Shown here: positions 1 through 63,884 of the stretch, one piece after another
Numbering within the stretch: position 1 is the stretch's first letter
Layout of the letters: each line of letters opens with the position of its first letter
Source of the DNA: a virus
Taxonomy: Duplodnaviria; Caudoviricetes
DNA length: 63,884 nt
IMG/VR virus record: IMGVR_UViG_3300036985_002667
Coordinates: 1-63,884 of that record
Reading direction: 5' to 3' (one strand)
Made by a program: the position numbers and the translations under genes
Notes under the pieces: model-generated
Databases searched by the model: none
Seen by the model: the letters and a program-made list of their open reading frames with translations, nothing else
Told to the model about the DNA's origin: nothing

Positions 1-160
1 CAACCCGCAACAAGAAAAAGCCTTCGTTTCGCCTTATGCAGAAGGCGGCACCGTCGAAGACCTGATGAAGATTTTGAGAGGATAGCCCGTGGTTGATTAT
101 GAAGATCAAGGAGTAGATGTAAACATCTTACCGCCTGATACCCCAAACATTGACTGGGAC
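1..160. repeat. Terminal direct repeat (circular assembly overlap), copy 1
   Basis: Identical to 63725-63884 except T34 vs G63758; reading frames continue across the junction. Confidence 0.97.
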
Positions 161-910
161 AGTATTAACTTACCAACGGACACCAGTTACGGCTCCCTTC
201 AAAACTGGGGCTACGATGCTCCCGCCGGAATGTTTGCAAACTTGTTCTCTGGGAACTACGGCCAAGCGGCGCAGCAAGCTCTCAGCGGCATCGGCGGATT
301 GTCGTCAAGCGCGCTTAAAACCTTGCTGTACGACAAGAACGATAAGCTCGACATGCAGAAACTCGCCACTATCGGTGGCGGGTTGGCAGGCTTGCTCGGT
401 GCAGGCAAAGGCCAGACAGAGAAGGTAGGCTACCAAGGCCAGATTCCCGTGCTCTCCGCGGTACGTGAACGTGTGCCGCAGGCTGCCTCATCGCAGCGCC
501 CCGGTGCGGGCGGTAAACGGTATTTCTCCGACACGCAGTATGTAGCCCCGGACCAAGCTGCCGCAGCTAAAGCCGCTGCCGCTCAGCAAGCCGCTGGGCT
601 GGCTCAGCTCAATGCAGCACGCCCGACACCGGCCTACGCTGAAGGCGGTATTGCTCAGGGGTATTATTTGGGCGGCGATACGGATGGTATGGCAGATGAG
701 ATTCCGGCGAACATCGACGGTAAACAACCCGCTAAACTCAGCGACGGGGAGTTCGTGGTGCCTGCGGACGTAGTAAGTCATCTTGGCAACGGGAATTCTG
801 AAGCTGGTGCGCAACGGCTGTATGAAATGATGGACCGTATCCGCAAGGCGCGCACTGGCACGACCAAGCAAGGTCGCCAGATTAACCCCAATAAACTTCT
901 TCCTAAGTGA
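89..910 (+). CDS. Virion/internal protein with C-terminal YAEGG...DEIPA..LSDGEFV domain
   Basis: GTG start after GAGG SD; C-terminal motif resembles the AxGG...GEFV region at the C-terminus of many tape-measure proteins. Confidence 0.7.
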   Translation: MVDYEDQGVDVNILPPDTPNIDWDSINLPTDTSYGSLQNWGYDAPAGMFANLFSGNYGQAAQQALSGIGGLSSSALKTLLYDKNDKLDMQKLATIGGGLAGLLGAGKGQTEKVGYQGQIPVLSAVRERVPQAASSQRPGAGGKRYFSDTQYVAPDQAAAAKAAAAQQAAGLAQLNAARPTPAYAEGGIAQGYYLGGDTDGMADEIPANIDGKQPAKLSDGEFVVPADVVSHLGNGNSEAGAQRLYEMMDRIRKARTGTTKQGRQINPNKLLPK

Positions 911-917
911 GCTAATT

Positions 918-1931
918 ATGGCTACTCCTTCTACTGCTGGGCTTACATCTACAGGCACAACGGGCTCGCAACCACTCGTTGGCATGGAATCGTCCCTGTC
1001 TAACTGGGTTGGCCCTTATGTAACCAACATGCTTGGCAAAGGCCAAGCGCTGGCGAGCACGCCCTATCAAGCCTACCAAGGCCCGCTGACTGCTGGCCCC
1101 AGCGCGTTGCAAAACCAAGCGTTTCAAGGGCTGGCGGGGCTGACTATGCCCGCAGGCATTGGCGCAGCGGAACAGCGCAGTGCGCAGCTTGGCCAGCAGA
1201 TGGGCGCGATGAACTACGCGCCGACAACGTTCTCCGCTGACCAGTTCACACCCGCAGCGGCGCAGCAGTACATGAACCCGTACTTGCAGGCATCGCTTAA
1301 CCCCCAGATTGCGGAAGCGCAGCGTCAGGCTGAGATTCAGCGTGTGCAGCAGGCGGGGCGCATGACACAGGCGGGTGCGTTTGGCGGTAGCCGGCAGGCC
1401 ATTATGGAGTCGGAAGGTGCACGCAACCTTCAGCAGAATCTGGCCAACATTACCGGCCAAGGTTACAACCAAGCGTACCAGCAGGCCGCTGGCCAGTTCC
1501 AAGCTGACCAGCAACGCAAGGCCGCTGCTCAAGCCGCTAGTGAACAGAGCAAACAGTTTGGTGCAGGCTATGGCCTGCAAGGTTTGCAAGGCGCACTCGG
1601 TGCTGCCCAACAACAAGCGGGGCTGGCGGGCATGGGCCAGCAGTACGGGCTGGGTAATCTGCAAGCGCAGCTGGCAGCAGGCCAGATGCAGAGGGGCATT
1701 ACAGGCGAAGGCATTGGGGCCGAGAAAGCGCAGTTCGAAGAAGAACGCGACTACCCGTACAAGCAGGTGCAGTACCAGCAGTCTCTGCTGCAAGGGCTGC
1801 CGCTCGCTGCGCAAAGCAATACCTACCAACAGCCGTCGCTGATACAAGAAATCTCCGGTGGGGCGTCAGGTATTCGTGATCTGTATAACACGCTGTTTGG
1901 TGATCCAAACGCTAAAACCCCGGCTAAATAA
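918..1931 (+). CDS. Putative DNA ejection/transfer protein (Gln/Ala/Gly-rich)
   Basis: YMNPY...AGAFGGSR motif and composition typical of podovirus ejection proteins; position in late arm. Confidence 0.65.
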   Translation: MATPSTAGLTSTGTTGSQPLVGMESSLSNWVGPYVTNMLGKGQALASTPYQAYQGPLTAGPSALQNQAFQGLAGLTMPAGIGAAEQRSAQLGQQMGAMNYAPTTFSADQFTPAAAQQYMNPYLQASLNPQIAEAQRQAEIQRVQQAGRMTQAGAFGGSRQAIMESEGARNLQQNLANITGQGYNQAYQQAAGQFQADQQRKAAAQAASEQSKQFGAGYGLQGLQGALGAAQQQAGLAGMGQQYGLGNLQAQLAAGQMQRGITGEGIGAEKAQFEEERDYPYKQVQYQQSLLQGLPLAAQSNTYQQPSLIQEISGGASGIRDLYNTLFGDPNAKTPAK

Positions 1932-1940
1932 GGACTGCTC

Positions 1941-3764
1941 ATGAATAACGGAATCGAAGGCGATGTTCAGTCCCGGATGGATGCGTTCCGGGGTAATCCA
2001 CAAGCACTGGCCCAACGCTACGCGCAAGATCAGCAGCTGATTGATTTGCTCGCGTTGCAGAAGCTCAAGTCGGAGAAAGATGCCGCTGCTCGCCAGATGC
2101 AGATGCAAGCTGGCCAAGGTCAGATGCCCACTATCGCGCAACAGCGCGAACAAGAACTGATGGGCATGGCCAAGCAAGAAGTCGCTCAGCGTGTGGGTGC
2201 GGTGGGCCAGCAGCAAGCCCAGCAGCAACAGAAGAACCTCCAGCAAGCCATGCAAGGCGGCATCGCCCAAGCCCCGGCTCCGAACATGATGCCTCCGCAA
2301 GCGATGGCCTCGGGTGGGATTGTGGCGTTTGCTGATGGGGGAGAAACCGCGTTTACTCGCGGGTTGAAATCGGCATTTAGTATTTCTCCTCCGTCTGAAG
2401 AAGAAGCCGCACGTCGCAAACGCCGAGAAGCACTTGCTGAAATCGAATCTGAATACGAAAGCGGACCGTTGCAGGGGGCGCTCACACTGCCTTCTGGTGA
2501 ATACGACCGCCGCACTGCTGTGCGGGACTACATTCGAAAAAACCGCAGCGAGCTGATTAGCAACCCGCAGATGTTCTCCGCATTTAAAGCTAACCCAGAC
2601 GCATTTATTTCTGGCGGTATGCGTACTGCGGCAGGCCAAATTACGCCTGCGCAAGCGGCACCAGTGCCTGCGCAAGCGCAGGCACAAGCGCAAGGCATCG
2701 CTCAAGCTGCACCATCACCGGCATTTGCCCGGCAAGATCAAAGTTACGCTTCAAAAGAAGCGAGAGGTATTGCGCCACCGGCAGCACTGCCCACAGGTGA
2801 TTTCCAAGGCGATCCGCAGCAAATTTCAGCGGAGCTGGCAACAATTTCTGACCCTGCTGAACGCGCCGCCGCTACCGCAGCTTTTCAACGGCAAATGGCC
2901 GCTGGGAATCTGGCTCCGCAAGGCCAAGGCGCACCACAAGCGCAAGGCCAAACCGCCCAACAACCCGCGCAGCCTAGCGGCCTGCAAGCAGAACAAGAAG
3001 CCTATCTGGCTAGAGGACTGAAGTCAGACCCTGAAGCTGCCGCTGCCGCTGAGAGAGCCGCATACGCTAAGCTGGTTGACCCGCTGTATCAACAGCAGCG
3101 CGAACTCTCCCAGCAAGGCATTGCTCAGCTTCAGCAGCGCATGGCGCAGCAGCCCAAGAAAGACCCGATCTCAGAGTTCCTGCGCGGGATGTCTACCCAA
3201 CGTACGCTGGGCATGGCGCTGGGTGCTGGTGGTGCCGGTATAACGGCCGCGCAGCGTGCCAACTTCGAACAGCAAGCTGAGCTTGAAGATCAGCTTCAGA
3301 AGCTGCGCGAGACCGGGCTAGGTGCACAAATCACGCAAGAAAAAGAGAAGTACGGCGCGGGGGATAAGCGACGTACGGAAGCGCTAGGTTTAGGCAAGGA
3401 TGCGGCAACGATTGCTGGGCCATACTTGTCTAGAGAAGCGCAAGTTGCAGCATCTATTGAAATTGCAAAACGCGATGCGGTTATTCGAGAGCACAACCGT
3501 GAACTGGGGCTGGATGCAAAAATATCCAACATGCTTTTGCAACGGGTCAAAGAGGCCAATACCGTAATTGCTAATAATAAGAAGTATCAGTTTGCCCACA
3601 CGGATGCTAAGCAAGCAGCGGATATGAAAGCGGAAATGCTCGAGAGCGAGCGCAAGATTTACGCTGAATTTGGTAAAACGCCGCCTAGCGTAGCTGCCCC
3701 CGCCGCTGGCCCCGCCATCCCGCCCCCGCCCGAGCACGCCGTCCGGCTAAAAGGAGCTAAGTAA
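1941..3764 (+). CDS. Putative internal virion/ejection protein
   Basis: 607 aa helical Q/A-rich ORF with AAGGA SD; MASGG/FADGG motifs; stop overlaps next start. Confidence 0.6.
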   Translation: MNNGIEGDVQSRMDAFRGNPQALAQRYAQDQQLIDLLALQKLKSEKDAAARQMQMQAGQGQMPTIAQQREQELMGMAKQEVAQRVGAVGQQQAQQQQKNLQQAMQGGIAQAPAPNMMPPQAMASGGIVAFADGGETAFTRGLKSAFSISPPSEEEAARRKRREALAEIESEYESGPLQGALTLPSGEYDRRTAVRDYIRKNRSELISNPQMFSAFKANPDAFISGGMRTAAGQITPAQAAPVPAQAQAQAQGIAQAAPSPAFARQDQSYASKEARGIAPPAALPTGDFQGDPQQISAELATISDPAERAAATAAFQRQMAAGNLAPQGQGAPQAQGQTAQQPAQPSGLQAEQEAYLARGLKSDPEAAAAAERAAYAKLVDPLYQQQRELSQQGIAQLQQRMAQQPKKDPISEFLRGMSTQRTLGMALGAGGAGITAAQRANFEQQAELEDQLQKLRETGLGAQITQEKEKYGAGDKRRTEALGLGKDAATIAGPYLSREAQVAASIEIAKRDAVIREHNRELGLDAKISNMLLQRVKEANTVIANNKKYQFAHTDAKQAADMKAEMLESERKIYAEFGKTPPSVAAPAAGPAIPPPPEHAVRLKGAK

Positions 3765-6700
3765 TGCCTACATACGACGTGACTGTTGAGGGGTCTGATT
3801 ATGAAGTAGATGCCCCGGATGAAAACACGGCGTGGCAATGGGCGTACATGACGCACCAGCAAAGGCCGGCCCCTTCCAAAGCGCGAACAATGGGCGAAGC
3901 AGTAACCGACATTGGTGCGCAATTTAAGGGGGGTATCGGAAAGCTAGCGCAGTTCCCCGGCCAGCTCTATGGGTTGGCTACGGGCGACTTTTCTGACACG
4001 GGCTTGTATGGCTACGGCAAGGAGATGGAAGCCAATGCGGAAGCGGCAAAATCTGCCGGTCTGAAAGCTCGGGAAGCTGCGCGGGCACAGGCTATTGCTG
4101 AAGCGGAAAAGACGGGCCAGTTGGCGGCGGCTAAGACTGCGATTGGAGAGACGATCACAGACCCGGCATTGCTGTTGGGTTTGTTGGCTGAGAATGTGCC
4201 AAGCATGATTGTGCCTGCTGGTGCCGCTGTTGGGGTTGGTCGTGCCGCGCTGCAAAAGGGTTTGGCTAAAGGTGTTGAAGCGGCTGCCGCAAGGGAAGCG
4301 GCTATTAAGGCCGGCACACGAGCGGCTGTTGGCACAGGCGCTGTACAGCAAGGTGCAGACGTAGGCACCGGCGCGTATGAGGAAGTTTACAAGCGGTTAG
4401 TGTCGCAGGGTATGCCTGAACCGGAAGCCGCAGCAGAAACTATCAACCGCGCTAGAGCCGCAGGACTAGCCGGTGGGGTTATCTCGCTCTTGGCGCAGCG
4501 ACTGCCCGGGGCAAAACGGTTGGAAGAAGTGCTCGCTGGCAAGACCACGGGAGCAGGGCTTGGGCGAGCCGTGTTGGGTGGTGCCGCAGGTGAAGCCTTT
4601 GGCGAAGTGCCAGAAGAAGTCGGCGGCAAGCTCGCACAGAACGTGGCACTACGTACGGTTGATCCAACACAGTCTCTGACCGCAGGGCTGGGCGAGACGG
4701 CGGGTATGGCTGCCTTGGCTGGTGCGGGGCTGGGCGGTCTGGGCGGTGGGGTTAGCGCCATGCGCGGCACGCCTGAAGCTGCGGGCACCGCAGACGCAGC
4801 ACGCCAAGAGGCACAGCAACGCATACTGGAAGCGCGGGAGCGTGAGCGCGTTAAGGCCGAAGGGGAGACACCCATCGGTGCGATGGGTCCGTATATGCAG
4901 GAGCAATACGGGCAGCTGGAGCAGGAGAAGCAACAGTTGTTGCAAGGCCCGCAGGCCCCCAACGTCAAAGAGCGTATTGCCGAGATCACCAAGCAGCAGA
5001 AGCAGATGACTATCGCGGCGATTACGCGAGGTCGAGAAGAGAAAGCCCAGCAAGAGAGCGAAGCCAAGAAGGCTGCTGCAAGTGCATTCTCACAACCCGA
5101 AGTGCGCGAGACGCCTGAAGGTCAGGGGGAGTTGTTCTCTCAATTCGAAGCGCCTCAAGCTCGGGTACAGCCTGAGCCTGAGCCTGCGGTTGTGCCGCCA
5201 CAAGCGGAAGTAACGACCCCGCCTGAACAGATGGAGCTTGGCCTGCCTGTGGCACGCGGCACAAGCTGGGCACAGAAAGAGCTTGATCTGCTCAAGGCGG
5301 GACCGAGAACGCCCGAGAGCCGGGCGCGGATGGAAGACCTCAAAGGTTTTTTGAAAGAGGAATCAGATCGAAGCAAAGCACTTGCCGCCAGAGGCTACAC
5401 AGCGCAGGGCCAAGGCCGGCTGTTTACGCCGACTGAGATGCGGGAGTCGGGACTTGAGCGAGGCAAGGAGCCGCTAGCCGCTGAGCCCAAGACCACAACA
5501 CCCAAGCAGATGGAACGTGCCGGGCAAGGGGCGTTCAAGTTTGAAGCACCCAAAGCCGAAGCACCCAAAGCCGAAGCACCCAAAGCCGAAGCGGGAACTA
5601 CAGGCATCGCGCAGATTGAACAAGGCGAGCTAACTCCGCTTGCGCCGGTAACTGAGCCTGTACCGGAACCTACGCTAGCACCCAAACGTGTTGTGCCGCC
5701 GGAACTTCAGCCGGTTATTGATTCACTCACCGCAGCGGGTGTAAGACCCGAGACGAAAACATGGGCTGAGAATGGGCGGAATCGTCCGTTCCTGCGTAAG
5801 CTTGTGAGCATGGCTGCGATGGCCCCAGAGGCCAGACAGGCTGCGCGCAAAGCGCTTAAGCTTGAAGAAGGCTCACATAAAGCGGAGGCATTCGATGCAC
5901 TATTCCCAGCACCCCGAGTTCCTGCATTTGAACCTGCCGCCGGAGCAGGTAAGCCTAGCGTGGGCATACCTAGCAAGCCTAGACCTGTCGCGCCCGCCGA
6001 GCCCACTGCCACCGGAGCTGGAGAAACTGTCCGACGCGGAGTGGTACCTGTTAGAAGAACTCCTCCAACACCAGCTGCGCCTGAAGTCGCTGCAAAGCCT
6101 GCACTAGAAAAACCCACGCCCAAGAAGACCTCGCTCAAAGAAGCCGAGGCCGCATGGGAAGATAACAACGTCGAAGGTGCCGGCACTCGCATGGCCTTCA
6201 AAGACTTGTCTTCCGAGCGCAAGAAGATTTGGAAAGACTCGGTTGAAGACGGCACGGCTACGATTGAGGAGTACGAACGCCTTGCGAAAGACCAAGCGGA
6301 TATAGTCAAAGCCGAGAAGCGGAAAGCTGCTGCCACTGAGGAAGCTAAGCGCGCCACTGAGGAAGCGGAAGCTGCCGAGAAAAAAGCGCAACTGGCCGCA
6401 CAAATCCGCGAGCGCGAGCAAGCCAAACGCGATAAGGCCGAAGCTAAGCGCAAGGAAGAAGAGCGGGTCAAAGCCGAACGGGAAGCTGAGGCTAAGGCTA
6501 AAGCCGAGGCTGCCGCAGCGCGGGAGCGGGCAAAGCGGGAAGCCATTAAACCTGATGTGCTGTGGAACGAATTTAACGACGACCCGAACAAGGGGCGGTT
6601 CTTGCCGTTCAAAAAGCTTCTCAAACGCGGCCAACGTGAATGGGAAACCGCAGTTGCAAACGGCACGGCGGATATAGATACCTACCGGCAAATTGCCGGG

Positions 6701-9700
6701 GCACAGCTTAAGGCGGACTCTGATCGAGAAGCAGCTAAGTTAAACGCTATCTTGGAATCCAGCGTTGCTACGGCTAAACGGCGTATGGCAGAAGCAGAGG
6801 AAGCTGCGCCGAAGGCAGTGTTTGGCGAAAGCGACAAACATCCTGAGTGGGCTACAAAGCACGAAAGTTCTGTCGGCGGTCGGATTGTGTATTCCGACGA
6901 GGAAGGCGCTTTGCTTCGCGGGTTTAGCGTGTTGACTGGGCAGTATGTATACACGCCTGTTGAACCGGATGGCCGTTACCGGCTCGACGTAGATTCCAAA
7001 CTGCTCAACGAAAAGATTCCGGCTGAACGACTGGCAAAACTGCGCGGGGCTAAAGCCAGACTGGTTAAGGAAGAAGCTGCCAAGCTGGCTAAATACCCGG
7101 ACGGGCCGTTTACCGGTGCGAAGGGCAATGTTGTCGCCAGCGATGGAGTCGATGCGCGGTATGCGGGCTACCTTACCAACCTCATGCAGGACCTTGGGCT
7201 GGGCAACATCCGTGTGTTTTTGCTGCACCCGGAAGATGTGCGAGCCAAAGACGGGATTGAAAAATACCGACTCTATGCGGACTGGGCGGCAGCGCAATCT
7301 GCGGGGCTAGATTCCGGGGAAAACGGGTCCATCCGAGTTTATGGGACGGATAGAAAATCGTTCTATATTGCGTTGCAATCGGGAATGTCTGAGCAACGTA
7401 CGATTGAGACGCTGTCTCACGAGCTTGGGCACTTGATCCAACGCGTTTCGTACGACACAGCCCCCACAAACGTACAAAAGGAAGTCAGAGCCGAGTACGA
7501 GCAGTGGCTGGTGCAGACCAAAGGCAAGACTGCCCGCGAGCTGATTCAATCGCTGCGTAACCGAGAGACTGCTGCGGCACATGCGGAGTCTGTATCTGAA
7601 GGCCGAATGGCTACTGATTTGTCTAGCTACTGGACTTCGTTTTCTGAATGGTTTGCAGACAACGTATCTAAGTGGGCAACCACCGATGAGCGTCCCGTAT
7701 CCGTAGTAGAGAAGTTCTTCAAGTCTGTAGCCGACAAGCTGCGTGCTTTAGTTTCGGCTGTTACCGGGCGTGATTTTGCTCCTGCCAAAACCGTTGCCTC
7801 GTTCCTCGACAAGATGGGACCGGCAAACCCGGTCATGTGGGCCGGCACCACAGACACCAAGGCGCAGCAGTCTCGCGCACCCAGCCCCACCGAGGGACTG
7901 GCCGAGCAAAGTGAGCTGATGAAGGAAGCGCCGGGGGAGTTTAAGACGGCGATGAAAGACTTCACGCGGATATTTACCGAGAAGGATGACGTGTCGTATG
8001 TCACTCGGTTCCGCACGGAGACCACGGACGCCAGTGCCTCGGTGGTCAATCGCACAAACATTCTGTTTGATGGCGGGGTGCGTGATGAACTCACAGGAAT
8101 AAATAACCCCGAAGCCTTGATGCGGCAGGCAGGTGACACGGAAGCCTTGGCCAATCCGTTTTTCCAAACTGGCGGAATCGAGAAAGATGCCACCACAGAT
8201 GCGTGGGTTGTGACTGACAAGGCTGGGCCGGGCGGGTCAATTGCAGACATGCTGGCGGCCATCAAGAACTGGAGTGATGCCAAAGGCATGGACTTCAAGC
8301 TGGGCTATGCCGAGGCCAGCAAGCTGCTGGAAGCTCGACGCCTTGACGCCATGCGGCAGGAGAATGTGGAGCGCAAGAAGAAAAACCAAGAGCTGTTTCC
8401 CATTCACAAGCTGGTACAAAAAGACGACCGGTCTCCCGATGAGCAGATTGATGCCGCCCTGCGCGGGCTGAAGGCTAACCCGGAGATTCAAAAAGTTGCC
8501 GACATGATGGACCAGCAGCGCAGTTACATGATTGACCACATGGTTGCTGTGGGGCGAATCTCGAAAGAGACATCGCAGGAATGGAAAGACGCTGCGGGGT
8601 ATGTGCCGTTCGACCGAGTGGAAGATTTCTTCGATAAGTATGTGCCCCGGCGTACGTCCGGGCGCGGGATAACGCAGTTGGGCTCCCTGCCGAAGTATGT
8701 AGGTAGTACGCAGCGAGAAGTGGGCAACGTACTCAACAATCACGTCAAGCTGATGGGGTGGATGCTCAAGCAGACAATCAAGCACGACGCGGGATCGACC
8801 ATGCTTAATTTGCTGGCAGATATGGGCCAAGCCCGGCGCTTGCACGGCAATAAGCTAGCCGCAAACAACGCGGGTAACGTTGTAAAAAGCTACAAAAAAG
8901 GGCAGGAAGAATACTTTGAAGTGCGGTCGCACTGGGATGCAAAAGCGTTTTTGGCTGCCCCAGAGCCGAAGCTAGCGATCTTTAAGTTGTTCGCGCAGGT
9001 ATCCAACATCTTGCGCAAGATTGTGACGGTGATGCCGCCGTTTATTGCTAAACAGGTAACAGACGACATTCAACGCGGGTTTTTGACATCTGGCGTAAGG
9101 AGCCCATCACGGTTGATTATTCCGGCGATTACTAACTTCCTGCGGATTGCCGGGCATGAAGTGATATTCGGCAAGGACCATCCCTTTACTAAAGAGTTTG
9201 CCAAAAAGGGGTTGGTCGGGAACATCGACTACAACGCCAGCAACCCGGCAGAAACGATTCTGTTTAGCATGGGCTACTCCAAACGCGGTTGGCTCAGTGA
9301 GCTGCATCACCGGCTGGAGTCAATCACTCGGGCGTCGGACCTTGCCATGCGCAAGGCAATCTACGACCGAACGATGGTGGAAGAAAACAATAATGTGGCG
9401 CTTGCCACAGTTCGCGCTCGGGAGTTCATCAACTTCCGTCGCCGTGGTGCCAGCACGACTATCAATCTAGGCGTTGCCACAATTCCCTTCTTCAATGCCT
9501 ACTTGCAGGCAAACGATTTGTTGCTGCGCAGTATGGTCGGACGCGGATCAAGCACTACTGAGAAGGCGGTAGCCCGACGGTTGTTCTGGACACAGGCTGC
9601 CAAGATGACTGGCTTTGCGTTGATCTATTCTTTGGCAAATAGCGACGATGAAGAATACAAAAAACAGACCTTAGCGGACCGGTCTAACAACTGGATCATT

Positions 9701-10567
9701 GGCGGCAAGACATTGCCAGTGCCGGGGGATATGGCCGCGTTGTTCAAGGTGCCCGTGGAAGTGCTGGTGCAGTACATGGCACGCCAAGGCACCGAGAAAG
9801 AGCAGATGACCAGCGAAGCGGTGAAGCAGGTGCTGGGATATGCGTATGAGCAATATGTAGGTCGCGTGACGCCTATACCGCAAGCAATTCGCCCTGTGGT
9901 GGAAGCCTTGACGAACCATTCGTTTTTGACTAACCGCGATCTGGTCGGTACCTACCAACAAGGGATGCCGAAGCCGTTGCAGACTACGACTACGACTAGC
10001 GAGCTGGCCAAGGCGATTGCTACCTTTGCGTTTAACAACATCAAAGACCCAGTTACTGATACGCCGCTTCAGCTGTCGCCCGTCATCATTGATAACTACG
10101 CTCGCGGCTATCTTGGCGGAGTAGTGCCCTTGATGAATATGCTGATCGACCAGCTTTTGAATCCGAACAAGACGGACAGACCGCTGAGCAAGTATTGGTT
10201 CCTGAGCCAGTACCTCACACCGGAGGTGCCGACTGGGCCGAAAGAAGAGTTCTACGATCTGGTCAACAAGGTGATGCCGGTCAAGCGTGCGCTTGCCCAG
10301 CTGGAGAAGACGGACATGCCCGCCGCGATGGCGTATTACGAGAAAAACAAAGACAACTTGCTGATGGCTGAGCTGGTGAACAAAGCCTTGCAAGAAATCG
10401 AGCAGACTCGGGCATACATCAAGTATCTCGACAGCGCGGAAGGTGCCAAGGCAATTGAAAGCGGTGCTGAACGGCTTAAGATGAAGCAGGAAGTCGAGCG
10501 GTACGAGAACAAAAACTTGGAGTGGGTACGCAGCGCCAAGGCCCAGATTTTCGGGAAGAAGGAGTAA
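3764..10567 (+). CDS. Large polyvalent internal virion protein (zincin-like HELGH metallopeptidase; LPD38-like C-terminus)
   Basis: 2267 aa; TLSHELGH...SEWFAD; C-terminal P..P..E..TN..F...SP..IDN..RGYLG pattern; last gene of late arm. Confidence 0.7.
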   Translation: MPTYDVTVEGSDYEVDAPDENTAWQWAYMTHQQRPAPSKARTMGEAVTDIGAQFKGGIGKLAQFPGQLYGLATGDFSDTGLYGYGKEMEANAEAAKSAGLKAREAARAQAIAEAEKTGQLAAAKTAIGETITDPALLLGLLAENVPSMIVPAGAAVGVGRAALQKGLAKGVEAAAAREAAIKAGTRAAVGTGAVQQGADVGTGAYEEVYKRLVSQGMPEPEAAAETINRARAAGLAGGVISLLAQRLPGAKRLEEVLAGKTTGAGLGRAVLGGAAGEAFGEVPEEVGGKLAQNVALRTVDPTQSLTAGLGETAGMAALAGAGLGGLGGGVSAMRGTPEAAGTADAARQEAQQRILEARERERVKAEGETPIGAMGPYMQEQYGQLEQEKQQLLQGPQAPNVKERIAEITKQQKQMTIAAITRGREEKAQQESEAKKAAASAFSQPEVRETPEGQGELFSQFEAPQARVQPEPEPAVVPPQAEVTTPPEQMELGLPVARGTSWAQKELDLLKAGPRTPESRARMEDLKGFLKEESDRSKALAARGYTAQGQGRLFTPTEMRESGLERGKEPLAAEPKTTTPKQMERAGQGAFKFEAPKAEAPKAEAPKAEAGTTGIAQIEQGELTPLAPVTEPVPEPTLAPKRVVPPELQPVIDSLTAAGVRPETKTWAENGRNRPFLRKLVSMAAMAPEARQAARKALKLEEGSHKAEAFDALFPAPRVPAFEPAAGAGKPSVGIPSKPRPVAPAEPTATGAGETVRRGVVPVRRTPPTPAAPEVAAKPALEKPTPKKTSLKEAEAAWEDNNVEGAGTRMAFKDLSSERKKIWKDSVEDGTATIEEYERLAKDQADIVKAEKRKAAATEEAKRATEEAEAAEKKAQLAAQIREREQAKRDKAEAKRKEEERVKAEREAEAKAKAEAAAARERAKREAIKPDVLWNEFNDDPNKGRFLPFKKLLKRGQREWETAVANGTADIDTYRQIAGAQLKADSDREAAKLNAILESSVATAKRRMAEAEEAAPKAVFGESDKHPEWATKHESSVGGRIVYSDEEGALLRGFSVLTGQYVYTPVEPDGRYRLDVDSKLLNEKIPAERLAKLRGAKARLVKEEAAKLAKYPDGPFTGAKGNVVASDGVDARYAGYLTNLMQDLGLGNIRVFLLHPEDVRAKDGIEKYRLYADWAAAQSAGLDSGENGSIRVYGTDRKSFYIALQSGMSEQRTIETLSHELGHLIQRVSYDTAPTNVQKEVRAEYEQWLVQTKGKTARELIQSLRNRETAAAHAESVSEGRMATDLSSYWTSFSEWFADNVSKWATTDERPVSVVEKFFKSVADKLRALVSAVTGRDFAPAKTVASFLDKMGPANPVMWAGTTDTKAQQSRAPSPTEGLAEQSELMKEAPGEFKTAMKDFTRIFTEKDDVSYVTRFRTETTDASASVVNRTNILFDGGVRDELTGINNPEALMRQAGDTEALANPFFQTGGIEKDATTDAWVVTDKAGPGGSIADMLAAIKNWSDAKGMDFKLGYAEASKLLEARRLDAMRQENVERKKKNQELFPIHKLVQKDDRSPDEQIDAALRGLKANPEIQKVADMMDQQRSYMIDHMVAVGRISKETSQEWKDAAGYVPFDRVEDFFDKYVPRRTSGRGITQLGSLPKYVGSTQREVGNVLNNHVKLMGWMLKQTIKHDAGSTMLNLLADMGQARRLHGNKLAANNAGNVVKSYKKGQEEYFEVRSHWDAKAFLAAPEPKLAIFKLFAQVSNILRKIVTVMPPFIAKQVTDDIQRGFLTSGVRSPSRLIIPAITNFLRIAGHEVIFGKDHPFTKEFAKKGLVGNIDYNASNPAETILFSMGYSKRGWLSELHHRLESITRASDLAMRKAIYDRTMVEENNNVALATVRAREFINFRRRGASTTINLGVATIPFFNAYLQANDLLLRSMVGRGSSTTEKAVARRLFWTQAAKMTGFALIYSLANSDDEEYKKQTLADRSNNWIIGGKTLPVPGDMAALFKVPVEVLVQYMARQGTEKEQMTSEAVKQVLGYAYEQYVGRVTPIPQAIRPVVEALTNHSFLTNRDLVGTYQQGMPKPLQTTTTTSELAKAIATFAFNNIKDPVTDTPLQLSPVIIDNYARGYLGGVVPLMNMLIDQLLNPNKTDRPLSKYWFLSQYLTPEVPTGPKEEFYDLVNKVMPVKRALAQLEKTDMPAAMAYYEKNKDNLLMAELVNKALQEIEQTRAYIKYLDSAEGAKAIESGAERLKMKQEVERYENKNLEWVRSAKAQIFGKKE
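5543..5592 (+). repeat. 15-bp tandem repeat x3 (EAPKA)
   Basis: gaagcacccaaagcc repeated three times in frame. Confidence 0.9.
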
Positions 10568-10801
10568 CTACTCAAGCCGCCAGATACGGACGCCGTAGCG
10601 TCCGTATTCGCAGCGGTTAGCTACACCGAGTGAGATTTGCAGATGTTCTTCGGCAGGGGCCAGTAGTTCGGCCACCTGCTTATCTGTTGCTGTCGTAGGT
10701 AGAAAGAACGAGCACCCCTTGCGCACGTCCTCCCAAGGGATGAAGTATTGCGCGCCGAGGATAGTCAGAATCCTGATCTCGTCAGGAAGTTTCAATCGCA
10801 T
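10568..10801 (-). CDS. Small conserved phage protein (PW...G.SFF.P...GVRIWR family)
   Basis: Overlaps primase end; start chosen at 10801; similar pattern to 31979-32320. Confidence 0.55.
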   Translation of the reverse strand: MRLKLPDEIRILTILGAQYFIPWEDVRKGCSFFLPTTATDKQVAELLAPAEEHLQISLGVANRCEYGRYGVRIWRLE

Positions 10802-13649
10802 TGGCCATGCCCACTGCATCACTGTCAAAACAATAACTGCGCACGGACGGCACGCTCATGCTGCCGATTGATCCTGCTGCGATCCGCTTGGCTATCGCCC
10901 TGCCTTCGTTCTTTAGCATCTTCAGGCTCATCAGACCTTTGATTGTCTGCCGCACGTCAACCTGATGCTCAACCAGATAGGAACGGAGCTCGTGTGCTGG
11001 TATCCACAGCTCTTTGCGGTCGGGCTCGTAGCGTAGCTTCAACGCATTGCGCGGTGCCTCGATGGGAGCTGCGGGCAGTCCGTTCTTGGGCGACTCGATG
11101 ATGAGCGCGTTCGCCAAATTGTCGTTGATGTAGCGCCCGAGGATTTCCGCTGCGAGAGAGTCCCCGTGGCTGACGGAAGCCTTATTTGAAATCTTGACGC
11201 CTGTTAGCTCCTTGAGCATGTACTGATAGATCGGCGCGATCTTGATGTCGATCAGCCCCAGCTGGCGTGCGAAGTAGGCACCTGTGAATGAACATGCCAA
11301 CGTGCCGGAATGGAATCGATCTGATTTGTCCAAGTTTAGCTCCTCGTCGATCTTGCGCTGCATCTGGTGCAGTGTCTCAATGACCAGCGCTTTGTTCTTC
11401 AGGACGAAGCTGACGAAGATCGGACCGGCGAGCCCGTAGTTGCTGGCGAGCTTGCGGAAGATTTCATCGGCCTCGGCCTTGGAGATGTCGGCACTGCCCG
11501 CTACGTAGATGTCGATGAGTCGGGCTTGCTCACCACCAGACGTGGCCTTGATGCTGCTGATGGCATCGGAGAACACCGAGTTGCTGGAGGTGACGACGAT
11601 GCTGCTCCATGTGGTGTTGTTGTTCCGCAGCTTGTTAGCCTGCGAATCCATCCGGTGCCGGGCTCGGCCTCGGGTAACGGAGTAGATGAAGTCGGACAGT
11701 TCCTCGGGCTTGGTGTTGGTCATCTCGTCGAAGGACGGGCTGATGTTATTCAGCATGCCGATATGTTGGAACTTGGCCAAGTATGTATCGTCTGAGGAGC
11801 CCAGCAGCTTGGCTGGATTACCGAAGATGGAGTCCTTGACCATCATGGCCGTGGTCTTGCCTGTGCCGGATTCGTTCGACACCAGATTGATAACCGCACC
11901 TTTCACATCGAAACCGCCCAGCAGCGGCATAAGCACCGAGCCGAAGCCGCAGAACAGCGTGAAGGCGTGCGGCTCTAGTCCGGGCCGACCGTAAAAGTTA
12001 GCGATTGATTTCCACTCTTCGAGACTACCCGCTGGTTGGAAGGCAGGTGCCAGCTGCCGAGTGCTGCTGGCTGGGGGCGCGAGCTTGGGACCCGCGATGG
12101 TGTATTCGATCTCGCCCACCACGAACCCGGATTCGTCCGGTGTCCAACCCATCTGACTACGAGTCTTGCAGGCGCTAGCGTCTTTTTGCAGCTTACGAAT
12201 TGCGGAAGCGAAGTAGGCCATGATGACATCCCATTGTTTGCTGTAGGCAACGACCCCGTGCTTGACCAGTGTCGTTTGTAGTTTCTCCCGATTAAGAAGG
12301 GCTGTGGCGGGCGCGTAGAAAACACGCACGCCGTCATGGGGTAGGTGCAGGCATACGCCCAGCAGTTCACCCTCACCGTCGCCGTGGTCGTCCGAATCGT
12401 AGAATCGGTTGGTGAGGTACAAGTCTTGAGGGTAGACCTCGATGACTGTCTCCTCGCCATCGGCATCAGTCTTCTTGCAATACACCCCGCCCGATGCGCC
12501 CCGATAGTAGGGGAACGGATAGACCGGGATGTTGACCGTCACCTCCAGATGCGCGCCGTCTGCGTCCGGGATGGTGTGCTCGACCTTGTAGACCTCGGCA
12601 CCGTCCTCGACCACCACAGGCGCAGCGGGAACCATGCGACCCAGCATGATGGGGCTGGTGATCTTGTGCGTGCACCCCTTGCAGTTCTCAGGGTAGTTGT
12701 CCTTGAACCACTGGCAGGTGTAGGGCTTGCCGGTTACCCGCTGCGCCTTGTCTATAGTCGCCCCGGAGGAATAGCCCGGGTGCTGCTCAGATACGGTATG
12801 GATCGCGGTGTCTGCGTCCACACAGGTGGCAGCGACAGACAGCACAGCCCGCCACAGGGGCTCCACCACTGACGCTTGGCTCTCATAGGCGTGCTTGACC
12901 TGCGCACAGCCTGTGCCCCGCAGGCTCTTGTCGAGCAGTAGCGAGAACTCACAGTCCGGCAGGTCGCCACCGCTGCGTGCCAGCGAGGCGGTGATGTCGT
13001 CCATACCCAGTGCTGCCGCAGGCACCAGCTCTGAGGCAGGCGTGGCGAACTTCTCCCGCAGTGTAGCGAACGGCGTGGGCTGGCCGAGGTGCACCAGCAC
13101 CGCCAGCGGGTGGTCCGGCGAGTTGTAGTTAACCGTGCCGGGCATGCGCATGATACGCGCAGCGTCGCCCGTCACCTGCGGGTCGATCTTCAGCCCATTG
13201 GCAAAACAGAACGCCTTGAGCGCACGGGCGACCGGCAGCCACTCCGCGATAGGCACAGCCTCTGTGAGTGCCCAGTATGCCTGCACCCCGCGCCCTGAGA
13301 ACACGATAGTGGGCTTGGGCAGGCCAGTGTCTACGACAAACTTTTTAAGCGCCTTGCTGGCCTCGGAGGGTGTCGCGTACGGCACGCCGTCATGGCTATC
13401 GAGCTCAAGGAACAGGCACTTCATTTCAACTGCGTTTGCGGCAGTGCGACCTGCCGCAGAGTCCGCGTAGGTAGCGATGGCTACGTACACATTCCAGAAC
13501 TCTTCATTCAGCTCCTGAGCTAGCTGCGAAGCTTCTTCTTTGGTGCTGCAAAACCTATGTTGGACTGCTTTTTTATTTTTGCTGTTGATACGTGCAACAC
13601 AATATGTACCAGCAGACGGCAGTATGGCGTCTAGGAAGGTGGTGCTCAC
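10782..13649 (-). CDS. DNA primase-helicase (AEP/RepB-like primase plus DUF927 helicase)
   Basis: LELD, SGRG.Q.YW, D.ARIMRMPGT.N primase motifs; Walker A ESGTGKTT; FDE Walker B. Confidence 0.85.
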   Translation of the reverse strand: MSTTFLDAILPSAGTYCVARINSKNKKAVQHRFCSTKEEASQLAQELNEEFWNVYVAIATYADSAAGRTAANAVEMKCLFLELDSHDGVPYATPSEASKALKKFVVDTGLPKPTIVFSGRGVQAYWALTEAVPIAEWLPVARALKAFCFANGLKIDPQVTGDAARIMRMPGTVNYNSPDHPLAVLVHLGQPTPFATLREKFATPASELVPAAALGMDDITASLARSGGDLPDCEFSLLLDKSLRGTGCAQVKHAYESQASVVEPLWRAVLSVAATCVDADTAIHTVSEQHPGYSSGATIDKAQRVTGKPYTCQWFKDNYPENCKGCTHKITSPIMLGRMVPAAPVVVEDGAEVYKVEHTIPDADGAHLEVTVNIPVYPFPYYRGASGGVYCKKTDADGEETVIEVYPQDLYLTNRFYDSDDHGDGEGELLGVCLHLPHDGVRVFYAPATALLNREKLQTTLVKHGVVAYSKQWDVIMAYFASAIRKLQKDASACKTRSQMGWTPDESGFVVGEIEYTIAGPKLAPPASSTRQLAPAFQPAGSLEEWKSIANFYGRPGLEPHAFTLFCGFGSVLMPLLGGFDVKGAVINLVSNESGTGKTTAMMVKDSIFGNPAKLLGSSDDTYLAKFQHIGMLNNISPSFDEMTNTKPEELSDFIYSVTRGRARHRMDSQANKLRNNNTTWSSIVVTSSNSVFSDAISSIKATSGGEQARLIDIYVAGSADISKAEADEIFRKLASNYGLAGPIFVSFVLKNKALVIETLHQMQRKIDEELNLDKSDRFHSGTLACSFTGAYFARQLGLIDIKIAPIYQYMLKELTGVKISNKASVSHGDSLAAEILGRYINDNLANALIIESPKNGLPAAPIEAPRNALKLRYEPDRKELWIPAHELRSYLVEHQVDVRQTIKGLMSLKMLKNEGRAIAKRIAAGSIGSMSVPSVRSYCFDSDAVGMANAIETS

Positions 13650-13686
13650 GTAGCCTCACACGGGATTCGGTTGGCGGGGAAAAGGT

Positions 13687-13742
13687 GAGGCGGCGGCCCC
13701 GTGGTCCGCCTCGTCGCTACGGGATCAGCGCAGCCTAGCCTC
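13687..13742 (-). ncRNA. C4-antisense-like three-way-junction RNA upstream of primase
   Basis: GAGGC/GCCTC closing stem; hairpins GCTGCG/CGTAGC and GGCGG/CCGCC; loop CACGGG complementary to CCCGTG beside the primase SD. Confidence 0.45.
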
Positions 13743-13750
13743 GATACTGA

Positions 13751-13993
13751 TTATGCCGACTCAAGTTGATAAACCAAAATAAGAATCTGTTCCAAGTGTT
13801 TGGTTCGGGGGGTTGTTTTCCCACTGAACCACCGGTAGATGATAGGCCGACTAACGCCTAGCATTCGTGACACCTCCCAGACCGAGACGCCTCGATCAAT
13901 GCACACTCTGGCTAAGCGAATAGTCGGCAGCGACGGGTTAGCCGCAGCCACTTTTTGTACGAGCGCTGTGCTATACCCACGCGAATCACTCAT
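13751..13993 (-). CDS. Cro/XRE-like HTH DNA-binding protein
   Basis: SVWEVSRMLGVSRPIIYRWFSG..P helix-turn-helix. Confidence 0.75.
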   Translation of the reverse strand: MSDSRGYSTALVQKVAAANPSLPTIRLARVCIDRGVSVWEVSRMLGVSRPIIYRWFSGKTTPRTKHLEQILILVYQLESA

Positions 13994-14906
13994 CGTCGTC
14001 CGTGCCCCAATCGCTCAGGATTTCGGAAACATTCGGCTTGTCTGCCGGAATGTCAGGAACAACTACTTTCTTGGTTCTTTTGACCGGCTCGGCTACTTCC
14101 TCAGCGGGTGCTACCTCCATAGCTACGGGTGCTACCTCCATAGCTGCCGGACTTTGCGTGAATGCAACGGCAAGCACTTGAGGTTTGTCCGCTTTGACCG
14201 CGAACTTGAACTCCACAGCACGGCGGGCATCATCCGAAGCGCCTTGCGCCTTGGACAGCTCCCACTCTTCCCGGGTCAGCGGACGCACGGCCTTGAAGCG
14301 CAGCACAGGCACGGCCTCGGCAGTATCGAAACGCATCTCGGTCACGACACCGCTGATCGGCACGCCATGCCCTGCCAAGAAGTTGGCGTAGGCTTGCAGG
14401 CTCATCTTGCCATCCACAGGCTTGCCGAAGATCGACTTGGCCGGGAGTTGCAGGCGGTAGATGTCGCCACCGATGTCGTTCTCAAGGGACACAGCCATGC
14501 GACGACTGAAGCGGCAAGCGCGGGTCTTGCCATCGCCAGAGCCTTCGATGTTCTGCGGGCAGTTGGCGCAATTATCAAACTGACGCTGCTCGGCAGGCAC
14601 TTCGTCGTTGGGTTTGACGCCATCGGCAGACCAGCAGGTGGGGCCGACATCTTTGCCTTCTTCGTATTTGCCGATGAAGAACGTACGGGAGTTGGTCTTG
14701 GCAGCGGCCACGATCACAACATTCATGGCGCGGTCTTCGTTGCGAGCGATCTCTTCGCCGCCAGACATCATGCGCCACACACCACCCTTGATGGAGATGG
14801 ATTTGGAATTGCTTTGGCCAGCCAATGACTTGGTGATGTCGTCTTCAGGGTTGCGCAGGTAGTCAGGCAGAGATGCACCGGAATTGAATAGGGTCATATT
14901 GCTCAT
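13986..14906 (-). CDS. Putative ssDNA-binding/annealing protein
   Basis: CWS.DG...C..CP.N..GSG...AC motif, acidic C-terminal tail (WGTDDDE), position in replication module. Confidence 0.55.
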   Translation of the reverse strand: MSNMTLFNSGASLPDYLRNPEDDITKSLAGQSNSKSISIKGGVWRMMSGGEEIARNEDRAMNVVIVAAAKTNSRTFFIGKYEEGKDVGPTCWSADGVKPNDEVPAEQRQFDNCANCPQNIEGSGDGKTRACRFSRRMAVSLENDIGGDIYRLQLPAKSIFGKPVDGKMSLQAYANFLAGHGVPISGVVTEMRFDTAEAVPVLRFKAVRPLTREEWELSKAQGASDDARRAVEFKFAVKADKPQVLAVAFTQSPAAMEVAPVAMEVAPAEEVAEPVKRTKKVVVPDIPADKPNVSEILSDWGTDDDE

Positions 14907-14938
14907 GGTTGTTCCTTTTGGTTGAGTAATTACCGGCG

Positions 14939-15325
14939 TTACTTTGCCCGACGTACAGTGATGCTGTACTTCGAGTCAACGTTCAAGCCGACTGGCAGCT
15001 TATCAGGGTTTGCTTCCATGAATTCCTTAAAATTTCCTTGGTGAATGCGTCGTTCGAGTATTTGCGGCACATCGTTTTCCTTGATGAATCCGTACATGCT
15101 GTCCCAATCATTTGTCCAATAACGAGTTTTTATTGTCTTGGAGAAAGACCCGTACGTAGTCTTGCCTCCGTCTTGTCCTGTGGCTTTGCAGATTTCCAAT
15201 AATTCCTGTTCGACAATTCCCATTTGCTCAGTTAGCTCGGCTAGCTTGGTCTCGTGCTCTCGTACCATCAGTTCCTTAGCGTCTCGCATCTTTAGATAAA
15301 CTTGTACTAATTTCGCAGCGTCCAT
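14939..15325 (-). CDS. Conserved coiled-coil replication-module protein
   Basis: 128 aa, AAGGAG SD, between helicase and SSB-like gene. Confidence 0.6.
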   Translation of the reverse strand: MDAAKLVQVYLKMRDAKELMVREHETKLAELTEQMGIVEQELLEICKATGQDGGKTTYGSFSKTIKTRYWTNDWDSMYGFIKENDVPQILERRIHQGNFKEFMEANPDKLPVGLNVDSKYSITVRRAK

Positions 15326-15350
15326 CGTGGTCTCCTTGGTGTTTACTTAG

Positions 15351-16895
15351 TTAACTTATTTCCTGTTTATACATCTCAACTAGGGATTGATGCAAGTCAA
15401 TTTTGTTCTGGAGCATGGCGTACATCCGCTTCTCGACGGGGCTGCCTTGCAAGTGCGTGACCGTGACGTTGCGTGTCTGGCCTTGGCGGTGCGCCCGGGC
15501 GTTGGCTTGCAGGTACATCTCGGTGGAAGACACTGGCCCCCACCACACCACCTGATCGGCGCGGGTGAGCGTGATGCCATGCGCTGTGGCCTGCGGCACC
15601 AGCAGCAACACCTGCGGGCTGTCTTGGGTCTGGAACCGTTTGATGATCTCGGCCCGAGCGCCTGCGGCTACGCCGCCGTGGATAGTCTCGACGGTGAACG
15701 CGGTGAGCTCGTCGCGCAGCATGTCGATAACGTGCCGGAAGGGTACGAAGACCAGCACCTTGCGGTCGGTCTGCTCGATGATGCTGACTAGCTCCGCCAG
15801 ACGATTCTTGATGTCAAACTGAATGACTTCCTTGGTGTCGGTATACGCGCACCCGCACGATATTTGCAGTAGCTTGTTGAGCATGCCCGCTGCGTTGGCC
15901 GCCGTGATCTCTTCACCGGCGGCACGGGTAATCATCTCTTGCTTGATGGCGTTGTAATACTTCTGTTGCTGCGGTGTAAGGGGCACTTCCCGGGTCGCAT
16001 AGAGCAGATCGGGCAAGTCCAAGCACTCTTCCTTCGTGAACCGAATAGCCGGCTGTAGCGCGTCATGCACAATAGTCTGAGAGTCATTGCGGGGCACCCA
16101 CTTGTATTGAGTAATCTTGGTCATGACCTTGTCGCGCCATGCACCGAAGAACCTAGGCACGTTGTCCGGGTTGACCAGCTTGGCTAGGCCATACGCATCC
16201 AGCGGAGACTGAGAGGCCGGGGTGCCGGTCATCATCCACAGCCGGGTGTCGGCACGGATGAGCGAGGCGAGTGCTTTCCAGCGGTCAGTCGACACGCTTT
16301 TTACGGCATTGGCTTCGTCGACAATGATAAGATCGAACTCTCCTGCCGCGAGTGCCGGAGTGACCACCTTTACGCCATCGAAATTGATAATGACGAACTC
16401 GTAGTTCCCCGCAATAACCGCCTCGCGTTTTCTTCTGTCCCCTGTGGCAATCGCCACTGTCCTGTGCATCACCGTACGGAACAAGTCCGCCCGCCACGCG
16501 GTGTCCATGATCGACACCGGGCAGATCACCAGCACGCGCTTCACGCGGCCTTTGTTCATGAGGTAGTCAGCAGCCCATGCGGCAGCACTGGTCTTGCCTG
16601 TGCCCGGCTCGTTAAAGCAAAAACACCGTGGGTGCGTGGCAAAGAACGCAGCCGTGGTGCGCTGATGTTCGAACGGCGTGTAGACGCCGGGCCAGTCGTA
16701 AGTACCCAGTATGGGATGCGGCGGCGCTTTGATCTTGAGGTTGCGCAGAATCTGCACCTCGTCCGGGCCCCAGTTGACGAGTATCTTTGCTAATAGCCCA
16801 TTGCGCTCAATGATGTGCGACTTGGGGATCAGGGCTTTAATCTGATCTGCTTTGCGCGTGACAAAGAGCAGTGCGCGGTTCTCCACGATCTGCAT
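15351..16895 (-). CDS. SNF2/SF2 helicase
   Basis: NEPGTGKT, IVDEAN, MTGTP, HGITLT, QANARAHRQGQ motifs. Confidence 0.92.
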   Translation of the reverse strand: MQIVENRALLFVTRKADQIKALIPKSHIIERNGLLAKILVNWGPDEVQILRNLKIKAPPHPILGTYDWPGVYTPFEHQRTTAAFFATHPRCFCFNEPGTGKTSAAAWAADYLMNKGRVKRVLVICPVSIMDTAWRADLFRTVMHRTVAIATGDRRKREAVIAGNYEFVIINFDGVKVVTPALAAGEFDLIIVDEANAVKSVSTDRWKALASLIRADTRLWMMTGTPASQSPLDAYGLAKLVNPDNVPRFFGAWRDKVMTKITQYKWVPRNDSQTIVHDALQPAIRFTKEECLDLPDLLYATREVPLTPQQQKYYNAIKQEMITRAAGEEITAANAAGMLNKLLQISCGCAYTDTKEVIQFDIKNRLAELVSIIEQTDRKVLVFVPFRHVIDMLRDELTAFTVETIHGGVAAGARAEIIKRFQTQDSPQVLLLVPQATAHGITLTRADQVVWWGPVSSTEMYLQANARAHRQGQTRNVTVTHLQGSPVEKRMYAMLQNKIDLHQSLVEMYKQEIS

Positions 16896-16938
16896 AAACT
16901 TGCTACTTTCAGTAGGTAAACTGCTACTTTTGGCGTGA

Positions 16939-17196
16939 TTACTTCACTTTGTTGCTACTGGTACGCGCAAAGCTTCTGTTCTTCGACTTGGGCACAGCCC
17001 GTAGATTGCTTAGTTTGCTGGTGCCGCCTTTGCTCAAAGGCTTCACGTGGTCAATGTCCATGCTGGCAGGCACAGGACCGTTCGCTTTTTCATACGCACG
17101 GCGAGCTTTGTGCCGCTCGGATTGCTTCTTCAGCTGCGCGGGAGTGCCCTGATACAACTCGTATTCACGCTTGTAGTTACGTGGTTTAGTGGCCAT
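16939..17196 (-). CDS. HNH endonuclease
   Basis: DIDHVKPLSKGG...NLR.....N; start set at ATG 17196 after GGAG SD. Confidence 0.85.
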   Translation of the reverse strand: MATKPRNYKREYELYQGTPAQLKKQSERHKARRAYEKANGPVPASMDIDHVKPLSKGGTSKLSNLRAVPKSKNRSFARTSSNKVK

Positions 17197-17213
17197 GAGC
17201 ATCTCCGATAAAT

Positions 17214-17288
17214 TGGTGGAGTCGTCCCGGTTTCGCACCGGGTGTCGTTCCCTTGTCGGGCCGCGTGTCCTACCACACCGCCGACTCC
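17214..17288 (-). ncRNA. tRNA-like RNA (75 nt, CCA end, aberrant anticodon arm)
   Basis: GGAGTCG/CGACTCC acceptor plus ACCA; D arm GTGT-GGTAGG-ACAC; T arm CCCGG-TGCGAAA-CCGGG. Confidence 0.6.
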
Positions 17289-17291
17289 ACG

Positions 17292-17356
17292 CCCTGTCTT
17301 TCCAGAGTGTCCGTTGTATCAGCAGGGGAGATTCCTAGGGAGGACCTGCCTACAAC
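17292..17356 (-). ncRNA. Structured RNA: long hairpin plus GGACAC linker plus CTCTG-GAAAGA-CAGGG T-loop hairpin
   Basis: GTTGTAGGCAGG pairs with CCTGCTGATACAAC; adjacent short hairpin. Confidence 0.4.
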
Positions 17357-17396
17357 CGCCAAGGTTTTGTCCCACCATTAGCTAGGGGTTTGAGCA

Positions 17397-18053
17397 CTAC
17401 CGATGCTCGCATGCCTCGTTGGTCACCGGGCAGAACCGACACAATGGGGAGGGCTTAGCCCCCCACGCACCGTGTTCCACTGCTGACTCGATCATACTAG
17501 CGCGTCCCGCCCACTTTGACCAGATGGTAGGCAGATCGGAACGCTTATATTCCGCCTTCACCACTTTCGCGGCCACCACAAACAACAAGATGCCGGACAC
17601 GACCTGCACCTGCGGGTAGTGGGCCATGATCATTGCCGCCATTAGCTCGAGCTGGTCGGGGTCGGCAAAGCGCGCAGACTTCCCGGTCTTGTAGTCGGCC
17701 ACTCGGGCTTTGGTCTTGCTGATCGCCAAGAAGTCGGGCACGCCTCGGAACCATACATCCTTATCGAAAAAGTCACACGGTGTGAAATCGGCACGGATGG
17801 CCATCTTTTGTTCGCACAGCACGTCGCCTTTGATCTGCCTCAACGGCGCGACGAACAACTCAAACATCTTGAATTGCTCGGGCAAGGGCGTGCCGTCCCG
17901 GATGTAGTCTTCGAATGCTTTATGCACAGCGGTGCCGTATAGCGTGGCGGCGGTGTCTTGTGACTTGAACTTCTTGAGAATGCGAACTTCGTGATACCGA
18001 CGCGGGCACCCCTCGAAGTCTTTAACCGATGAGTACGAATGCGCGAGTGCCAT
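17397..18053 (-). CDS. PD-(D/E)XK Cas4/RecB-like exonuclease
   Basis: SYSS....CP, GTAVH, E..., RGVPD, DYKTGK, C..CP.....C. Confidence 0.88.
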   Translation of the reverse strand: MALAHSYSSVKDFEGCPRRYHEVRILKKFKSQDTAATLYGTAVHKAFEDYIRDGTPLPEQFKMFELFVAPLRQIKGDVLCEQKMAIRADFTPCDFFDKDVWFRGVPDFLAISKTKARVADYKTGKSARFADPDQLELMAAMIMAHYPQVQVVSGILLFVVAAKVVKAEYKRSDLPTIWSKWAGRASMIESAVEHGAWGAKPSPLCRFCPVTNEACEHR

Positions 18054-18084
18054 GTGGATTCCTTAGTATGGAACCCAGTTTAAC

Positions 18085-19974
18085 CTAACAATCGCCGTAT
18101 GCGTCACCGAATCCAGCCTCGCATGATAACGGCAAACCTGTCGACCATTTGGGGTTCCATGACATGCACTCGACGACGTACGCCATAGCGTGCTCCGCTT
18201 GATCCATAGGAGCGATACACGCCACCGAGTCGTGCACCGTGAGCACCACCGGATACCGCTTGCGGATGCGTAGCAACTGCTCGGCCACCACACAGCGGGC
18301 GATAGCCTGAGTAAAATTTTCGACGCAAAGTCCGGGATACACGCGGGTGGGCATGCCCTTGGTGGTGTAGCGCCACTCGGGCTTCTTGTCGTCATTGTAT
18401 TCACGGCGCAGGCCGGGGTACTGGATGTGCAGGCCACTGGGTAGGGTAAGCCCCTTGCCCGGCTCGACACGCACCAGACCGGGCACATCGACCACCATAG
18501 ACTGACCGTTGTGCAGGGCTTGGATGGCTTGGTTGGCCTTGTCCCAAAGATATGGGATGCAGCTGTAGGTGTTGCGGTATGAGTTGATGATGCGCTTGGC
18601 CTCGGCCTCAGTCACCTCGACGCCCGCCATCGACTTGAGGAACGCCTTGAGCTTGACGTGACCAACGCCATAGCCTGCCCCGAGCACCACGACCTTGCCG
18701 ACCTGCCGCTGGGTCTTGTCGATCTGGTCGGCAGCCACGCCATAGATGTGGCTGGCCATGATTTTGTACACGTCCTGCTTGTCCCGGAAGGCTTGCACGA
18801 GGTCGTGCTGGCCCGCCAGCCACGCCAAACACCGGGCTTCGATCTGGGCTGAGTCGCAGTCGATCACGACATGGCCGCGTGGTGCCTTGATAGCGCGCTT
18901 GAGTGCCTTGGCATACGGCCCACGAGTCGGCAGGTTCTGGAGGTTGACCGAGTCTTGGCCACTCCATCTTCCAGAGTGAGCGCCGTAGTAGCGCAGGGGC
19001 ACCGGGAACGCACCGCGCCCAGCCATGCCGATGAACCGCTCAGTGCGGGTCTCCTCGAGGGTGGTCTTATTGCCAAGGCGAGCGGCGACGAGTGCCTGCA
19101 CCCGTACGTCGGGATGCTCGGCCAATTCCTTGAACTGCTCATCGGTCTTGGCGAAGGCGTAGGCGGGCTTGCCTGTGGCCGGGCTGACCTTCATGGGTGG
19201 CACAACGTCGAGGCGTTCGAGCTGCTTGGCAAACTTATCGTTCGACATGAGGAGCTTCTTGAGCCCTTCAAGGCCACTGCTGAACAGAGCCTGCACAGCC
19301 TCGGGGTCGGAGTAGTCTCCGATGAGCGTATCCCGTACGTCCTCAAGCAACTGCTGCTTGTAGTCTTTAACGGCGGCAAGGTGGGAGACGAGCAGGTCTT
19401 TGTCCAGCACCAGCCGAGGCTCGAGGAACATGCGCAGCGTGGCGTCGATGAGACGCAGCTCCTGCTTGGGGAAGCCCATGCTGAGGTAGCGATGAAAGAG
19501 CGTGTGCGTGAGCTCTACGTCGTTGACGCAGTAGGCAGCGTAGCGAGCGAGTTCGTCCGGGGTGAAGTCAACGTAATGCTTACCCAGTGCGTTGAGGACT
19601 TCGTTGCCCTTGACGCCTACGCCGAGGCGAGTGGCTTGGGAGGACAGGCTGTGTGATTTGTCGTGGGGGTAGAGAGCGCGTGACATGCCGAGGATGTCAG
19701 CCCACGCCAGCGGAGAAACGTCATAGTGCCACTTCAGAATGGCACCATCGAATGCTGTGTTCTGGCACACAACCATCTTGTCCGACCAGTCTATGCTGGT
19801 AAGGGCTGCGGCTACGTCAGGCTGGGGATACCACTCGGTGGGTGCGTCACCGATCTTGATGGCAATACCGATTGTCTCGAATCTTGGGTCACGTACGTAG
19901 GCTTCGGTGGTTAGCTTGGTGAGACTGAAGTCGCGGTCGTAGAAAGTTTCTAGGTCCAGCACGAGTGGTATCAT
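18085..19974 (-). CDS. polA: DNA polymerase family A with 3'-5' exonuclease
   Basis: LDLET, QNTAFD, YCVND exo motifs; SGRWSG..VNLQN; DSAQIEAR; RQVGKVVVLGAGYG; VHDS. Confidence 0.95.
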   Translation of the reverse strand: MIPLVLDLETFYDRDFSLTKLTTEAYVRDPRFETIGIAIKIGDAPTEWYPQPDVAAALTSIDWSDKMVVCQNTAFDGAILKWHYDVSPLAWADILGMSRALYPHDKSHSLSSQATRLGVGVKGNEVLNALGKHYVDFTPDELARYAAYCVNDVELTHTLFHRYLSMGFPKQELRLIDATLRMFLEPRLVLDKDLLVSHLAAVKDYKQQLLEDVRDTLIGDYSDPEAVQALFSSGLEGLKKLLMSNDKFAKQLERLDVVPPMKVSPATGKPAYAFAKTDEQFKELAEHPDVRVQALVAARLGNKTTLEETRTERFIGMAGRGAFPVPLRYYGAHSGRWSGQDSVNLQNLPTRGPYAKALKRAIKAPRGHVVIDCDSAQIEARCLAWLAGQHDLVQAFRDKQDVYKIMASHIYGVAADQIDKTQRQVGKVVVLGAGYGVGHVKLKAFLKSMAGVEVTEAEAKRIINSYRNTYSCIPYLWDKANQAIQALHNGQSMVVDVPGLVRVEPGKGLTLPSGLHIQYPGLRREYNDDKKPEWRYTTKGMPTRVYPGLCVENFTQAIARCVVAEQLLRIRKRYPVVLTVHDSVACIAPMDQAEHAMAYVVECMSWNPKWSTGLPLSCEAGFGDAYGDC

Positions 19975-19980
19975 GGTCGG

Positions 19981-19995
19981 GTCTAATCGTTAGAC
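19981..19995. promoter_or_regulatory. TCTAA-N3-TTAGA palindrome (copy 1 of 11)
   Basis: GTCTAATCGTTAGAC, 6 nt upstream of polA ATG and 2 nt before the tRNA. Confidence 0.7.
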
Positions 19996-19997
19996 TT

Positions 19998-20074
19998 GCT
20001 GGCGTAGCTCAGTTGGTAGTAGCACCGCTCTTGTAAAGCGGATGTCGAGGGTTCGATTCCTTCCGCCAGCACCA
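19998..20074 (+). tRNA. tRNA-Thr(TGT)
   Basis: GCTGGCG/CGCCAGC acceptor, CCGCT-CTTGTAA-AGCGG anticodon arm, GTTCGATTC T loop, ACCA end. Confidence 0.93.
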
Positions 20075-20136
20075 GCTTTTTGTTTTTCTTTCGGGCCAAG
20101 TCGCGCTCGCGTCTGCGCAGTAACTTAGTCTCTTCT

Positions 20137-20481
20137 TCACTCAGCGTCCGGGTCAGTAATTGGCCGGTCAAAATCTCGCCAATTTGATCGAGCGGTGTTT
20201 TGTTCGAGTCCATCCAGCACCTCTAAGTTCTTCTCATTGATGATGAACGCCAGTCCGCCCGCTGCCTCGATCTTCTCAAGGTTGCGTAGCTGCAACTGTG
20301 TGGGCTTACCACGTCCGGCCTTGCACTCAATGCCGATGAACTTGCCCTGATAGCAGGCCAGAATATCGGGAGTCCCGCTGTTTGCATAGAGACCCCCGAT
20401 GTAGTTCACCGCGTAGGCTCCGATTGCTTTGAGCCTAGCGTGAACACGTGCCTTCACAGCGGCTTCAGGCGTTGCGGCCAT
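20137..20481 (-). CDS. VRR-NUC nuclease (Holliday junction resolvase-like)
   Basis: TPEAAVK...GTPDI...FIGIECKA...PT.LQ....I...GG. Confidence 0.9.
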   Translation of the reverse strand: MAATPEAAVKARVHARLKAIGAYAVNYIGGLYANSGTPDILACYQGKFIGIECKAGRGKPTQLQLRNLEKIEAAGGLAFIINEKNLEVLDGLEQNTARSNWRDFDRPITDPDAE

Positions 20482-20845
20482 GTTCCAATTCGATCAGCTT
20501 GTCGAGGTAATGCCGGGCTTTCTCAAGGTCTTGCACGCCGCCCTTGTCCCGGAAGCGCATGATGTACTTCAGCGCGTTGCCATCGAAGAACCCCATCTCA
20601 TTGTTCTCGATCACTTCCCACGGCTGGATGGCCAGCTTGGTGTAATGATTGCCGCCCACTTGGTGCGTGTCGACAGCAGGCAGGGCGGGCTCGGCAACAA
20701 CTTCTACAGGGGCAGACTCCGCTCGCATCTTACTGCGTACTGCGTAGACCGTCACTTTGGATACGCCCAGCTTATCGGCTATCTCCGCCACTGTCAGGTT
20801 GATGTTGCGGGTCAGAAGGGCTCGAATCTTGTCGCTCTTTGTCAT
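20465..20845 (-). CDS. HTH plus DUF3310 (T7 gp1.7-like) protein
   Basis: N-terminal LTVAEIADKLGVS HTH; QVGGNHY...GNALKY..R..K.G..DLEKA.HY. Confidence 0.85.
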   Translation of the reverse strand: MTKSDKIRALLTRNINLTVAEIADKLGVSKVTVYAVRSKMRAESAPVEVVAEPALPAVDTHQVGGNHYTKLAIQPWEVIENNEMGFFDGNALKYIMRFRDKGGVQDLEKARHYLDKLIELEHGRNA

Positions 20846-20950
20846 GCTTGGTTCCTGCTAAAAAATTAAATTCTGAAAGAAGCTTGTGGACCTTGGCCTC
20901 AAACAAATCCATACCGGCCTGCGCAAACGCTGTGTCTTGCCATTTGTCAG

Positions 20951-21151
20951 TCATATCGATCCCATGAACTTTGGTAGGGGTGCCCAGTGTGTCCAGTACG
21001 TATCCTTGCGATTGTAGATGCCATACGTAGCACAACCCATCTTCTTATTGACGAGCTGCACCTTACGCCCCACCGGGCACGTATCGATTGGTCGCCAAGG
21101 ATACTCCTGATCCACTGCCGCAGCACCGTCCGATGAAGTCTTGACGGTCAT
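20951..21151 (-). CDS. Hypothetical protein (WRPIDTCP...THWAPLP family)
   Basis: ATGA-coupled; common phage motif. Confidence 0.65.
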   Translation of the reverse strand: MTVKTSSDGAAAVDQEYPWRPIDTCPVGRKVQLVNKKMGCATYGIYNRKDTYWTHWAPLPKFMGSI

Positions 21152-21432
21152 TCCTCACCCCTCCACGGATAGAGTGGCACCCATCCGGTCTTGTCGTTGA
21201 AACAGGCGATGTTTCTTGCCAGCATGCCGCTCTTAACGCACTGCCATGCCGTAGGTTCCGTTTCCTCATAGGTCAGCGGCTTACCCACACGCTCGGACAT
21301 TGTCTGCGTAATCGCATCCTTGAGTGCGGTGATCTCAACGTTCAAGTCCACTCGAACTGCGCCTTCGTGGATTACTTCTCCGTTCAAAAACTCCAGCGCA
21401 TCAAGCGCCAGTCTCATGGCTTCAATAGTCAT
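21148..21432 (-). CDS. Hypothetical protein
   Basis: ATGA-coupled with SD. Confidence 0.6.
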   Translation of the reverse strand: MTIEAMRLALDALEFLNGEVIHEGAVRVDLNVEITALKDAITQTMSERVGKPLTYEETEPTAWQCVKSGMLARNIACFNDKTGWVPLYPWRGEE

Positions 21433-22031
21433 CCCTCACCCCCAATGCCATGCGCTCGCTCGATTGCGCGAACAAATGTCACTTCGTTTGATGAAGCATC
21501 TCCCCAGCCAACTGCGTCGTTCCATAGCTTGTTGATCGTTTCAATAGAAAGCGGCTCCTGTTTCTTTATGAAGCCCGCACGCGAAAGCGTATCCCCGACC
21601 GTCATCAGCATTGGCCCGCGTGTCGTGTCCGTGTCGATGGGGTACTCGTTCCAGGCCCATGACTTAACTGTTAAGTTATCCTTAATAGTTGGCTTCATCT
21701 CCTGCTGCACGTCAGTCAGCGGCTTGTGCTGTGGCAGGGTGGTGTAGAGGGGCAGATAATCTGGATGCTTATGAAAATCAATATGCCCACGATCAACCCG
21801 CACCCACGCCACCGGCTCAACTGGTGTGTATTCGTTATCCACACTAGTGTGTGTTTTTTCCATCTCCTGTTGCACATCCGTCAGCCGTTGCATGGCTTCC
21901 TCGGCAAGCGCGGCGCGGAGGGCGGTGACGGTCTTGTTCAGGTTGCTTGCTGGCACCAACCAGAACGAAGAATTCTTGTTTGTGTCAACGATGAAGTCCA
22001 TTGCCAACTGTGCTGCTTCTCTTAGGTTCAT
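21429..22031 (-). CDS. Hypothetical mosaic protein
   Basis: ATGA-coupled; internal LTDVQQEM duplication. Confidence 0.6.
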   Translation of the reverse strand: MNLREAAQLAMDFIVDTNKNSSFWLVPASNLNKTVTALRAALAEEAMQRLTDVQQEMEKTHTSVDNEYTPVEPVAWVRVDRGHIDFHKHPDYLPLYTTLPQHKPLTDVQQEMKPTIKDNLTVKSWAWNEYPIDTDTTRGPMLMTVGDTLSRAGFIKKQEPLSIETINKLWNDAVGWGDASSNEVTFVRAIERAHGIGGEG

Positions 22032-22339
22032 TCCTCACCTCTTGCTCTGATAGCGGCAGCGCAGGCTCTGACGCCGTTGTTATACGGCTTGTCCGTGTGC
22101 TCCAACTTGGAAAGTTGAGTTTCACACACCTTCGCACACGCCTCACGTTCGGCAGCAACAAGTTCCACAAGTGCTTTGATGTGCGTGTTAACCTGCTCAA
22201 TCACTGGCGCGTTTGCCGCAAAGATGCGCTCACGTTCTGCCGCAGAAACAAGAGCGGCGAAGCGTTCAAGCATAACGTCCTGCTCAAAGTCATCAAACCC
22301 AACTTCTCGCGCCATGCGGATAATATCTTCGCGGTTCAT
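22028..22339 (-). CDS. Hypothetical protein (AEREACAKVC family)
   Basis: ATGA-coupled; common phage motif. Confidence 0.65.
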   Translation of the reverse strand: MNREDIIRMAREVGFDDFEQDVMLERFAALVSAAERERIFAANAPVIEQVNTHIKALVELVAAEREACAKVCETQLSKLEHTDKPYNNGVRACAAAIRARGEE

Positions 22340-22680
22340 TCCTTATCCCTCCCAATCTCAGCCGCAGCCCTGACGATTGCGCGGCGGGTGGCGGCGTAGG
22401 GGTCGTCGCCATGAGGTTCTGTGCCGATGCACTGTCCTGTGCTGCCCACAACGTAAGTGCGGCAATCTTCATCGTCCACTTGGACGGTGAGCCACAACTT
22501 CACAACCAGTCGCAGCGCGTCGCCGTCATCGGTGAGCGGGTTCCAGCCGCTTGTAGAGGCCTTAATGATTCCGGGCTCCGGAGGGTGTTTGTAAGTGCCC
22601 TTCGGCTCTCCGCTTAAGTTAAGCGACGGTACTACTCCCGCAGCCTTCGCAGCCAGTTCCAGCAATTCGTGGTCAGTCAT
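22336..22680 (-). CDS. Hypothetical protein (WNPL.DDGDALRL family)
   Basis: Common phage motif; ATGA coupling. Confidence 0.7.
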   Translation of the reverse strand: MTDHELLELAAKAAGVVPSLNLSGEPKGTYKHPPEPGIIKASTSGWNPLTDDGDALRLVVKLWLTVQVDDEDCRTYVVGSTGQCIGTEPHGDDPYAATRRAIVRAAAEIGRDKE

Positions 22681-22781
22681 TTCTTATCCCCCATCCCCAC
22701 CTGAGCGATCACCCAGCCAAGGAGCCAGCCGACAAGTGCGCCTCCGACCATTACCAGCAACTCAAAATAGTCGCTCATCAT
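22677..22781 (-). CDS. 34-aa membrane peptide
   Basis: Read by hand: MMSDYFELLVMVGGALVGWLLGWVIAQVGMGDKK; coupled on both sides. Confidence 0.45.
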   Translation of the reverse strand: MMSDYFELLVMVGGALVGWLLGWVIAQVGMGDKK

Positions 22782-22948
22782 TCCGCGATCTCCACATCAG
22801 CCCAAGCTGCCAGATGCACAACATTGCCATTGTCGTCAGTACAGTAGCTGTACATGCCGTCCACATGATGGAACAGCAGAGTGGTTTCGTTTCCTTGGTC
22901 ATCGCTTAGTTTCACCTTAGTGTTTCTGGGAACGTCGTAGAGTTTCAT
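22778..22948 (-). CDS. 56-aa hypothetical protein
   Basis: Read by hand: MKLYDVPRN...FHHVDGMYSYC...WADVEIAE; ATGA coupling. Confidence 0.6.
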   Translation of the reverse strand: MKLYDVPRNTKVKLSDDQGNETTLLFHHVDGMYSYCTDDNGNVVHLAAWADVEIAE

Positions 22949-23301
22949 TTCTGTTGCCCCATGTAGTACGCGAGGCAGGAATTAAATGCGAGGTGGTCAT
23001 ACGCCCGGGTGCCGTCAATAGACCACGCATGGGTGTTAACCGATTTGGGGGTGTCCGCGATTTGAATCGTGCCGAATGCTTTGTTGCAGTCGCTCACCGT
23101 CACGGTCCAACGCCATGAATACGGAGCCGAATTCACATCCCACAGAGCTACGACTTTGGGCACGTCTTTAGTGCCGATATTGCGGACGGACGTGGGGAGG
23201 AACACGTAGGAGGCATCTGTAATAGAAAACGAATACGGGTTCGCCTCCTGTGCCAATGCCAAAGTGGGGACAAACAACAGTGCGGTAAGTAGCTTCTTCA
23301 T
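22945..23301 (-). CDS. Secreted/periplasmic protein
   Basis: Signal peptide MKKLLTALLFVPTLALA; two Cys. Confidence 0.65.
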   Translation of the reverse strand: MKKLLTALLFVPTLALAQEANPYSFSITDASYVFLPTSVRNIGTKDVPKVVALWDVNSAPYSWRWTVTVSDCNKAFGTIQIADTPKSVNTHAWSIDGTRAYDHLAFNSCLAYYMGQQK

Positions 23302-23696
23302 TTAACTTTGCTCCCGAGCCAGATCATCGCTGCGCCGAGGACGCCGGCACCGGCTGCTACGGCCAGACCTAACGGCCCGAGGGCTACGATAGACAGCAAG
23401 CCGCCGACTACGCCAACGCTTGAGATGATCGCGCCTGCTCCCAGCAGAACCCGTTTAAACACGCTTGGTTTGGCGGCCTGCGCCGGGGCGGGTGTTGGTG
23501 CGGGCGCTATGGTGGGACGGCTGGGCGGTACGCGATTGACTTGGCTCATAGCGCGGGCCATCTGCGCGGCTTTGATCGTGGGCACGAGCGGGCTGTCCGT
23601 GTTGCGTAGCTCGGTGCGGTCGGGGCGTGGTGCTGCCCGTGCTGGGCTGGTCACTGAGGCTTCGGTTTGCGCTGGCGAAATGCGTTCGATCTTCAT
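23298..23696 (-). CDS. Membrane protein with disordered N-terminus and C-terminal hydrophobic hairpin
   Basis: AAGGA SD before ATG 23696 (MKIERISP...); two hydrophobic segments. Confidence 0.6.
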   Translation of the reverse strand: MKIERISPAQTEASVTSPARAAPRPDRTELRNTDSPLVPTIKAAQMARAMSQVNRVPPSRPTIAPAPTPAPAQAAKPSVFKRVLLGAGAIISSVGVVGGLLSIVALGPLGLAVAAGAGVLGAAMIWLGSKVK

Positions 23697-24105
23697 GGTC
23701 TTTTCCTTGGTTGATAAGTCGTTCGTGTTTAATAAAATACATTGCTGAAACAAAAGCACAGATACCGGTGATAACGAGGGCGCCGGGGCCGAACGCCGGG
23801 ATCAGCAACAGGCTGCCTATCGCACACCACGCCATCGCTCTCCCTGCTGCTTTCGCCGGAGTCTCCGGGGTTACATACGGGGGTCTCGGGGGAGGCTTTT
23901 CTGGCTTCTGCTCCACCTGCACCTTCTTGGCACGAGGGGCGGCAGTCTTGAGGGCTGACTCCAGCCTGCTCGCGTGCAGCGTCGAGCGTGTCGCATTGAT
24001 CGGATCAGACGAAGTGAAGGTCTTCACCTGCGGTACAGGGTCAAACCGTACCCGACGCTGAGCTGTGGGCTGATACTGCCGAGGCGATACGCGGTCGACG
24101 TTCAT
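23455..24105 (-). CDS. Membrane protein with disordered N-terminus and hydrophobic hairpin
   Basis: MNVDRVSP...; TM hairpin; long overlap with next gene. Confidence 0.5.
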   Translation of the reverse strand: MNVDRVSPRQYQPTAQRRVRFDPVPQVKTFTSSDPINATRSTLHASRLESALKTAAPRAKKVQVEQKPEKPPPRPPYVTPETPAKAAGRAMAWCAIGSLLLIPAFGPGALVITGICAFVSAMYFIKHERLINQGKDHEDRTHFASANRSLSDQPSTGSTTPRPHRATQHGQPARAHDQSRADGPRYEPSQSRTAQPSHHSARTNTRPGAGRQTKRV

Positions 24106-24239
24106 GAGAAAAGTCTAACCAGTAGACCCACACCCACTACAGCCAGCGCGCCGAGGATACCACCCATAATCACGCCACTGCCGTAGCCCTCGGTGTAGCC
24201 TTCCTCAAACACGGTGGTGAATTCGTCTTCTGTAATCAC
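24102..24239 (-). CDS. 45-aa membrane peptide
   Basis: GTG start overlapping upstream stop; single TM; ATGA coupling downstream. Confidence 0.5.
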   Translation of the reverse strand: MITEDEFTTVFEEGYTEGYGSGVIMGGILGALAVVGVGLLVRLFS

Positions 24240-24706
24240 TGCTGTTTCCTTAAGTTAGTGGCGCGTCCTGATGTAATTTCTTTTTGGGCTAGCTTGATGG
24301 CTGTGTCCATCTCACGTACGGTTACTATCTCCATCTGCGCATCGTGCAGTTCCAGCAATTGGTTGAGTATCGTGATCTCCGGGCCAGTGGGCACGTACTT
24401 CCCCACCTTATGGCTGCGGTGAACAATATCCATCAATGTCTGACGCCCTGCTGTGACTTCGTCCGCATACTCTTTACCGAAACCCATCTTGTGCAGGGCT
24501 TCGGTAATGTTGTACATGGTGATGAGCATGCTCATGTGAGACGGCCCCGCCTCGCCTTGCAACAGGGCAAGCATCGCGGCGTGGTTCTTGAGCCGCAACG
24601 TTACCAGTTGATCGGCGTGGTCAGTCATTGGGGCAAACCCATCTTTCACATAGCCCATCGGGTTCAGAATCACACCCTTGGGCCGGTACTTACTTCTCTT
24701 GCGCAT
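24236..24706 (-). CDS. Hypothetical protein
   Basis: 156 aa, in operon. Confidence 0.65.
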   Translation of the reverse strand: MRKRSKYRPKGVILNPMGYVKDGFAPMTDHADQLVTLRLKNHAAMLALLQGEAGPSHMSMLITMYNITEALHKMGFGKEYADEVTAGRQTLMDIVHRSHKVGKYVPTGPEITILNQLLELHDAQMEIVTVREMDTAIKLAQKEITSGRATNLRKQQ

Positions 24707-24863
24707 CGGCTCTCACCAAGGCAAGTGCTTCTTTGACCAACTCACGTACTTGCTTGGCGTCTTCTCGACCTTCTGCGGTCTGTAAGTGCGCGCCTGAGTG
24801 AATCGCAATGCCTAACAAACTATCTGCTGCGTGTAATGCCGCACTAATTAGTTCCTTGTTCAT
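24690..24863 (-). CDS. Hypothetical protein
   Basis: GGGAG SD before ATG 24863. Confidence 0.5.
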   Translation of the reverse strand: MNKELISAALHAADSLLGIAIHSGAHLQTAEGREDAKQVRELVKEALALVRADAQEK

Positions 24864-24985
24864 CTGTTTTCTCCCTTGTAAGACGCGCTTTGACTTTGGC
24901 GGTGCAGGTTGCGCATCGCCAGCGTTTGCCACTAGATGTTTTGAGCCACCCACCCCCAGCAGCAGGGCGGGTCTTCATGCAGTTG

Positions 24986-25252
24986 CTACAGAAGTGTGTG
25001 TCTGTCATGGAAAATATCAATGTCCACTAAGTTGAAGTTCTCGTCGACCGAGAACCACAGAACTCTATCAGGTGGAGGCTCAACAACTTTAAGAAAATGC
25101 TCACCCGCCCGGGCCATGTCGGCAATGGCGACCAGCCACGCCGGGCGCTGGGACAAGGGCAGGTCGATGTGCGAGTCCGTGTCGAGTTCGGTGCTGAACA
25201 CAGACAAGTAGTAGCGTTCCTTGTGCTCGGTGTAGCGCATCTCAACAGTCAT
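24986..25252 (-). CDS. Hypothetical protein
   Basis: ATGA-coupled. Confidence 0.55.
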   Translation of the reverse strand: MTVEMRYTEHKERYYLSVFSTELDTDSHIDLPLSQRPAWLVAIADMARAGEHFLKVVEPPPDRVLWFSVDENFNLVDIDIFHDRHTLL

Positions 25253-25488
25253 GACTTCTCGTCCTCGAGCTTAGTCACCAGCTGCATCGCGCCGTACTCG
25301 TGCAGCGTCATCATGGTGCCTTTCAAAGACTCAGACGTAACGTAGGGTCGGAGCAGCTTGAGGTACTTGGAGTTGCCTACGTACTTGTCCTCGATACGCT
25401 CGGCACCGTCGAGTGCTTCGGATAATTTTTTTAGTTGCGGTTGGGTCAACAGCACTTTGGTATTGGCAATCTCAAGCAGGAACTTCAT
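25249..25488 (-). CDS. Hypothetical protein
   Basis: AAGGAG SD before ATG 25488. Confidence 0.55.
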   Translation of the reverse strand: MKFLLEIANTKVLLTQPQLKKLSEALDGAERIEDKYVGNSKYLKLLRPYVTSESLKGTMMTLHEYGAMQLVTKLEDEKS

Positions 25489-26071
25489 CGTCGTCTCCTT
25501 CGTAGTCAAAAGTAATTTCGTTTGCTTCGCACATCTCAAGAAAGTGTTCTTCGGATGTTTCGTACTCGTAGGTCTTTTGCAACCGCGTGGCTAGCTCATG
25601 GCCTTGGTCTGTGACCCAGTCCTCGATCAGTGAGTAGATGCCCGACTGCTCTAGCTGCTCCTGCAACATGTCCTCCCAGTCTTGCGGGTCCATGTCAGAG
25701 AACACACCCTCCGGCACGGTGTAGGCGATGTTGTCGTTCCAGTCGAGCGAGAAGCCACTGCGGCGATTGTTGTTAGACACCCGTACATAGCTGCCGTCTT
25801 GGGCAAAGGCTACGTACATCGGATACCACTTCTCGTCCAGCTTCTGAGCCTGCATCCACGGGGCAATCTTAATGCGCCCGTTAAAGCCCGCCGTCCAGCC
25901 GTAGTGATCTTCGAAATAGATAGAGTCGACGTGCACCCCCATAGGGGAAACCTGCTCGGTGAAGTCGGACTCGATGAAGTCCCACCACTCGTGGTCTGGG
26001 TAGTGGTTGCACAACTCCTGCTCGTAACGCTTGGGGTCTTTCTCTTTGAGCTGCAAGGCTGTGAGCTGCAT
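25472..26071 (-). CDS. Acidic hypothetical protein
   Basis: 199 aa, D/E/W-rich, GGAG SD. Confidence 0.65.
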   Translation of the reverse strand: MQLTALQLKEKDPKRYEQELCNHYPDHEWWDFIESDFTEQVSPMGVHVDSIYFEDHYGWTAGFNGRIKIAPWMQAQKLDEKWYPMYVAFAQDGSYVRVSNNNRRSGFSLDWNDNIAYTVPEGVFSDMDPQDWEDMLQEQLEQSGIYSLIEDWVTDQGHELATRLQKTYEYETSEEHFLEMCEANEITFDYEGDDDEVPA

Positions 26072-26072
26072 G

Positions 26073-27257
26073 TCAGTCTCCGATGTGCACGACGCTGCCG
26101 TAGGGTGGTCTAATCGTTAGACTCGTGAGTGCCCACAGCACGGGGTAGGGCGGGGCTGTATTGAACGGGGTGTGCCCGTCAGTGAGCACGACACAGGCGT
26201 CAGGCTTGATGTGCTTGGCACGCAGGTAGTCGAACGCCACGGGCAGGTCGGTGCCGCCACCGCCACGGGGTTGCAGGTCTGCTACGGCGAACTGGCCGTG
26301 CTCGAATGTCTGGTGGGCGGCAACGCGAGTGTCGACGTACATCACATCTACGTACGTGGGCTTAACCTGCTCGATGATGGCAGCCAGCTCGGACACGAAC
26401 CGCGTGGCAATGTCTGTGCCGAAGCACGACCCGCTGGTGTCGAACACCACCGCCAGACGCGTCATAGTAGTGCTCACCATAGACGGCAGGTAAATGTCCA
26501 TGTCCATGTACCGTCTGTTCGGTCTGCGCCATGTCGCCTCGTCACGGCCTGTGCACGTCTCACTCACGAACTCACGCAGCACCTCGCGCCAGTTACGGGT
26601 CGGGTGCAGCAGCTCACCGAATGCGGGGGTATTGTCGAGGCCCATCTGGGCAGCACGTCGCTTGGCAAGTATCTCGCCTTGGCGCAGGGCTTGGTCGATC
26701 TCCTTGATGCGCTTGTCGTCGAACGCTTGCTGCGCTGCGTCAGCGTCGGCAGTGGTGGCGTCGGGTGGGGGTGCGTCGTCGGGCAGATGCTCGTCGAACG
26801 ACTGTGGTGGGGTAGGGGGTGGGTTCTTCTTGAGGTCGGCAAAGATACGACCGACTGACCAGCCCCGGTACTTAGGCTCAGGCTGCACACCTAGGGCGGG
26901 CATGGCAAGGAAGTCATCTCCGTTGTTCATGTCCATCAGGGTCAGGTTCACGAAGTGATCCATCGCAATGTTAGCGAGCTGGGCATTTTCTGTGATGAGT
27001 GAGCGCCATACCCGCATGTGGCGGTAGGCTTTGTGTTGCTGCTCGTGCAGGATGAGCAGACGCAGTTGCGGGTCGGATAGCGTGTCGACGAACTCAGGGT
27101 TGATGAGCACGTTCCACCCGTCAGTCGCAGCGGTAGGCACGGTGTCCGTGATAGTGAGCTTGCCACATGCCATGATGCCGGCGTACCGGCAGAAGCGTGG
27201 GTGTCTCATGATGGCGATCTTGGCCTTGTTGATACGGTCTTGAGTTGGGACTTGCAT
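26073..27257 (-). CDS. DUF2201-type metallopeptidase plus vWA domain protein
   Basis: TAATDG, LHEQQH, WRRPNRR, DTSGS MIDAS, GGGGT, LTDG. Confidence 0.88.
   Translation of the reverse strand: MQVPTQDRINKAKIAIMRHPRFCRYAGIMACGKLTITDTVPTAATDGWNVLINPEFVDTLSDPQLRLLILHEQQHKAYRHMRVWRSLITENAQLANIAMDHFVNLTLMDMNNGDDFLAMPALGVQPEPKYRGWSVGRIFADLKKNPPPTPPQSFDEHLPDDAPPPDATTADADAAQQAFDDKRIKEIDQALRQGEILAKRRAAQMGLDNTPAFGELLHPTRNWREVLREFVSETCTGRDEATWRRPNRRYMDMDIYLPSMVSTTMTRLAVVFDTSGSCFGTDIATRFVSELAAIIEQVKPTYVDVMYVDTRVAAHQTFEHGQFAVADLQPRGGGGTDLPVAFDYLRAKHIKPDACVVLTDGHTPFNTAPPYPVLWALTSLTIRPPYGSVVHIGD
26108..26122. promoter_or_regulatory. TCTAA-N3-TTAGA palindrome
   Basis: GTCTAATCGTTAGAC inside vWA 3' end, 36 nt upstream of next ATG. 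Confidence 0.65.
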
Positions 27258-27285
27258 GGTTGTTCCTTAGTGGTTAGTGGTGTGG

Positions 27286-27696
27286 CTAGTCTCGGTACAG
27301 GTACGTATGCCCTTCGATCTCGATCTCGTCGTAGTCAGATCGGCAGTTGTCGGCAGTCGCTTTCCAATCGATCTCGATGTACCACGGTAAGGGTTTGGGC
27401 ACGTCGCCGCAGTTTTCTAGTGTGTCCTTGATGTAGTCGACGAAGTGGTCGTCGGCAATAAGGTAGTCGGCACTACCAATCTCCTCCAGCGCGTCGGTCA
27501 GCATTAGCCACTCGACCCCCTCGGGCTGGTGTTTCTCCCATACCTCGACAGTCTGCTCGCGCAGGTTGTCGTAGTCGTCGTGGTCCTCGTCGATGCCAGC
27601 AGACTCGCACATCTCATCAAGGAACTGCTCGCGCTCTGCGTCTAGCTCCTCGATCCTGTCTTCAATCACTTGCCTGCTGATAAAGTCACCGTGCAT
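27286..27696 (-). CDS. ArdA-like acidic antirestriction protein
   Basis: Highly acidic; C-terminal YIEIDWKATAD...G.TYLYR pattern. Confidence 0.55.
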   Translation of the reverse strand: MHGDFISRQVIEDRIEELDAEREQFLDEMCESAGIDEDHDDYDNLREQTVEVWEKHQPEGVEWLMLTDALEEIGSADYLIADDHFVDYIKDTLENCGDVPKPLPWYIEIDWKATADNCRSDYDEIEIEGHTYLYRD

Positions 27697-27859
27697 GGCG
27701 TGCCTCCTTAAGTAGTGCCGTCTGTAGTCGTGTCAGGTCGCGCTGGTGGTCGTACATCTGAGGGCGTGGGGCGTAGGATCGGCTGATCCGTGTCGGGTTC
27801 CAGTCCTTGTGTAATCGCACGATAGTGCGTCCGTTTGATGTGGTCTCAAGTCGTAGCAT
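27686..27859 (-). CDS. 57-aa hypothetical protein
   Basis: Read by hand; AAGGAG SD; MLRLETTSNG... Confidence 0.5.
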   Translation of the reverse strand: MLRLETTSNGRTIVRLHKDWNPTRISRSYAPRPQMYDHQRDLTRLQTALLKEARHAR

Positions 27860-27879
27860 GGTGATCTCCTTGGTAGTGG

Positions 27880-27894
27880 GTCTAACGGTTAGAA
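27880..27894. promoter_or_regulatory. TCTAA-N3-TTAGA palindrome
   Basis: GTCTAACGGTTAGAA containing the TAA of 27889-28173. Confidence 0.7.
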
Positions 27895-28173
27895 TGGCAC
27901 GTCTACCTCGTCGCCTATCTTGCTGGCGACGTATGCACGCATGGCTGCAACGAGTGGGGTGGGGCCTTCGCTATAGCGGGGTGGATAGTCTTCGGTTCGC
28001 GCATACCAGTGCGCCGAGGGGGTGGCCGTAATGCAGAGCCTCTCACGCTCAATGATCGGCCCTCCATGCTCCCATTTGCCGCAGTAGTTGACCGGGGACA
28101 GCACGCCCGTCAGTCTCTCTGCATGGTTCACTGCCCAATTAAGGGCGTCGCCTGTCAGTTCACTTGTTTTCAT
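27889..28173 (-). CDS. DUF2591/NinX-like protein
   Basis: ELTG.ALNWAV...W..GGPIIERE...GPTPLVAAMR.YVASK.G. Confidence 0.8.
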   Translation of the reverse strand: MKTSELTGDALNWAVNHAERLTGVLSPVNYCGKWEHGGPIIERERLCITATPSAHWYARTEDYPPRYSEGPTPLVAAMRAYVASKIGDEVDVPF

Positions 28174-28448
28174 TTCACATACTCCTCTAGGGTTTGGATT
28201 AACTTCTTGCGTTGCTCGGGGTGGTGCCTTGGGTCAGACAGGTGGGCCAGAGTCAGCCGTATCATCTTCTTCACCGTCTCCTCCCGCTCGGCGTTCAGCT
28301 TGAGTAGCTTCTCGATGTTGTCGGTCAGCTGGGGCACAAGAGTGGCAGCGCGCTCCATCTCGGCCACGTGGTAGTCGGGCCACTGACTCTCGGGATACTC
28401 GCCCTTGATAGTGTTAGCGGCGAACGTCAGTAGGTCATGCAGCTTCAT
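28170..28448 (-). CDS. Hypothetical protein
   Basis: ATGA-coupled with SD. Confidence 0.55.
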   Translation of the reverse strand: MKLHDLLTFAANTIKGEYPESQWPDYHVAEMERAATLVPQLTDNIEKLLKLNAEREETVKKMIRLTLAHLSDPRHHPEQRKKLIQTLEEYVK

Positions 28449-28780
28449 TTCCCCTCCTTGTCCCAGTTCTGGTCCGCTTTGCGTATTGCTTCATTGGCCA
28501 TACCCATGATCGCGTCGAGCCGCTCGCCGTCGTGATAGTCGTAGACATACGCAGGAGTGGACACGATCTTCTTGAGTGCAGCCAGCAGGTCGGGTGCAGC
28601 GGCCACAAGCTGTGCATCAGCACGCCCTCGGGCTTCGGTTTCTGGGGTGTATACGCCGTGTGCGTTGCACGAAACTACAGCGGCAACGCATAGCCCGCCC
28701 TTAACGGGGCCTACATATACATGCCGTGGGTCATTGTCGTGGTTCCAAACTTCCCACGGCCCGGGTGTGTGTTGTGTCAT
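28445..28780 (-). CDS. Hypothetical protein (HTPGPW...AAAPDLL family)
   Basis: Common phage motif; GAGGAG SD. Confidence 0.75.
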   Translation of the reverse strand: MTQHTPGPWEVWNHDNDPRHVYVGPVKGGLCVAAVVSCNAHGVYTPETEARGRADAQLVAAAPDLLAALKKIVSTPAYVYDYHDGERLDAIMGMANEAIRKADQNWDKEGK

Positions 28781-28804
28781 AGTGGTCTCCTCGGTAACGG
28801 GTGG

Positions 28805-28819
28805 GTCTAACCGTTAGAA
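28805..28819. promoter_or_regulatory. TCTAA-N3-TTAGA palindrome
   Basis: GTCTAACCGTTAGAA containing the AAA gene stop. Confidence 0.7.
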
Positions 28820-29887
28820 GTATTTGCCCATGTCGCTGGCTGCGCGCCGGAACAGTGCGTCGGCACAGGCCATCGGTGCCTTGTCACGGTTACCTGCCAC
28901 GGTGGTGATGTACAGCGCCCGGGCCTCGAACGACTCCCAGCGGTTGACGTACGTCATGACAGGGGCGATTGTCGTGCGGGTCGTGTCCATCGCCAGCCGG
29001 AAGGCCAAGATAAAGTAACTGGCCGTGTCCGGGGGCAGTGGGGCAGTCTCAGGATGGGTAGTGATAGTCTCGGTGGGCGGCAGCTTGTCAGACAGGCGCA
29101 GCAGTGCGTCCATGTCGCGGGCAGCAGACTCACCCACGGTGCCGATCAGGGCAGGTAGTGTAGCCTCGCCTAGCGTGTGGCGATGGCTGACGATGTGTGA
29201 GGCGTGAGCAAGAGACCGAGGGCTACAGAAGGCCCGGGTCTGGTTGTTGAGTGGGTTGAATATGTACGGGTTCTTGGTCGTGGGATCGTCGGCATAACAC
29301 TCGAACACTTGGGAGTATTCTTGAGCGAAGGCCAGCACCTCTGCTGCGATGGCGTTGTGAGAGGCTGTGGCCCAGTTGATCCACTCATCTGCCGTGGGGT
29401 TGGCAACAGGCAACACAGTCATGCGGTTGTAAGCATGGGCCGGGATGTTATCTCCCACGCCGTCAGTGTCGAGGTTAGTCGTGGCAAAGACTATAGAGCC
29501 CGGGGGCAGCGGGTGGTCACCGAGGCGTCGTTCGAGGATGACCGGCAACAACATGTTGAGCACAGGGCGGGACGCCTTGCCCAGCTCGTCGAGCATGATA
29601 AGCACGGGACGTGGCTGGTGTGCACCGAACCGCACATTGGGTGCATAGGTCGTGGTGGGTATGGCGGAGGGTGAGGAGGGTGAGGGTCGGTCGATGATAG
29701 GCAGCCCGAGGTCGCCTAGGTCTAGGTTGGCACAGTCGATGTAGCAGGGGTGGTAGTCAGGCATGTGACGTGCAATAGTCGTGAGGATGCTCGACTTGCC
29801 AATGCCCGGGGCACCGCGCAGCAGAAACGTATTAGTGTGTCCGCATGTTTGCACGAGGGTGGCAGCTTGCTGGAGAGTGACTTTCAT
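28814..29887 (-). CDS. MoxR-like AAA+ ATPase
   Basis: GAPGIGKS, LDE, ATTN, NR, SPRS. Confidence 0.88.
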   Translation of the reverse strand: MKVTLQQAATLVQTCGHTNTFLLRGAPGIGKSSILTTIARHMPDYHPCYIDCANLDLGDLGLPIIDRPSPSSPSAIPTTTYAPNVRFGAHQPRPVLIMLDELGKASRPVLNMLLPVILERRLGDHPLPPGSIVFATTNLDTDGVGDNIPAHAYNRMTVLPVANPTADEWINWATASHNAIAAEVLAFAQEYSQVFECYADDPTTKNPYIFNPLNNQTRAFCSPRSLAHASHIVSHRHTLGEATLPALIGTVGESAARDMDALLRLSDKLPPTETITTHPETAPLPPDTASYFILAFRLAMDTTRTTIAPVMTYVNRWESFEARALYITTVAGNRDKAPMACADALFRRAASDMGKYF

Positions 29888-29912
29888 GGTGTGTCCTTAG
29901 TGGTTGGTAGTG

Positions 29913-29935
29913 GGTGGTCTAACGGTTAGACCACC
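29913..29935. promoter_or_regulatory. TCTAA-N3-TTAGA palindrome with extended 10-bp arms
   Basis: GGTGGTCTAA-CGG-TTAGACCACC. Confidence 0.75.
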
Positions 29936-29947
29936 TATTGCTAGGTG

Positions 29948-30715
29948 TTAGACCGGGATGTGCGTCGTCGTGGTCTCTATCGTGTGGTACATGGGCTCCT
30001 TGGCCTTAGTGAGGATGTGGTTGAGGGCGTCCTTGGCCGGCAGCTTGTGCTGTTGCCACGTGACGTAAAGGGTCGGATAACTGTATGACGCGGCAATGGC
30101 AGGCCACAGCTCAGGCTGTGTGGTGACGGCAAGCTCTAGCGCTCGAGAGTCGTATAGCTTGTGCTTGTAATAGAGCTGTTGCGTCTCGTTGGCAGCGGCA
30201 GCGTCCTTAGTGTCCGGCACTCCTGCGTGCAGCACAGGGAACACTGAGCGGAACTCCCGTGCCTGCTTATGGAATGGCCGGGACTGAGTGGTGTCGATAC
30301 ACCGGCGCTTGAACGGGAGAGGGCGTCGTGGGGTGCCGTGTTGGTTGAGGTGCATGCCATCGTAGAAGGCGTAGTGGCCGTGACCGGGCACGTAGAGGTG
30401 CCACTGGCTGAGCCCGAACCGCTTGCATGAATAGATACGGGTGGGCAGCTTGATAGTGGCAAGAGCTTGGTTGAGCGTGTCCTTGGTGATGTTAGTGCGC
30501 CACGAGGCGGCAGATAGCTGCACACGCCCATCGGGGTACGCTCGCAGTATTGTCGTCTTGTGGCACACAACCTCTGCGTGGGTGGGGGAGATGGCAACGC
30601 GCTGGTTGGTGCGGCGGCGGTTGTGGGCGTAGAGCGGGGCGTACCCCACGTATGCACCTCGTTTGTATTTGTATTCGTCGTAGTGGGCAGTCAGCAGGTC
30701 GTAGGCAGTGGTCAT
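29948..30715 (-). CDS. Hypothetical protein
   Basis: 255 aa, AGGAG SD. Confidence 0.65.
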   Translation of the reverse strand: MTTAYDLLTAHYDEYKYKRGAYVGYAPLYAHNRRRTNQRVAISPTHAEVVCHKTTILRAYPDGRVQLSAASWRTNITKDTLNQALATIKLPTRIYSCKRFGLSQWHLYVPGHGHYAFYDGMHLNQHGTPRRPLPFKRRCIDTTQSRPFHKQAREFRSVFPVLHAGVPDTKDAAAANETQQLYYKHKLYDSRALELAVTTQPELWPAIAASYSYPTLYVTWQQHKLPAKDALNHILTKAKEPMYHTIETTTTHIPV

Positions 30716-30730
30716 GGTGTCTCCTAGGCA

Positions 30731-30745
30731 GTCTAACGGTTAGAA
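30731..30745. promoter_or_regulatory. TCTAA-N3-TTAGA palindrome
   Basis: GTCTAACGGTTAGAA containing stop of 30740-30916. Confidence 0.7.
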
Positions 30746-30916
30746 CGTGGGGGTGTGAACGACGGGGGTACCGTCGGGGCGTGCGGCAACAACTACCGAC
30801 ACTTCGTATGCACGCTTGGCCTTGAACAGGGCAGCGGCAATGTCTCGGGCTTCGAGTGAGGTGTTAGCTTGCACCTCACGCTGTTGATTCTTATAAAAGG
30901 CAACGTATGTATACAT
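30740..30916 (-). CDS. 58-aa hypothetical protein
   Basis: Read by hand: MYTYVAFYKNQQREVQANTSLEARDIAA...; AAGGGG SD. Confidence 0.6.
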   Translation of the reverse strand: MYTYVAFYKNQQREVQANTSLEARDIAAALFKAKRAYEVSVVVAARPDGTPVVHTPTF

Positions 30917-30935
30917 GGTGTCCCCTTAGTGGTAG

Positions 30936-30950
30936 GTCTAACGATTAGAC
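30936..30950. promoter_or_regulatory. TCTAA-N3-TTAGA palindrome
   Basis: GTCTAACGATTAGAC. Confidence 0.7.
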
Positions 30951-30999
30951 CCGGCGCAAGGTGGCTGGGTCGTGGGTGAGAACTCAGTATTGAGTATAT

Positions 31000-31028
31000 A
31001 TTATACCATACATTAGTCTATTTGTCAA
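31000..31028 (-). promoter_or_regulatory. Consensus sigma70 early promoter
   Basis: TTGACA-17-TATAAT with TGn extension. Confidence 0.88.
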
Positions 31029-31030
31029 GT

Positions 31031-31399
31031 TCACCTATTGCTAGGTGGTGGGTCGGTCGGAGGCAGGGCGTTGGCAACGGCTGTGGCTCGCAGCTGGTCG
31101 ACGATCTGCTTCACACGCTGGCGGGACAGGCCGTGGACGGCACCAGCCTTCGCCATGCTCTGGCCCTCGTATGTGACGCGCTTATAAATATCTTGGTCCC
31201 GCGTGGACGTGGGCAGGGTGGCAAGGGATAGGGTTGGGAGGGTGTCGGGGCTTGAGTAGTGCTGGAGAGTGGCAACAAACTCCGCTAGAGGGTAGAGGCG
31301 GCCCGTGAGCATGACATAGCGCACGCCTTCTATATATTGTATAGGCAAGGGGAGACCGTCGAGGGTCGGCAACAGTTCGAGTTGAGGGCGAGAGGTCAT
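31031..31399 (-). CDS. HTH (sigma region 4-like) DNA-binding protein
   Basis: SMAKAGAVHGLSRQRVKQIV. Confidence 0.6.
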   Translation of the reverse strand: MTSRPQLELLPTLDGLPLPIQYIEGVRYVMLTGRLYPLAEFVATLQHYSSPDTLPTLSLATLPTSTRDQDIYKRVTYEGQSMAKAGAVHGLSRQRVKQIVDQLRATAVANALPPTDPPPSNR

Positions 31400-31415
31400 T
31401 TGAGGCTCCGGTGAG

Positions 31416-31430
31416 GTCTAACGATTAGAC
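31416..31430. promoter_or_regulatory. TCTAA-N3-TTAGA palindrome
   Basis: GTCTAACGATTAGAC upstream of SD. Confidence 0.7.
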
Positions 31431-31478
31431 CCCAAATTATAGGGGGGTATGATGGAAAAAGAGTAGTCAATAGAGAAT

Positions 31479-31507
31479 ATTATACCACAGGATAGCGGGT
31501 TTGTCAA
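31479..31507 (-). promoter_or_regulatory. Consensus sigma70 early promoter
   Basis: TTGACA-17-TATAAT with TGn extension. Confidence 0.88.
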
Positions 31508-31529
31508 GGTATATGTTTTGGAAGACATA

Positions 31530-31975
31530 CCCTCCTATTATATGTGTCGATTTGTGTATAAAAAAGGTAAAAGTATTAACACAATAGATACGAAAAAACG
31601 TTACAGTGATACAAATTAGTTGTTTTAAATCAACGGGTTAAAAATGTATAGGTTACCTAATAAGCCGAAAAAGCCTTTAGAATCAACGGGGTATCAGTGT
31701 AACGTAACTTTTTGAAAAAGAGGGGGCTCCCGGCAGACCTTTGGAGGACTTGAAAAACGGCAGCGTGTATGTAAAGGATATGAAAGCAGCCGATTAGGGG
31801 AAAAAAGAATTTCCCGGCGGCGCTCCTCAAAAACAGCGTTACAGCGTCACATATACTTATTATAAATTAATTAATCTCTCTCTCTCTCCTCTGAAAACAC
31901 TCCTTTTGCCACATATAAACCGTGTAACGTTGCCAACGTTACACGGCGGCTAAAAACGTTACAGCGTCACATCTA
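31530..31975. other. AT-rich non-coding region with CGTTACA iterons (putative replication origin)
   Basis: Six CGTTACA/TGTAACG copies, 16-bp direct repeat, 12-bp inverted repeat, (TC)n tract. Confidence 0.55.
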
Positions 31976-31978
31976 CAT

Positions 31979-32320
31979 TTACCTACCCTCAATTAGAGTT
32001 TTTCCGTCCGGCAGCCGTGTCACCCGAACCTTGCCCGCCATCAGCTTGCAGAACGCTCTGAGCCGGGTTTTGTCTGGGAATAGGGTTGCCAGAGTGTCGC
32101 CTTCTTCTGCGGTAAGCGTCAGGCTTAGCCCCGCCGTGTCCGGCAGCCTTGTCACGGTGCCTGTGCCGTCCCAATTGGATTTCCACGACATACGCTTATT
32201 ACACCCTCCTGCGTATACGTGGACGTAGGCGCGGGCTTTCTTCGCTTTGTCGCGGGGGATAGTGCAGCTCTCGCCCACTTTCAACATCTTGAACGGCCAT
32301 TCTTCTCTGAAGTTCATCAT
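31979..32320 (-). CDS. Small putative DNA-binding protein (WPF..L.VGES..IP family)
   Basis: GAGGAG SD; pattern shared with 10568-10801. Confidence 0.6.
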   Translation of the reverse strand: MMNFREEWPFKMLKVGESCTIPRDKAKKARAYVHVYAGGCNKRMSWKSNWDGTGTVTRLPDTAGLSLTLTAEEGDTLATLFPDKTRLRAFCKLMAGKVRVTRLPDGKTLIEGR

Positions 32321-32332
32321 TGCTCCTCTGTG

Positions 32333-32347
32333 GTCTAACGGTTAGAC
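32333..32347. promoter_or_regulatory. TCTAA-N3-TTAGA palindrome
   Basis: GTCTAACGGTTAGAC, perfect; just downstream of a weak TTGAGG-17-TAATAT promoter candidate. Confidence 0.7.
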
Positions 32348-32483
32348 ATACTCATATTACACCCTACTCTCGCCCGCCTCAAGCGCTCACTCGCCCGCCC
32401 CCAGCCACTATGACGCCCCCGCGCCCGCTCGCCTGCCCCTCGCTCGCTACTAACTACTATGACGTTTCGCCCGCAAGGGGCGC

Positions 32484-32507
32484 AAAAAAGCCCGCCGAAG
32501 CGGGCTT
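32484..32507 (-). terminator. Rho-independent terminator
   Basis: AAGCCCGC-TTCG-GCGGGCTT followed by a U tract on the minus strand. Confidence 0.85.
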
Positions 32508-32510
32508 GTC

Positions 32511-32594
32511 CTACCATTCAAAGAGCCATGCCAGAAACACAAAGCCCGCCATTATCGCCAGCGTGAGCCAGCCTACCTCTTGCCCGAGCGTCAT
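32511..32594 (-). CDS. 27-aa membrane peptide
   Basis: MTLGQEVGWLTLAIMAGFVFLAWLFEW; ATGA-coupled. Confidence 0.45.
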   Translation of the reverse strand: MTLGQEVGWLTLAIMAGFVFLAWLFEW

Positions 32595-32746
32595 ATCTCA
32601 AGCCTTTCCACTTCATCCTGCCACCCTAGCAGTGCATCGCACTGCGCGAGAGTATCTTTGACTACCGTATCAACCCGGCGGGCCAGCTCGGGTGGCAGGG
32701 TGCCGCTAATGCGGCATTCAAGCAACAAGGCGAGTAGTTCGAACAT
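32591..32746 (-). CDS. 51-aa hypothetical protein
   Basis: AAGGGA SD; MFELLALLLECR... Confidence 0.5.
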   Translation of the reverse strand: MFELLALLLECRISGTLPPELARRVDTVVKDTLAQCDALLGWQDEVERLEI

Positions 32747-32761
32747 GTTATTTTTCCCTTA

Positions 32762-32780
32762 GGTTCTAACGATTAGAACC
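32762..32780. promoter_or_regulatory. TCTAA-N3-TTAGA palindrome with compensatory flanks
   Basis: GGTTCTAA-CGA-TTAGAACC. Confidence 0.7.
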
Positions 32781-32808
32781 CCGCGCCTCGCGACGCGGGG
32801 TGAGCGTG

Positions 32809-33588
32809 TTACTCAGCGAAAAGGTTATTGTCCGCGAGAATTTCGCGCACCTCAGACGCGACAGAAAGCTCTCCAATGCTCTCAAGCATCGCCACCAATG
32901 CGGTGGCATGCAAAGCCACTTCGTGACGCGTCAGGGCCTTTACCGGGCCTGACTTAGGTGCCGCCTTGCGTCCGCCGGTTTTTTGGCTGATAGGTGCGGC
33001 ATCAATCGCCTTGCGCACCTCAGATTGTGCCTTCTCCGCGTCAAGCTTTGCCTGCGCAGCCGCAAGCTTTACCTCGTCGGTGGCTTTTGCCTTCGCGGCC
33101 TTGCTGGCCAGCTCTTTTGCCTCAGCGGCTTTTTCAGCCGCGAGGGTTTCCGCTGCAATAAGCTTTTCCGCGTGCTCGGATTCTTTTTTAACCTTGGCAG
33201 CATCCAACGTGTCTTTGTACAAAGACACATAAAATGGAACCCCCGTCGCGAAGGATATTTCCATGCCCTTCGCGTATGCTCGCGAAGTGGAGTATCCAAG
33301 CTTCCATGTGGTGCCGTAATCCGTGATTTTGCCCGCTATTTTCGTTGGTGGAATCCCCTTTTCGTTTTTCACAAGGGACACGGGTTTGACCACGCTTTCC
33401 ATAATATCTGCTACGGCTACCTTTGCAGATACGCCAGTCTCTCGGGCGATATCTAACAGATCGTTGATTGCCTGAGCCCGCATAACATCCGCGGATAGGA
33501 TCGCTTCAGTCAATCCCTTGCCGATGCTTTCCAACGCTTTGCGCGTTGCAAGAAGTTCGTTTTCTGGCATTGTCTTGATAATTTCCAC
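32809..33588 (-). CDS. First early gene; Lys/Ala-rich coiled-coil protein
   Basis: GAGGAG SD plus GTG; own promoter. Confidence 0.7.
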   Translation of the reverse strand: MEIIKTMPENELLATRKALESIGKGLTEAILSADVMRAQAINDLLDIARETGVSAKVAVADIMESVVKPVSLVKNEKGIPPTKIAGKITDYGTTWKLGYSTSRAYAKGMEISFATGVPFYVSLYKDTLDAAKVKKESEHAEKLIAAETLAAEKAAEAKELASKAAKAKATDEVKLAAAQAKLDAEKAQSEVRKAIDAAPISQKTGGRKAAPKSGPVKALTRHEVALHATALVAMLESIGELSVASEVREILADNNLFAE

Positions 33589-33667
33589 GGTGTAACTCCT
33601 CTTTGTAGTGCCTAGGCGCTTAGGTAAAGAGCTGCAAGGTGCGCCGTTAAACCTTACAACAGACTAC

Positions 33668-33696
33668 ATAATATCTTTTACTGAACAGACTGTCAA
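33668..33696 (-). promoter_or_regulatory. sigma70 early promoter
   Basis: TTGACA-17-TATTAT. Confidence 0.8.
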
Positions 33697-33699
33697 GGG

Positions 33700-33714
33700 C
33701 TCTAACGGTTAGAC
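33700..33714. promoter_or_regulatory. TCTAA-N3-TTAGA palindrome
   Basis: CTCTAACGGTTAGAC, 3 bp upstream of -35. Confidence 0.7.
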
Positions 33715-33825
33715 CAGCGCATCGCGCACGAACGCGCCGGGCGCGACCCCACCCATACCCCACCCCCCGCGACCCATGATGGGACTCCTCCCTTGTGCTT
33801 GTGCTGAGTTTCGGAAACTCAAAGC

Positions 33826-33947
33826 CCACTACGCCACCTAAGTTAACTCAGAAAAATATATTTTGGCCACTACGCCACCTAAGTTAACTCAGATAACGCC
33901 CATGCGTAAAAATATAGCGCGTAGCAAAACGGTATAAGTTAACTCAG
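33826..33947. repeat. 27-bp direct repeat x2 plus 13-bp third copy upstream of terS
   Basis: CCACTACGCCACCTAAGTTAACTCAGA at 33826 and 33867; TAAGTTAACTCAG at 33935. Confidence 0.85.
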
Positions 33948-33965
33948 TTAAGCCCCCATACGCGC

Positions 33966-33993
33966 TTGCGCTTACGTGGAACCGTGCTATATT
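33966..33993 (+). promoter_or_regulatory. Possible late-arm promoter
   Basis: TTGCGC-16-TATATT with TG extension. Confidence 0.4.
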
Positions 33994-34020
33994 CGAGCCT
34001 CACCCTAGTGCGGGTTGCCT

Positions 34021-34572
34021 ATGTATACGCCAGTCGTAGATACTGACATTGAATTTTCTGAATACCAGCCGACGTTCGAGACTTTGCAGGCTCGCGTCGA
34101 TACCGCCTTTGCCGCACTGGCAGAGTTAGAGACTAATGTGTTTGTGTCGGATGACGACATGACCACAGCACGGTCTGTGTTTATGGGTACGCAGAACGCC
34201 ACAGACCTCGACCTCTCCAGCCCGGGGACGGTAGTGCACCTAAAGGCAATCCTTTCAGAATACGACACCAAAGTCGTAGAGTCTGCCGTCCAGCTACGTA
34301 CGTACATTACCAACAAGCTGTTGCTGGAGAGTGCCCACTCCGACCCCCGCATTCGGATTAAGGCCCTTGAGTTGCTGGGCAAGATCAGCGACGTGGGCTT
34401 GTTCACGGAAAAAGCCGAGATTACGCTACGCCATCGCCCAACCGAAGAGCTGGAGCAGATGCTGCGCGAACGTCTATCCAAGGTAATTGAAGGCGAGCAT
34501 ATGACGATGCCGTCGTCACCGATCCGCCGCAATGAGACTATCGACGACGTGTTTGCCACCCCCGCGCAATGA
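34021..34572 (+). CDS. terS: Terminase small subunit (putative)
   Basis: RIKALELLGK...GLF motif; ATGA-coupled to terL. Confidence 0.75.
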   Translation: MYTPVVDTDIEFSEYQPTFETLQARVDTAFAALAELETNVFVSDDDMTTARSVFMGTQNATDLDLSSPGTVVHLKAILSEYDTKVVESAVQLRTYITNKLLLESAHSDPRIRIKALELLGKISDVGLFTEKAEITLRHRPTEELEQMLRERLSKVIEGEHMTMPSSPIRRNETIDDVFATPAQ

Positions 34573-36071
34573 ACCTAACGCACCTGCCGGACGCGGAGAA
34601 AGCTGACCTGCTGGCGTTGCTGGACGAGCTGGAGTCGCGTAAGCGCGTATCCATCTGCCAGAACGACTTTCTTGCGTTCATTGCAGCCCTCGATGCCACC
34701 TATAAGTTTGGTACGCACCTCAAGCGGCTCGGTGCGTTGCTGACGGAAGTTGAGCAAGGGTATAAGGATCGGATTGCCGTCAGCATGGCTCCGCGTATGG
34801 GCAAGAGCCAGATGATTTCCATCTATTACCCGGCATGGTATTTGGGTAAGAACCCCACGCACAAGGTCATTGTTGCCTCACACACTGCCGAATTGGCGGT
34901 GGATATGGCCCGTAAAGTGCGGAATTTGATGCAAACTGCCGAGTATCGGAGGATTTTCCCCGATACAACCATCGCATCCGACGCTAAAGCTGCCGGTAAG
35001 TGGAATACCAGCCAAGGTGGTGAGTATTTTGCCATCGGTACAGGGGGTGCGCTGGCTGGTCGAGGTGCCGATCTGATCGTTGCCGACGATCCGTTGTCGG
35101 AACAGGACATTAAAGCGGGTAATTTCGACTCCCTTGACGCGCTATATGAGTGGTTTTCTGCCGGCTTACGCACGCGACTCATGCCGGGCGGGAAGATATG
35201 TATATTGCACACCCGCTGGCACCAGCGAGACCTCATTGGACGCCTGATTAAGGACTCTGCGACTAACCCGGACGGCGACCAGTACGAGATTTTCGAGTTT
35301 CCTGCCATTCTCAACGAGGAGTCGACCGACCCGGACAACCCGCCGAAGTCACTTTGGCCGGAACAGTGGTCACTTGAGTCGTTGCTGCGCACAAAAGCGT
35401 CGATGTCGCACATTCTGTGGCAGTGGAATGCGCAGTACATGCAGAATCCGACCGCGTCAGAGTCTGCCATCATCAAGCGGGAGTGGATTAAGTGGTGGCC
35501 GCACGAAGACCCGCCTAAAGTCGACTTTATTGTGCAGTCATACGACACGGCGCTCACTACCAAGACCCGGTCGGACTATAGCGTGTGCCAGACTTGGGGC
35601 GTTTTCTTCAACGAAGAAGACAATTCGACTAATGTCATCTTGCTCAACCAAGTAAAAGGCAAGTGGGAGTTCCCTGAGCTCAAGCAGATGGCCCTTGAGC
35701 AGTACCGAGACTGGGAGCCAGACTCCGTGATCGTCGAAGCCAAGGCCAGCGGCCAGCCGCTGATCGATGAGATGCGTCGCAGCGGTATCTTTGTGCAGGA
35801 CTACAGCCCGGGCAAGGGCCAAGACAAGATCGCACGGCTCAACGCCGTTGCCGATATGTTTGCCAGCGGCCACGTATGGTTCCCGGAGACCCACTGGGCG
35901 CAAGCTACCGTAGAAGAGATCGTATCGTTCCCCGCCGCCGAGCATGACGACGCGGTCGACGCCTGTACCTTGGCCTTAGCACGTGTGCGTAAGGGCGGGT
36001 TGCTGTCCTTGCGGACTGATAACGAGGACAATGAACCAGTCTTTTTCCGCCGCAAAGGCGGCTACTACTGA
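34569..36071 (+). CDS. terL: Terminase large subunit
   Basis: APRMGKS Walker A, GRGADLIVADDP, TRWH, SYDTA, DYS, HDDAVDA. Confidence 0.95.
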   Translation: MNLTHLPDAEKADLLALLDELESRKRVSICQNDFLAFIAALDATYKFGTHLKRLGALLTEVEQGYKDRIAVSMAPRMGKSQMISIYYPAWYLGKNPTHKVIVASHTAELAVDMARKVRNLMQTAEYRRIFPDTTIASDAKAAGKWNTSQGGEYFAIGTGGALAGRGADLIVADDPLSEQDIKAGNFDSLDALYEWFSAGLRTRLMPGGKICILHTRWHQRDLIGRLIKDSATNPDGDQYEIFEFPAILNEESTDPDNPPKSLWPEQWSLESLLRTKASMSHILWQWNAQYMQNPTASESAIIKREWIKWWPHEDPPKVDFIVQSYDTALTTKTRSDYSVCQTWGVFFNEEDNSTNVILLNQVKGKWEFPELKQMALEQYRDWEPDSVIVEAKASGQPLIDEMRRSGIFVQDYSPGKGQDKIARLNAVADMFASGHVWFPETHWAQATVEEIVSFPAAEHDDAVDACTLALARVRKGGLLSLRTDNEDNEPVFFRRKGGYY

Positions 36072-36091
36072 CCCAATTAAGGACCGACCCA

Positions 36092-38572
36092 ATGGCAACA
36101 AACGTTGATAAGGCGCTGACCTCCGCCAACCCGCTGCTCGATAACGAGCCGTTCCAGCTTGAGCTCGACTTCGACCTCGAATCCCCCTCGACACAGACCC
36201 AGCTTGAAGACGGCTCCGTTGAAATCACCCTCAACCCATCCTCCAGCTCCGACACCGACGAAGACATCCCGTTTGATGCCAACTTGGCTGACTACCTCGA
36301 TGAGTCCGTTCTTGCCACGCTAGCGTCTGATCTAATCGACGAAGTCGAGACAGACATCCAGTCCAGAAAAGACTGGGTTGAGACGTATGTCAAAGGTATG
36401 GAAGTGCTGGGCTTGAAGTATGAAGAGCGGATGGAGCCGTGGGAGGACGCCTGTGGCGTGTACTCCGCCGTCTTGTCGGAAGCTGCCATTCGGTTCCAAG
36501 CTGAGACTATGCAGGAGACGTTCCCTGCCGCTGGCCCCGTGAAGACGCTGATCCTCGGTGAGTCTACGCCGGAGAAAGAGAAAGCTGCCGAGCGTGTGCG
36601 GGACGACATGAACTACCAGATCACGGAAGTGATGAGCGAGTATCGGACGGAGCACGAGCGGGCTCTGTTTAATCTGGCGCTGGCGGGTAGCGTGTTCAAG
36701 AAGGTCTACTTTGACCCTAACCTTGACCGGCAAGTTAGCATCACCGTGCCGGCTGAAGACATTATTGTGCCGTGGGGTGCCACTGACCTGAACACTGCTG
36801 AGCGCGTGACGCACATCCTGCGCAAGACCAAGCTGGAGATGCAGAAGTTGCAGGCATCCGAGTTTTATCGGGATGTGGATTTGGGCGAAGCGCGGTCGTA
36901 TCACACCGACCTTGAGAAGAAGAAGGCTGAGGACTCGGGCTTTACGATCACCGATGACAATCGGTATTCGCTGTTTGAGTGCCACGCGGACCTCGTCATT
37001 CCCGGGTTCGACGCCGCAGAAGACGAAGACAACTCCTCGCCCCTGCCGTCCCCGTACGTCGTAACGCTCGACCGTGGGTCACAGACTATCCTCTCTATCC
37101 GTCGTAACTGGGAGCCGCACCTGCCGTCGCCAGCACACCCCACGGGGACTGCGACACAACGGCCCACACCGACACCGCTCAAGCGCCAGCACTTCGTACA
37201 CTACCCGTACATTATCGGGTTTGGGTTCTACGGCCTCGGGCTGATCCACATCATCGGCGGGTACGCACGCGCAGGCACGTCTCTCATTCGTCAGCTGGTG
37301 GACGCAGGCACGCTGAACAACTTGCCGGGTGGCCTCAAGGCCCGTGGCATGCGTATCAAGGGCGACGACACGCCCATCGCACCGGGAGAGTTCCGGGACG
37401 TAGACATCCCCTCGGGGGCCATCCGCGACAACATCATGCCGCTGCCGTACAAGGAGCCGTCTCAAGTCCTGCTGGCCCTGCTGAACCAGATTACCGAAGA
37501 AGGCCGACGTTTAGGGGCTATCAGCGATCTTAATGTTAGCGATATGTCGGCTAACGCGCCCGTGGGCACGACGCTGGCGATTCTGGAGCGCACCCTCAAG
37601 CCGATGGCTGCGGTGCAGGCGCGCGTGCACTACGCCATGAAACAGGAGTTCAAGCTGCTGAAGGCGATCATTGCCGAGTATGCCCCGACGAGCTACGACT
37701 ACGAGCCCAGCCACGCTAACCGTAAGGCACGGCGCGAGGACTACGCGACGACTGAGGTGATCCCGGTCAGCGACCCGAACAGCTCGACGATGGCCCAGCG
37801 GGTTGTGCAGTATCAGGCGATCATGCAGATGGCGCAGGCTGCGCCTCAGATTTATGACTTGCCGTATCTGCACAGACAGATGATCGAGGTGCTGGGGGTA
37901 AAGAACGCCGACAAGATTCTGCCGATGCCCGAGGACCAGACGCCACGCGATCCGATCTCCGAGAACATGGCGGTGATGATTGGCAAGCCAGTCAAAGCGT
38001 TTATCTACCAAGACCACGATGCGCATATCTCCGCGCACATGACGTTCCTGCAAGACCCGATGATTGCCGCAACACTCGGTCAGAATCCGATGGCCCAGCA
38101 GATGCAGGCAGCCCTCATGGCGCACGTTGCAGAGCATCTGGGGTATAGCTATCGCAAGCAGATCGAGGAACAGCTTGGCGTGCCTCTGCCGCCCCCGGAT
38201 GCGCCCTTGCCGGAGGAGTTTGAGGTGCAGTTGTCGCGCCTCGTGGCGGATGCGTCCAAGCAGCTGGTGCAGATGCACCAGAGTCAGGCCGCCCAGCAGC
38301 AGGCTCAGCAGCAGGCTCAGGACCCGCTGTTGCAGATTCAGCAGCAGGAGTTGCAGGTCAAGCAGCAGGACATCCAGCGTAAGGCTCAGAAAGATGCGCT
38401 CGACGCCAAGCAAGCGGACCGTCGCCTGTCACTTGAGGAACAGCGCCTGACGCTGGACGCGCAGAAGAGTGGCGCTCAGTTGCAAGCACAGGACAAGCAG
38501 AATGCAGATCGTTTGAAGATGGACCTGATGAAGACCGTAGTGCAGCAGCAACGAAAACCCAAGGAGAAATAA
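36092..38572 (+). CDS. Portal protein (P22-like, Gln-rich barrel)
   Basis: 826 aa after terL; GS.FKKVY, GFYGLG, Q-rich C-terminal coiled coil. Confidence 0.85.
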   Translation: MATNVDKALTSANPLLDNEPFQLELDFDLESPSTQTQLEDGSVEITLNPSSSSDTDEDIPFDANLADYLDESVLATLASDLIDEVETDIQSRKDWVETYVKGMEVLGLKYEERMEPWEDACGVYSAVLSEAAIRFQAETMQETFPAAGPVKTLILGESTPEKEKAAERVRDDMNYQITEVMSEYRTEHERALFNLALAGSVFKKVYFDPNLDRQVSITVPAEDIIVPWGATDLNTAERVTHILRKTKLEMQKLQASEFYRDVDLGEARSYHTDLEKKKAEDSGFTITDDNRYSLFECHADLVIPGFDAAEDEDNSSPLPSPYVVTLDRGSQTILSIRRNWEPHLPSPAHPTGTATQRPTPTPLKRQHFVHYPYIIGFGFYGLGLIHIIGGYARAGTSLIRQLVDAGTLNNLPGGLKARGMRIKGDDTPIAPGEFRDVDIPSGAIRDNIMPLPYKEPSQVLLALLNQITEEGRRLGAISDLNVSDMSANAPVGTTLAILERTLKPMAAVQARVHYAMKQEFKLLKAIIAEYAPTSYDYEPSHANRKARREDYATTEVIPVSDPNSSTMAQRVVQYQAIMQMAQAAPQIYDLPYLHRQMIEVLGVKNADKILPMPEDQTPRDPISENMAVMIGKPVKAFIYQDHDAHISAHMTFLQDPMIAATLGQNPMAQQMQAALMAHVAEHLGYSYRKQIEEQLGVPLPPPDAPLPEEFEVQLSRLVADASKQLVQMHQSQAAQQQAQQQAQDPLLQIQQQELQVKQQDIQRKAQKDALDAKQADRRLSLEEQRLTLDAQKSGAQLQAQDKQNADRLKMDLMKTVVQQQRKPKEK

Positions 38573-38770
38573 TTGGCGAAGACAGTGTTTGAAGCCCTTC
38601 GGAGCAATCTGGAGGGTGAGAGTGTGCGGATAAGTAATCACCTCGCTGAAGGCAAGGCGGGGGATTACGCGACGTATAAGGAGCTGTGTGGGGTCGTCCG
38701 AGGGCTGACCCATGCAGTAGCAGCGATTACAGACCTTGAGCAGAACTACTTGGAACGAGATGATGACTGA
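38573..38770 (+). CDS. Small head-module protein
   Basis: AAGGAG SD plus TTG; Y..L.G..RGL motif. Confidence 0.6.
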   Translation: MAKTVFEALRSNLEGESVRISNHLAEGKAGDYATYKELCGVVRGLTHAVAAITDLEQNYLERDDD

Positions 38771-39128
38771 GCCCGTATTCACTGAAGAAGAACTGGAAGC
38801 GCAACTGCCCAAGCCGGTTGGCTACATGTTGCTGATCGCCCTGCCCAAGATCGACGAGACGTATGAGTCTGGCATCGTCAAAGATGCCAAGACTGTGCAT
38901 TACGAGAAGGTGCTGTCGACCATCGGGCTGGTGCTGGACATGGGCTCGCAGGCATACAAAGACCCTGAGCGGTTCCCGCATGGGCCGTGGTGTTCCGCCG
39001 GTGAGTATGTGATGTTCCGCAGCAACAGCGGCACGCGGTTCACATTCCGAGGGGTGGAGTATCGCCTCATGTCTGATGACAGCATCGAGGCTGTTGTTGC
39101 TGATCCCCGTGGCATTAGCCGCCCGTAA
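38760..39128 (+). CDS. GroES-like co-chaperonin
   Basis: P.GY.LL...SGI...G.VL.MG...GPWC..G.YV.F....G......EYRL..DD.I.AV. Confidence 0.75.
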   Translation: MMTEPVFTEEELEAQLPKPVGYMLLIALPKIDETYESGIVKDAKTVHYEKVLSTIGLVLDMGSQAYKDPERFPHGPWCSAGEYVMFRSNSGTRFTFRGVEYRLMSDDSIEAVVADPRGISRP

Positions 39129-39137
39129 GGAGGGTAT

Positions 39138-40088
39138 ATGGAAAAGTTTGAATTTGAATTTCCCGATCCCGACAAGGGAGAGGCCAAGGATAAAGCCCCC
39201 GCCGCTGAAGCAGACGACAATGGGTTCGAAGTCGAAGTAGTCGACGATACGCCGGCGAAAGATCGCGGGCGCAAGCCTGCTGAGCCGCCGACAGATGTGA
39301 CCGACGATGAGCTGGAAGGCTATTCGGACAAGGTCAAGAAGCGTATTCAGCACTTTACGCGGGGCTATCACGACGAGCGTCGGGCGAAAGAATCCGCCTT
39401 GCGCGAACGTGAGGAAGCCCTGAAGCTGGCGCAGTCGATTATCGAAGAGAATAAAAAGCTCAAAAGTACCGTTAATCAGAACCAAGAAGCCCTTCTTGAA
39501 CAAGCCAAACGCTCAGCTGACATCGAGCTGGCTCAAGCCAAGGCACAGTTTCGTGCGGCCTACGAAGAAGGCGACCCCGATAAGGTAACTGCCGCTCAGG
39601 AAAGCATGACATCCGCCAAGCTTAAAGCGGATCGAGTGGCTAACTTCCGGCTGCCGACTTTACAAGAGGAAGAATCTCCTGTAGAAATTCGGAATAACGC
39701 TCCAGTACAACAGACGCAACCTAAGTTAGACCCGCGAGTCGCTGCATGGCAACAAGACAATTCGTGGTTCGGGGCTGACGATGAGATGACGAGTTTTGCG
39801 CTGGGGCTGCATCAGAAGCTTATCAAGCAGGGTGTCGACCCTCAATCCGACGACTACTACGACGCTATCAACCGTCGTATGCGCCAAGTGTTCCCCGATC
39901 AGTTCGAGGAATCTGAACCAGACGAGAAACCACGCCGTAAACCGGTGGTGGCTCCTGCGACCCGCACTGCCGCACCCCGAAAAATCGTACTGACAACATC
40001 GCAACAGGCTATTGCCAAACGGCTTGGTCTAACTTTGGAGCAGTACGCTCGACAGGTTGCTGAAGACATGAGGAAACAAAATGGCTGA
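39138..40088 (+). CDS. Scaffold protein (putative)
   Basis: Acidic coiled coil; C-terminal LT..Q..IAKRLGLTLEQYA. Confidence 0.7.
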   Translation: MEKFEFEFPDPDKGEAKDKAPAAEADDNGFEVEVVDDTPAKDRGRKPAEPPTDVTDDELEGYSDKVKKRIQHFTRGYHDERRAKESALREREEALKLAQSIIEENKKLKSTVNQNQEALLEQAKRSADIELAQAKAQFRAAYEEGDPDKVTAAQESMTSAKLKADRVANFRLPTLQEEESPVEIRNNAPVQQTQPKLDPRVAAWQQDNSWFGADDEMTSFALGLHQKLIKQGVDPQSDDYYDAINRRMRQVFPDQFEESEPDEKPRRKPVVAPATRTAAPRKIVLTTSQQAIAKRLGLTLEQYARQVAEDMRKQNG

Positions 40089-40515
40089 GAACAGAACTTC
40101 ACGTGATGCGGCAATTCGTAAACGCCGCTGGGCACCCGCTTCCCTGCTGCCTGATCCTAATCCCGAACCGGGATATGTGTTTCGCTGGGTACGTATGTCC
40201 ACGATGAATCAAGCTGATCCCATGAACGTTTCTTCCAAACTTCGTGAAGGTTGGGAACCGGTTAAGGCGTCGGCTCACCCCGAGATTCAGCTGGCTGCTA
40301 TCGAAAACGATAAGCACCGCGACAATATCGTGATTGGTGGCTTGATGCTCTGCAAAATCCCCACTGAGATGGCTGAAGACCGTGATGCGTACTATCGCAC
40401 GCAAGCGGAAAATCAGATGCATGCAGTTGATAACACTTTTATGCGCGAGAATGATCCTCGGATGCCTCTGTTCGCAGAGAAAAAATCCAAGGTCACTTTC
40501 GGTAACGGAACCTAA
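40081..40515 (+). CDS. Conserved head-module protein
   Basis: GY..RWVR...EGWEPV...GGLMLCKIP. Confidence 0.65.
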   Translation: MAENRTSRDAAIRKRRWAPASLLPDPNPEPGYVFRWVRMSTMNQADPMNVSSKLREGWEPVKASAHPEIQLAAIENDKHRDNIVIGGLMLCKIPTEMAEDRDAYYRTQAENQMHAVDNTFMRENDPRMPLFAEKKSKVTFGNGT

Positions 40516-40527
40516 TAGGAGCTACAC

Positions 40528-41190
40528 ATGGCGTCTACGCTTTCTCCTTATGGCCTGCGTCCGATCCAGTTGGTCGGCGGTCAGGTCTTCGCGGGTCAAT
40601 TCCGCGAATACAAATTCTCGGTTAACACAGCCGCCGCGATCTTCGCTGGCGATGTGATCGCTCTTGCCAGCACTGGCGAACCGGCTTCCATCACTACAAC
40701 TCCAGTTGGTATCAAGATTCCGGCTACGTCTGCTGACGCAACTGCCGGTATTGTTGGTGTGTGCGTTGGCGTTCGCTACGTTACCCCCAATCTGAACCAG
40801 CAACAGTTCGCCCAGTACCTGCCCGCCAACGCGGTCACAGCTGGCTACACTGACATTTTTGTTCGCGTGGTTGATGATCCTGATGCACTGTTCCAGATTC
40901 AAGGCACAGCCGCTCTGGGCACATTCAACAGCGGCACCAACGGCTCCGGCTGGTCTGGCGCTATCGGCAAGAACGCCGCCCTTGGTTTTGTCACTCCGGG
41001 CAACACCCGCACAGGCAATTCCGGCGTCAACCTGATTGTCGGCTCCAACGGTGCCGGTCTGGTGACTACCGCTGCTACCGCAATGCGCGTTGTTGATGTT
41101 GTGCGCGGCACTGAATCTGATCTGTACCCCGAGTTTGTGGTCAAGTTCAATCAGGGCGTGCACTCTTACTACAACTCGCTCGGCGTCTAA
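40528..41190 (+). CDS. Capsid-associated/decoration protein
   Basis: PYGLRP..., V.DDPD..F; directly before the major capsid gene. Confidence 0.65.
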   Translation: MASTLSPYGLRPIQLVGGQVFAGQFREYKFSVNTAAAIFAGDVIALASTGEPASITTTPVGIKIPATSADATAGIVGVCVGVRYVTPNLNQQQFAQYLPANAVTAGYTDIFVRVVDDPDALFQIQGTAALGTFNSGTNGSGWSGAIGKNAALGFVTPGNTRTGNSGVNLIVGSNGAGLVTTAATAMRVVDVVRGTESDLYPEFVVKFNQGVHSYYNSLGV

Positions 41191-41202
41191 GGAGACTGAA
41201 GC

Positions 41203-42114
41203 ATGGCTATTTCACGTTCACAGCTACTCAAAGAACTTCTCCCGGGCCTGAATGCGTTGTTCGGTCTGGAGTACAAGCGCTACGGCGAAGAGCACAAGGA
41301 AATCTACGAAATCGAGACTTCCGAGCGTTCGTTTGAAGAAGAAACCAAGCTGTCTGGTTTCGGTCAAGCGCCGGTCAAAAACGAAGGTTCCGCAATTGTG
41401 TACGACAATGCCCAAGAAGCTTGGACGGCGCGTTACACACACGAGACCATCGCCCTTGGTTTCTCGATCACTGAAGAAGCGATTGAAGATAACTTGTACG
41501 ACAGCCTGTCTGCTCGTTACACCAAGGCTCTGGCCCGTGGTATGGCCTACACCAAGCAAGTCAAAGCCGCTGCGATTCTGAACAACGGCTTTACTGGTGG
41601 CCCGACCTACGGCGACGGCAAGACTCTGTTTGCCACAGACCACCCGCTGGTCAATGGCGCAACAAACAGCAACCGCCCGACCACTGGCGCTGACCTGAAC
41701 GAGACTTCCTTGGAAGCCGCCGTTATTCAGATCGCCGCTTGGACAGACGAGCGTGGCCTGCTGATCGCTGCCAAGCCCCGTAAGTTGATTGTTCCGCCCG
41801 CACTGATGTTCGTTGCAACTCGCCTGCTCGAAACAGAGCTGCGTGTCAGCACAACTGACAACGACATCAACGCGCTGAAGAACAACGGCTCGATCCCCGA
41901 AGGTTACGCAGTCAACCACTACTTGACCGACGTTAACGGCTGGTTCCTGCTGACCGACGTGCCTAACGGTATGAAGCACTTTGTTCGTACCGCGATGCAA
42001 ACCGGAATGGATGGAGACTTTGAGACGGGCAATACCCGTTACAAGGCCCGCGAACGTTATTCCTTTGGGGTCAGCGATCCGTTGGGCGTGTTTGGTTCGC
42101 CCGGCGCGGCTTGA
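41203..42114 (+). CDS. Major capsid protein
   Basis: AISRSQLLKELLPGLNALFG...K.RERYSFG.SD; strong codon bias; followed by terminator. Confidence 0.9.
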   Translation: MAISRSQLLKELLPGLNALFGLEYKRYGEEHKEIYEIETSERSFEEETKLSGFGQAPVKNEGSAIVYDNAQEAWTARYTHETIALGFSITEEAIEDNLYDSLSARYTKALARGMAYTKQVKAAAILNNGFTGGPTYGDGKTLFATDHPLVNGATNSNRPTTGADLNETSLEAAVIQIAAWTDERGLLIAAKPRKLIVPPALMFVATRLLETELRVSTTDNDINALKNNGSIPEGYAVNHYLTDVNGWFLLTDVPNGMKHFVRTAMQTGMDGDFETGNTRYKARERYSFGVSDPLGVFGSPGAA

Positions 42115-42135
42115 TAAGTAGTTGATTTGTAGCAG

Positions 42136-42159
42136 AAAAGGGGCTTCGGCCCCTTTTTT
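42136..42159 (+). terminator. Rho-independent terminator
   Basis: AAAAGGGGC-TTCG-GCCCCTTTTTT. Confidence 0.9.
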
Positions 42160-42190
42160 GTTGATATGCGCGATACAAAGCTAGAGACCC

Positions 42191-42220
42191 TTGACAAGTC
42201 TTAGGCTGGTTAGCTATATT
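42191..42220 (+). promoter_or_regulatory. sigma70 promoter of GIY-YIG gene
   Basis: TTGACA-18-TATATT. Confidence 0.6.
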
Positions 42221-42247
42221 TCGATTGTTACCAGAAAGGAGCTAGCT

Positions 42248-43180
42248 ATGGCCGTCATATATCGCATCACCAACATGACAACAAGGGACTACTACATCGG
42301 CAGTGCGGAGTCTTTTGCCCGCAGGGAGTGGCAACACAAATATGATTTGCGGCGTGGGGCGCATAAAAATCCCCGACTTCAAGCCGCGTGGAACAAGTAC
42401 GGGGAAGAAATGTTTGTGTTTGAAATAATTGAAGATGTGCCGGAAGGCCGCAGTGCTTTTGATATTGAGAACACCTACTTGTATAAATGCGTCGGACAAT
42501 CCGATTGCTACAACATCAACACCGACGCAGTAGGAATGCGTACGGGCATTAAAATGACTGAAGAAACTAAAGCCAAACTAAGTGCGAGCCGAAAAGGAAA
42601 ACATGCGGGCGTCGCACATTACCGTTACGGCAAAACTCTTTCTGAGGAACTTAAAGCAAAAATCAGTGCCGCCCAGAAAGGCAGACCAAACCCCCGCAAG
42701 GGGCAGCTTATGTCAGAACAAGGCCGGATCAATGTATCTGCGGCGGTAAAGCGGGGGGAAGAGTCGCATTTTTATGGCAAACGACCTGTCAATGCGGATG
42801 ACTTTCAAAGACCAATCGTGGCACGGTTGCCTGATTGCACGATGCAGGAGTTTTCCAGCCTTACGTACATGCGCGATACGTTCGGCGTATCCATCGCAAC
42901 GATCATTCGGGCATGCAAAACGGGAAACCCCATCCGACAAGGAGCGATTGCGGGGTGGGTGTTAGCGTATAAAGGGGAAGAGCTGATTGCACCAGTAATC
43001 CCTGAAGAATTTGCATCATTACCGCGTAGCAGGTCGCAAGCCAAAACCGAAGGCGCAAAACAATATTTCACAGGCATTCCATGCGAGCGAGGGCATATAT
43101 TTCCTCGCGCTACTAAGGGTACGTGCATTCTTTGCCGCAGGGAGGATGATGCCGTAGCTCGCAAGAAAAAGCTTGCTTGA
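42248..43180 (+). CDS. Free-standing GIY-YIG homing endonuclease with NUMOD3-like repeats
   Basis: VIYRITN....YYIGSA; R..H, E, YN; TEETKAKLS and SEELKAKIS repeats; AAGGAG SD before ATG 42248; lower GC. Confidence 0.9.
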   Translation: MAVIYRITNMTTRDYYIGSAESFARREWQHKYDLRRGAHKNPRLQAAWNKYGEEMFVFEIIEDVPEGRSAFDIENTYLYKCVGQSDCYNINTDAVGMRTGIKMTEETKAKLSASRKGKHAGVAHYRYGKTLSEELKAKISAAQKGRPNPRKGQLMSEQGRINVSAAVKRGEESHFYGKRPVNADDFQRPIVARLPDCTMQEFSSLTYMRDTFGVSIATIIRACKTGNPIRQGAIAGWVLAYKGEELIAPVIPEEFASLPRSRSQAKTEGAKQYFTGIPCERGHIFPRATKGTCILCRREDDAVARKKKLA

Positions 43181-43205
43181 CCCCCACCACCCTACGTGTT
43201 AAAAC
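43177..43205 (+). promoter_or_regulatory. Possible promoter overlapping GIY-YIG stop
   Basis: TTGACC-17-TAAAAC with TGn; -10 flanked by CCTACG/CGTAGG inverted repeat. Confidence 0.4.
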
Positions 43206-43213
43206 GTAGGTAT

Positions 43214-43290
43214 TCCGGGGCTTACCCCGGTATGCGCGACGTCCCCGGACGATGACATGCAAACGCCCATACCGAACTCGCATGTGAGGA
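43214..43290 (+). ncRNA. Structured leader with kissing-loop/pseudoknot
   Basis: TCCGGGG/CCCCGGA and ACATGC/GCATGT hairpins; their loops are complementary at 10 of 11 positions. Confidence 0.55.
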
Positions 43291-43294
43291 CAAT

Positions 43295-43771
43295 ATGAGC
43301 TTTTCTACATTTTCCGGCCCCGTCCGTGTTGGCACCGTGCGCGAAGGCGCTGGCCGCAACACTGGCTTGGTTGTACTGACGCAAGCCTACGATTCTGGCG
43401 ATCTGACGGGTACTACTACCGGCACGCTGGACATCAACTCGGGCATCATCCTGCCGCAAGGCGCGCAAATCATCAATATCGTGATTGACCAAGTGGTCGC
43501 TTCGACCACTGGCACGACTACGGTTTCCGTTGGCAATGCCTCCGGTGGCGCACAACTCTCCGCCGCTGTTGCTACAACGGCGGGTGGCCGTTTCACAGGC
43601 GTCACTACTGCCGCTACTCAGCTGGCATGGCAGACATCCACCACAGCGGACACAACCGTGTGGATTCGGAACGTCACTGGCACTGCCACATTGGGCTCGG
43701 GCCGCTTCATTGTTACTGTGAATTACGCTCAGCGTGCGCCTAACGGCACTGCTAACCCTGTTAGCGCTTAA
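43295..43771 (+). CDS. Virion structural (decoration/spike-like) protein
   Basis: STFSGPVR N-terminus; LPQGAQI..I; Thr/Gly-rich beta protein. Confidence 0.7.
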   Translation: MSFSTFSGPVRVGTVREGAGRNTGLVVLTQAYDSGDLTGTTTGTLDINSGIILPQGAQIINIVIDQVVASTTGTTTVSVGNASGGAQLSAAVATTAGGRFTGVTTAATQLAWQTSTTADTTVWIRNVTGTATLGSGRFIVTVNYAQRAPNGTANPVSA

Positions 43772-43784
43772 TTAGGAGCGCATC

Positions 43785-44066
43785 ATGGGGATGCAAACTG
43801 ACGTAAAAGCCGCACACGCGGAAGCTACCGGATCGATGGTATCGGGCCGAACTCGGTTAAAGGGCTATCAATGCCTTTCAGGCGGGACGGCTGGCGATAT
43901 TGTTTTTACCGACGGCAACGGCGGCGCGGAACTACTGCGTTTCAACATACCGGCCAACACCAACAACCCCTTTGCCAATTTGATTCCGGGCGAAGGCATT
44001 TTGGCGACAACGGGTATTTATGTGACGCTGCCGACCGCCGCAAAAGTTACGGTGTTTTATGGCTAA
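43785..44066 (+). CDS. Small virion structural protein
   Basis: IPGEGI...GIY......TVFYG. Confidence 0.7.
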   Translation: MGMQTDVKAAHAEATGSMVSGRTRLKGYQCLSGGTAGDIVFTDGNGGAELLRFNIPANTNNPFANLIPGEGILATTGIYVTLPTAAKVTVFYG

Positions 44067-44331
44067 GAAGGCTGTGTCATTGGCGGTAGGGCGAGGAGAA
44101 AAGCTCCCGGTATCTCAGGGAGCGGGCCTTACCGCCAAAGGCCGTGCGCGGTACAACGCGGCTACAGGGTCAAACCTGAAAGCGCCTGCGCCTAGCCCGA
44201 AAACCAAAGCTGATGCTGGCCGTAAGAAATCGTTCTGCGCCCGTATGAGCGGTATGCCCGGCCCGATGACGGATGAAAAAGGGCGTCCTACTCGTAAGGC
44301 TGCTAGTCTTAAACGGTGGGGCTGTAAATGA
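44059..44331 (+). CDS. Small basic protein (RKKSFCARM...W.C family)
   Basis: Conserved motif; overlapping start. Confidence 0.75.
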   Translation: MAKKAVSLAVGRGEKLPVSQGAGLTAKGRARYNAATGSNLKAPAPSPKTKADAGRKKSFCARMSGMPGPMTDEKGRPTRKAASLKRWGCK

Positions 44332-44522
44332 GCGAAGCAACAAGCGAGACTGTAAAACATGCAGTGGATGCCTTATCAATCGTTACAGTCGTTGGGACGC
44401 TGGTGAACATGCTGCCCTCCATCGCAGCGGTATTCACAATCGTGTGGACAGCGATTCGCATCTACGAGACGGATACCGTGCAAGGCTGGTTTGGCAAAAA
44501 GGGAAGCGGCGATGCCGAGTAG
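44328..44522 (+). CDS. Small membrane protein (holin-like)
   Basis: Two hydrophobic segments, 64 aa. Confidence 0.55.
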   Translation: MSEATSETVKHAVDALSIVTVVGTLVNMLPSIAAVFTIVWTAIRIYETDTVQGWFGKKGSGDAE

Positions 44523-44868
44523 TTCCAAAAAACAGGCGGACTTCATGCGCGCTGTCGCGCATAGCCCCAAGTTTGCCAAGAAGGTCGGCGTTCCTGTATC
44601 GGTGGGTAAAGATTTCTCTGCGGCTGACAAAGGCCGTCAATTTAAAGAGGGTGGCGAAATGGCTAAAGAATCTAAAGCAATGGTTAAGAAAGAAATGGCC
44701 TTCATGAAGGCCAAAGGCGCTCCCAAGGCCATGATTAAGCATGAAAAAGCGGAAGCCAAGGGCATGAAGACGGGCGGCGCTTGCTACGCCAAAGGCGGCG
44801 GCATTGAGTCCAAGGGCAAGACCAAGGGCAAGATCGTTAAGATGGCCGCTGGCGGCAAGTGCAAATAA
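44512..44868 (+). CDS. Small Lys-rich protein with four [FYM][AK]xGG motifs
   Basis: MPSSSKKQ start; FKEGG, MKTGG, YAKGG, MAAGG. Confidence 0.7.
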   Translation: MPSSSKKQADFMRAVAHSPKFAKKVGVPVSVGKDFSAADKGRQFKEGGEMAKESKAMVKKEMAFMKAKGAPKAMIKHEKAEAKGMKTGGACYAKGGGIESKGKTKGKIVKMAAGGKCK

Positions 44869-44878
44869 GGGGAATGTG

Positions 44879-45466
44879 ATGGCTGCTACTGAAGATGATG
44901 TGCCAGAAGGCGGTAAGTTTGAACCTGAAACCTATGCTAAAGCGCGGGCACAAGCTTCTACACCCAGTACCTTTGGCCAAGCTTTCAAAAAAGCTAGGGC
45001 TGATGGCGATAGCACATTTACTTGGCAAGGTAAAAAGTACACCACTGAAATGGCTTCTGCCAAAAAACCGGCATCTCGTAATGAAAATTACGGCAATGAA
45101 GGGCGCGGAGCTAGTACCGCTAAACCTTATTCCGGCACAAAAACTGTTTCGAAGTTGGATAATCCGGAGCCCGGGCTGGAAGAATCTGGCCCCTTGGAAA
45201 GCCTGCTGGGCCCGGTAAAAGTTGCCGGTGGGGCAGCAGCTGCGGGTGTCGCCGCACTTAAAGCGGCTCGTGCAGCCAGAGCCGCCCGTGCGGGTAAATC
45301 CACTACGGACTTTTCTGCTCGTCGCGCATCTCCGCGCAATACTGCGGAAGAAACGATGGCGGGTGAAGGCGGCCCTAATTTCAAACGGGGCGGCAAAGTT
45401 AGCTCCGCGTCCAAACGGGCTGACGGCTGCGCTACAAAGGGCAAGACCAAGGGTAGGGTCTGCTAA
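44879..45466 (+). CDS. Basic virion-associated protein (F.QAFKKAR..G..TFTWQGKKYTT domain; FKRGG)
   Basis: AAGGGG SD before ATG 44879. Confidence 0.65.
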   Translation: MAATEDDVPEGGKFEPETYAKARAQASTPSTFGQAFKKARADGDSTFTWQGKKYTTEMASAKKPASRNENYGNEGRGASTAKPYSGTKTVSKLDNPEPGLEESGPLESLLGPVKVAGGAAAAGVAALKAARAARAARAGKSTTDFSARRASPRNTAEETMAGEGGPNFKRGGKVSSASKRADGCATKGKTKGRVC

Positions 45467-45711
45467 TGCGTCCAAGTCGCGGAATGGGGGCAATTAACCC
45501 TGCCAAACAACCCAAACCGAAGCGGGTGGTCAAGCGTAAAGACCGCCCGCAAGACGTGGACGTGTACGCCGAAGGCGGGCTGTACGAGAACATTAACGCT
45601 AAGCAGAAACGAATCGCCGCAGGATCGGGTGAGAAGATGCGCAAGCCGGGGGCTCCCGGCGCACCGACGGCAGCAGCATTTAAGGCTTCGGCTAAAACGG
45701 CAAAGAGGTAA
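45466..45711 (+). CDS. Small basic protein (YAEGG-LY.NI.AK)
   Basis: TAATG coupling. Confidence 0.7.
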   Translation: MRPSRGMGAINPAKQPKPKRVVKRKDRPQDVDVYAEGGLYENINAKQKRIAAGSGEKMRKPGAPGAPTAAAFKASAKTAKR

Positions 45712-45713
45712 GC

Positions 45714-46400
45714 ATGACCACATCCGGCACAACCGCGTTTAATATGGATTTCGCAGAGATTGCGGAAGAGGCGTGGGAGCGTGCCGGTCGTGAGATGCGT
45801 TCGGGCTACGATCTGCGCACAGCGCGCAGGTCCATGAACCTGTTGACGATTGAGTGGCAAAACCGTGGTCTTAACATGTGGACGTTCGAGCAAGGCACTC
45901 AAGTGCTTACGCCCGGCACGGCTACATACACCCTTCCCGCAGACACTATCGACCTTCTCGATCATGTCCTTCGCACCGGCAGCGGCACGACGCAAGCTGA
46001 TCTGGCAGTCTCGCGTATCAGCGTCTCAACCTACGCAACTATCCCCAACAAGAACAGCACGGGGCGTCCGATTCAGCTCTATGTTCAGCGGTTGCGGGAT
46101 GCACCCCAAGTCACAGTTTGGCCTGTGCCTGATACCACGCAACCCTACACGCTAGTGTACTGGCGCATGCGGCGTATTCAAGATGCCGGCAATGGTGTGG
46201 AAACGTCTGATGTTCAATTCCGTTTTCTGCCCTGTTTGGTCGCAGGACTGGCGTACTACATCGCCATGAAAGACCCAGCACTGATGGAACGGGTGCCAAT
46301 GCTCAAAGCTGTGTACGACGAGCAGTTTGATCTTGCCGCGGGCGAAGACCGGGAAAAAGCCTCGGTTCGGTTTGTACCGCGAATGTTTAGGTCGAGGTAA
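45714..46400 (+). CDS. Head-tail adaptor (P22 gp4-like)
   Basis: EEAWER.G...GYDLRTARRS.N....W.NRG...WPVPD...LAY. Confidence 0.75.
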   Translation: MTTSGTTAFNMDFAEIAEEAWERAGREMRSGYDLRTARRSMNLLTIEWQNRGLNMWTFEQGTQVLTPGTATYTLPADTIDLLDHVLRTGSGTTQADLAVSRISVSTYATIPNKNSTGRPIQLYVQRLRDAPQVTVWPVPDTTQPYTLVYWRMRRIQDAGNGVETSDVQFRFLPCLVAGLAYYIAMKDPALMERVPMLKAVYDEQFDLAAGEDREKASVRFVPRMFRSR

Positions 46401-46402
46401 TC

Positions 46403-46768
46403 ATGGGCAACCGGTTTGCAGCAGGCAAACGGGCGTTCGGGTTCTGCGATATTTGCTCGTTCCGGTACCCCTTGCCGAAGCTAAAAGAGCTGATTGTTCG
46501 GACTAAAAAGACGAACATGCTGGCATGCACGGCGTGCTGGAGTCCTGACCACCCGCAGAACATGCAGGGCATGTATCCTGTAGATGATCCACAGGCACTG
46601 CGCCGACCAAGACCCGATCTATCCTTGGTGGCAACCTCAGTTGCGACGGGGTCTCGGGAGATTCAGTGGGGCTGGAATCCGGTTGGGGGTGCCCGTGATT
46701 TCGTTGCAGCCGAAACCCCGAATGATTTAGTTGCCGTAGGAATTATCGGCACCGTAACGATAACGTGA
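46403..46768 (+). CDS. Zn-ribbon head-completion protein
   Basis: CDIC...CTAC...HPQ...DPQAL..PRPD. Confidence 0.65.
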   Translation: MGNRFAAGKRAFGFCDICSFRYPLPKLKELIVRTKKTNMLACTACWSPDHPQNMQGMYPVDDPQALRRPRPDLSLVATSVATGSREIQWGWNPVGGARDFVAAETPNDLVAVGIIGTVTIT

Positions 46769-46778
46769 GAGGTTAAAC

Positions 46779-46964
46779 ATGGATAAGTCTGCAATGAAGC
46801 AAGTCGCCAAGACTGAAGTCAAAGCGCACGAAAAGAAAATGCACGGCGCTAAAGGTTTCGCCAAGGGCGGCAAGACCAGCCTGCAAATGAAGCAGATGGG
46901 TCGTGGTCTGGCTAAAGTGGCCAACCAAAAGAAGTCGTCGTTCACCTACAAAAAAGGTGCTTGA
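46779..46964 (+). CDS. Small basic protein (FAKGG)
   Basis: GAGG SD; K-rich. Confidence 0.65.
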   Translation: MDKSAMKQVAKTEVKAHEKKMHGAKGFAKGGKTSLQMKQMGRGLAKVANQKKSSFTYKKGA

Positions 46965-46965
46965 T

Positions 46966-47139
46966 ATGAAAAAGCCTGTCCTGCCTGCGGAAAATCAGAA
47001 GAAGTTTGTCGATAACCTTGCTACGTCTGCTGGCAACACGCGCCGTCCCGAGTACCCCGCTGTTAAGACCAGCGGCGTCAAAACACGTGGCAATGGTGCT
47101 GCAACAAAGGGCGTAACAGCTCGCGGCCCGATGGCTTGA
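46966..47139 (+). CDS. Small basic protein (RGNGAATKG)
   Basis: AAGGTG SD before ATG 46966. Confidence 0.6.
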   Translation: MKKPVLPAENQKKFVDNLATSAGNTRRPEYPAVKTSGVKTRGNGAATKGVTARGPMA

Positions 47140-47146
47140 GGTAACG

Positions 47147-47776
47147 ATGGACTACTTATCCCTTTGCACTAATATTCAAGACATCTGTGAAAACACATTC
47201 ACAGCGGACCAGCTCGCCATGTTCACGGAGCAGGCCGAACAAAAGATTTACAACTCAGTTCAGATTCCCGCACTGCGCAAAAACGTGACGGGAACAATGT
47301 CGGCTAACAACAAGTATCTGGCAGTGCCTGCTGACTTTCTGTATGCCTATTCATTGGCAGCAGTAGCGCCTGACGGGGCTTACCAGTTTTTGTTGAACAA
47401 AGACGTGAACTTTATGCGGGAAGCCTACCCAACGCCGACTGTTACAGGGTTTCCAAAACATTATGCGTACTTCGATAGCAGTGCTTTTATTTTGGGGCCG
47501 ACTCCAGATATTTCGTATAGCACAGAGCTTCACTACGGCTATTACCCGCAATCGATTGTGACCGCAGGCACAACGTGGCTGGGGGACGAGTTTGATTCGG
47601 CCCTGCTCAACGGCGCGTTGATCGAAGCAATCCGGTTCATGAAGGGCGAGCAGGACATGGTGCAGCTCTATCAGACACTCTATGTACAAGCTATCGGACT
47701 TTTGAAAAATTTGGGCGATGGCAAACTGCGTCAGGATGCTTATCGTTCTGGGCAATTCCGCGAAAAGGTAGGCTGA
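47147..47776 (+). CDS. Second adaptor/tail tubular protein
   Basis: F...AE..I....P.D.....P.HYA....LGPTPD..Y...L.Y...P...TWL.....LL.G.L.EA. Confidence 0.7.
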   Translation: MDYLSLCTNIQDICENTFTADQLAMFTEQAEQKIYNSVQIPALRKNVTGTMSANNKYLAVPADFLYAYSLAAVAPDGAYQFLLNKDVNFMREAYPTPTVTGFPKHYAYFDSSAFILGPTPDISYSTELHYGYYPQSIVTAGTTWLGDEFDSALLNGALIEAIRFMKGEQDMVQLYQTLYVQAIGLLKNLGDGKLRQDAYRSGQFREKVG

Positions 47777-47777
47777 T

Positions 47778-48203
47778 ATGCCAATTACACAATGTATGGT
47801 GTCCTCGTTCAAAACTGACATGCTTGGTGGCGTGCAGGATTTGGACACTGATGTAATCAAAATTGCGCTCTACACGAGCGCCGCGACCCTGAATGCGGCT
47901 ACCACGGCCTACACTGCGACAAATGAAGTCTCCAGCGTAGGTACGGGCTATACGGCAGGGGGCAATACGCTTACTGGTGCGGCTATTTCGCTTGATGGCA
48001 CTACAGGCATCTGCACGTTTAGTAACACGTCTTGGACAACGTCGTCGATTACGGCGCGGGGCGCGTTAATCTACAATAGCACCAAGACAAACAAAGCAAT
48101 TGCTGTGTTGGATTTTGGCGCAGACAAGACGTCTACTAGCGGAACCTTTACGGTTAACTTCCCTGCCGCTACCGCAGGTTCAGCCATTATTCAGGTGGGC
48201 TAA
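47778..48203 (+). CDS. Virion/tail structural protein
   Basis: SFK..L.G.......KIALY...EV..TGYTAGG..L...ARGALIYN..DFG. Confidence 0.7.
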   Translation: MPITQCMVSSFKTDMLGGVQDLDTDVIKIALYTSAATLNAATTAYTATNEVSSVGTGYTAGGNTLTGAAISLDGTTGICTFSNTSWTTSSITARGALIYNSTKTNKAIAVLDFGADKTSTSGTFTVNFPAATAGSAIIQVG

Positions 48204-50056
48204 TGTCGACAATCGTCACTCGGGCAGGTAAGGGCTCGGCGCTTACCTACGCCGAAGTCGATTCCAACTTTACCAACCTCAATACTGATAAGTATCAATC
48301 AGGCTCAACGGCGTCTTTGGCGTCGTTGACGCTATCTTCCGCACTGCCTGCTCCAAGTGGCGGCACCGGGCAATCAAGCTATGCGGTGGGCGATCTGCTT
48401 TACGCCTCCACCACCACGGCGCTGTCCAAGCTGGCTGATGTCGCCACGGGCAATGCGCTGATCTCGGGCGGTGTGGGTGTGGCCCCTGCATGGGGCAAGA
48501 TCGGCCTGACGACTCACGTCTCCGGCACGCTGCCCGTGGCAAACGGCGGCACCGGTATTACCTCGCTCGGCGCAGGCGTTGCCACATGGCTGGGCACACC
48601 CAGCAGCGCCAATCTGCTCGCAGCGATGACTGATGAGACCGGCACAGGCTCGCTGGTGTTTGGCACCAGCCCGACGCTGGTCACGCCGACGCTCGGCGCA
48701 GCGTCTGCCACCTCAGTGGCGTTTGGGCTTGGCGCAGCAGCCACGCCTTCGATTACTTTCACGGGCGATCTGAATACGGGCGTCTGGTCGCCTGCGGCGG
48801 ATACCTTGGCGGCAAGTACCGCAGGTTTGGAACGGCTGCGGGTTACGAGTGCGGGCGATGCGTTTCTGAATACCACGGGATATACAGTAGGCACCGCTGC
48901 CGGAACAGTCATTCCGCGATTGGGGGCTGTTGGGCCTATTATCTCAATCCGCGCCTCAGCAGGCGGCGGAGAAGCTCGTTATCACCTGTACAACGTCGGG
49001 AGCACAGCGGAATGGCTGATGGGCCAAAAGAGCGGCACAGCCCATAACTTTGTACTCAGCAAAATGGCGTCGGGTGTAGAGTTGGATCACGTTGTGGTTC
49101 AGCCGGCGGGACACGTTGGCATAAGCACCACACCCAGCGCGTGGATTGCGTCTGTGCGGGCGATTCAAATCGGCGTGGGCGGGTCTGTCTCAACGTGGGA
49201 CGGCAGTAACGGCAGCGTGACGCTGGGCGCAAATTTGTATGACGCTGGCAGTGCCGTCATACGATATATCAACAGCGCAGCCGCAGGGGCTTTTGATATT
49301 GTCGCCGGCGCATTTACTTGGCGCACCGCGCCGGCAGGTATTGCGGGTGCTCCAATCACTTTTACGCAAGCAATGACGCTTACGAGTGCCGGAAGGTTAG
49401 GCATCGGCATTTCAGCGCCCTCGACAGCATTGCACGTAAGTGGTGCGGTAGGCACGACGTTTTCCCCCAACGTAATTAATACGGCACTGTTAGGCACGTC
49501 GGCCGCTACATCCGGCAACAGCGGGGCGGGCATCTCGTTCCAAGGCTACACCACTGGCACGACAGCGATCTCCGATCTGGCCTTTATCAGTGGCATCAAA
49601 GAAAACACCACCGACGGGAATTATGCCGGGGCGCTTGTTTTTGGCACTCGCACAAACGGGTCTGGTGGCGGCAACTTTGAGCGGATGCGGATTTTATCCA
49701 GCGGCAACGTCGGCATCGGCACAGCCACCAACCTCAGTACGCTCACTGTCAATGGCTCGTTTGCCAGCAAGTCGCCCAGCACCGTCAATGCTGCCACTTA
49801 CACCGTGGCGGCAACCGATGGCTCGCTGCGTTTTACCACCACCAACTGCACCGTGACATTGCCTGCCCCGGCCAGTTTTCCGGGGCGCATCCTGTATCTC
49901 AACACGATCACCGCCAACAGCGTGATTAGTGCATCGGCTAACGTCATTCCGCTGGGTTCAAACACCGCAGGCACCGCGATTCTTGCTGCCACTCTGGGCA
50001 AGTTTGCAATGTTGCAATCGGACGGCACCAACTGGATCACCATGATGAGCAACTAA
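48203..50056 (+). CDS. Tail fibre 1
   Basis: RAGKGSALT.AEVDSNF N-terminus; LPVANGGTG and ERMRI..GNVGIG repeats; SDGTNW C-terminus. Confidence 0.85.
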   Translation: MSTIVTRAGKGSALTYAEVDSNFTNLNTDKYQSGSTASLASLTLSSALPAPSGGTGQSSYAVGDLLYASTTTALSKLADVATGNALISGGVGVAPAWGKIGLTTHVSGTLPVANGGTGITSLGAGVATWLGTPSSANLLAAMTDETGTGSLVFGTSPTLVTPTLGAASATSVAFGLGAAATPSITFTGDLNTGVWSPAADTLAASTAGLERLRVTSAGDAFLNTTGYTVGTAAGTVIPRLGAVGPIISIRASAGGGEARYHLYNVGSTAEWLMGQKSGTAHNFVLSKMASGVELDHVVVQPAGHVGISTTPSAWIASVRAIQIGVGGSVSTWDGSNGSVTLGANLYDAGSAVIRYINSAAAGAFDIVAGAFTWRTAPAGIAGAPITFTQAMTLTSAGRLGIGISAPSTALHVSGAVGTTFSPNVINTALLGTSAATSGNSGAGISFQGYTTGTTAISDLAFISGIKENTTDGNYAGALVFGTRTNGSGGGNFERMRILSSGNVGIGTATNLSTLTVNGSFASKSPSTVNAATYTVAATDGSLRFTTTNCTVTLPAPASFPGRILYLNTITANSVISASANVIPLGSNTAGTAILAATLGKFAMLQSDGTNWITMMSN

Positions 50057-50057
50057 C

Positions 50058-51188
50058 ATGGCAGACGTAACCGTTACCCTAACCCCAGTACCAGCAGCGT
50101 ATACGACGTTTGCTGAGTATGTTGTCGCGGGTTATTGGGACGACGGTTATGTTGTCAGTTATGCCTGTGCCTACACTGTCACGGGCACCGCCAACGTCTA
50201 CCCGACAGGGGTGTCGGCCACGGGTGCTGTTGGTACTGTATCGGTATCCGCTGGCGCGAATGTTTATCCGACAGGTGTACGTGGTACAGGCGCGGTTGGT
50301 ACGGCAACAGTCACTGCCGGGGCTAATGTCTACCCCACTGGGGTAGTTGCCACGGGCGCAATCGGCACGGCTACGGTCACAGGCACCGCCAACGTCTACC
50401 CGACAGGCGTATTGGCCACTGGAGCGGTTGGCACCGTATCAGTATCCGCTGGCGCGAATGCGTATCCCACGGGGGTATCGGCCACTGGGGCTGTCGGCAC
50501 TGTAAGCGTTACTGGCACAGCGAACGTCTACCCCACTGGGGTAGTTGCCACGGGCGCGGTCGGCACGGCTACGGTTGTGACGGATGTTGTGGTGTCAGTG
50601 ACAGGCGTATCGGTTACAGGTGCGGTTGGCACCGTATCAGTAACGGCTGGCGCTAATGCTGATCCCACAGGCGTATCGGCCACTGGCGCAGTTGGTACTG
50701 TCTCAGTTGTACCTGAAGTCAACGTCTACCCCACGGGCGTGTCGGCCACGGGCGCAGTTGGCACGGTTACGGTTACTGGCACCGCAGAGGTCTATCCGGC
50801 CGGTGTGCGCGCAGTGGGCGTTATTGGTGACGTTAATGTCTGGGGAATTATTGATGACAGCCAGACACCCGATTGGACAGGAATTATCATTCCCAGTGCG
50901 GTTTGGACTCCCATACCGGACGATCAGATTCCTGTCTGGGCGGGCATTGATGATTCACAGATACCAGTTTGGACTAACATCCCGGTAGCGCCAGAAAGCG
51001 GTTGGGCGGCAATCGATGACACGCAGGTTCCCGGGTGGAATAATGTTTCAGATACTCAGACCCCCGGTTGGGGTGCGATAGACGATACACAAGCTCCAGA
51101 ATGGACGCCTGTTACTGATGCACAAGTGCCGACATGGATCGCGGTACCGGATACTCAATCTCCAAATTGGCAGCAGATAGCTGCATAA
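50058..51188 (+). CDS. Repetitive virion fibre/shaft protein
   Basis: Ten 22-aa ANVYPTGVSATGAVGTVSVTAG repeats, then eleven Trp-led repeats of about 11 aa. Confidence 0.75.
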   Translation: MADVTVTLTPVPAAYTTFAEYVVAGYWDDGYVVSYACAYTVTGTANVYPTGVSATGAVGTVSVSAGANVYPTGVRGTGAVGTATVTAGANVYPTGVVATGAIGTATVTGTANVYPTGVLATGAVGTVSVSAGANAYPTGVSATGAVGTVSVTGTANVYPTGVVATGAVGTATVVTDVVVSVTGVSVTGAVGTVSVTAGANADPTGVSATGAVGTVSVVPEVNVYPTGVSATGAVGTVTVTGTAEVYPAGVRAVGVIGDVNVWGIIDDSQTPDWTGIIIPSAVWTPIPDDQIPVWAGIDDSQIPVWTNIPVAPESGWAAIDDTQVPGWNNVSDTQTPGWGAIDDTQAPEWTPVTDAQVPTWIAVPDTQSPNWQQIAA

Positions 51189-51197
51189 GGACAAAAT

Positions 51198-54100
51198 ATG
51201 GCAACTGCATTTACTTCACTTCTCGGGCTGGCTCTTCCGGTAACTGGCGAACTGGCAGGCACATGGGGCGACACAGTCAACAACTCCATCACCTCACTGC
51301 TAGATTCTGCTGTTGCAGGCACCACCGCGCTCAGCACTGACGTTGATGTCACCCTGACAACGACTACCGGTGCGACAAATCAGTCCCGGCAAGCGATCCT
51401 GTTGTGTACAGGCACACGGTCGGTCCTGAGAACAATCACCGCCCCCGCAAGGTCCAAGATGTATGTGGTTATCAACAGCACCACTGGCGGCTTTGGCGTG
51501 AAGCTCGTGGGCGTTGGCCCCACCACAGGCGTGACCGTGGCTAACGGCAAGACCGCCGTGGTTGTGTGGAACGGCTCAGACTTCGTGGAAGTGGCCCCGG
51601 CGACTGCGACAACCGCTACCAATCTCGCGGGCGGCGTGGCAGGCTCCCTGCCCTATCAGACAGCCGCTAGCACCACGACATTCCTCGGCATCGGCGCAGC
51701 GAACTACGTGCTGACCTCGACAGGCACCGCGCCCACATGGACGATCAACACCGGCACGGGCAACGTGGTGCGGGCTACCAGCCCCACAATTACAACGCCC
51801 ACCATCACCACCTCCGCTACTGTGCCTTTGTTGATTGGCGGCACAGCCACGACCAGCACACTGGCCTTGCGCTCGACCAGCGGTGTAGGCACCACCGGCG
51901 CGGACATTATTTTCCAGACCGGCAACAACGGCGCGACGGAAGCAATGCGCGTGCTGAACAACGGGAATGTGGGGGTTGGGACGAATGCCCCGACAGCACT
52001 TTTGCAGGTGCAACAAACTTTAGCTAATACATACGCCTCTACGTCTGCAATAACAGCAACACCAGATGGATCGCTGACCTCGATTGTTAATTTGGCGCAA
52101 GCCACGGATGTCTTTCGCGGGATCAATTTTTCCTCCAGAAGCGCCGCAGGGGATTTACAAAATTCTTACTTTGGCGCGGTATCCACGGCCACTGGAAATT
52201 CCCCAATTTTTGTGTGGGGCCAACGCACTGGAGCAACTGCGTATGCCGAACGCATGCGCATCGACAGCGCGGGCAATGTGGGGGTTGGGACAGTAAGCCC
52301 TGCGGGCCCCCTAGATATTGCAAATACCACTTCTGGCCTTGTGCGTATTACGACTACAAATACAGGAGCCCCACCCGGAGTCTATGCGCAACACGGAAGA
52401 GGTAGCCTTACAGTACCAACAGCAAGCGTAGCAAATGATGTTGTAGGGAGATTGGCAGGTGCTGGGTATGGAACAACTACCTATCAGGCATGTGGACGGT
52501 TTGAGTTGGCGGCGGCAGAAACACTGTCGGATACCAGTAGCGCGGGCTACGCTCGTATTTTCACAACACCGACTGGCAGTGTTACGCCAGTCGAACGCAT
52601 GCGCATCACTAGTGCCGGTGATGTGGGGATTGGAACCGCAAGCCCAACCAGCACGCTGACTGTAGCCGGCACGTTCAATACCACGGGCAACGTTACGCTG
52701 GGTGACGCCACCACCGACACCGTGACGGTGAATGGCTACATGTCAGTAGGCGGAACACCAACGGCTTCGCAAGGGCTGCGAGTAATCCCTGCGGCGCTGA
52801 CTGGAACTATTCAATTTGGTTCCGTACTGGGGATTACGGCCACGTCTGCCGCGACAGTAGGCGTGGAAGCTGCGCGAGTGCAGGCAGGCACCGCAGTTGC
52901 GGCATTTACAACCGCTTACGCGGCAGGCTTATGGGTTCGAGATGCGATACGTGGCGCGGGCTCTACCATTACCAACAATTACGGCATTTACATCGACGAA
53001 AAAGTCGCAGGCACTAACAACTACGGCCTTGCTACCAACATTGCTGCCGGTGCTAATAAATGGAACCTCTATATTGATGGCACGGCGCAAAATTACTTTG
53101 GTGGGGACGTTGGGATTGGGACATCCACCCCGGGATGTAGGCTAGAAGTAGTCGCTTCTGCGGCTGCAAGCATCCCCGCTGCTGGTGCGGCTTCGTCGCA
53201 TGCGGAAATTGGTGTGGGGCTTTATGGAACCATCTTTGGTACGCTGGGTTCCGGTAGAGGCTATATCCAACAACAACGCACTGACGGAACAGCCACGACG
53301 TATGACCTTTTGCTCCAGCCAAATGGCAGTGCTTTAGGTGTTGGAACTACAAACCCGTTGAACGCTGTTCGGCTTCATGTTGAGCAAAATGCTAACGCCA
53401 ACTACAGCACCAGCTTTACTACGGGAACCACCCCGTCTCAATTGGTGCTTCGTGATATTTCGGATGTCGCAACCTATACAAATCCCTTTGCCGCAGTGCA
53501 GTTTGGCGCGGGGAATACAGGGGCTGGCTTTTCGTATATTGCAGGCGCACGAGAAAGTGCGGGCACGTCCTTCTTGGCTTTCGGCACAGGAACTGGCGGC
53601 CAAGCCAGCGAACGCATGCGTATAGACAGCGCAGGCAAAGTGCTTGTGGGCGCTACGACAGCCCGTGCCAATTTCAACAACGCGACACTTTCGCCGCGTA
53701 TGCAGATTGAGGGTGTTGATTCCACCGGAGCGTCATTAGCGATTACCTGCAACACCACAACGGATGCCGATGGCCCAGCATTACTGTTTGGCAAATCAGC
53801 GACGGCGACGGTTGGCAGCAATACCTTAGTAGCAAACGGTGAATCACTCGGATACATCACCTTTGAAGGGAATGACGGAACCGAGTTTGTTCGTGCAGCA
53901 CAGATCAAAGCTGAAGTAGACGGCACACCCGGCGTAAACGATATGCCCGGGCGCCTTGTGTTTTCCACTACAGCAGACGGATCGGCAACAACCGCCGAGC
54001 GCATGCGCATCGACAGCGCAGGTAACGTTGGGATTGGCACTGCAACACCTTCCCTTAAGCTGGATGTTGTAGGGGCTACGAACAATGGAACAATTACTCA

Positions 54101-54851
54101 AGTCGCCACATTCCGTCAAATATCTACGCAGTCCGCTGGGTCAGGCGCAGAAATAGTTTTGTCGGCAAATGATATTACTCGGGCGGTAGCATTGGCGGGC
54201 GTAGTAGATACAGGCAATGGCCATGCAATGCTGTTTAAGACGAGCACAAGTGGCGCGACGCCAACCGAACGCATGCGTATCACCAGCGCAGGCAACTTGC
54301 TAATCGGCGGCACTACCCCGCAAGGAAACTCACGAGTCGAATTGCTTGGAACAAACGACGCAACTTCGGCCATTTCGCTTTACCGCTCAGATTTGTCGCA
54401 CCGTACCATTATTGGGGCCAACTATATTGGCACTTTTACAAATACCACCTTTGATGTTTATACAAACTCAACCTCAAAGCTGTCTATCACCAGCGCAGGC
54501 AACGTCGGCATTGGTGCTGCCTCGCCAGTTAATAAGCTCCAAGTAAATGGCTCATTTGGCCGTAACGCCCCCGTTACTAAAGCAGCTAGCTTTACCCTTG
54601 GCGACGCAGAAAACTGGTTGATCTGCAACGGCACGGCAACGATTACCGTAACACTTCCGGCAGCGTCTAGCTGGACTGGGCGTGAGGTGATGATTAAAAC
54701 CATCGCCGCATTCACGGTGGTGTCGGCTTCGAGCAACGTGGTGCCTTTGGTGGGTGGCGCAGCGGGTACGGCAATTTTGGCGGCGACGGCTGGCAAGTTT
54801 GCAACGCTGGTGTCGGATGGTACAAACTGGATCATCATGCAAGGCAACTAA
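51198..54851 (+). CDS. Tail fibre 2 (long)
   Basis: GELAGTWG..VN N-terminus; repeated ERMRIDSAGNVGIGT; SDGTNW C-terminus. Confidence 0.88.
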   Translation: MATAFTSLLGLALPVTGELAGTWGDTVNNSITSLLDSAVAGTTALSTDVDVTLTTTTGATNQSRQAILLCTGTRSVLRTITAPARSKMYVVINSTTGGFGVKLVGVGPTTGVTVANGKTAVVVWNGSDFVEVAPATATTATNLAGGVAGSLPYQTAASTTTFLGIGAANYVLTSTGTAPTWTINTGTGNVVRATSPTITTPTITTSATVPLLIGGTATTSTLALRSTSGVGTTGADIIFQTGNNGATEAMRVLNNGNVGVGTNAPTALLQVQQTLANTYASTSAITATPDGSLTSIVNLAQATDVFRGINFSSRSAAGDLQNSYFGAVSTATGNSPIFVWGQRTGATAYAERMRIDSAGNVGVGTVSPAGPLDIANTTSGLVRITTTNTGAPPGVYAQHGRGSLTVPTASVANDVVGRLAGAGYGTTTYQACGRFELAAAETLSDTSSAGYARIFTTPTGSVTPVERMRITSAGDVGIGTASPTSTLTVAGTFNTTGNVTLGDATTDTVTVNGYMSVGGTPTASQGLRVIPAALTGTIQFGSVLGITATSAATVGVEAARVQAGTAVAAFTTAYAAGLWVRDAIRGAGSTITNNYGIYIDEKVAGTNNYGLATNIAAGANKWNLYIDGTAQNYFGGDVGIGTSTPGCRLEVVASAAASIPAAGAASSHAEIGVGLYGTIFGTLGSGRGYIQQQRTDGTATTYDLLLQPNGSALGVGTTNPLNAVRLHVEQNANANYSTSFTTGTTPSQLVLRDISDVATYTNPFAAVQFGAGNTGAGFSYIAGARESAGTSFLAFGTGTGGQASERMRIDSAGKVLVGATTARANFNNATLSPRMQIEGVDSTGASLAITCNTTTDADGPALLFGKSATATVGSNTLVANGESLGYITFEGNDGTEFVRAAQIKAEVDGTPGVNDMPGRLVFSTTADGSATTAERMRIDSAGNVGIGTATPSLKLDVVGATNNGTITQVATFRQISTQSAGSGAEIVLSANDITRAVALAGVVDTGNGHAMLFKTSTSGATPTERMRITSAGNLLIGGTTPQGNSRVELLGTNDATSAISLYRSDLSHRTIIGANYIGTFTNTTFDVYTNSTSKLSITSAGNVGIGAASPVNKLQVNGSFGRNAPVTKAASFTLGDAENWLICNGTATITVTLPAASSWTGREVMIKTIAAFTVVSASSNVVPLVGGAAGTAILAATAGKFATLVSDGTNWIIMQGN

Positions 54852-54860
54852 GGAGCAGCT

Positions 54861-55031
54861 ATGAATGCACAAATTATGGCTTCGTTGGCTCGCCACATTC
54901 TTACGGCGATTTCTGGCGGGTTTTTTATCAAGTATGGTGTGGATGGTGGCGCGGCTGAGGCCATCATCGGCGGCGCTTCGGCGCTGGCCGGTGTGGGCTG
55001 GTCAATTTACGACAAGAAGAAGGGTGAGTAA
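54861..55031 (+). CDS. Holin-like small membrane protein
   Basis: Read by hand: MNAQIMASLARHILTAISGG...GVGWSIYDKKKGE; AAGGAG SD; near endolysin. Confidence 0.7.
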   Translation: MNAQIMASLARHILTAISGGFFIKYGVDGGAAEAIIGGASALAGVGWSIYDKKKGE

Positions 55032-55032
55032 C

Positions 55033-55365
55033 ATGGCTGTGACTTATACATGGGTGTTTAATCCACTGGATGTGAAGCTCTCTGAGGATGGCTTGACCAA
55101 TGTGGTGTATAACGTGAATTGGCGCTTGATCGGCACTGACGGTACTTACTCGGCCGATGTGTACGGCTCTGTTGGTGTGCCCGCTCCGTCGCCCGCAGCT
55201 TTCACACCTTACGATCAGCTTACTGAATCGATGGTGCAAGGGTGGGTGGTGGATGCCTTGGGAACCGAACAAGTGGCCCAATATGAGACAAGCATCGCCG
55301 CTCAAATTGCTTTGCAGCAAAACCCGGTTGATGCGTCCCTTCCACCTCCTTGGAGTAACACATGA
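55033..55365 (+). CDS. Tail fibre assembly-like protein
   Basis: True start ATG 55033; VV..V.W...FTPYDQLTE..V.GWV...PPW. Confidence 0.7.
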   Translation: MAVTYTWVFNPLDVKLSEDGLTNVVYNVNWRLIGTDGTYSADVYGSVGVPAPSPAAFTPYDQLTESMVQGWVVDALGTEQVAQYETSIAAQIALQQNPVDASLPPPWSNT

Positions 55366-55514
55366 TTAAGCTCGAACTGTCTATTGAAGAAACCCAAATC
55401 GTGCTGGTGGGCTTGTCCAAGCTGCCTTACGAAGCTGTTGCTGCCGTAATCGAGAAGATTAAAGAGCAAGCCCAGCCCCAAGTGCAACCTGCGGAAGAAC
55501 CCGCAGCGGAGTAA
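55362..55514 (+). CDS. 50-aa hypothetical protein
   Basis: Read by hand: MIKLELSIEE...L.KLPY..V...I.KIK.QA.PQ; GGAG SD. Confidence 0.65.
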   Translation: MIKLELSIEETQIVLVGLSKLPYEAVAAVIEKIKEQAQPQVQPAEEPAAE

Positions 55515-55607
55515 GCAGTACAATGGCGGTGAGCAGTCCGGCCTGCTCACCGTCTTGCTGTCAGCCGTGCCTGTAGGATTTAACCCTCTACGCTCACGGA
55601 CTGACCA

Positions 55608-56120
55608 GTGAAAGAAAACTTCGACAAGGCGTTTGCCAAGCTCATCCGGCATGAAGGCGGCTATGTAAATCATCCGTCTGACCCGGGCGGCATGACCAAT
55701 CTCGGCGTGACTAAGCGCGTTTGGGAAGAATGGATCGGCCACCCTGTCGATGAAAAGACCATGCGCGGTCTGACGCCGGAACAAGTCAAGCCTCTCTACA
55801 AGCGCAAATACTGGGACAAAATTTGCGGCGACGATCTGCCTGCCGGCGTGGATTACTGCGTGTTTGATGCCGCAGTAAACAGCGGCCCCGGTCGTGCGAT
55901 CAAATGGCTTCAGCAATCGCTGGGCACAGCACAAGACGGTGCCCTTGGCCCCAAAACACTCGCCGCTGCTAAAGCCGCCGACCCTCAACTTCTCGTCGTG
56001 GGCTACAACGCTGTGCGTCTTACATTCCTGCAAGACCTGCCGACATGGAACACCTTCGGTAGAGGCTGGAGTCGCCGGGTGGCAGAAGTTAAACAAGACG
56101 CTGCGACCATGACTGCATAA
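55608..56120 (+). CDS. Endolysin, glycoside hydrolase family 108 plus peptidoglycan-binding domain
   Basis: HEGGYVNHPSDPGG.TN.GVT, YW, FD.AVNSG, FGRGW.RRV. Confidence 0.92.
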   Translation: MKENFDKAFAKLIRHEGGYVNHPSDPGGMTNLGVTKRVWEEWIGHPVDEKTMRGLTPEQVKPLYKRKYWDKICGDDLPAGVDYCVFDAAVNSGPGRAIKWLQQSLGTAQDGALGPKTLAAAKAADPQLLVVGYNAVRLTFLQDLPTWNTFGRGWSRRVAEVKQDAATMTA

Positions 56121-56129
56121 GGAGGCATC

Positions 56130-58004
56130 GTGCCCTTAAAAAAGATAGCACTGAAAAGTGGGGTGAACAAAGAAAACACCCGTTACACGTCCGAAAATGG
56201 CTGGTATGACTGCGACAAGGTTCGCTTTCGCCAAGGCACGCCTGAGAAGATCGGCGGCTGGGAGCGTATCTCCGCCAGCACGTTTCTGGGCGTGTGCCGC
56301 AGTTTGTGGAACTGGGTTACTTCAGCCAGCCTTAACTTAATGGGCGTTGGCACTAACCTTAAGTTTTACATTGAATCGGGCGGAGTTTATTCGGACATCA
56401 CCCCAATTAGGGAAACTGTCACGCTGACCAATCCTTTTGCGGCGACGCTAGGCTCATCGGTTATTACCGTAACGCACGCAGCGCATGGATGCGCTACGGA
56501 TGATTTTGTGACGTTTAGCGGTGCTGTTGGGCTGGGCGGGAATGTTACTGCCGCTGTGCTTAATCAAGAATATCAAATAGTCGTAATAAACTCTAACACG
56601 TACACCATTACGGTAGCCGCGACGGCTATCGCTGCTGACGTTTCTGGATCGCCGGGCGGTGGCGCTGCCGTATCCGCTGCAATTCAAATTAGTGGCGGCC
56701 CTGCGGTTAGTGTGCCGCGTACAGGTTGGGGGGCAGGCGTATGGAGTAACGGATCATGGGGCATAACGACTTCTCCGACAACCAGCTTGCGCTTATGGAG
56801 TCAAAACAACTTTGGGGAAGATTTGATCTTTAACCCGCGAGGCGGCGGCATTTATTATTGGGACGCATCCAGCGGGCTAACAACACGCGGGGTGGCACTC
56901 TCGTCTTTGGCAGGCGCGTCCAACGTGCCTACGATAGCCAACCTTACGTTTGTGTCCGATACCAGTCGGTTTGTATTTGCCTTCGGCACGACTGATTATT
57001 TGTCGGTTACTTTTGATCCGATGCTGGTGCGTTGGTCCGATCAGGAAAGCGCGGTCAACTGGACGCCCTCTATCACCAATCAGGCAGGCAGCGTGCAACT
57101 GTCGCACGGCTCCGAGATCATCACCTGCTTGCAAGCCCGGCAGGAAATTCTAATCTGGACTGATTCCGCGCTATACGCACTTCAGTATCTCGGTGCACCT
57201 GAAGTGTGGGGATCGCAGCTTATGGGGGACAACCTCTCCATCGCTGGGCCTAACGCGGAAGTAATCGCCAGCGGTGTGGTGTACTGGATGGGCGTCGACA
57301 AGTTTTACAAATACAACGGGACTGTAGACACGCTTCGTTGCGATTTGCGCCAGTTTGTATTTGGCGACTTTAATATCGCGCAACGGGGACAAGTTTTTGC
57401 CAGCACCAACGAAGGCTTCAACGAAGTCTGGTGGTTCTATTGCAGCGCCAACTCCACCACCAATGACCGCTACGTGGTGTACAACTACGCAGAAGACGTG
57501 TGGTACTACGGCACGATGGCACGCACAGCGTGGATTGATAGCGGGCTAAGATCAAACCCAGTGGCGGCCACATACCTGAACAATCTAGTCAATCATGAAT
57601 CCGGTGTCGATGATGAGTCGACAGGAGAAGCGGCTGCAATTGAGGCTTACATTACCTCGGCGCAATTTGACATCGATGACGGGCATAACTTCGCGTTCAT
57701 ATACCGAATGTTGCCGGACGTAACCTTCCGAGGCTCTACAGCGGCTAGCCCCAGCGCCACCATGTATCTGCTGCCATTGGCTAACTCAGGTTCCGGCTAC
57801 AACAACCCCGCCTCGGTGGGCGGGACTAACTCAGCAGTAGTCACGCGGATTGCTACGGTGCCGATTGAAGAATTCACGGGGCAGGTTTACACCCGCGTAC
57901 GTGGCCGACAGTTGGCGATCAAGATGGAGAGCACCGGGCTGGGCGTGCAGTGGCAGTTGGGCTCCCCACGACTCGATTTGCGTCCTGATGGCAGGAGAGG
58001 TTAA
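56130..58004 (+). CDS. Tail nozzle/DNA stabilization protein (P22 gp10-like)
   Basis: VRFRQG.PEKIGGW; VRWSDQE...W; EVWWFY; ..PDGRR C-terminus. Confidence 0.75.
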   Translation: MPLKKIALKSGVNKENTRYTSENGWYDCDKVRFRQGTPEKIGGWERISASTFLGVCRSLWNWVTSASLNLMGVGTNLKFYIESGGVYSDITPIRETVTLTNPFAATLGSSVITVTHAAHGCATDDFVTFSGAVGLGGNVTAAVLNQEYQIVVINSNTYTITVAATAIAADVSGSPGGGAAVSAAIQISGGPAVSVPRTGWGAGVWSNGSWGITTSPTTSLRLWSQNNFGEDLIFNPRGGGIYYWDASSGLTTRGVALSSLAGASNVPTIANLTFVSDTSRFVFAFGTTDYLSVTFDPMLVRWSDQESAVNWTPSITNQAGSVQLSHGSEIITCLQARQEILIWTDSALYALQYLGAPEVWGSQLMGDNLSIAGPNAEVIASGVVYWMGVDKFYKYNGTVDTLRCDLRQFVFGDFNIAQRGQVFASTNEGFNEVWWFYCSANSTTNDRYVVYNYAEDVWYYGTMARTAWIDSGLRSNPVAATYLNNLVNHESGVDDESTGEAAAIEAYITSAQFDIDDGHNFAFIYRMLPDVTFRGSTAASPSATMYLLPLANSGSGYNNPASVGGTNSAVVTRIATVPIEEFTGQVYTRVRGRQLAIKMESTGLGVQWQLGSPRLDLRPDGRRG

Positions 58005-59374
58005 TGGCACTCGTTGAAGTACGCATGCCTGCTGTGCCCAGCCTGCCCCTAGGCCCGGTACAGTACGAAAAAAAATACATCGACCAGTTCGCAAACGTGT
58101 TGCGACTGTACTTTAACCAGCTTAACAATGTGGTGAGGGAACTCGTGGCAAACCAAGGCCCCTACGAAGTTTATTTCGACGGAAGCAGCGTTGATGCTTT
58201 TGGTCGGTTGCGAGTTAGCAACCCGTTCCCCTTGTTCGATAGCCAAAACAGATATGCAATAGACGATCAGTTTGACACGTCGACAGCCACAGGAGGCACA
58301 ACGACTTTTCTAAGTAACGAGAGTTCAGTTGCGCTTAATACGACCACCAGCTCGGGCAGCGAAGTAATCCGCCAGACCTATCGCGTGTTTCCGTATCAGC
58401 CCGGCAAGGGACTGACGTTCCTTGGCACCTTTGTTATGGCCCCACCGCAGACAAACTTGCGTCAGCGGGTAGGCTACTTCAGCACAAGCAACGGCGCGTT
58501 CCTTCAGCAAGATGGCACTACAGTCTCGTTTGTTTTGCGCTCGAATTCTCTGCCAACTCCGGGCACGCCCAGTGACATTCGTACGGTCAATCAAGCTGAC
58601 TGGAACGTGGATAAAATGGACGGCACCGGCCCAAGTGGGCGCGTGCTGGACCTGACCAAGAACCAGATTCTGTACATGGACTTTGAGTGGCTGGGTACGG
58701 GCGACGTGCGTTGCGGATTCTATGCCGACGGCAAACCTCAGATTTGCCACATCTTCCATAACGACAACACGCAAACGTCTGTTTATATGCAGACGGCCAT
58801 TTTGCCGGTGCGGTATGAGATCACCAACACGGGTGTGACAGCAGTTGCGTCGTCAATGAAGCAGGTTTGCTCCTCGGTTATGAGTGAGGGCGGCTACGAA
58901 GCAGTGTCGGTTGACCATGTGGCGAGACGCATCACAGCATTGGGCACGATTGGCACGACGTTCCTGCCGCTGGTTTCTATCCGACTTGCGTCCACAGCAC
59001 TTGGTGCAGTGGTATTGCCGAACAAAGTACAGGTGTTGCCGACGACCAACCAGAACTACGAAGTCGCCCTTATCAAGAACTCTACCCTGACAGGGGCAAG
59101 CTGGGCAGCGGTTGATACTGACGCCAATGTGCAATACGACGTTGCATCCACGGCGATGACAGGCGGGAGCATTGTGCAGACGGACTACGTGACGACCAGC
59201 GGTAGTGGCGGAGCGGGGATTCTGGTAGCGCCCACCGGGTACAACTTTGACTTGCAGTTGGGCGTATCGCTGGCGGGCGTTAGCGACATTTATACAGTAG
59301 GCATCCGAACGGTTTCGGGTGCTACGACGGGCGATGCCGTAGGCTCGCTGTCGTTCTACGACCTAACTCAGTGA
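58004..59374 (+). CDS. Virion structural protein
   Basis: LRLYFNQL N-terminus; [12 protein letters not shown]...YQPGK...EWLG.G.VR.GF. Confidence 0.7.
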
Positions 59375-59381
59375 GGTAGCT

Positions 59382-62300
59382 ATGAAAGAGCGATACTCAG
59401 CGAGCGAAATAGAACAGCAACTAACCAAGCAAGGTGGGTCTATTTCTCCAGAAATGGCGAAAGGGTTACTTGAAAGATTCCGTGACTTTGGCAGCCCCCC
59501 ACCAATCCCCTTTGCGGAATTAGTACGCATTGCCAATATGCCGGCACCTACCCCGTGGAATACGCCCGGGCAGGCTCTGTCGCTTACGCCCGGCGATACC
59601 AAATACGATTACGTCTATCACACTAATTTTGATAAATCACCGTTTTATCAAGGGTTCCGCATGACTTACAACGGCACTCCCGTTGTTTATGTGCCGTCAG
59701 ATTTTGTCAATAAAGGTATGTATGATCCAAATACGCGAGATCAATACTACAGCACCGCTTACCTGAACAAAGATATTTACAACTATCTCAAGCCCGCGCA
59801 ACTTGATCCTGCTATTACAAAAGGATCAAAAGGCACAACTGATTTTTTCTCTAAATTTGAAAATCCGTATAACGGATATATTATCGAAGAGTCCAAGTTC
59901 AAAGAGCTTGGTGGCAGTAAAGCAGTTACTAAGCAAGCAGGGTATGGCGTTCATGCGTTTGGCGAATACAAATGGAACGCGCCGATTCAAGGCATTACAG
60001 AAAAAGACGGTAAGTTAGTATATGCCGGATTGCGTGGTAGCCCTAGCGCCTCTGGCGAATACACAACTTATGGGGAAGACAGTCAAAGTAACCATCAGGC
60101 GTGGCATAAATCTAGTGGCTTTCTTCCCGGCATAAGCCAGTCAATTGCCGAACTAGGCCCTGCTGTTTTGTTGCTTAATTTAGCCGCTCCCGGCTTGGGC
60201 ACTGCTATCTATGCCGGCACTCAAATCGGCCAAGGTATAGCGACGGGAAACATGGGGCAAGTTGCGCGGGGGGCTATTGCACTCATGATGCCGGTAGATG
60301 GGGCTCCCCCCGTCGTCGACATTCCGGGCGTATCGACCCTTGCCAGTACGATTTCTACTGCTACGGGGCTGAGTGTTGCGACGTCTGGCGCTATGTTGCA
60401 GTCGGCTATTAACTACGCCGCTACGGGCGGGAACATTGGGGACTTCCTAAAGGGAGAGCTCGCGTCCTACCTAGGCGCGCAAGCGGGGGGATTCGTTGAT
60501 AAGTTGGTAGGCAGTGCCGGATTTGCTGGCATGAATACAATTGCCAAGGCTGTTGCAAGCAGCTCTACCAAAGCCTTTTTGCTTAACCAAGATGTCAGCA
60601 AGGCCGTTACATCCGCGTTTGCCGACACAGCGGTGCCGCTCGCGCTTAAAAACACGCCGGGCTGGGATAAGCTATCTAAAACACAACAGACTTCGCTCAC
60701 CAATGGGGCGATCAGTGCCGCGAAGGGCGGCAAGGTAGATATTGGCACGGTCATTAAGAACTACACAACCGATGTGTTTTCTGATGCTGCGCTCAAGGCT
60801 ATTCCCGGCTCGGACAAGTGGACTGCTGCTCAGACCAAGCTAGCTAAAGACACGATTGCCGCAGGCGTGCAGGGCAAATCCTTGGATGGCCCGTTGCAGA
60901 GCTACATGATTAACCAAGCCAAGACGGCAGTGAACGATCAAGTAGCAAAGGCTGAAGGCTGGGAAAGCGACGCGCAGAAGCAAGGAGCTAAAGGTCAATA
61001 TGGGTCTGCTATCAAGCCGGATGATTACACGGCACGCCAGCAAGGCTGGGAAGACTTAGCCGCCAAACAAGCGGCTATTAAATCCTACGGCGACACCATT
61101 ACGCCTGTCGGCGTTAAAGAGCGCGACCAAGTCAAAAGCGTTGACCCTAAGTTTGATGCGGAAGCCTACCTCAAGCTGAACGAAGTGACGGGCGATCCGT
61201 TCCAGCACTTCTTGACGCAAGGCAACAAAGCCAAGCTGCCGACCAACTACGAGTCGGGGGCTGAGGCCGCGCTGAAATCGCTTGGCTACAAAGCCAGTGC
61301 CGATGAGGTTAAGCAGGTTGCCGACTTGTTCAAAAAGTCCGCCGACCCCGATGTCGCGCTTGGTAAGTTCTACGACGAGCATTGGGTCACGCAAGAAGAA
61401 GCCGCAGCAGCTGCGAAGCAAGCAGGCTTTGATCTGACGCCGGAACAGCTCAAGACCTTTGTGGGGCAAGCTAGTGCCGGGCAAGACACGGTATTTAAAA
61501 AGCTGGCTTCTGCACCTGCTACAACCGCAGAACCGAGCGTTATGGATCGGATTAAACAGCTTGCGGAGCACATGTTGGGTACATTGATTCCGTCGGCGCA
61601 AGCGGCGGGCGCAACACAAAACCAAACTAGCGGCGGTTCTAAAAATGACAATTTGCAACTTCAACAGAGTGCTGGAGTATCGGGCTACGATTACCAAAAG
61701 TATTTTGAAGTTATGACGCAGGCTAACCCCAACGCTACGTTTGCTTCGTTGTCAGATGCAGACAAAGCGGCAGTGAAACGGGCAGATGCGGACTACTCAA
61801 CGAGATCGGAACAAGCAAAAATAGATTTGATTTTGCAATACAGACGAGGGGCTTTTGCAAGCGAGGCTTTTGCTAAACAAGACCCGTATTTGGCCACGCT
61901 TGTTCAAATCGGAAAAGCTGCGCAAGGTTTACCCCCAGCCGCAGGACAACAGAATATCCCCACGGCATTTTTCGGAGGGGTCGAAGGTGGCGGGTATCAA
62001 GCTCCGGGCACGTCCGGGTGGAGCTTAATTGCTAAGTCCGTGCCAAGCGATCCAAACGTAACGGGGGTATACACCAGCGAAGACAAATCTCGCTCCTTGA
62101 TTACGTATATTGATGGTACATCAAAAGCTATTGACCTTAAAAAAGGCGAGGTCACGCCTGTTTCAGCCGATCAAACGCTAACTTTGGATTTGCGAAATAT
62201 TACTTTTGTGCCTCGTACCGAAGCTGATCGTATTGCCACACCCACACCCACACCCACACCCACACCCACACCCACACCCACACCCACGCCCACGCCCACA

Positions 62301-63809
62301 CCCACACCCACACCCACACCCACGCCCACGCCCACCCCCACACCCACACCCACGCCCACACCGGTTACGCCCACACCGGTTACGCCCACACCGGATACGC
62401 CCACACCCACGCCCGCACCGGGTACGCCCACGCCCACGCCCACGCCCACGCCCACGCCCACGCCCACGCCCACGCCCACGCCCACGCCCACACCCACGCC
62501 CACGCCAACCGCAGCGGATAAGGCCGCAGCCGACAAAGCTGCGGCTGCTAAGGCTGCGGCAGATAAAGCAGCACAGGATGCTGCGGCTGCTAAACAAGCA
62601 GCAGACCAAGCTGCGGCTAAAGCGGCGGCAGACCAAGCTGCGGCTAAAAATGCAGCCGATAAGGCTGCGGCAGATCAAGCAGCGGCTAAGGCTGCGGCAG
62701 ACCAAGCGGCGGCTAAACAAGCAGCCGATAAAGCTGCGGCGGATAAAGCTGCGGCGGATAAAGCAGCACAAGACGCGGCGGCGGCAAAACAAGCAGCAGA
62801 CCAAGCTGCGGCGGCTAAGGCTGCGGCAGACCAAGCTGCGGCGGCTAAAGCTGCGGCGGATACGGCTGCGGCAGGCCAAGCAGACATTCAACTCAAACTT
62901 ACCGCGACTGACAAAAAGCTTTCCGACTTTGCAGTGCAGACGGGGCAGAGCTTTGACGCAGTTAAAGCTCAGTTCAAGGCTGAGTTTGACGCAGCTCAAG
63001 CAGCCGGCAAGTCTTCAGATGCAGCGCTACAAGCGGGCATCGATAAGGTCGGACAGACTGCCGCAGCTAATCAGAAAGCGACCGATGCGCAGCTCGGCCA
63101 ACTTGGGGTAGACGTAGGTGCTGTAAAAACGGGGCTGGAAAATCTCGGTACGTCCACAACGCAACAGTTCGGGGACGTGAACGCTCGTATAGCTGAGCTC
63201 CAGAAGCAAGGACTGACGCAATCTGAGGCCACTAACAAAGCGCTGTTGGAGCTATCGAGTGGGCAGGCAACGCTGGGTCAGCAACAAGCCGCGCAAGCTG
63301 CCGCTGCTAAGGAAGCTGCCGATAAAGCTGCTGCTAACCAGCAAGCTACTCAGACTCAGTTTGGCGACGTGAACGCTCGAATCGTGGAGCTGATGCGGCA
63401 AGGTGCGGACTACCAGACTGCTACTACCCAAGCTCAAACAGAGTTGAAGCAAGGGCAAGCGCAGCTCGGTACTAAGGTGGGTGAGCTCGGTACGCAGGTA
63501 GGGGACTTGGGAACTTTACTAGGCGGACAGATTGCCGGACTGGGGACTCAGCTAACTGCCGCTAAGCAACAATCAGCGCAAGCTCAGCAACAAGCCAACA
63601 TGGGTACTTTGTTTGGATTACTCGGTGGATTCGGCGGACAACAGGCACCTGCACCTGCCCCACAACCGACGCCGCTTGCTAACATTGGCTATGTGTATGA
63701 CATTGGCGGCAAAAGTATCTTTGCCAACCCGCAACAAGAAAAAGCCTTCGTTTCGCCGTATGCAGAAGGCGGCACCGTCGAAGACCTGATGAAGATTTTG
63801 AGAGGATAG
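59382..63809 (+). CDS. Large mosaic virion protein with (Pro-Thr)n linker and Ala/Lys coiled coil
   Basis: 1475 aa; GAGG SD; C-terminal YAEGG. Confidence 0.75.
62238..62510 (+). repeat. CCCACA/CCCACG hexamer microsatellite encoding (PT)n
   Basis: About 270 bp of in-frame hexamer repeats. Confidence 0.95.
62511..62875 (+). repeat. Degenerate [15 protein letters not shown] coding repeats
   Basis: Recurrent gctgcggcagaccaagc and gctgcggcggataaa units. Confidence 0.85.
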
Positions 63810-63884
63810 CCCGTGGTTGATTATGAAGATCAAGGAGTAGATGTAAACATCTTACCGCCTGATACCCCAAACATTGACTGGGAC
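63725..63884. repeat. Terminal direct repeat, copy 2
   Basis: Matches 1-160. Confidence 0.97.

Follow-up and report, generated by a model that had tools for sequence, protein, structure and literature searches.

A palindrome repeated at early-gene junctions of a freshwater phage, a possible operator with a lineage-specific sequence

Eleven identical palindromes in the early arm

The window, i.e., the whole stretch of DNA analyzed here (63,884 nucleotides), comes from an uncultivated freshwater phage of 64 kb. Between positions 19982 and 33713, in the minus-strand early arm, it contains 11 exact copies of the palindrome TCTAA-N3-TTAGA, against 0.04 expected; none of 100 dinucleotide shuffles reached 11. 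A motif scan of the whole window found no copy in the plus-strand late arm, a control pattern read backwards had no match in the window, and the genome contains no dispersed repeat other than this palindrome. A previous, sequence-only reading had counted the same eleven copies, with coordinates one base low, and had likewise placed all of them in the early arm. The copies and their surroundings are listed below in the direction of early transcription, with the distance from the end of each copy to the next ATG.

33701 to 33713: copy 11, upstream of the first early promoter, 4 nt from its -35 element, at about -52 to -40 of the inferred start
33668 to 33696, minus strand: P1, the first early promoter, sigma-70 type (TTGACA-17-TATTAT), called by consensus scan only
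32765 to 32777: copy 10, ATG (32746) 18 nt on
32334 to 32346: copy 9, ATG (32320) 13 nt on
31919 to 31947, minus strand: terminator-like 13-bp hairpin, 3' of the gene at 31979 to 32320, where the first early operon ends
31479 to 31507, minus strand: P2, TTGACA-17-TATAAT with TG (12/12, consensus scan)
31417 to 31429: copy 8, at about +43 to +55 of consensus promoter P2, ATG of the candidate regulator 17 nt on
31031 to 31399, minus strand: candidate binder, 122 aa; a conserved N-terminal domain is followed by a Pro/Thr-rich linker and, at the C terminus, a helix-turn-helix (HTH) like those of sigma-70 region 4 and KorA
31000 to 31028, minus strand: P3, TTGACA-17-TATAAT with TG (12/12, consensus scan)
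30937 to 30949: copy 7, at about +44 to +56 of consensus promoter P3, ATG (30916) 20 nt on
30732 to 30744: copy 6, containing the TAA of the ORF at 30740 to 30916, ATG (30715) 16 nt on
29918 to 29930: copy 5, ATG of the MoxR-like gene (29887) 30 nt on
28806 to 28818: copy 4, containing the TAA of the MoxR-like AAA gene (28814 to 29887), ATG (28780) 25 nt on
27881 to 27893: copy 3, containing the TAA of the NinX-like gene (27889 to 28173), ATG (27859) 21 nt on
26109 to 26121: copy 2, within the final codons of the DUF2201/VWA gene (26073 to 27257), ATG (26071) 37 nt on
24114 to 24126: degenerate copy with one mismatch, ATG (24105) 8 nt on
19998 to 20074, plus strand: tRNA-Thr (TGT), antisense to the early arm, 3 nt from copy 1
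19982 to 19994: copy 1, TCTAATCGTTAGA on the plus strand, polA ATG (19974, minus strand, no SD) 7 nt on

As had been noticed before, ten of the eleven copies are followed by a nearby start codon; the ATG lies 7 to 37 nt past the end of the copy and opens ORFs of 51 to 629 aa. The SD-less polA, also singled out earlier, is one of them, and its arrangement with tRNA-Thr around copy 1 recurs in relatives G001, G003, L005, and L074/L082. Seven copies are fully noncoding in an early region that is only 11.8% noncoding (binomial tail, 5e-5), three overlap the upstream gene by its last 5 bases only (the stop codon), and one (26109) lies within the 3' end of a gene. The TAA codons of the ORFs beginning at 27889, 28814, and 30740 do fall within the left arm of a copy, and the stop codon of the ORF at 29948 to 30715 is contained in a half-site, GTCTAAC, in agreement with the sequence-only reading. 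On the plus strand, the central triplet reads CGG (five copies), CGA (three), TCG (two), or CCG (one), that is, always CGG, CGA, or a reverse complement, as described before. Covariation of the flanks, however, did not hold up: Watson-Crick extension into the flanks sums to 15 bp, compared with 11.1 bp in column-composition shuffles (P = 0.115), and reaches 3 bp or more in only two copies. What the flanks do display is a composition bias in the gene sense, with G at -1 in 7/11 and C at +1 in 9/11 copies. Folded with 3-nt flanks, the hairpins are marginal (-0.8 to -7.9 kcal/mol).

Related phages carry their own palindromes at shared junctions

All 12 relatives compared here have one dominant early-arm palindrome each, with arms of 5 to 6 bp and a center of 1 to 3 bp, differing in sequence or spacing. 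Examples are TCTAACGTTAGA, TCTAATATTAGA, TCTAAGCTTAGA, ATGTAAT-N-ATTACAT, and TTTTAA-N2-TTAAAA. The counts in individual relatives are as follows.

G002: 11 copies of the TCTAACGTTAGA type
G003: 7 palindrome copies
G006 and G012: 17 and 16 copies of TCTAA-NN-TTAGA
G007: 15 copies of TCTAATATTAGA
G008 and G009: 6 and 8 copies of GTGTCA-N3-TGACAC, inside a 29-nt palindrome, GGACAAAGTGTCA-N3-TGACACTTTGTCC
G010: 6 copies of ATGTAAT-N-ATTACAT
G011: 4 copies of TTTTAA-NN-TTAAAA

These palindromes often lie at homologous junctions, a comparison that the sequence-only reading had proposed. Upstream of the MoxR-like gene, the lineage's own motif is present in 10 of the 11 relatives that carry the gene, as well as in the window. 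The position of copy 2, in the tail of the VWA gene, is conserved in G001 to G003, and the protein there is recoded (SLTIR versus SNVR) such that each lineage's 13-mer or 12-mer is kept. In the 12-mer lineages, the center tends to be self-complementary as well (CG in 9/11 copies of G002, TA in 15/15 of G007, and GC in 11/16 of G012). The same half-site is found with a 2-bp or a 3-bp center in phages with 80% identical polA. Read in the gene sense, C is at +1 in 9/11, 8/8, 11/17, 10/15, and 12/16 copies of five genomes and G at -1 in 7/11, 5/8, 4/17, 6/15, and 6/16 copies of the same genomes; a pyrimidine occupies the central position in 22 of 28 N3 copies.

With respect to promoters, two placements recur. 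In G000, G005, G002, and G012, a copy precedes the -35 element of the first early promoter, the equivalents of copy 11 being at -50 to -38 (G005), -58 to -47 (G002), and -62 to -51 (G012). The strongest promoters of G000, G002, G003, G005, and G008 have copies at +32 to +62, after which copies recur at junctions down to polA. A recognizable promoter is nearby for only 3 of the 11 copies in the window. A search of RNA runs found the phage in none.

A candidate operator for a dimeric regulator

We consider it about an even bet (a probability of roughly 0.5) that the palindrome is a multicopy, dyad-symmetric DNA operator for a coevolving, phage-encoded dimeric regulator of the early genes. Copies that stay invariant within a genome and diverge from one genome to the next are the mark of a specific trans-acting partner. 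We observed the sites directly, along with where they lie and how they turn over between lineages, and from this we infer such a protein. A symmetric dimer would recognize the two TCTAA(Y) half-sites and could dock immediately upstream of the first early promoter, 30 to 60 bp past the transcription starts of the two very strong promoters that follow, and in the short early intergenic gaps as far as polA. Its effect would presumably be negative control of the early arm: once bound, the protein would hinder the first promoter and elsewhere block the path of elongating host RNA polymerase, such that early genes would be damped or shut off upon its accumulation. A point against this reading is that copies at +32 to +62 or inside operons lie off promoters, so that classic initiation repression cannot be the mechanism there. 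Coevolution of site and protein would provide each related lineage with its own version of the site.

A self-complementary center is required by a dimer on duplex DNA and not by a hairpin loop and thus favors an operator, and the marginal, variable hairpins and the lack of flank covariation likewise count for a site read as DNA. Less comfortably, the use of 2-bp and 3-bp centers with the same half-site is awkward for a rigid dimer. The far more frequent C at +1 than G at -1, together with the pyrimidine center, gives a hint of directionality, for which a symmetric operator has no need. The 29-nt palindrome of G008 and G009, predicted to always fold as RNA, also counts against an operator.

A candidate for the binder is the putative HTH protein encoded at 31031 to 31399. 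Its gene lies between P2 and P3 and has a copy of the palindrome in its own leader. The family is present in all six TCTAA-type genomes whose promoter-proximal region is covered and absent from both GTGTCA-type genomes, a co-occurrence that is confounded by phylogeny. A family profile gave weak matches to sigma region 4 and KORA-domain chains in PDB (E values of 0.0026 to 0.01), and Pfam Sigma70_r4 scored above the cutoff in two members; the match of the HTH to KORA is below every curated threshold. As for other HTH proteins, the Cro/C1-type protein encoded at 13751 to 13993 has a recognition helix that is nearly identical across lineages with different motifs, and that encoded at 20465 to 20845 is restricted to one subclade. 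Searches of the phage for an integrase, ParB, a T7-type or two-barrel RNA polymerase, NusG, and Q found none.

Alternative explanations

Start codon proximity also fits an element acting in the mRNA leader or intercistronic RNA, either a small hairpin or a protein-bound sequence tag, that would control the start of translation, processing, or stability of each early message, as T7 early RNase III sites or RegA-type translational repression do. We regard this as unlikely, although several observations agree with it. Besides the start codons 7 to 37 nt after 10/11 copies, 64 of 118 copies in the 13 genomes end between -15 and +50 nt of a called gene start, versus 14% of random positions. That proximity, however, largely restates that copies are intergenic in an early arm that is 88% coding, and with a permissive start caller the contrast shrinks to 68% of copies against a random background of 42%. 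The leaders of P2 and P3 contain copies, the downstream flank is C rich and oriented with transcription, and the SD-less polA starts 5 to 10 nt past the motif in all three close genomes that keep the junction. The 29-nt hairpin of G008 and G009, too, has a modeled stem probability of 1.0 in 8/8 copies, with a variable loop. On the other hand, in four lineages transcription would miss the copy that precedes the first promoter. The stem probability in the TCTAA lineages varies from 0 to 1 by copy, and the 12-mer forms give a 4-bp stem at most. A structural hairpin alone, moreover, would not require identical copies.

It is improbable that the palindrome is instead a loading or pause site for an elongation or antitermination factor, acting on the nontemplate strand or nascent RNA and repeated along the operon of about 20 kb, comparable to RfaH/ops or lambda nut. 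The copies at +32 to +62 of the strongest promoters, recurring to polA, speak for it, and a self-complementary element of 12 to 13 nt might suit the exposed strand of a transcription bubble. The early mRNA, C rich and G poor according to GC skew, would be susceptible to Rho. However, searches of the phage for NusG/RfaH-like and Q-like proteins came up empty, the copy upstream of P1 is left unexplained, and the established elements of this type are not known to be palindromic.

Very improbable, in our estimate, is a primary role as a recombination site, be it as attC-like cassette borders or as shuffling junctions resembling the promoter-stem-loop elements (PeSLs) of T4-type phages. One population-contig variant (2 runs, one study) lacks 30704 to 30994, with the 58-aa gene between copies 6 and 7, and has 71 other letters instead; in a second, 27872 to 28176, with the NinX-like gene by copy 3, is replaced by about 35 nt, which in our interpretation align to a motif copy. 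Motif-bounded one-gene indels like these two would be expected from any dispersed direct repeat. Breakpoints, which the sequence-only reading had wanted compared with the motif, mostly lie elsewhere in the population contigs: among the 15 joints listed (there are 18 further ones), one ends within 30 nt of a copy and at least 8 fall in the motif-free stretch from 21.4 to 24.9 kb. In G000, 15 of 27 junction-located homology-block ends are at motif-bearing junctions, compared with 30% of junctions having the motif, an enrichment that is confounded because the conserved genes are those preceded by copies and that is weak or absent elsewhere (5/19 versus 0.19 in G002, 5/11 versus 0.24 in G012, and 0/2 in G009). 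A site kept within a coding tail makes no cassette sense, and since the same genes have different motifs in different lineages, cross-lineage exchange cannot depend on the site.

The likeness to integron attC sites, pointed out earlier, is real at the level of letters (GTCTAAC and GTTAGAC fit RYYYAAC and GTTRRRY, and some upstream stop codons overlap the left arm) but formal only. With the two "cores" abutting within 13 bp, the site lacks L''/L' boxes as well as a variable central region and extrahelical bases, and there is no IntI, attI, or Pc array here. The recombinase search found no tyrosine recombinase, in keeping with the earlier remark that no integrase was visible, and the same genes are preceded by different palindromes; we therefore dropped the attC-like cassette as the main function.

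Equally hard to credit is a promoter for an unrecognized N4-type phage RNA polymerase, giving each tagged gene its own start: such enzymes read a DNA hairpin with a 5-bp stem and a 3-nt loop, and the 5-3-5 geometry, the very short SD-less distances to some starts (e.g., 7 nt for polA), and the opposite-strand tRNA-Thr 3 nt from copy 1, which has no clear promoter of its own, would agree, but that hairpin is impossible in the 12-mer lineages, and consensus sigma-70 promoters already serve the arm. Residues 98 to 443 of a 2,267-aa protein do match the N-terminal part of the PHROG "virion RNA polymerase," at profile positions 193 to 557 of 3,406, outside the polymerase domain; the remainder has an HELGH metallopeptidase motif and an LPD38 domain. 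Searches gave neither a PDB sequence match nor a Pfam RNA_pol match (the control of the latter was also silent), and the ORFs of G000, G002, and G007 all lack a DxDGD-type motif.

The earlier suggestion of an operator or hairpin-promoter regulon thereby separates into two halves. After comparison with 12 relatives, the operator is best supported, by invariance within genomes, difference between lineages, homologous junctions, and the copy on untranscribed DNA, whereas the hairpin promoter is left without a recognizable phage RNA polymerase.

Comparison with known systems

Symmetric sites this short have precedents. KorB binds OB, a 13-bp palindrome. Cluster A mycobacteriophages have stoperators (described in PMC4351075), numerous 13-bp sites in the short gaps between genes of an operon, at which the phage repressor, once bound, presumably stops elongating polymerase. 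Stoperators are asymmetric and oriented with transcription, and their phages are temperate, the immunity repressor being known. Number, length, and location of the sites are alike, but the site here is symmetric, and no lysogeny genes were seen in the phage. KorA of the IncP-1 plasmid RP4, an HTH dimer of 101 aa (about 100 aa), is described as a global repressor with a perfectly symmetric 12-bp operator, OA, in seven copies at seven promoters (PMC2665229), a precedent showing that dimers do use palindromes of this length as operators. The weak match of the candidate HTH to KORA-domain chains adds to the likeness; unlike the plasmid system, the phage has no detected ParB-family partner, and KorA sites, as described, overlap promoters, compared with 3/11 copies near recognizable promoters here. 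PeSLs, each a sigma-70 promoter plus a terminator stem-loop, are repeated at early-gene borders in a hyperplastic region, where recombination adds or removes single genes (PMC2839356); the phage repeat shares the location and, going by that description, is neither promoter nor terminator.

Close analogues are already in print for actinophages. Cluster O mycobacteriophages, which are not obviously temperate, have a 17-bp dyad, TGTTCGG-NNN-CCGAACA, in more than 30 copies, densest in the leftward nonstructural genes, for which the authors predict a dimeric DNA-binding protein (PMC4351075). Invariant arms with a variable 3-bp center are common to both, as is the placement of most copies off promoters. 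According to the account of these repeats, about one-third are intragenic and not tied to starts, they occur genome-wide, and few if any are at indel borders (PMC4351075), unlike the single-arm copies here, with 10/11 at junctions and two motif-bounded indels. Microbacterium cluster EG phages carry 18-bp inverted repeats, GATCAACC-NN-GGTTGATC, in 8 to 10 invariant copies with a 2-bp center, located in short intergenic gaps, typically 14 to 22 bp upstream of starts of leftward nonstructural genes at one genome end; they are conserved despite diverged surroundings, and the description of the repeats gives no annotated repressor or integrase and no assigned function (PMC7302621). The likeness lies in a few invariant, short inverted repeats ahead of early or nonstructural genes, with differences in sequence, arm length (8 bp versus 5 to 6 bp here), host phylum, and phage lineage. 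Beyond what is described for the EG repeats, what is new here is that related phages each have their own early-arm palindrome, the sequence and spacing of which change between lineages while the positions are kept.

Phage genome and early arm

With an estimated completeness of 100% (63,884 bp, the whole IMG/VR record), the window is laid out as follows.

34015 to 63809 and 89 to 10567, + strand: late genes, encoding terminase, portal, virion and tail-fibre proteins and a 2,267-aa polyvalent protein
3764 to 10567, + strand: the 2,267-aa polyvalent protein (PHROG, motif and domain matches)
33588 down to 10782, - strand: early and replication arm

Early-arm products include a MoxR-like AAA ATPase, a DUF2201/VWA protein, a family A DNA polymerase (from polA), a PD-(D/E)XK nuclease, an HNH protein, an SNF2 helicase and a DUF927 primase-helicase; the ORFs at 29948-30715 and 32809-33588 had no match in Pfam, PHROG, NCBIfam or PDB sequences. 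The MoxR-like ATPase and the DUF2201/VWA-metallopeptidase-like protein (26073-29887) are early proteins common to the whole phage group, and a Hjc-like nuclease (20137-20481) is the sole other equally widespread protein from the stretch upstream of polA. A fast-evolving protein of ~255 aa (29948-30715 in the window) usually precedes the MoxR-like gene. Amid the late genes, a homing-endonuclease-like ORF was found at 42191-43180 (PHROG 314; GIY-YIG-type PHROG 5123), and a 1,475-aa ORF without family match (59382-63809) holds a long tandem array of the 6-nt units CCCACA/CCCACG (62236-62500).

Megablast and blastn searches against 50,697 phage records returned zero nucleotide matches, and the nearest cultured polA sequences are 35% (Rhizobium phages) and 34% (Pseudomonas phage KPP25) identical; by these comparisons, no cultured phage is close to the window. 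The IMG/VR database contains 109 polA relatives, with identities of 45 to 91%, and DNA runs containing parts of the early arm are labeled as freshwater, lake or sediment metagenomes; for 25400-33900, no RNA run was listed.

An invariant palindrome at early-gene junctions

All eleven copies of the TCTAA-N3-TTAGA palindrome were recovered, one base to the right of where the sequence-only reading had placed them, with 0.04 copies expected by chance and none found for a control pattern read backwards. The feature is real and strongly nonrandom. As had been proposed, every copy (11/11) lies inside the early arm. In gene-sense orientation, 10 copies end 7 to 37 nt before an ATG; a twelfth copy, with one mismatch, lies 8 nt before the ATG at 24105. 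Seven of the 11 copies are wholly noncoding, in a region of which 11.8% is noncoding, three overlap only the stop codon of the upstream gene and the remaining copy falls within the final codons of the VWA gene. The earlier observations that three copies contain the upstream TAA, that a half-site holds a fourth stop codon and that polA has no Shine-Dalgarno sequence also held. The proposed covariation of the flanks did not: complementarity beyond the 13 bp was no greater than when 3' flanks were shuffled among copies (P = 0.115), and what is seen instead is a bias in composition, with G before the motif in 7/11 copies and C after it in 9/11. None of the 11 copies is followed by a T-run.

Copy 1 (19982-19994) has a particular setting. 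Within 19975-20074, a + strand tRNA-Thr gene (TGT), which runs antisense to the early arm as a whole, starts 3 nt after this copy. The polA start lies 7 nt from the opposite side of the copy, and the pairing of tRNA and motif is also present in the relatives G001 and G003. An extended -10-like string, TGGTATCAT, is located 7 nt upstream of copy 1 on the + strand in the window only.

Motif turnover at homologous positions

For twelve related records, covered in whole or in large part, we counted all palindromes with 5-bp arms and a centre of 0 to 5 bp. In each record one palindrome stands out, with 3 to 17 copies clustered in the early arm.

Predominant early-arm palindromes in the twelve relatives.
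G001, G005, G004: same 13-mer as the window; 6, 8 and 3 copies
G002, G003 (polA 80% and 74% identical): TCTAACGTTAGA, 13-mer absent; 11 and 7 copies
G007: TCTAATATTAGA; 15 copies
G006, G012: TCTAA-NN-TTAGA, centre mostly GC; 17 and 16 copies
G010: ATGTAAT-N-ATTACAT; 6 copies
G011: TTTTAA-NN-TTAAAA; 4 copies
G008, G009 (polA 50% clade, 44% GC): GTGTCA-NNN-TGACAC within a 29-nt palindrome of variable centre; 6 and 8 copies

By this comparison, all copies within one genome change together. Motif positions are often homologous between relatives. Upstream of the MoxR-like gene, the local motif marks the junction in the window and in 10 of the 11 relatives that have the gene, and the junction before polA carries it in the window, G002 and G003 and, by position, in the polA-relative loci L005 and L074/L082. 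The 58-aa gene at 30740-30916 recurs in G012, where it stands behind the motif of that lineage. The copy in the VWA gene tail is kept in the window and G001 to G003, with the protein reading ...TSLTIRPP... around the 13-mer and ...TSNVRSP... around the 12-mer (the form with a 2-bp centre). Judged by these positions and the recoded tail, the motif sequence is under selection at the nucleic acid level.

Promoters and a candidate binding protein

A consensus scan of the early strand yielded three near-perfect sigma-70 promoters, for which start points were inferred.

33668-33696, - strand: first early promoter
31479-31507, - strand: second promoter
31000-31028, - strand: third promoter

Relative to these inferred starts, copy 11 (33701) spans approximately -52 to -40 of the first promoter, with equivalents at -50 to -38 in G005, -58 to -47 in G002 and -62 to -51 in G012, and copies 8 (31417) and 7 (30937) lie at approximately +43 to +56 of the other two, with equivalents at +32 to +62 in G002, G003, G005 and G008. 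A strong promoter is found within 60 bp of only 3 of the 11 copies, with none near the other eight. In G008 (locus L121, ~10125-10200) and G009 (L125, ~35100-35190; both record coordinates), the 29-nt palindrome is located at the first early promoter and is followed by a second palindrome, TTATGCTCTG-N4-CAGAGCATAA, which overlaps a -10-like CATAAT.

The 122-aa product of 31031-31399 (- strand) is a candidate binder, a lead from sequence rather than a finding. In it, a Pro/Thr-rich linker connects a conserved N-terminal domain to a C-terminal helix-turn-helix (HTH) of the sigma-70 region 4 type, a type called by Pfam above cutoff in two family members. Matches of the family profile to chains with sigma region 4 and KORA domains were weak (E values of 0.003 to 0.01; KORA, about 0.009), and Pfam KORA gave 0.0029, below cutoff, on one paralogue. 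The family is present in all six TCTAA-type genomes for which the promoter-proximal region is available (the window, G002, G005, G006, where record ends split the gene, G007 and G012) and was not found in G008 or G009, a co-occurrence that follows phylogeny. The far-early region lies >10 kb from polA, beyond the ends of most of the 80 loci. The gene lies between the second and third consensus promoters, and in each of these six genomes a motif copy falls within or beside its opening codons. A homologue search with the protein found 14 close relatives, and a locus search with the family alignment found three loci. The AlphaFold2 model, built on 14 aligned sequences, was poor (mean pLDDT, 55.6), and the predicted dimer scored 0.38 against a mark of 0.42, which we counted neither for nor against the candidate. 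G007 (L120) carries two HTH paralogues of this type (4182-5027 and 5055-5570), one of which has 281 aa and a C-terminal extension without Pfam match.

Two other HTH proteins were rejected. The Cro/C1-type HTH_3 protein of 13751-13993 is present in all relatives, and its recognition helix ignores motif class, differing little among TCTAAT-, TTTTAA- and ATGTAAT-type genomes; the HTH domain of 20465-20845 is confined to the subclade of the window, G001 to G003 and L082, on which ground it was rejected as a general binder. Searches for a ParB N-terminal domain, NusG and a Q antiterminator found none.

Operator, RNA element or hairpin promoter

The sequence-only reading had offered an operator or hairpin-promoter regulon as one explanation, and of these the operator part is the better supported. 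The most likely reading, to which we assign a probability of roughly one-half, is that the motif serves as a multicopy operator for a coevolving phage regulator of early genes. Recognition of duplex DNA by a dimer would fit the conserved copy upstream of the first promoter, on DNA which that promoter leaves untranscribed, and the mostly self-complementary centres of the 12-mers. It would also fit the hairpins, which in the TCTAA lineages are marginal and inconsistent in folding models, the lack of flank covariation and the identity of copies within a genome.

An element acting at the RNA level seems rather unlikely; several observations favor it or some oriented function. Across genomes, called starts lie near 64 of 118 copies compared with 14% of random positions (greedy gene calls), or near 68% compared with 42% under a permissive start caller. 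Much of this nearness to starts is a consequence of the sites lying between genes in an 88%-coding arm. Also on this side are the C conserved after the motif in sense orientation, the bias of the central base to pyrimidines, the 29-nt version, which always folds in models, and the one-base difference in half-site spacing between close relatives. In G005 (L110, 12624-12636), a small Cys-rich ORF preceded by GGAG appears to take its start codon from the centre of one copy (TCTA-ATG-ATTAGA), so that copies can apparently coincide with start codons as well as stop codons.

A binding site for a host protein is less likely than an operator read by a phage protein, because phages with 80% identical polA genes differ in half-site spacing. 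The hairpin-promoter part of the earlier proposal seems improbable. Promoters of the N4 type have a stem of 5 to 7 bp and a 3-nt loop, a geometry that fits the 13-mer lineages but not the 12-mer lineages (G002, G003, G006, G007 and G012), and they depend on a phage-encoded (virion) RNA polymerase. In the window, no signature of a single-subunit or two-barrel RNA polymerase was found; within this result, the absence of a Pfam RNA_pol match is weak, because the control for that search was silent. Residues 98-443 of the 2,267-aa polyvalent protein match only the N-terminal, noncatalytic part of a PHROG annotated "virion RNA polymerase." Near residue 1219 the protein has a HELGH metallopeptidase motif, an LPD38 domain occupies residues 1962-2137, and searches of the protein yielded no PDB sequence match, polymerase domain or catalytic-type polymerase motif.

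Recombination and the integron reading

Under the other earlier proposal, the copies would be recombination sites delimiting gene cassettes. Population contigs from four DNA runs of two studies were aligned to 19000-34200. Two variants are bordered by the motif: in one, found in two runs of one study, 30704-30994, with the 58-aa gene between copies 6 (30732) and 7, is replaced by 71 letters, and in the other, 27872-28176, with the NinX-like gene, is replaced by ~35 nt that we interpret as aligning to a motif copy. Among the joints listed, 15 from a set with 18 further ones, a single one ends no more than 30 nt from a motif, and at least eight of those listed fall in the motif-free stretch of 21.4-24.9 kb. 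Pairwise block ends favor motif-bearing junctions in the window (15 of 27 cases, 30% expected) and hardly at all elsewhere, a confounded comparison to which we give little weight. Recombination between copies probably happens, as with any dispersed repeat, but it is not the reason for the copies.

The motif-free stretch itself (21400-24950) shows many gene replacements and indels in population contigs, their joints lying at 21478/22122, 22156/22676, 23334/23647 and 24865/24944. Contig depth over 22042-23055 is very high in two runs, which suggests that other abundant elements carry this segment too.

The more specific suggestion of an integron attC-like site fails on architecture and on the missing enzyme, and the motif, judged by its sequence, is not such a site. 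An attC site comprises two inverted core pairs (R''-L'' ... L'-R') around a variable region, in all about 57 to 141 bp, with extrahelical bases, whereas the motif totals 13 bp and its two "cores" are one base apart. The letters RYYYAAC and GTTRRRY fit only with G before (7/11), C after (9/11) and C/G at positions 6/8, and a degenerate seven-letter core pattern carries little weight. The earlier remark that no integrase is visible was borne out, with no PF00589 match at an E value of ≤0.1 in the complete 63,884-bp record; the positive control for this search gave a signal in 14/14 genomes.

Comparison with known repeats

Multicopy dyad repeats at early-gene junctions are already known from actinophage clusters and were left there without function. 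Cluster EG Microbacterium phages are described as having 8 to 10 copies of an 18-bp inverted repeat, placed at one end of the genome 14 to 22 bp before starts (PMC7302621), and Cluster O mycobacteriophages as having >30 copies of a 17-bp dyad repeat, for which the authors predict dimer binding and which they contrast with the asymmetric Cluster A stoperators and the start-associated sequences of Cluster K (PMC4351075). The repeat in the window resembles these in being a short, invariant inverted repeat with a 2- to 3-bp centre and many copies (11 here, 3 to 17 in relatives), placed in short intergenic gaps upstream of nonstructural genes of one arm (10/11 copies at junctions). By analogy, then, it belongs with the Cluster EG and Cluster O repeats in kind but not by descent, as neither sequence nor phage relatedness to those clusters emerged from the search of 50,697 phage records or the polA comparison.

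Cluster A stoperators are asymmetric and oriented with transcription, whereas the core here is a perfect palindrome for which only the C at +1 and the central base are biased in orientation. PeSLs, described as repeated early regulatory cassettes between which recombination occurs (PMC2839356), join a sigma-70 promoter to a terminator stem-loop, unlike the copies in the window. For KorA of RP4, a small HTH dimer is described as reading a 12-bp symmetric operator present in seven copies (PMC2665229).

A 15-mer scan of genome contigs gave mostly single hits; with an estimated ~550 expected by chance in 596 Gb, such hits are uninformative on host or prophages. Contigs binned to filamentous cyanobacteria (L136, L173, L188 and L200, one 37.7-kb contig; L145, L162, L195 and L203, one 25-kb contig; L165) carry many copies of the core GTGTCTAAC(C/G)GTTAGACAC or CTGTCTAAC(C/G)GTTAGACAG. 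These cap longer hairpins with variable, compensating stems, several with terminator-like T-runs, near plasmid-like genes (DUF3854, type ISP restriction enzyme). The contigs have no protein in common with the window, and the copies may represent coincidence or independent use of the same palindrome.

Implications

What this case adds to those repeats is that the motif turns over from lineage to lineage while its positions stay fixed. The group also offers a natural example of an operator-like site whose half-site spacing differs by one base pair among close relatives. For annotation, there is a warning that an attC-like core pattern within a palindrome of 13 bp is no sign of an integron. This phage group may make the function of dyad repeats tractable: it is abundant in lake metagenomes (109 IMG/VR polA relatives), and its genomes, otherwise alignable, fall into at least six motif classes, with clear positional homology at several junctions. 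Such material suits a covariation search for the binder, and Escherichia coli should read the consensus sigma-70 promoters.

More speculatively, and with a small chance of being right, the palindrome and its fast-evolving binder might together serve early genes as a private "address label" and, through recombination between labels, give structure to mosaic evolution as well. If so, a newly acquired gene would have to gain the resident label for correct expression or control, and single genes would be added or removed by recombination between labels. A shared label would bind phages into an exchange community, which a change of label (TCTAAC|GTTAGA to TCTAAC-S-GTTAGA, and so on) would split, amounting to a regulatory compatibility system across a widespread group of freshwater phages.
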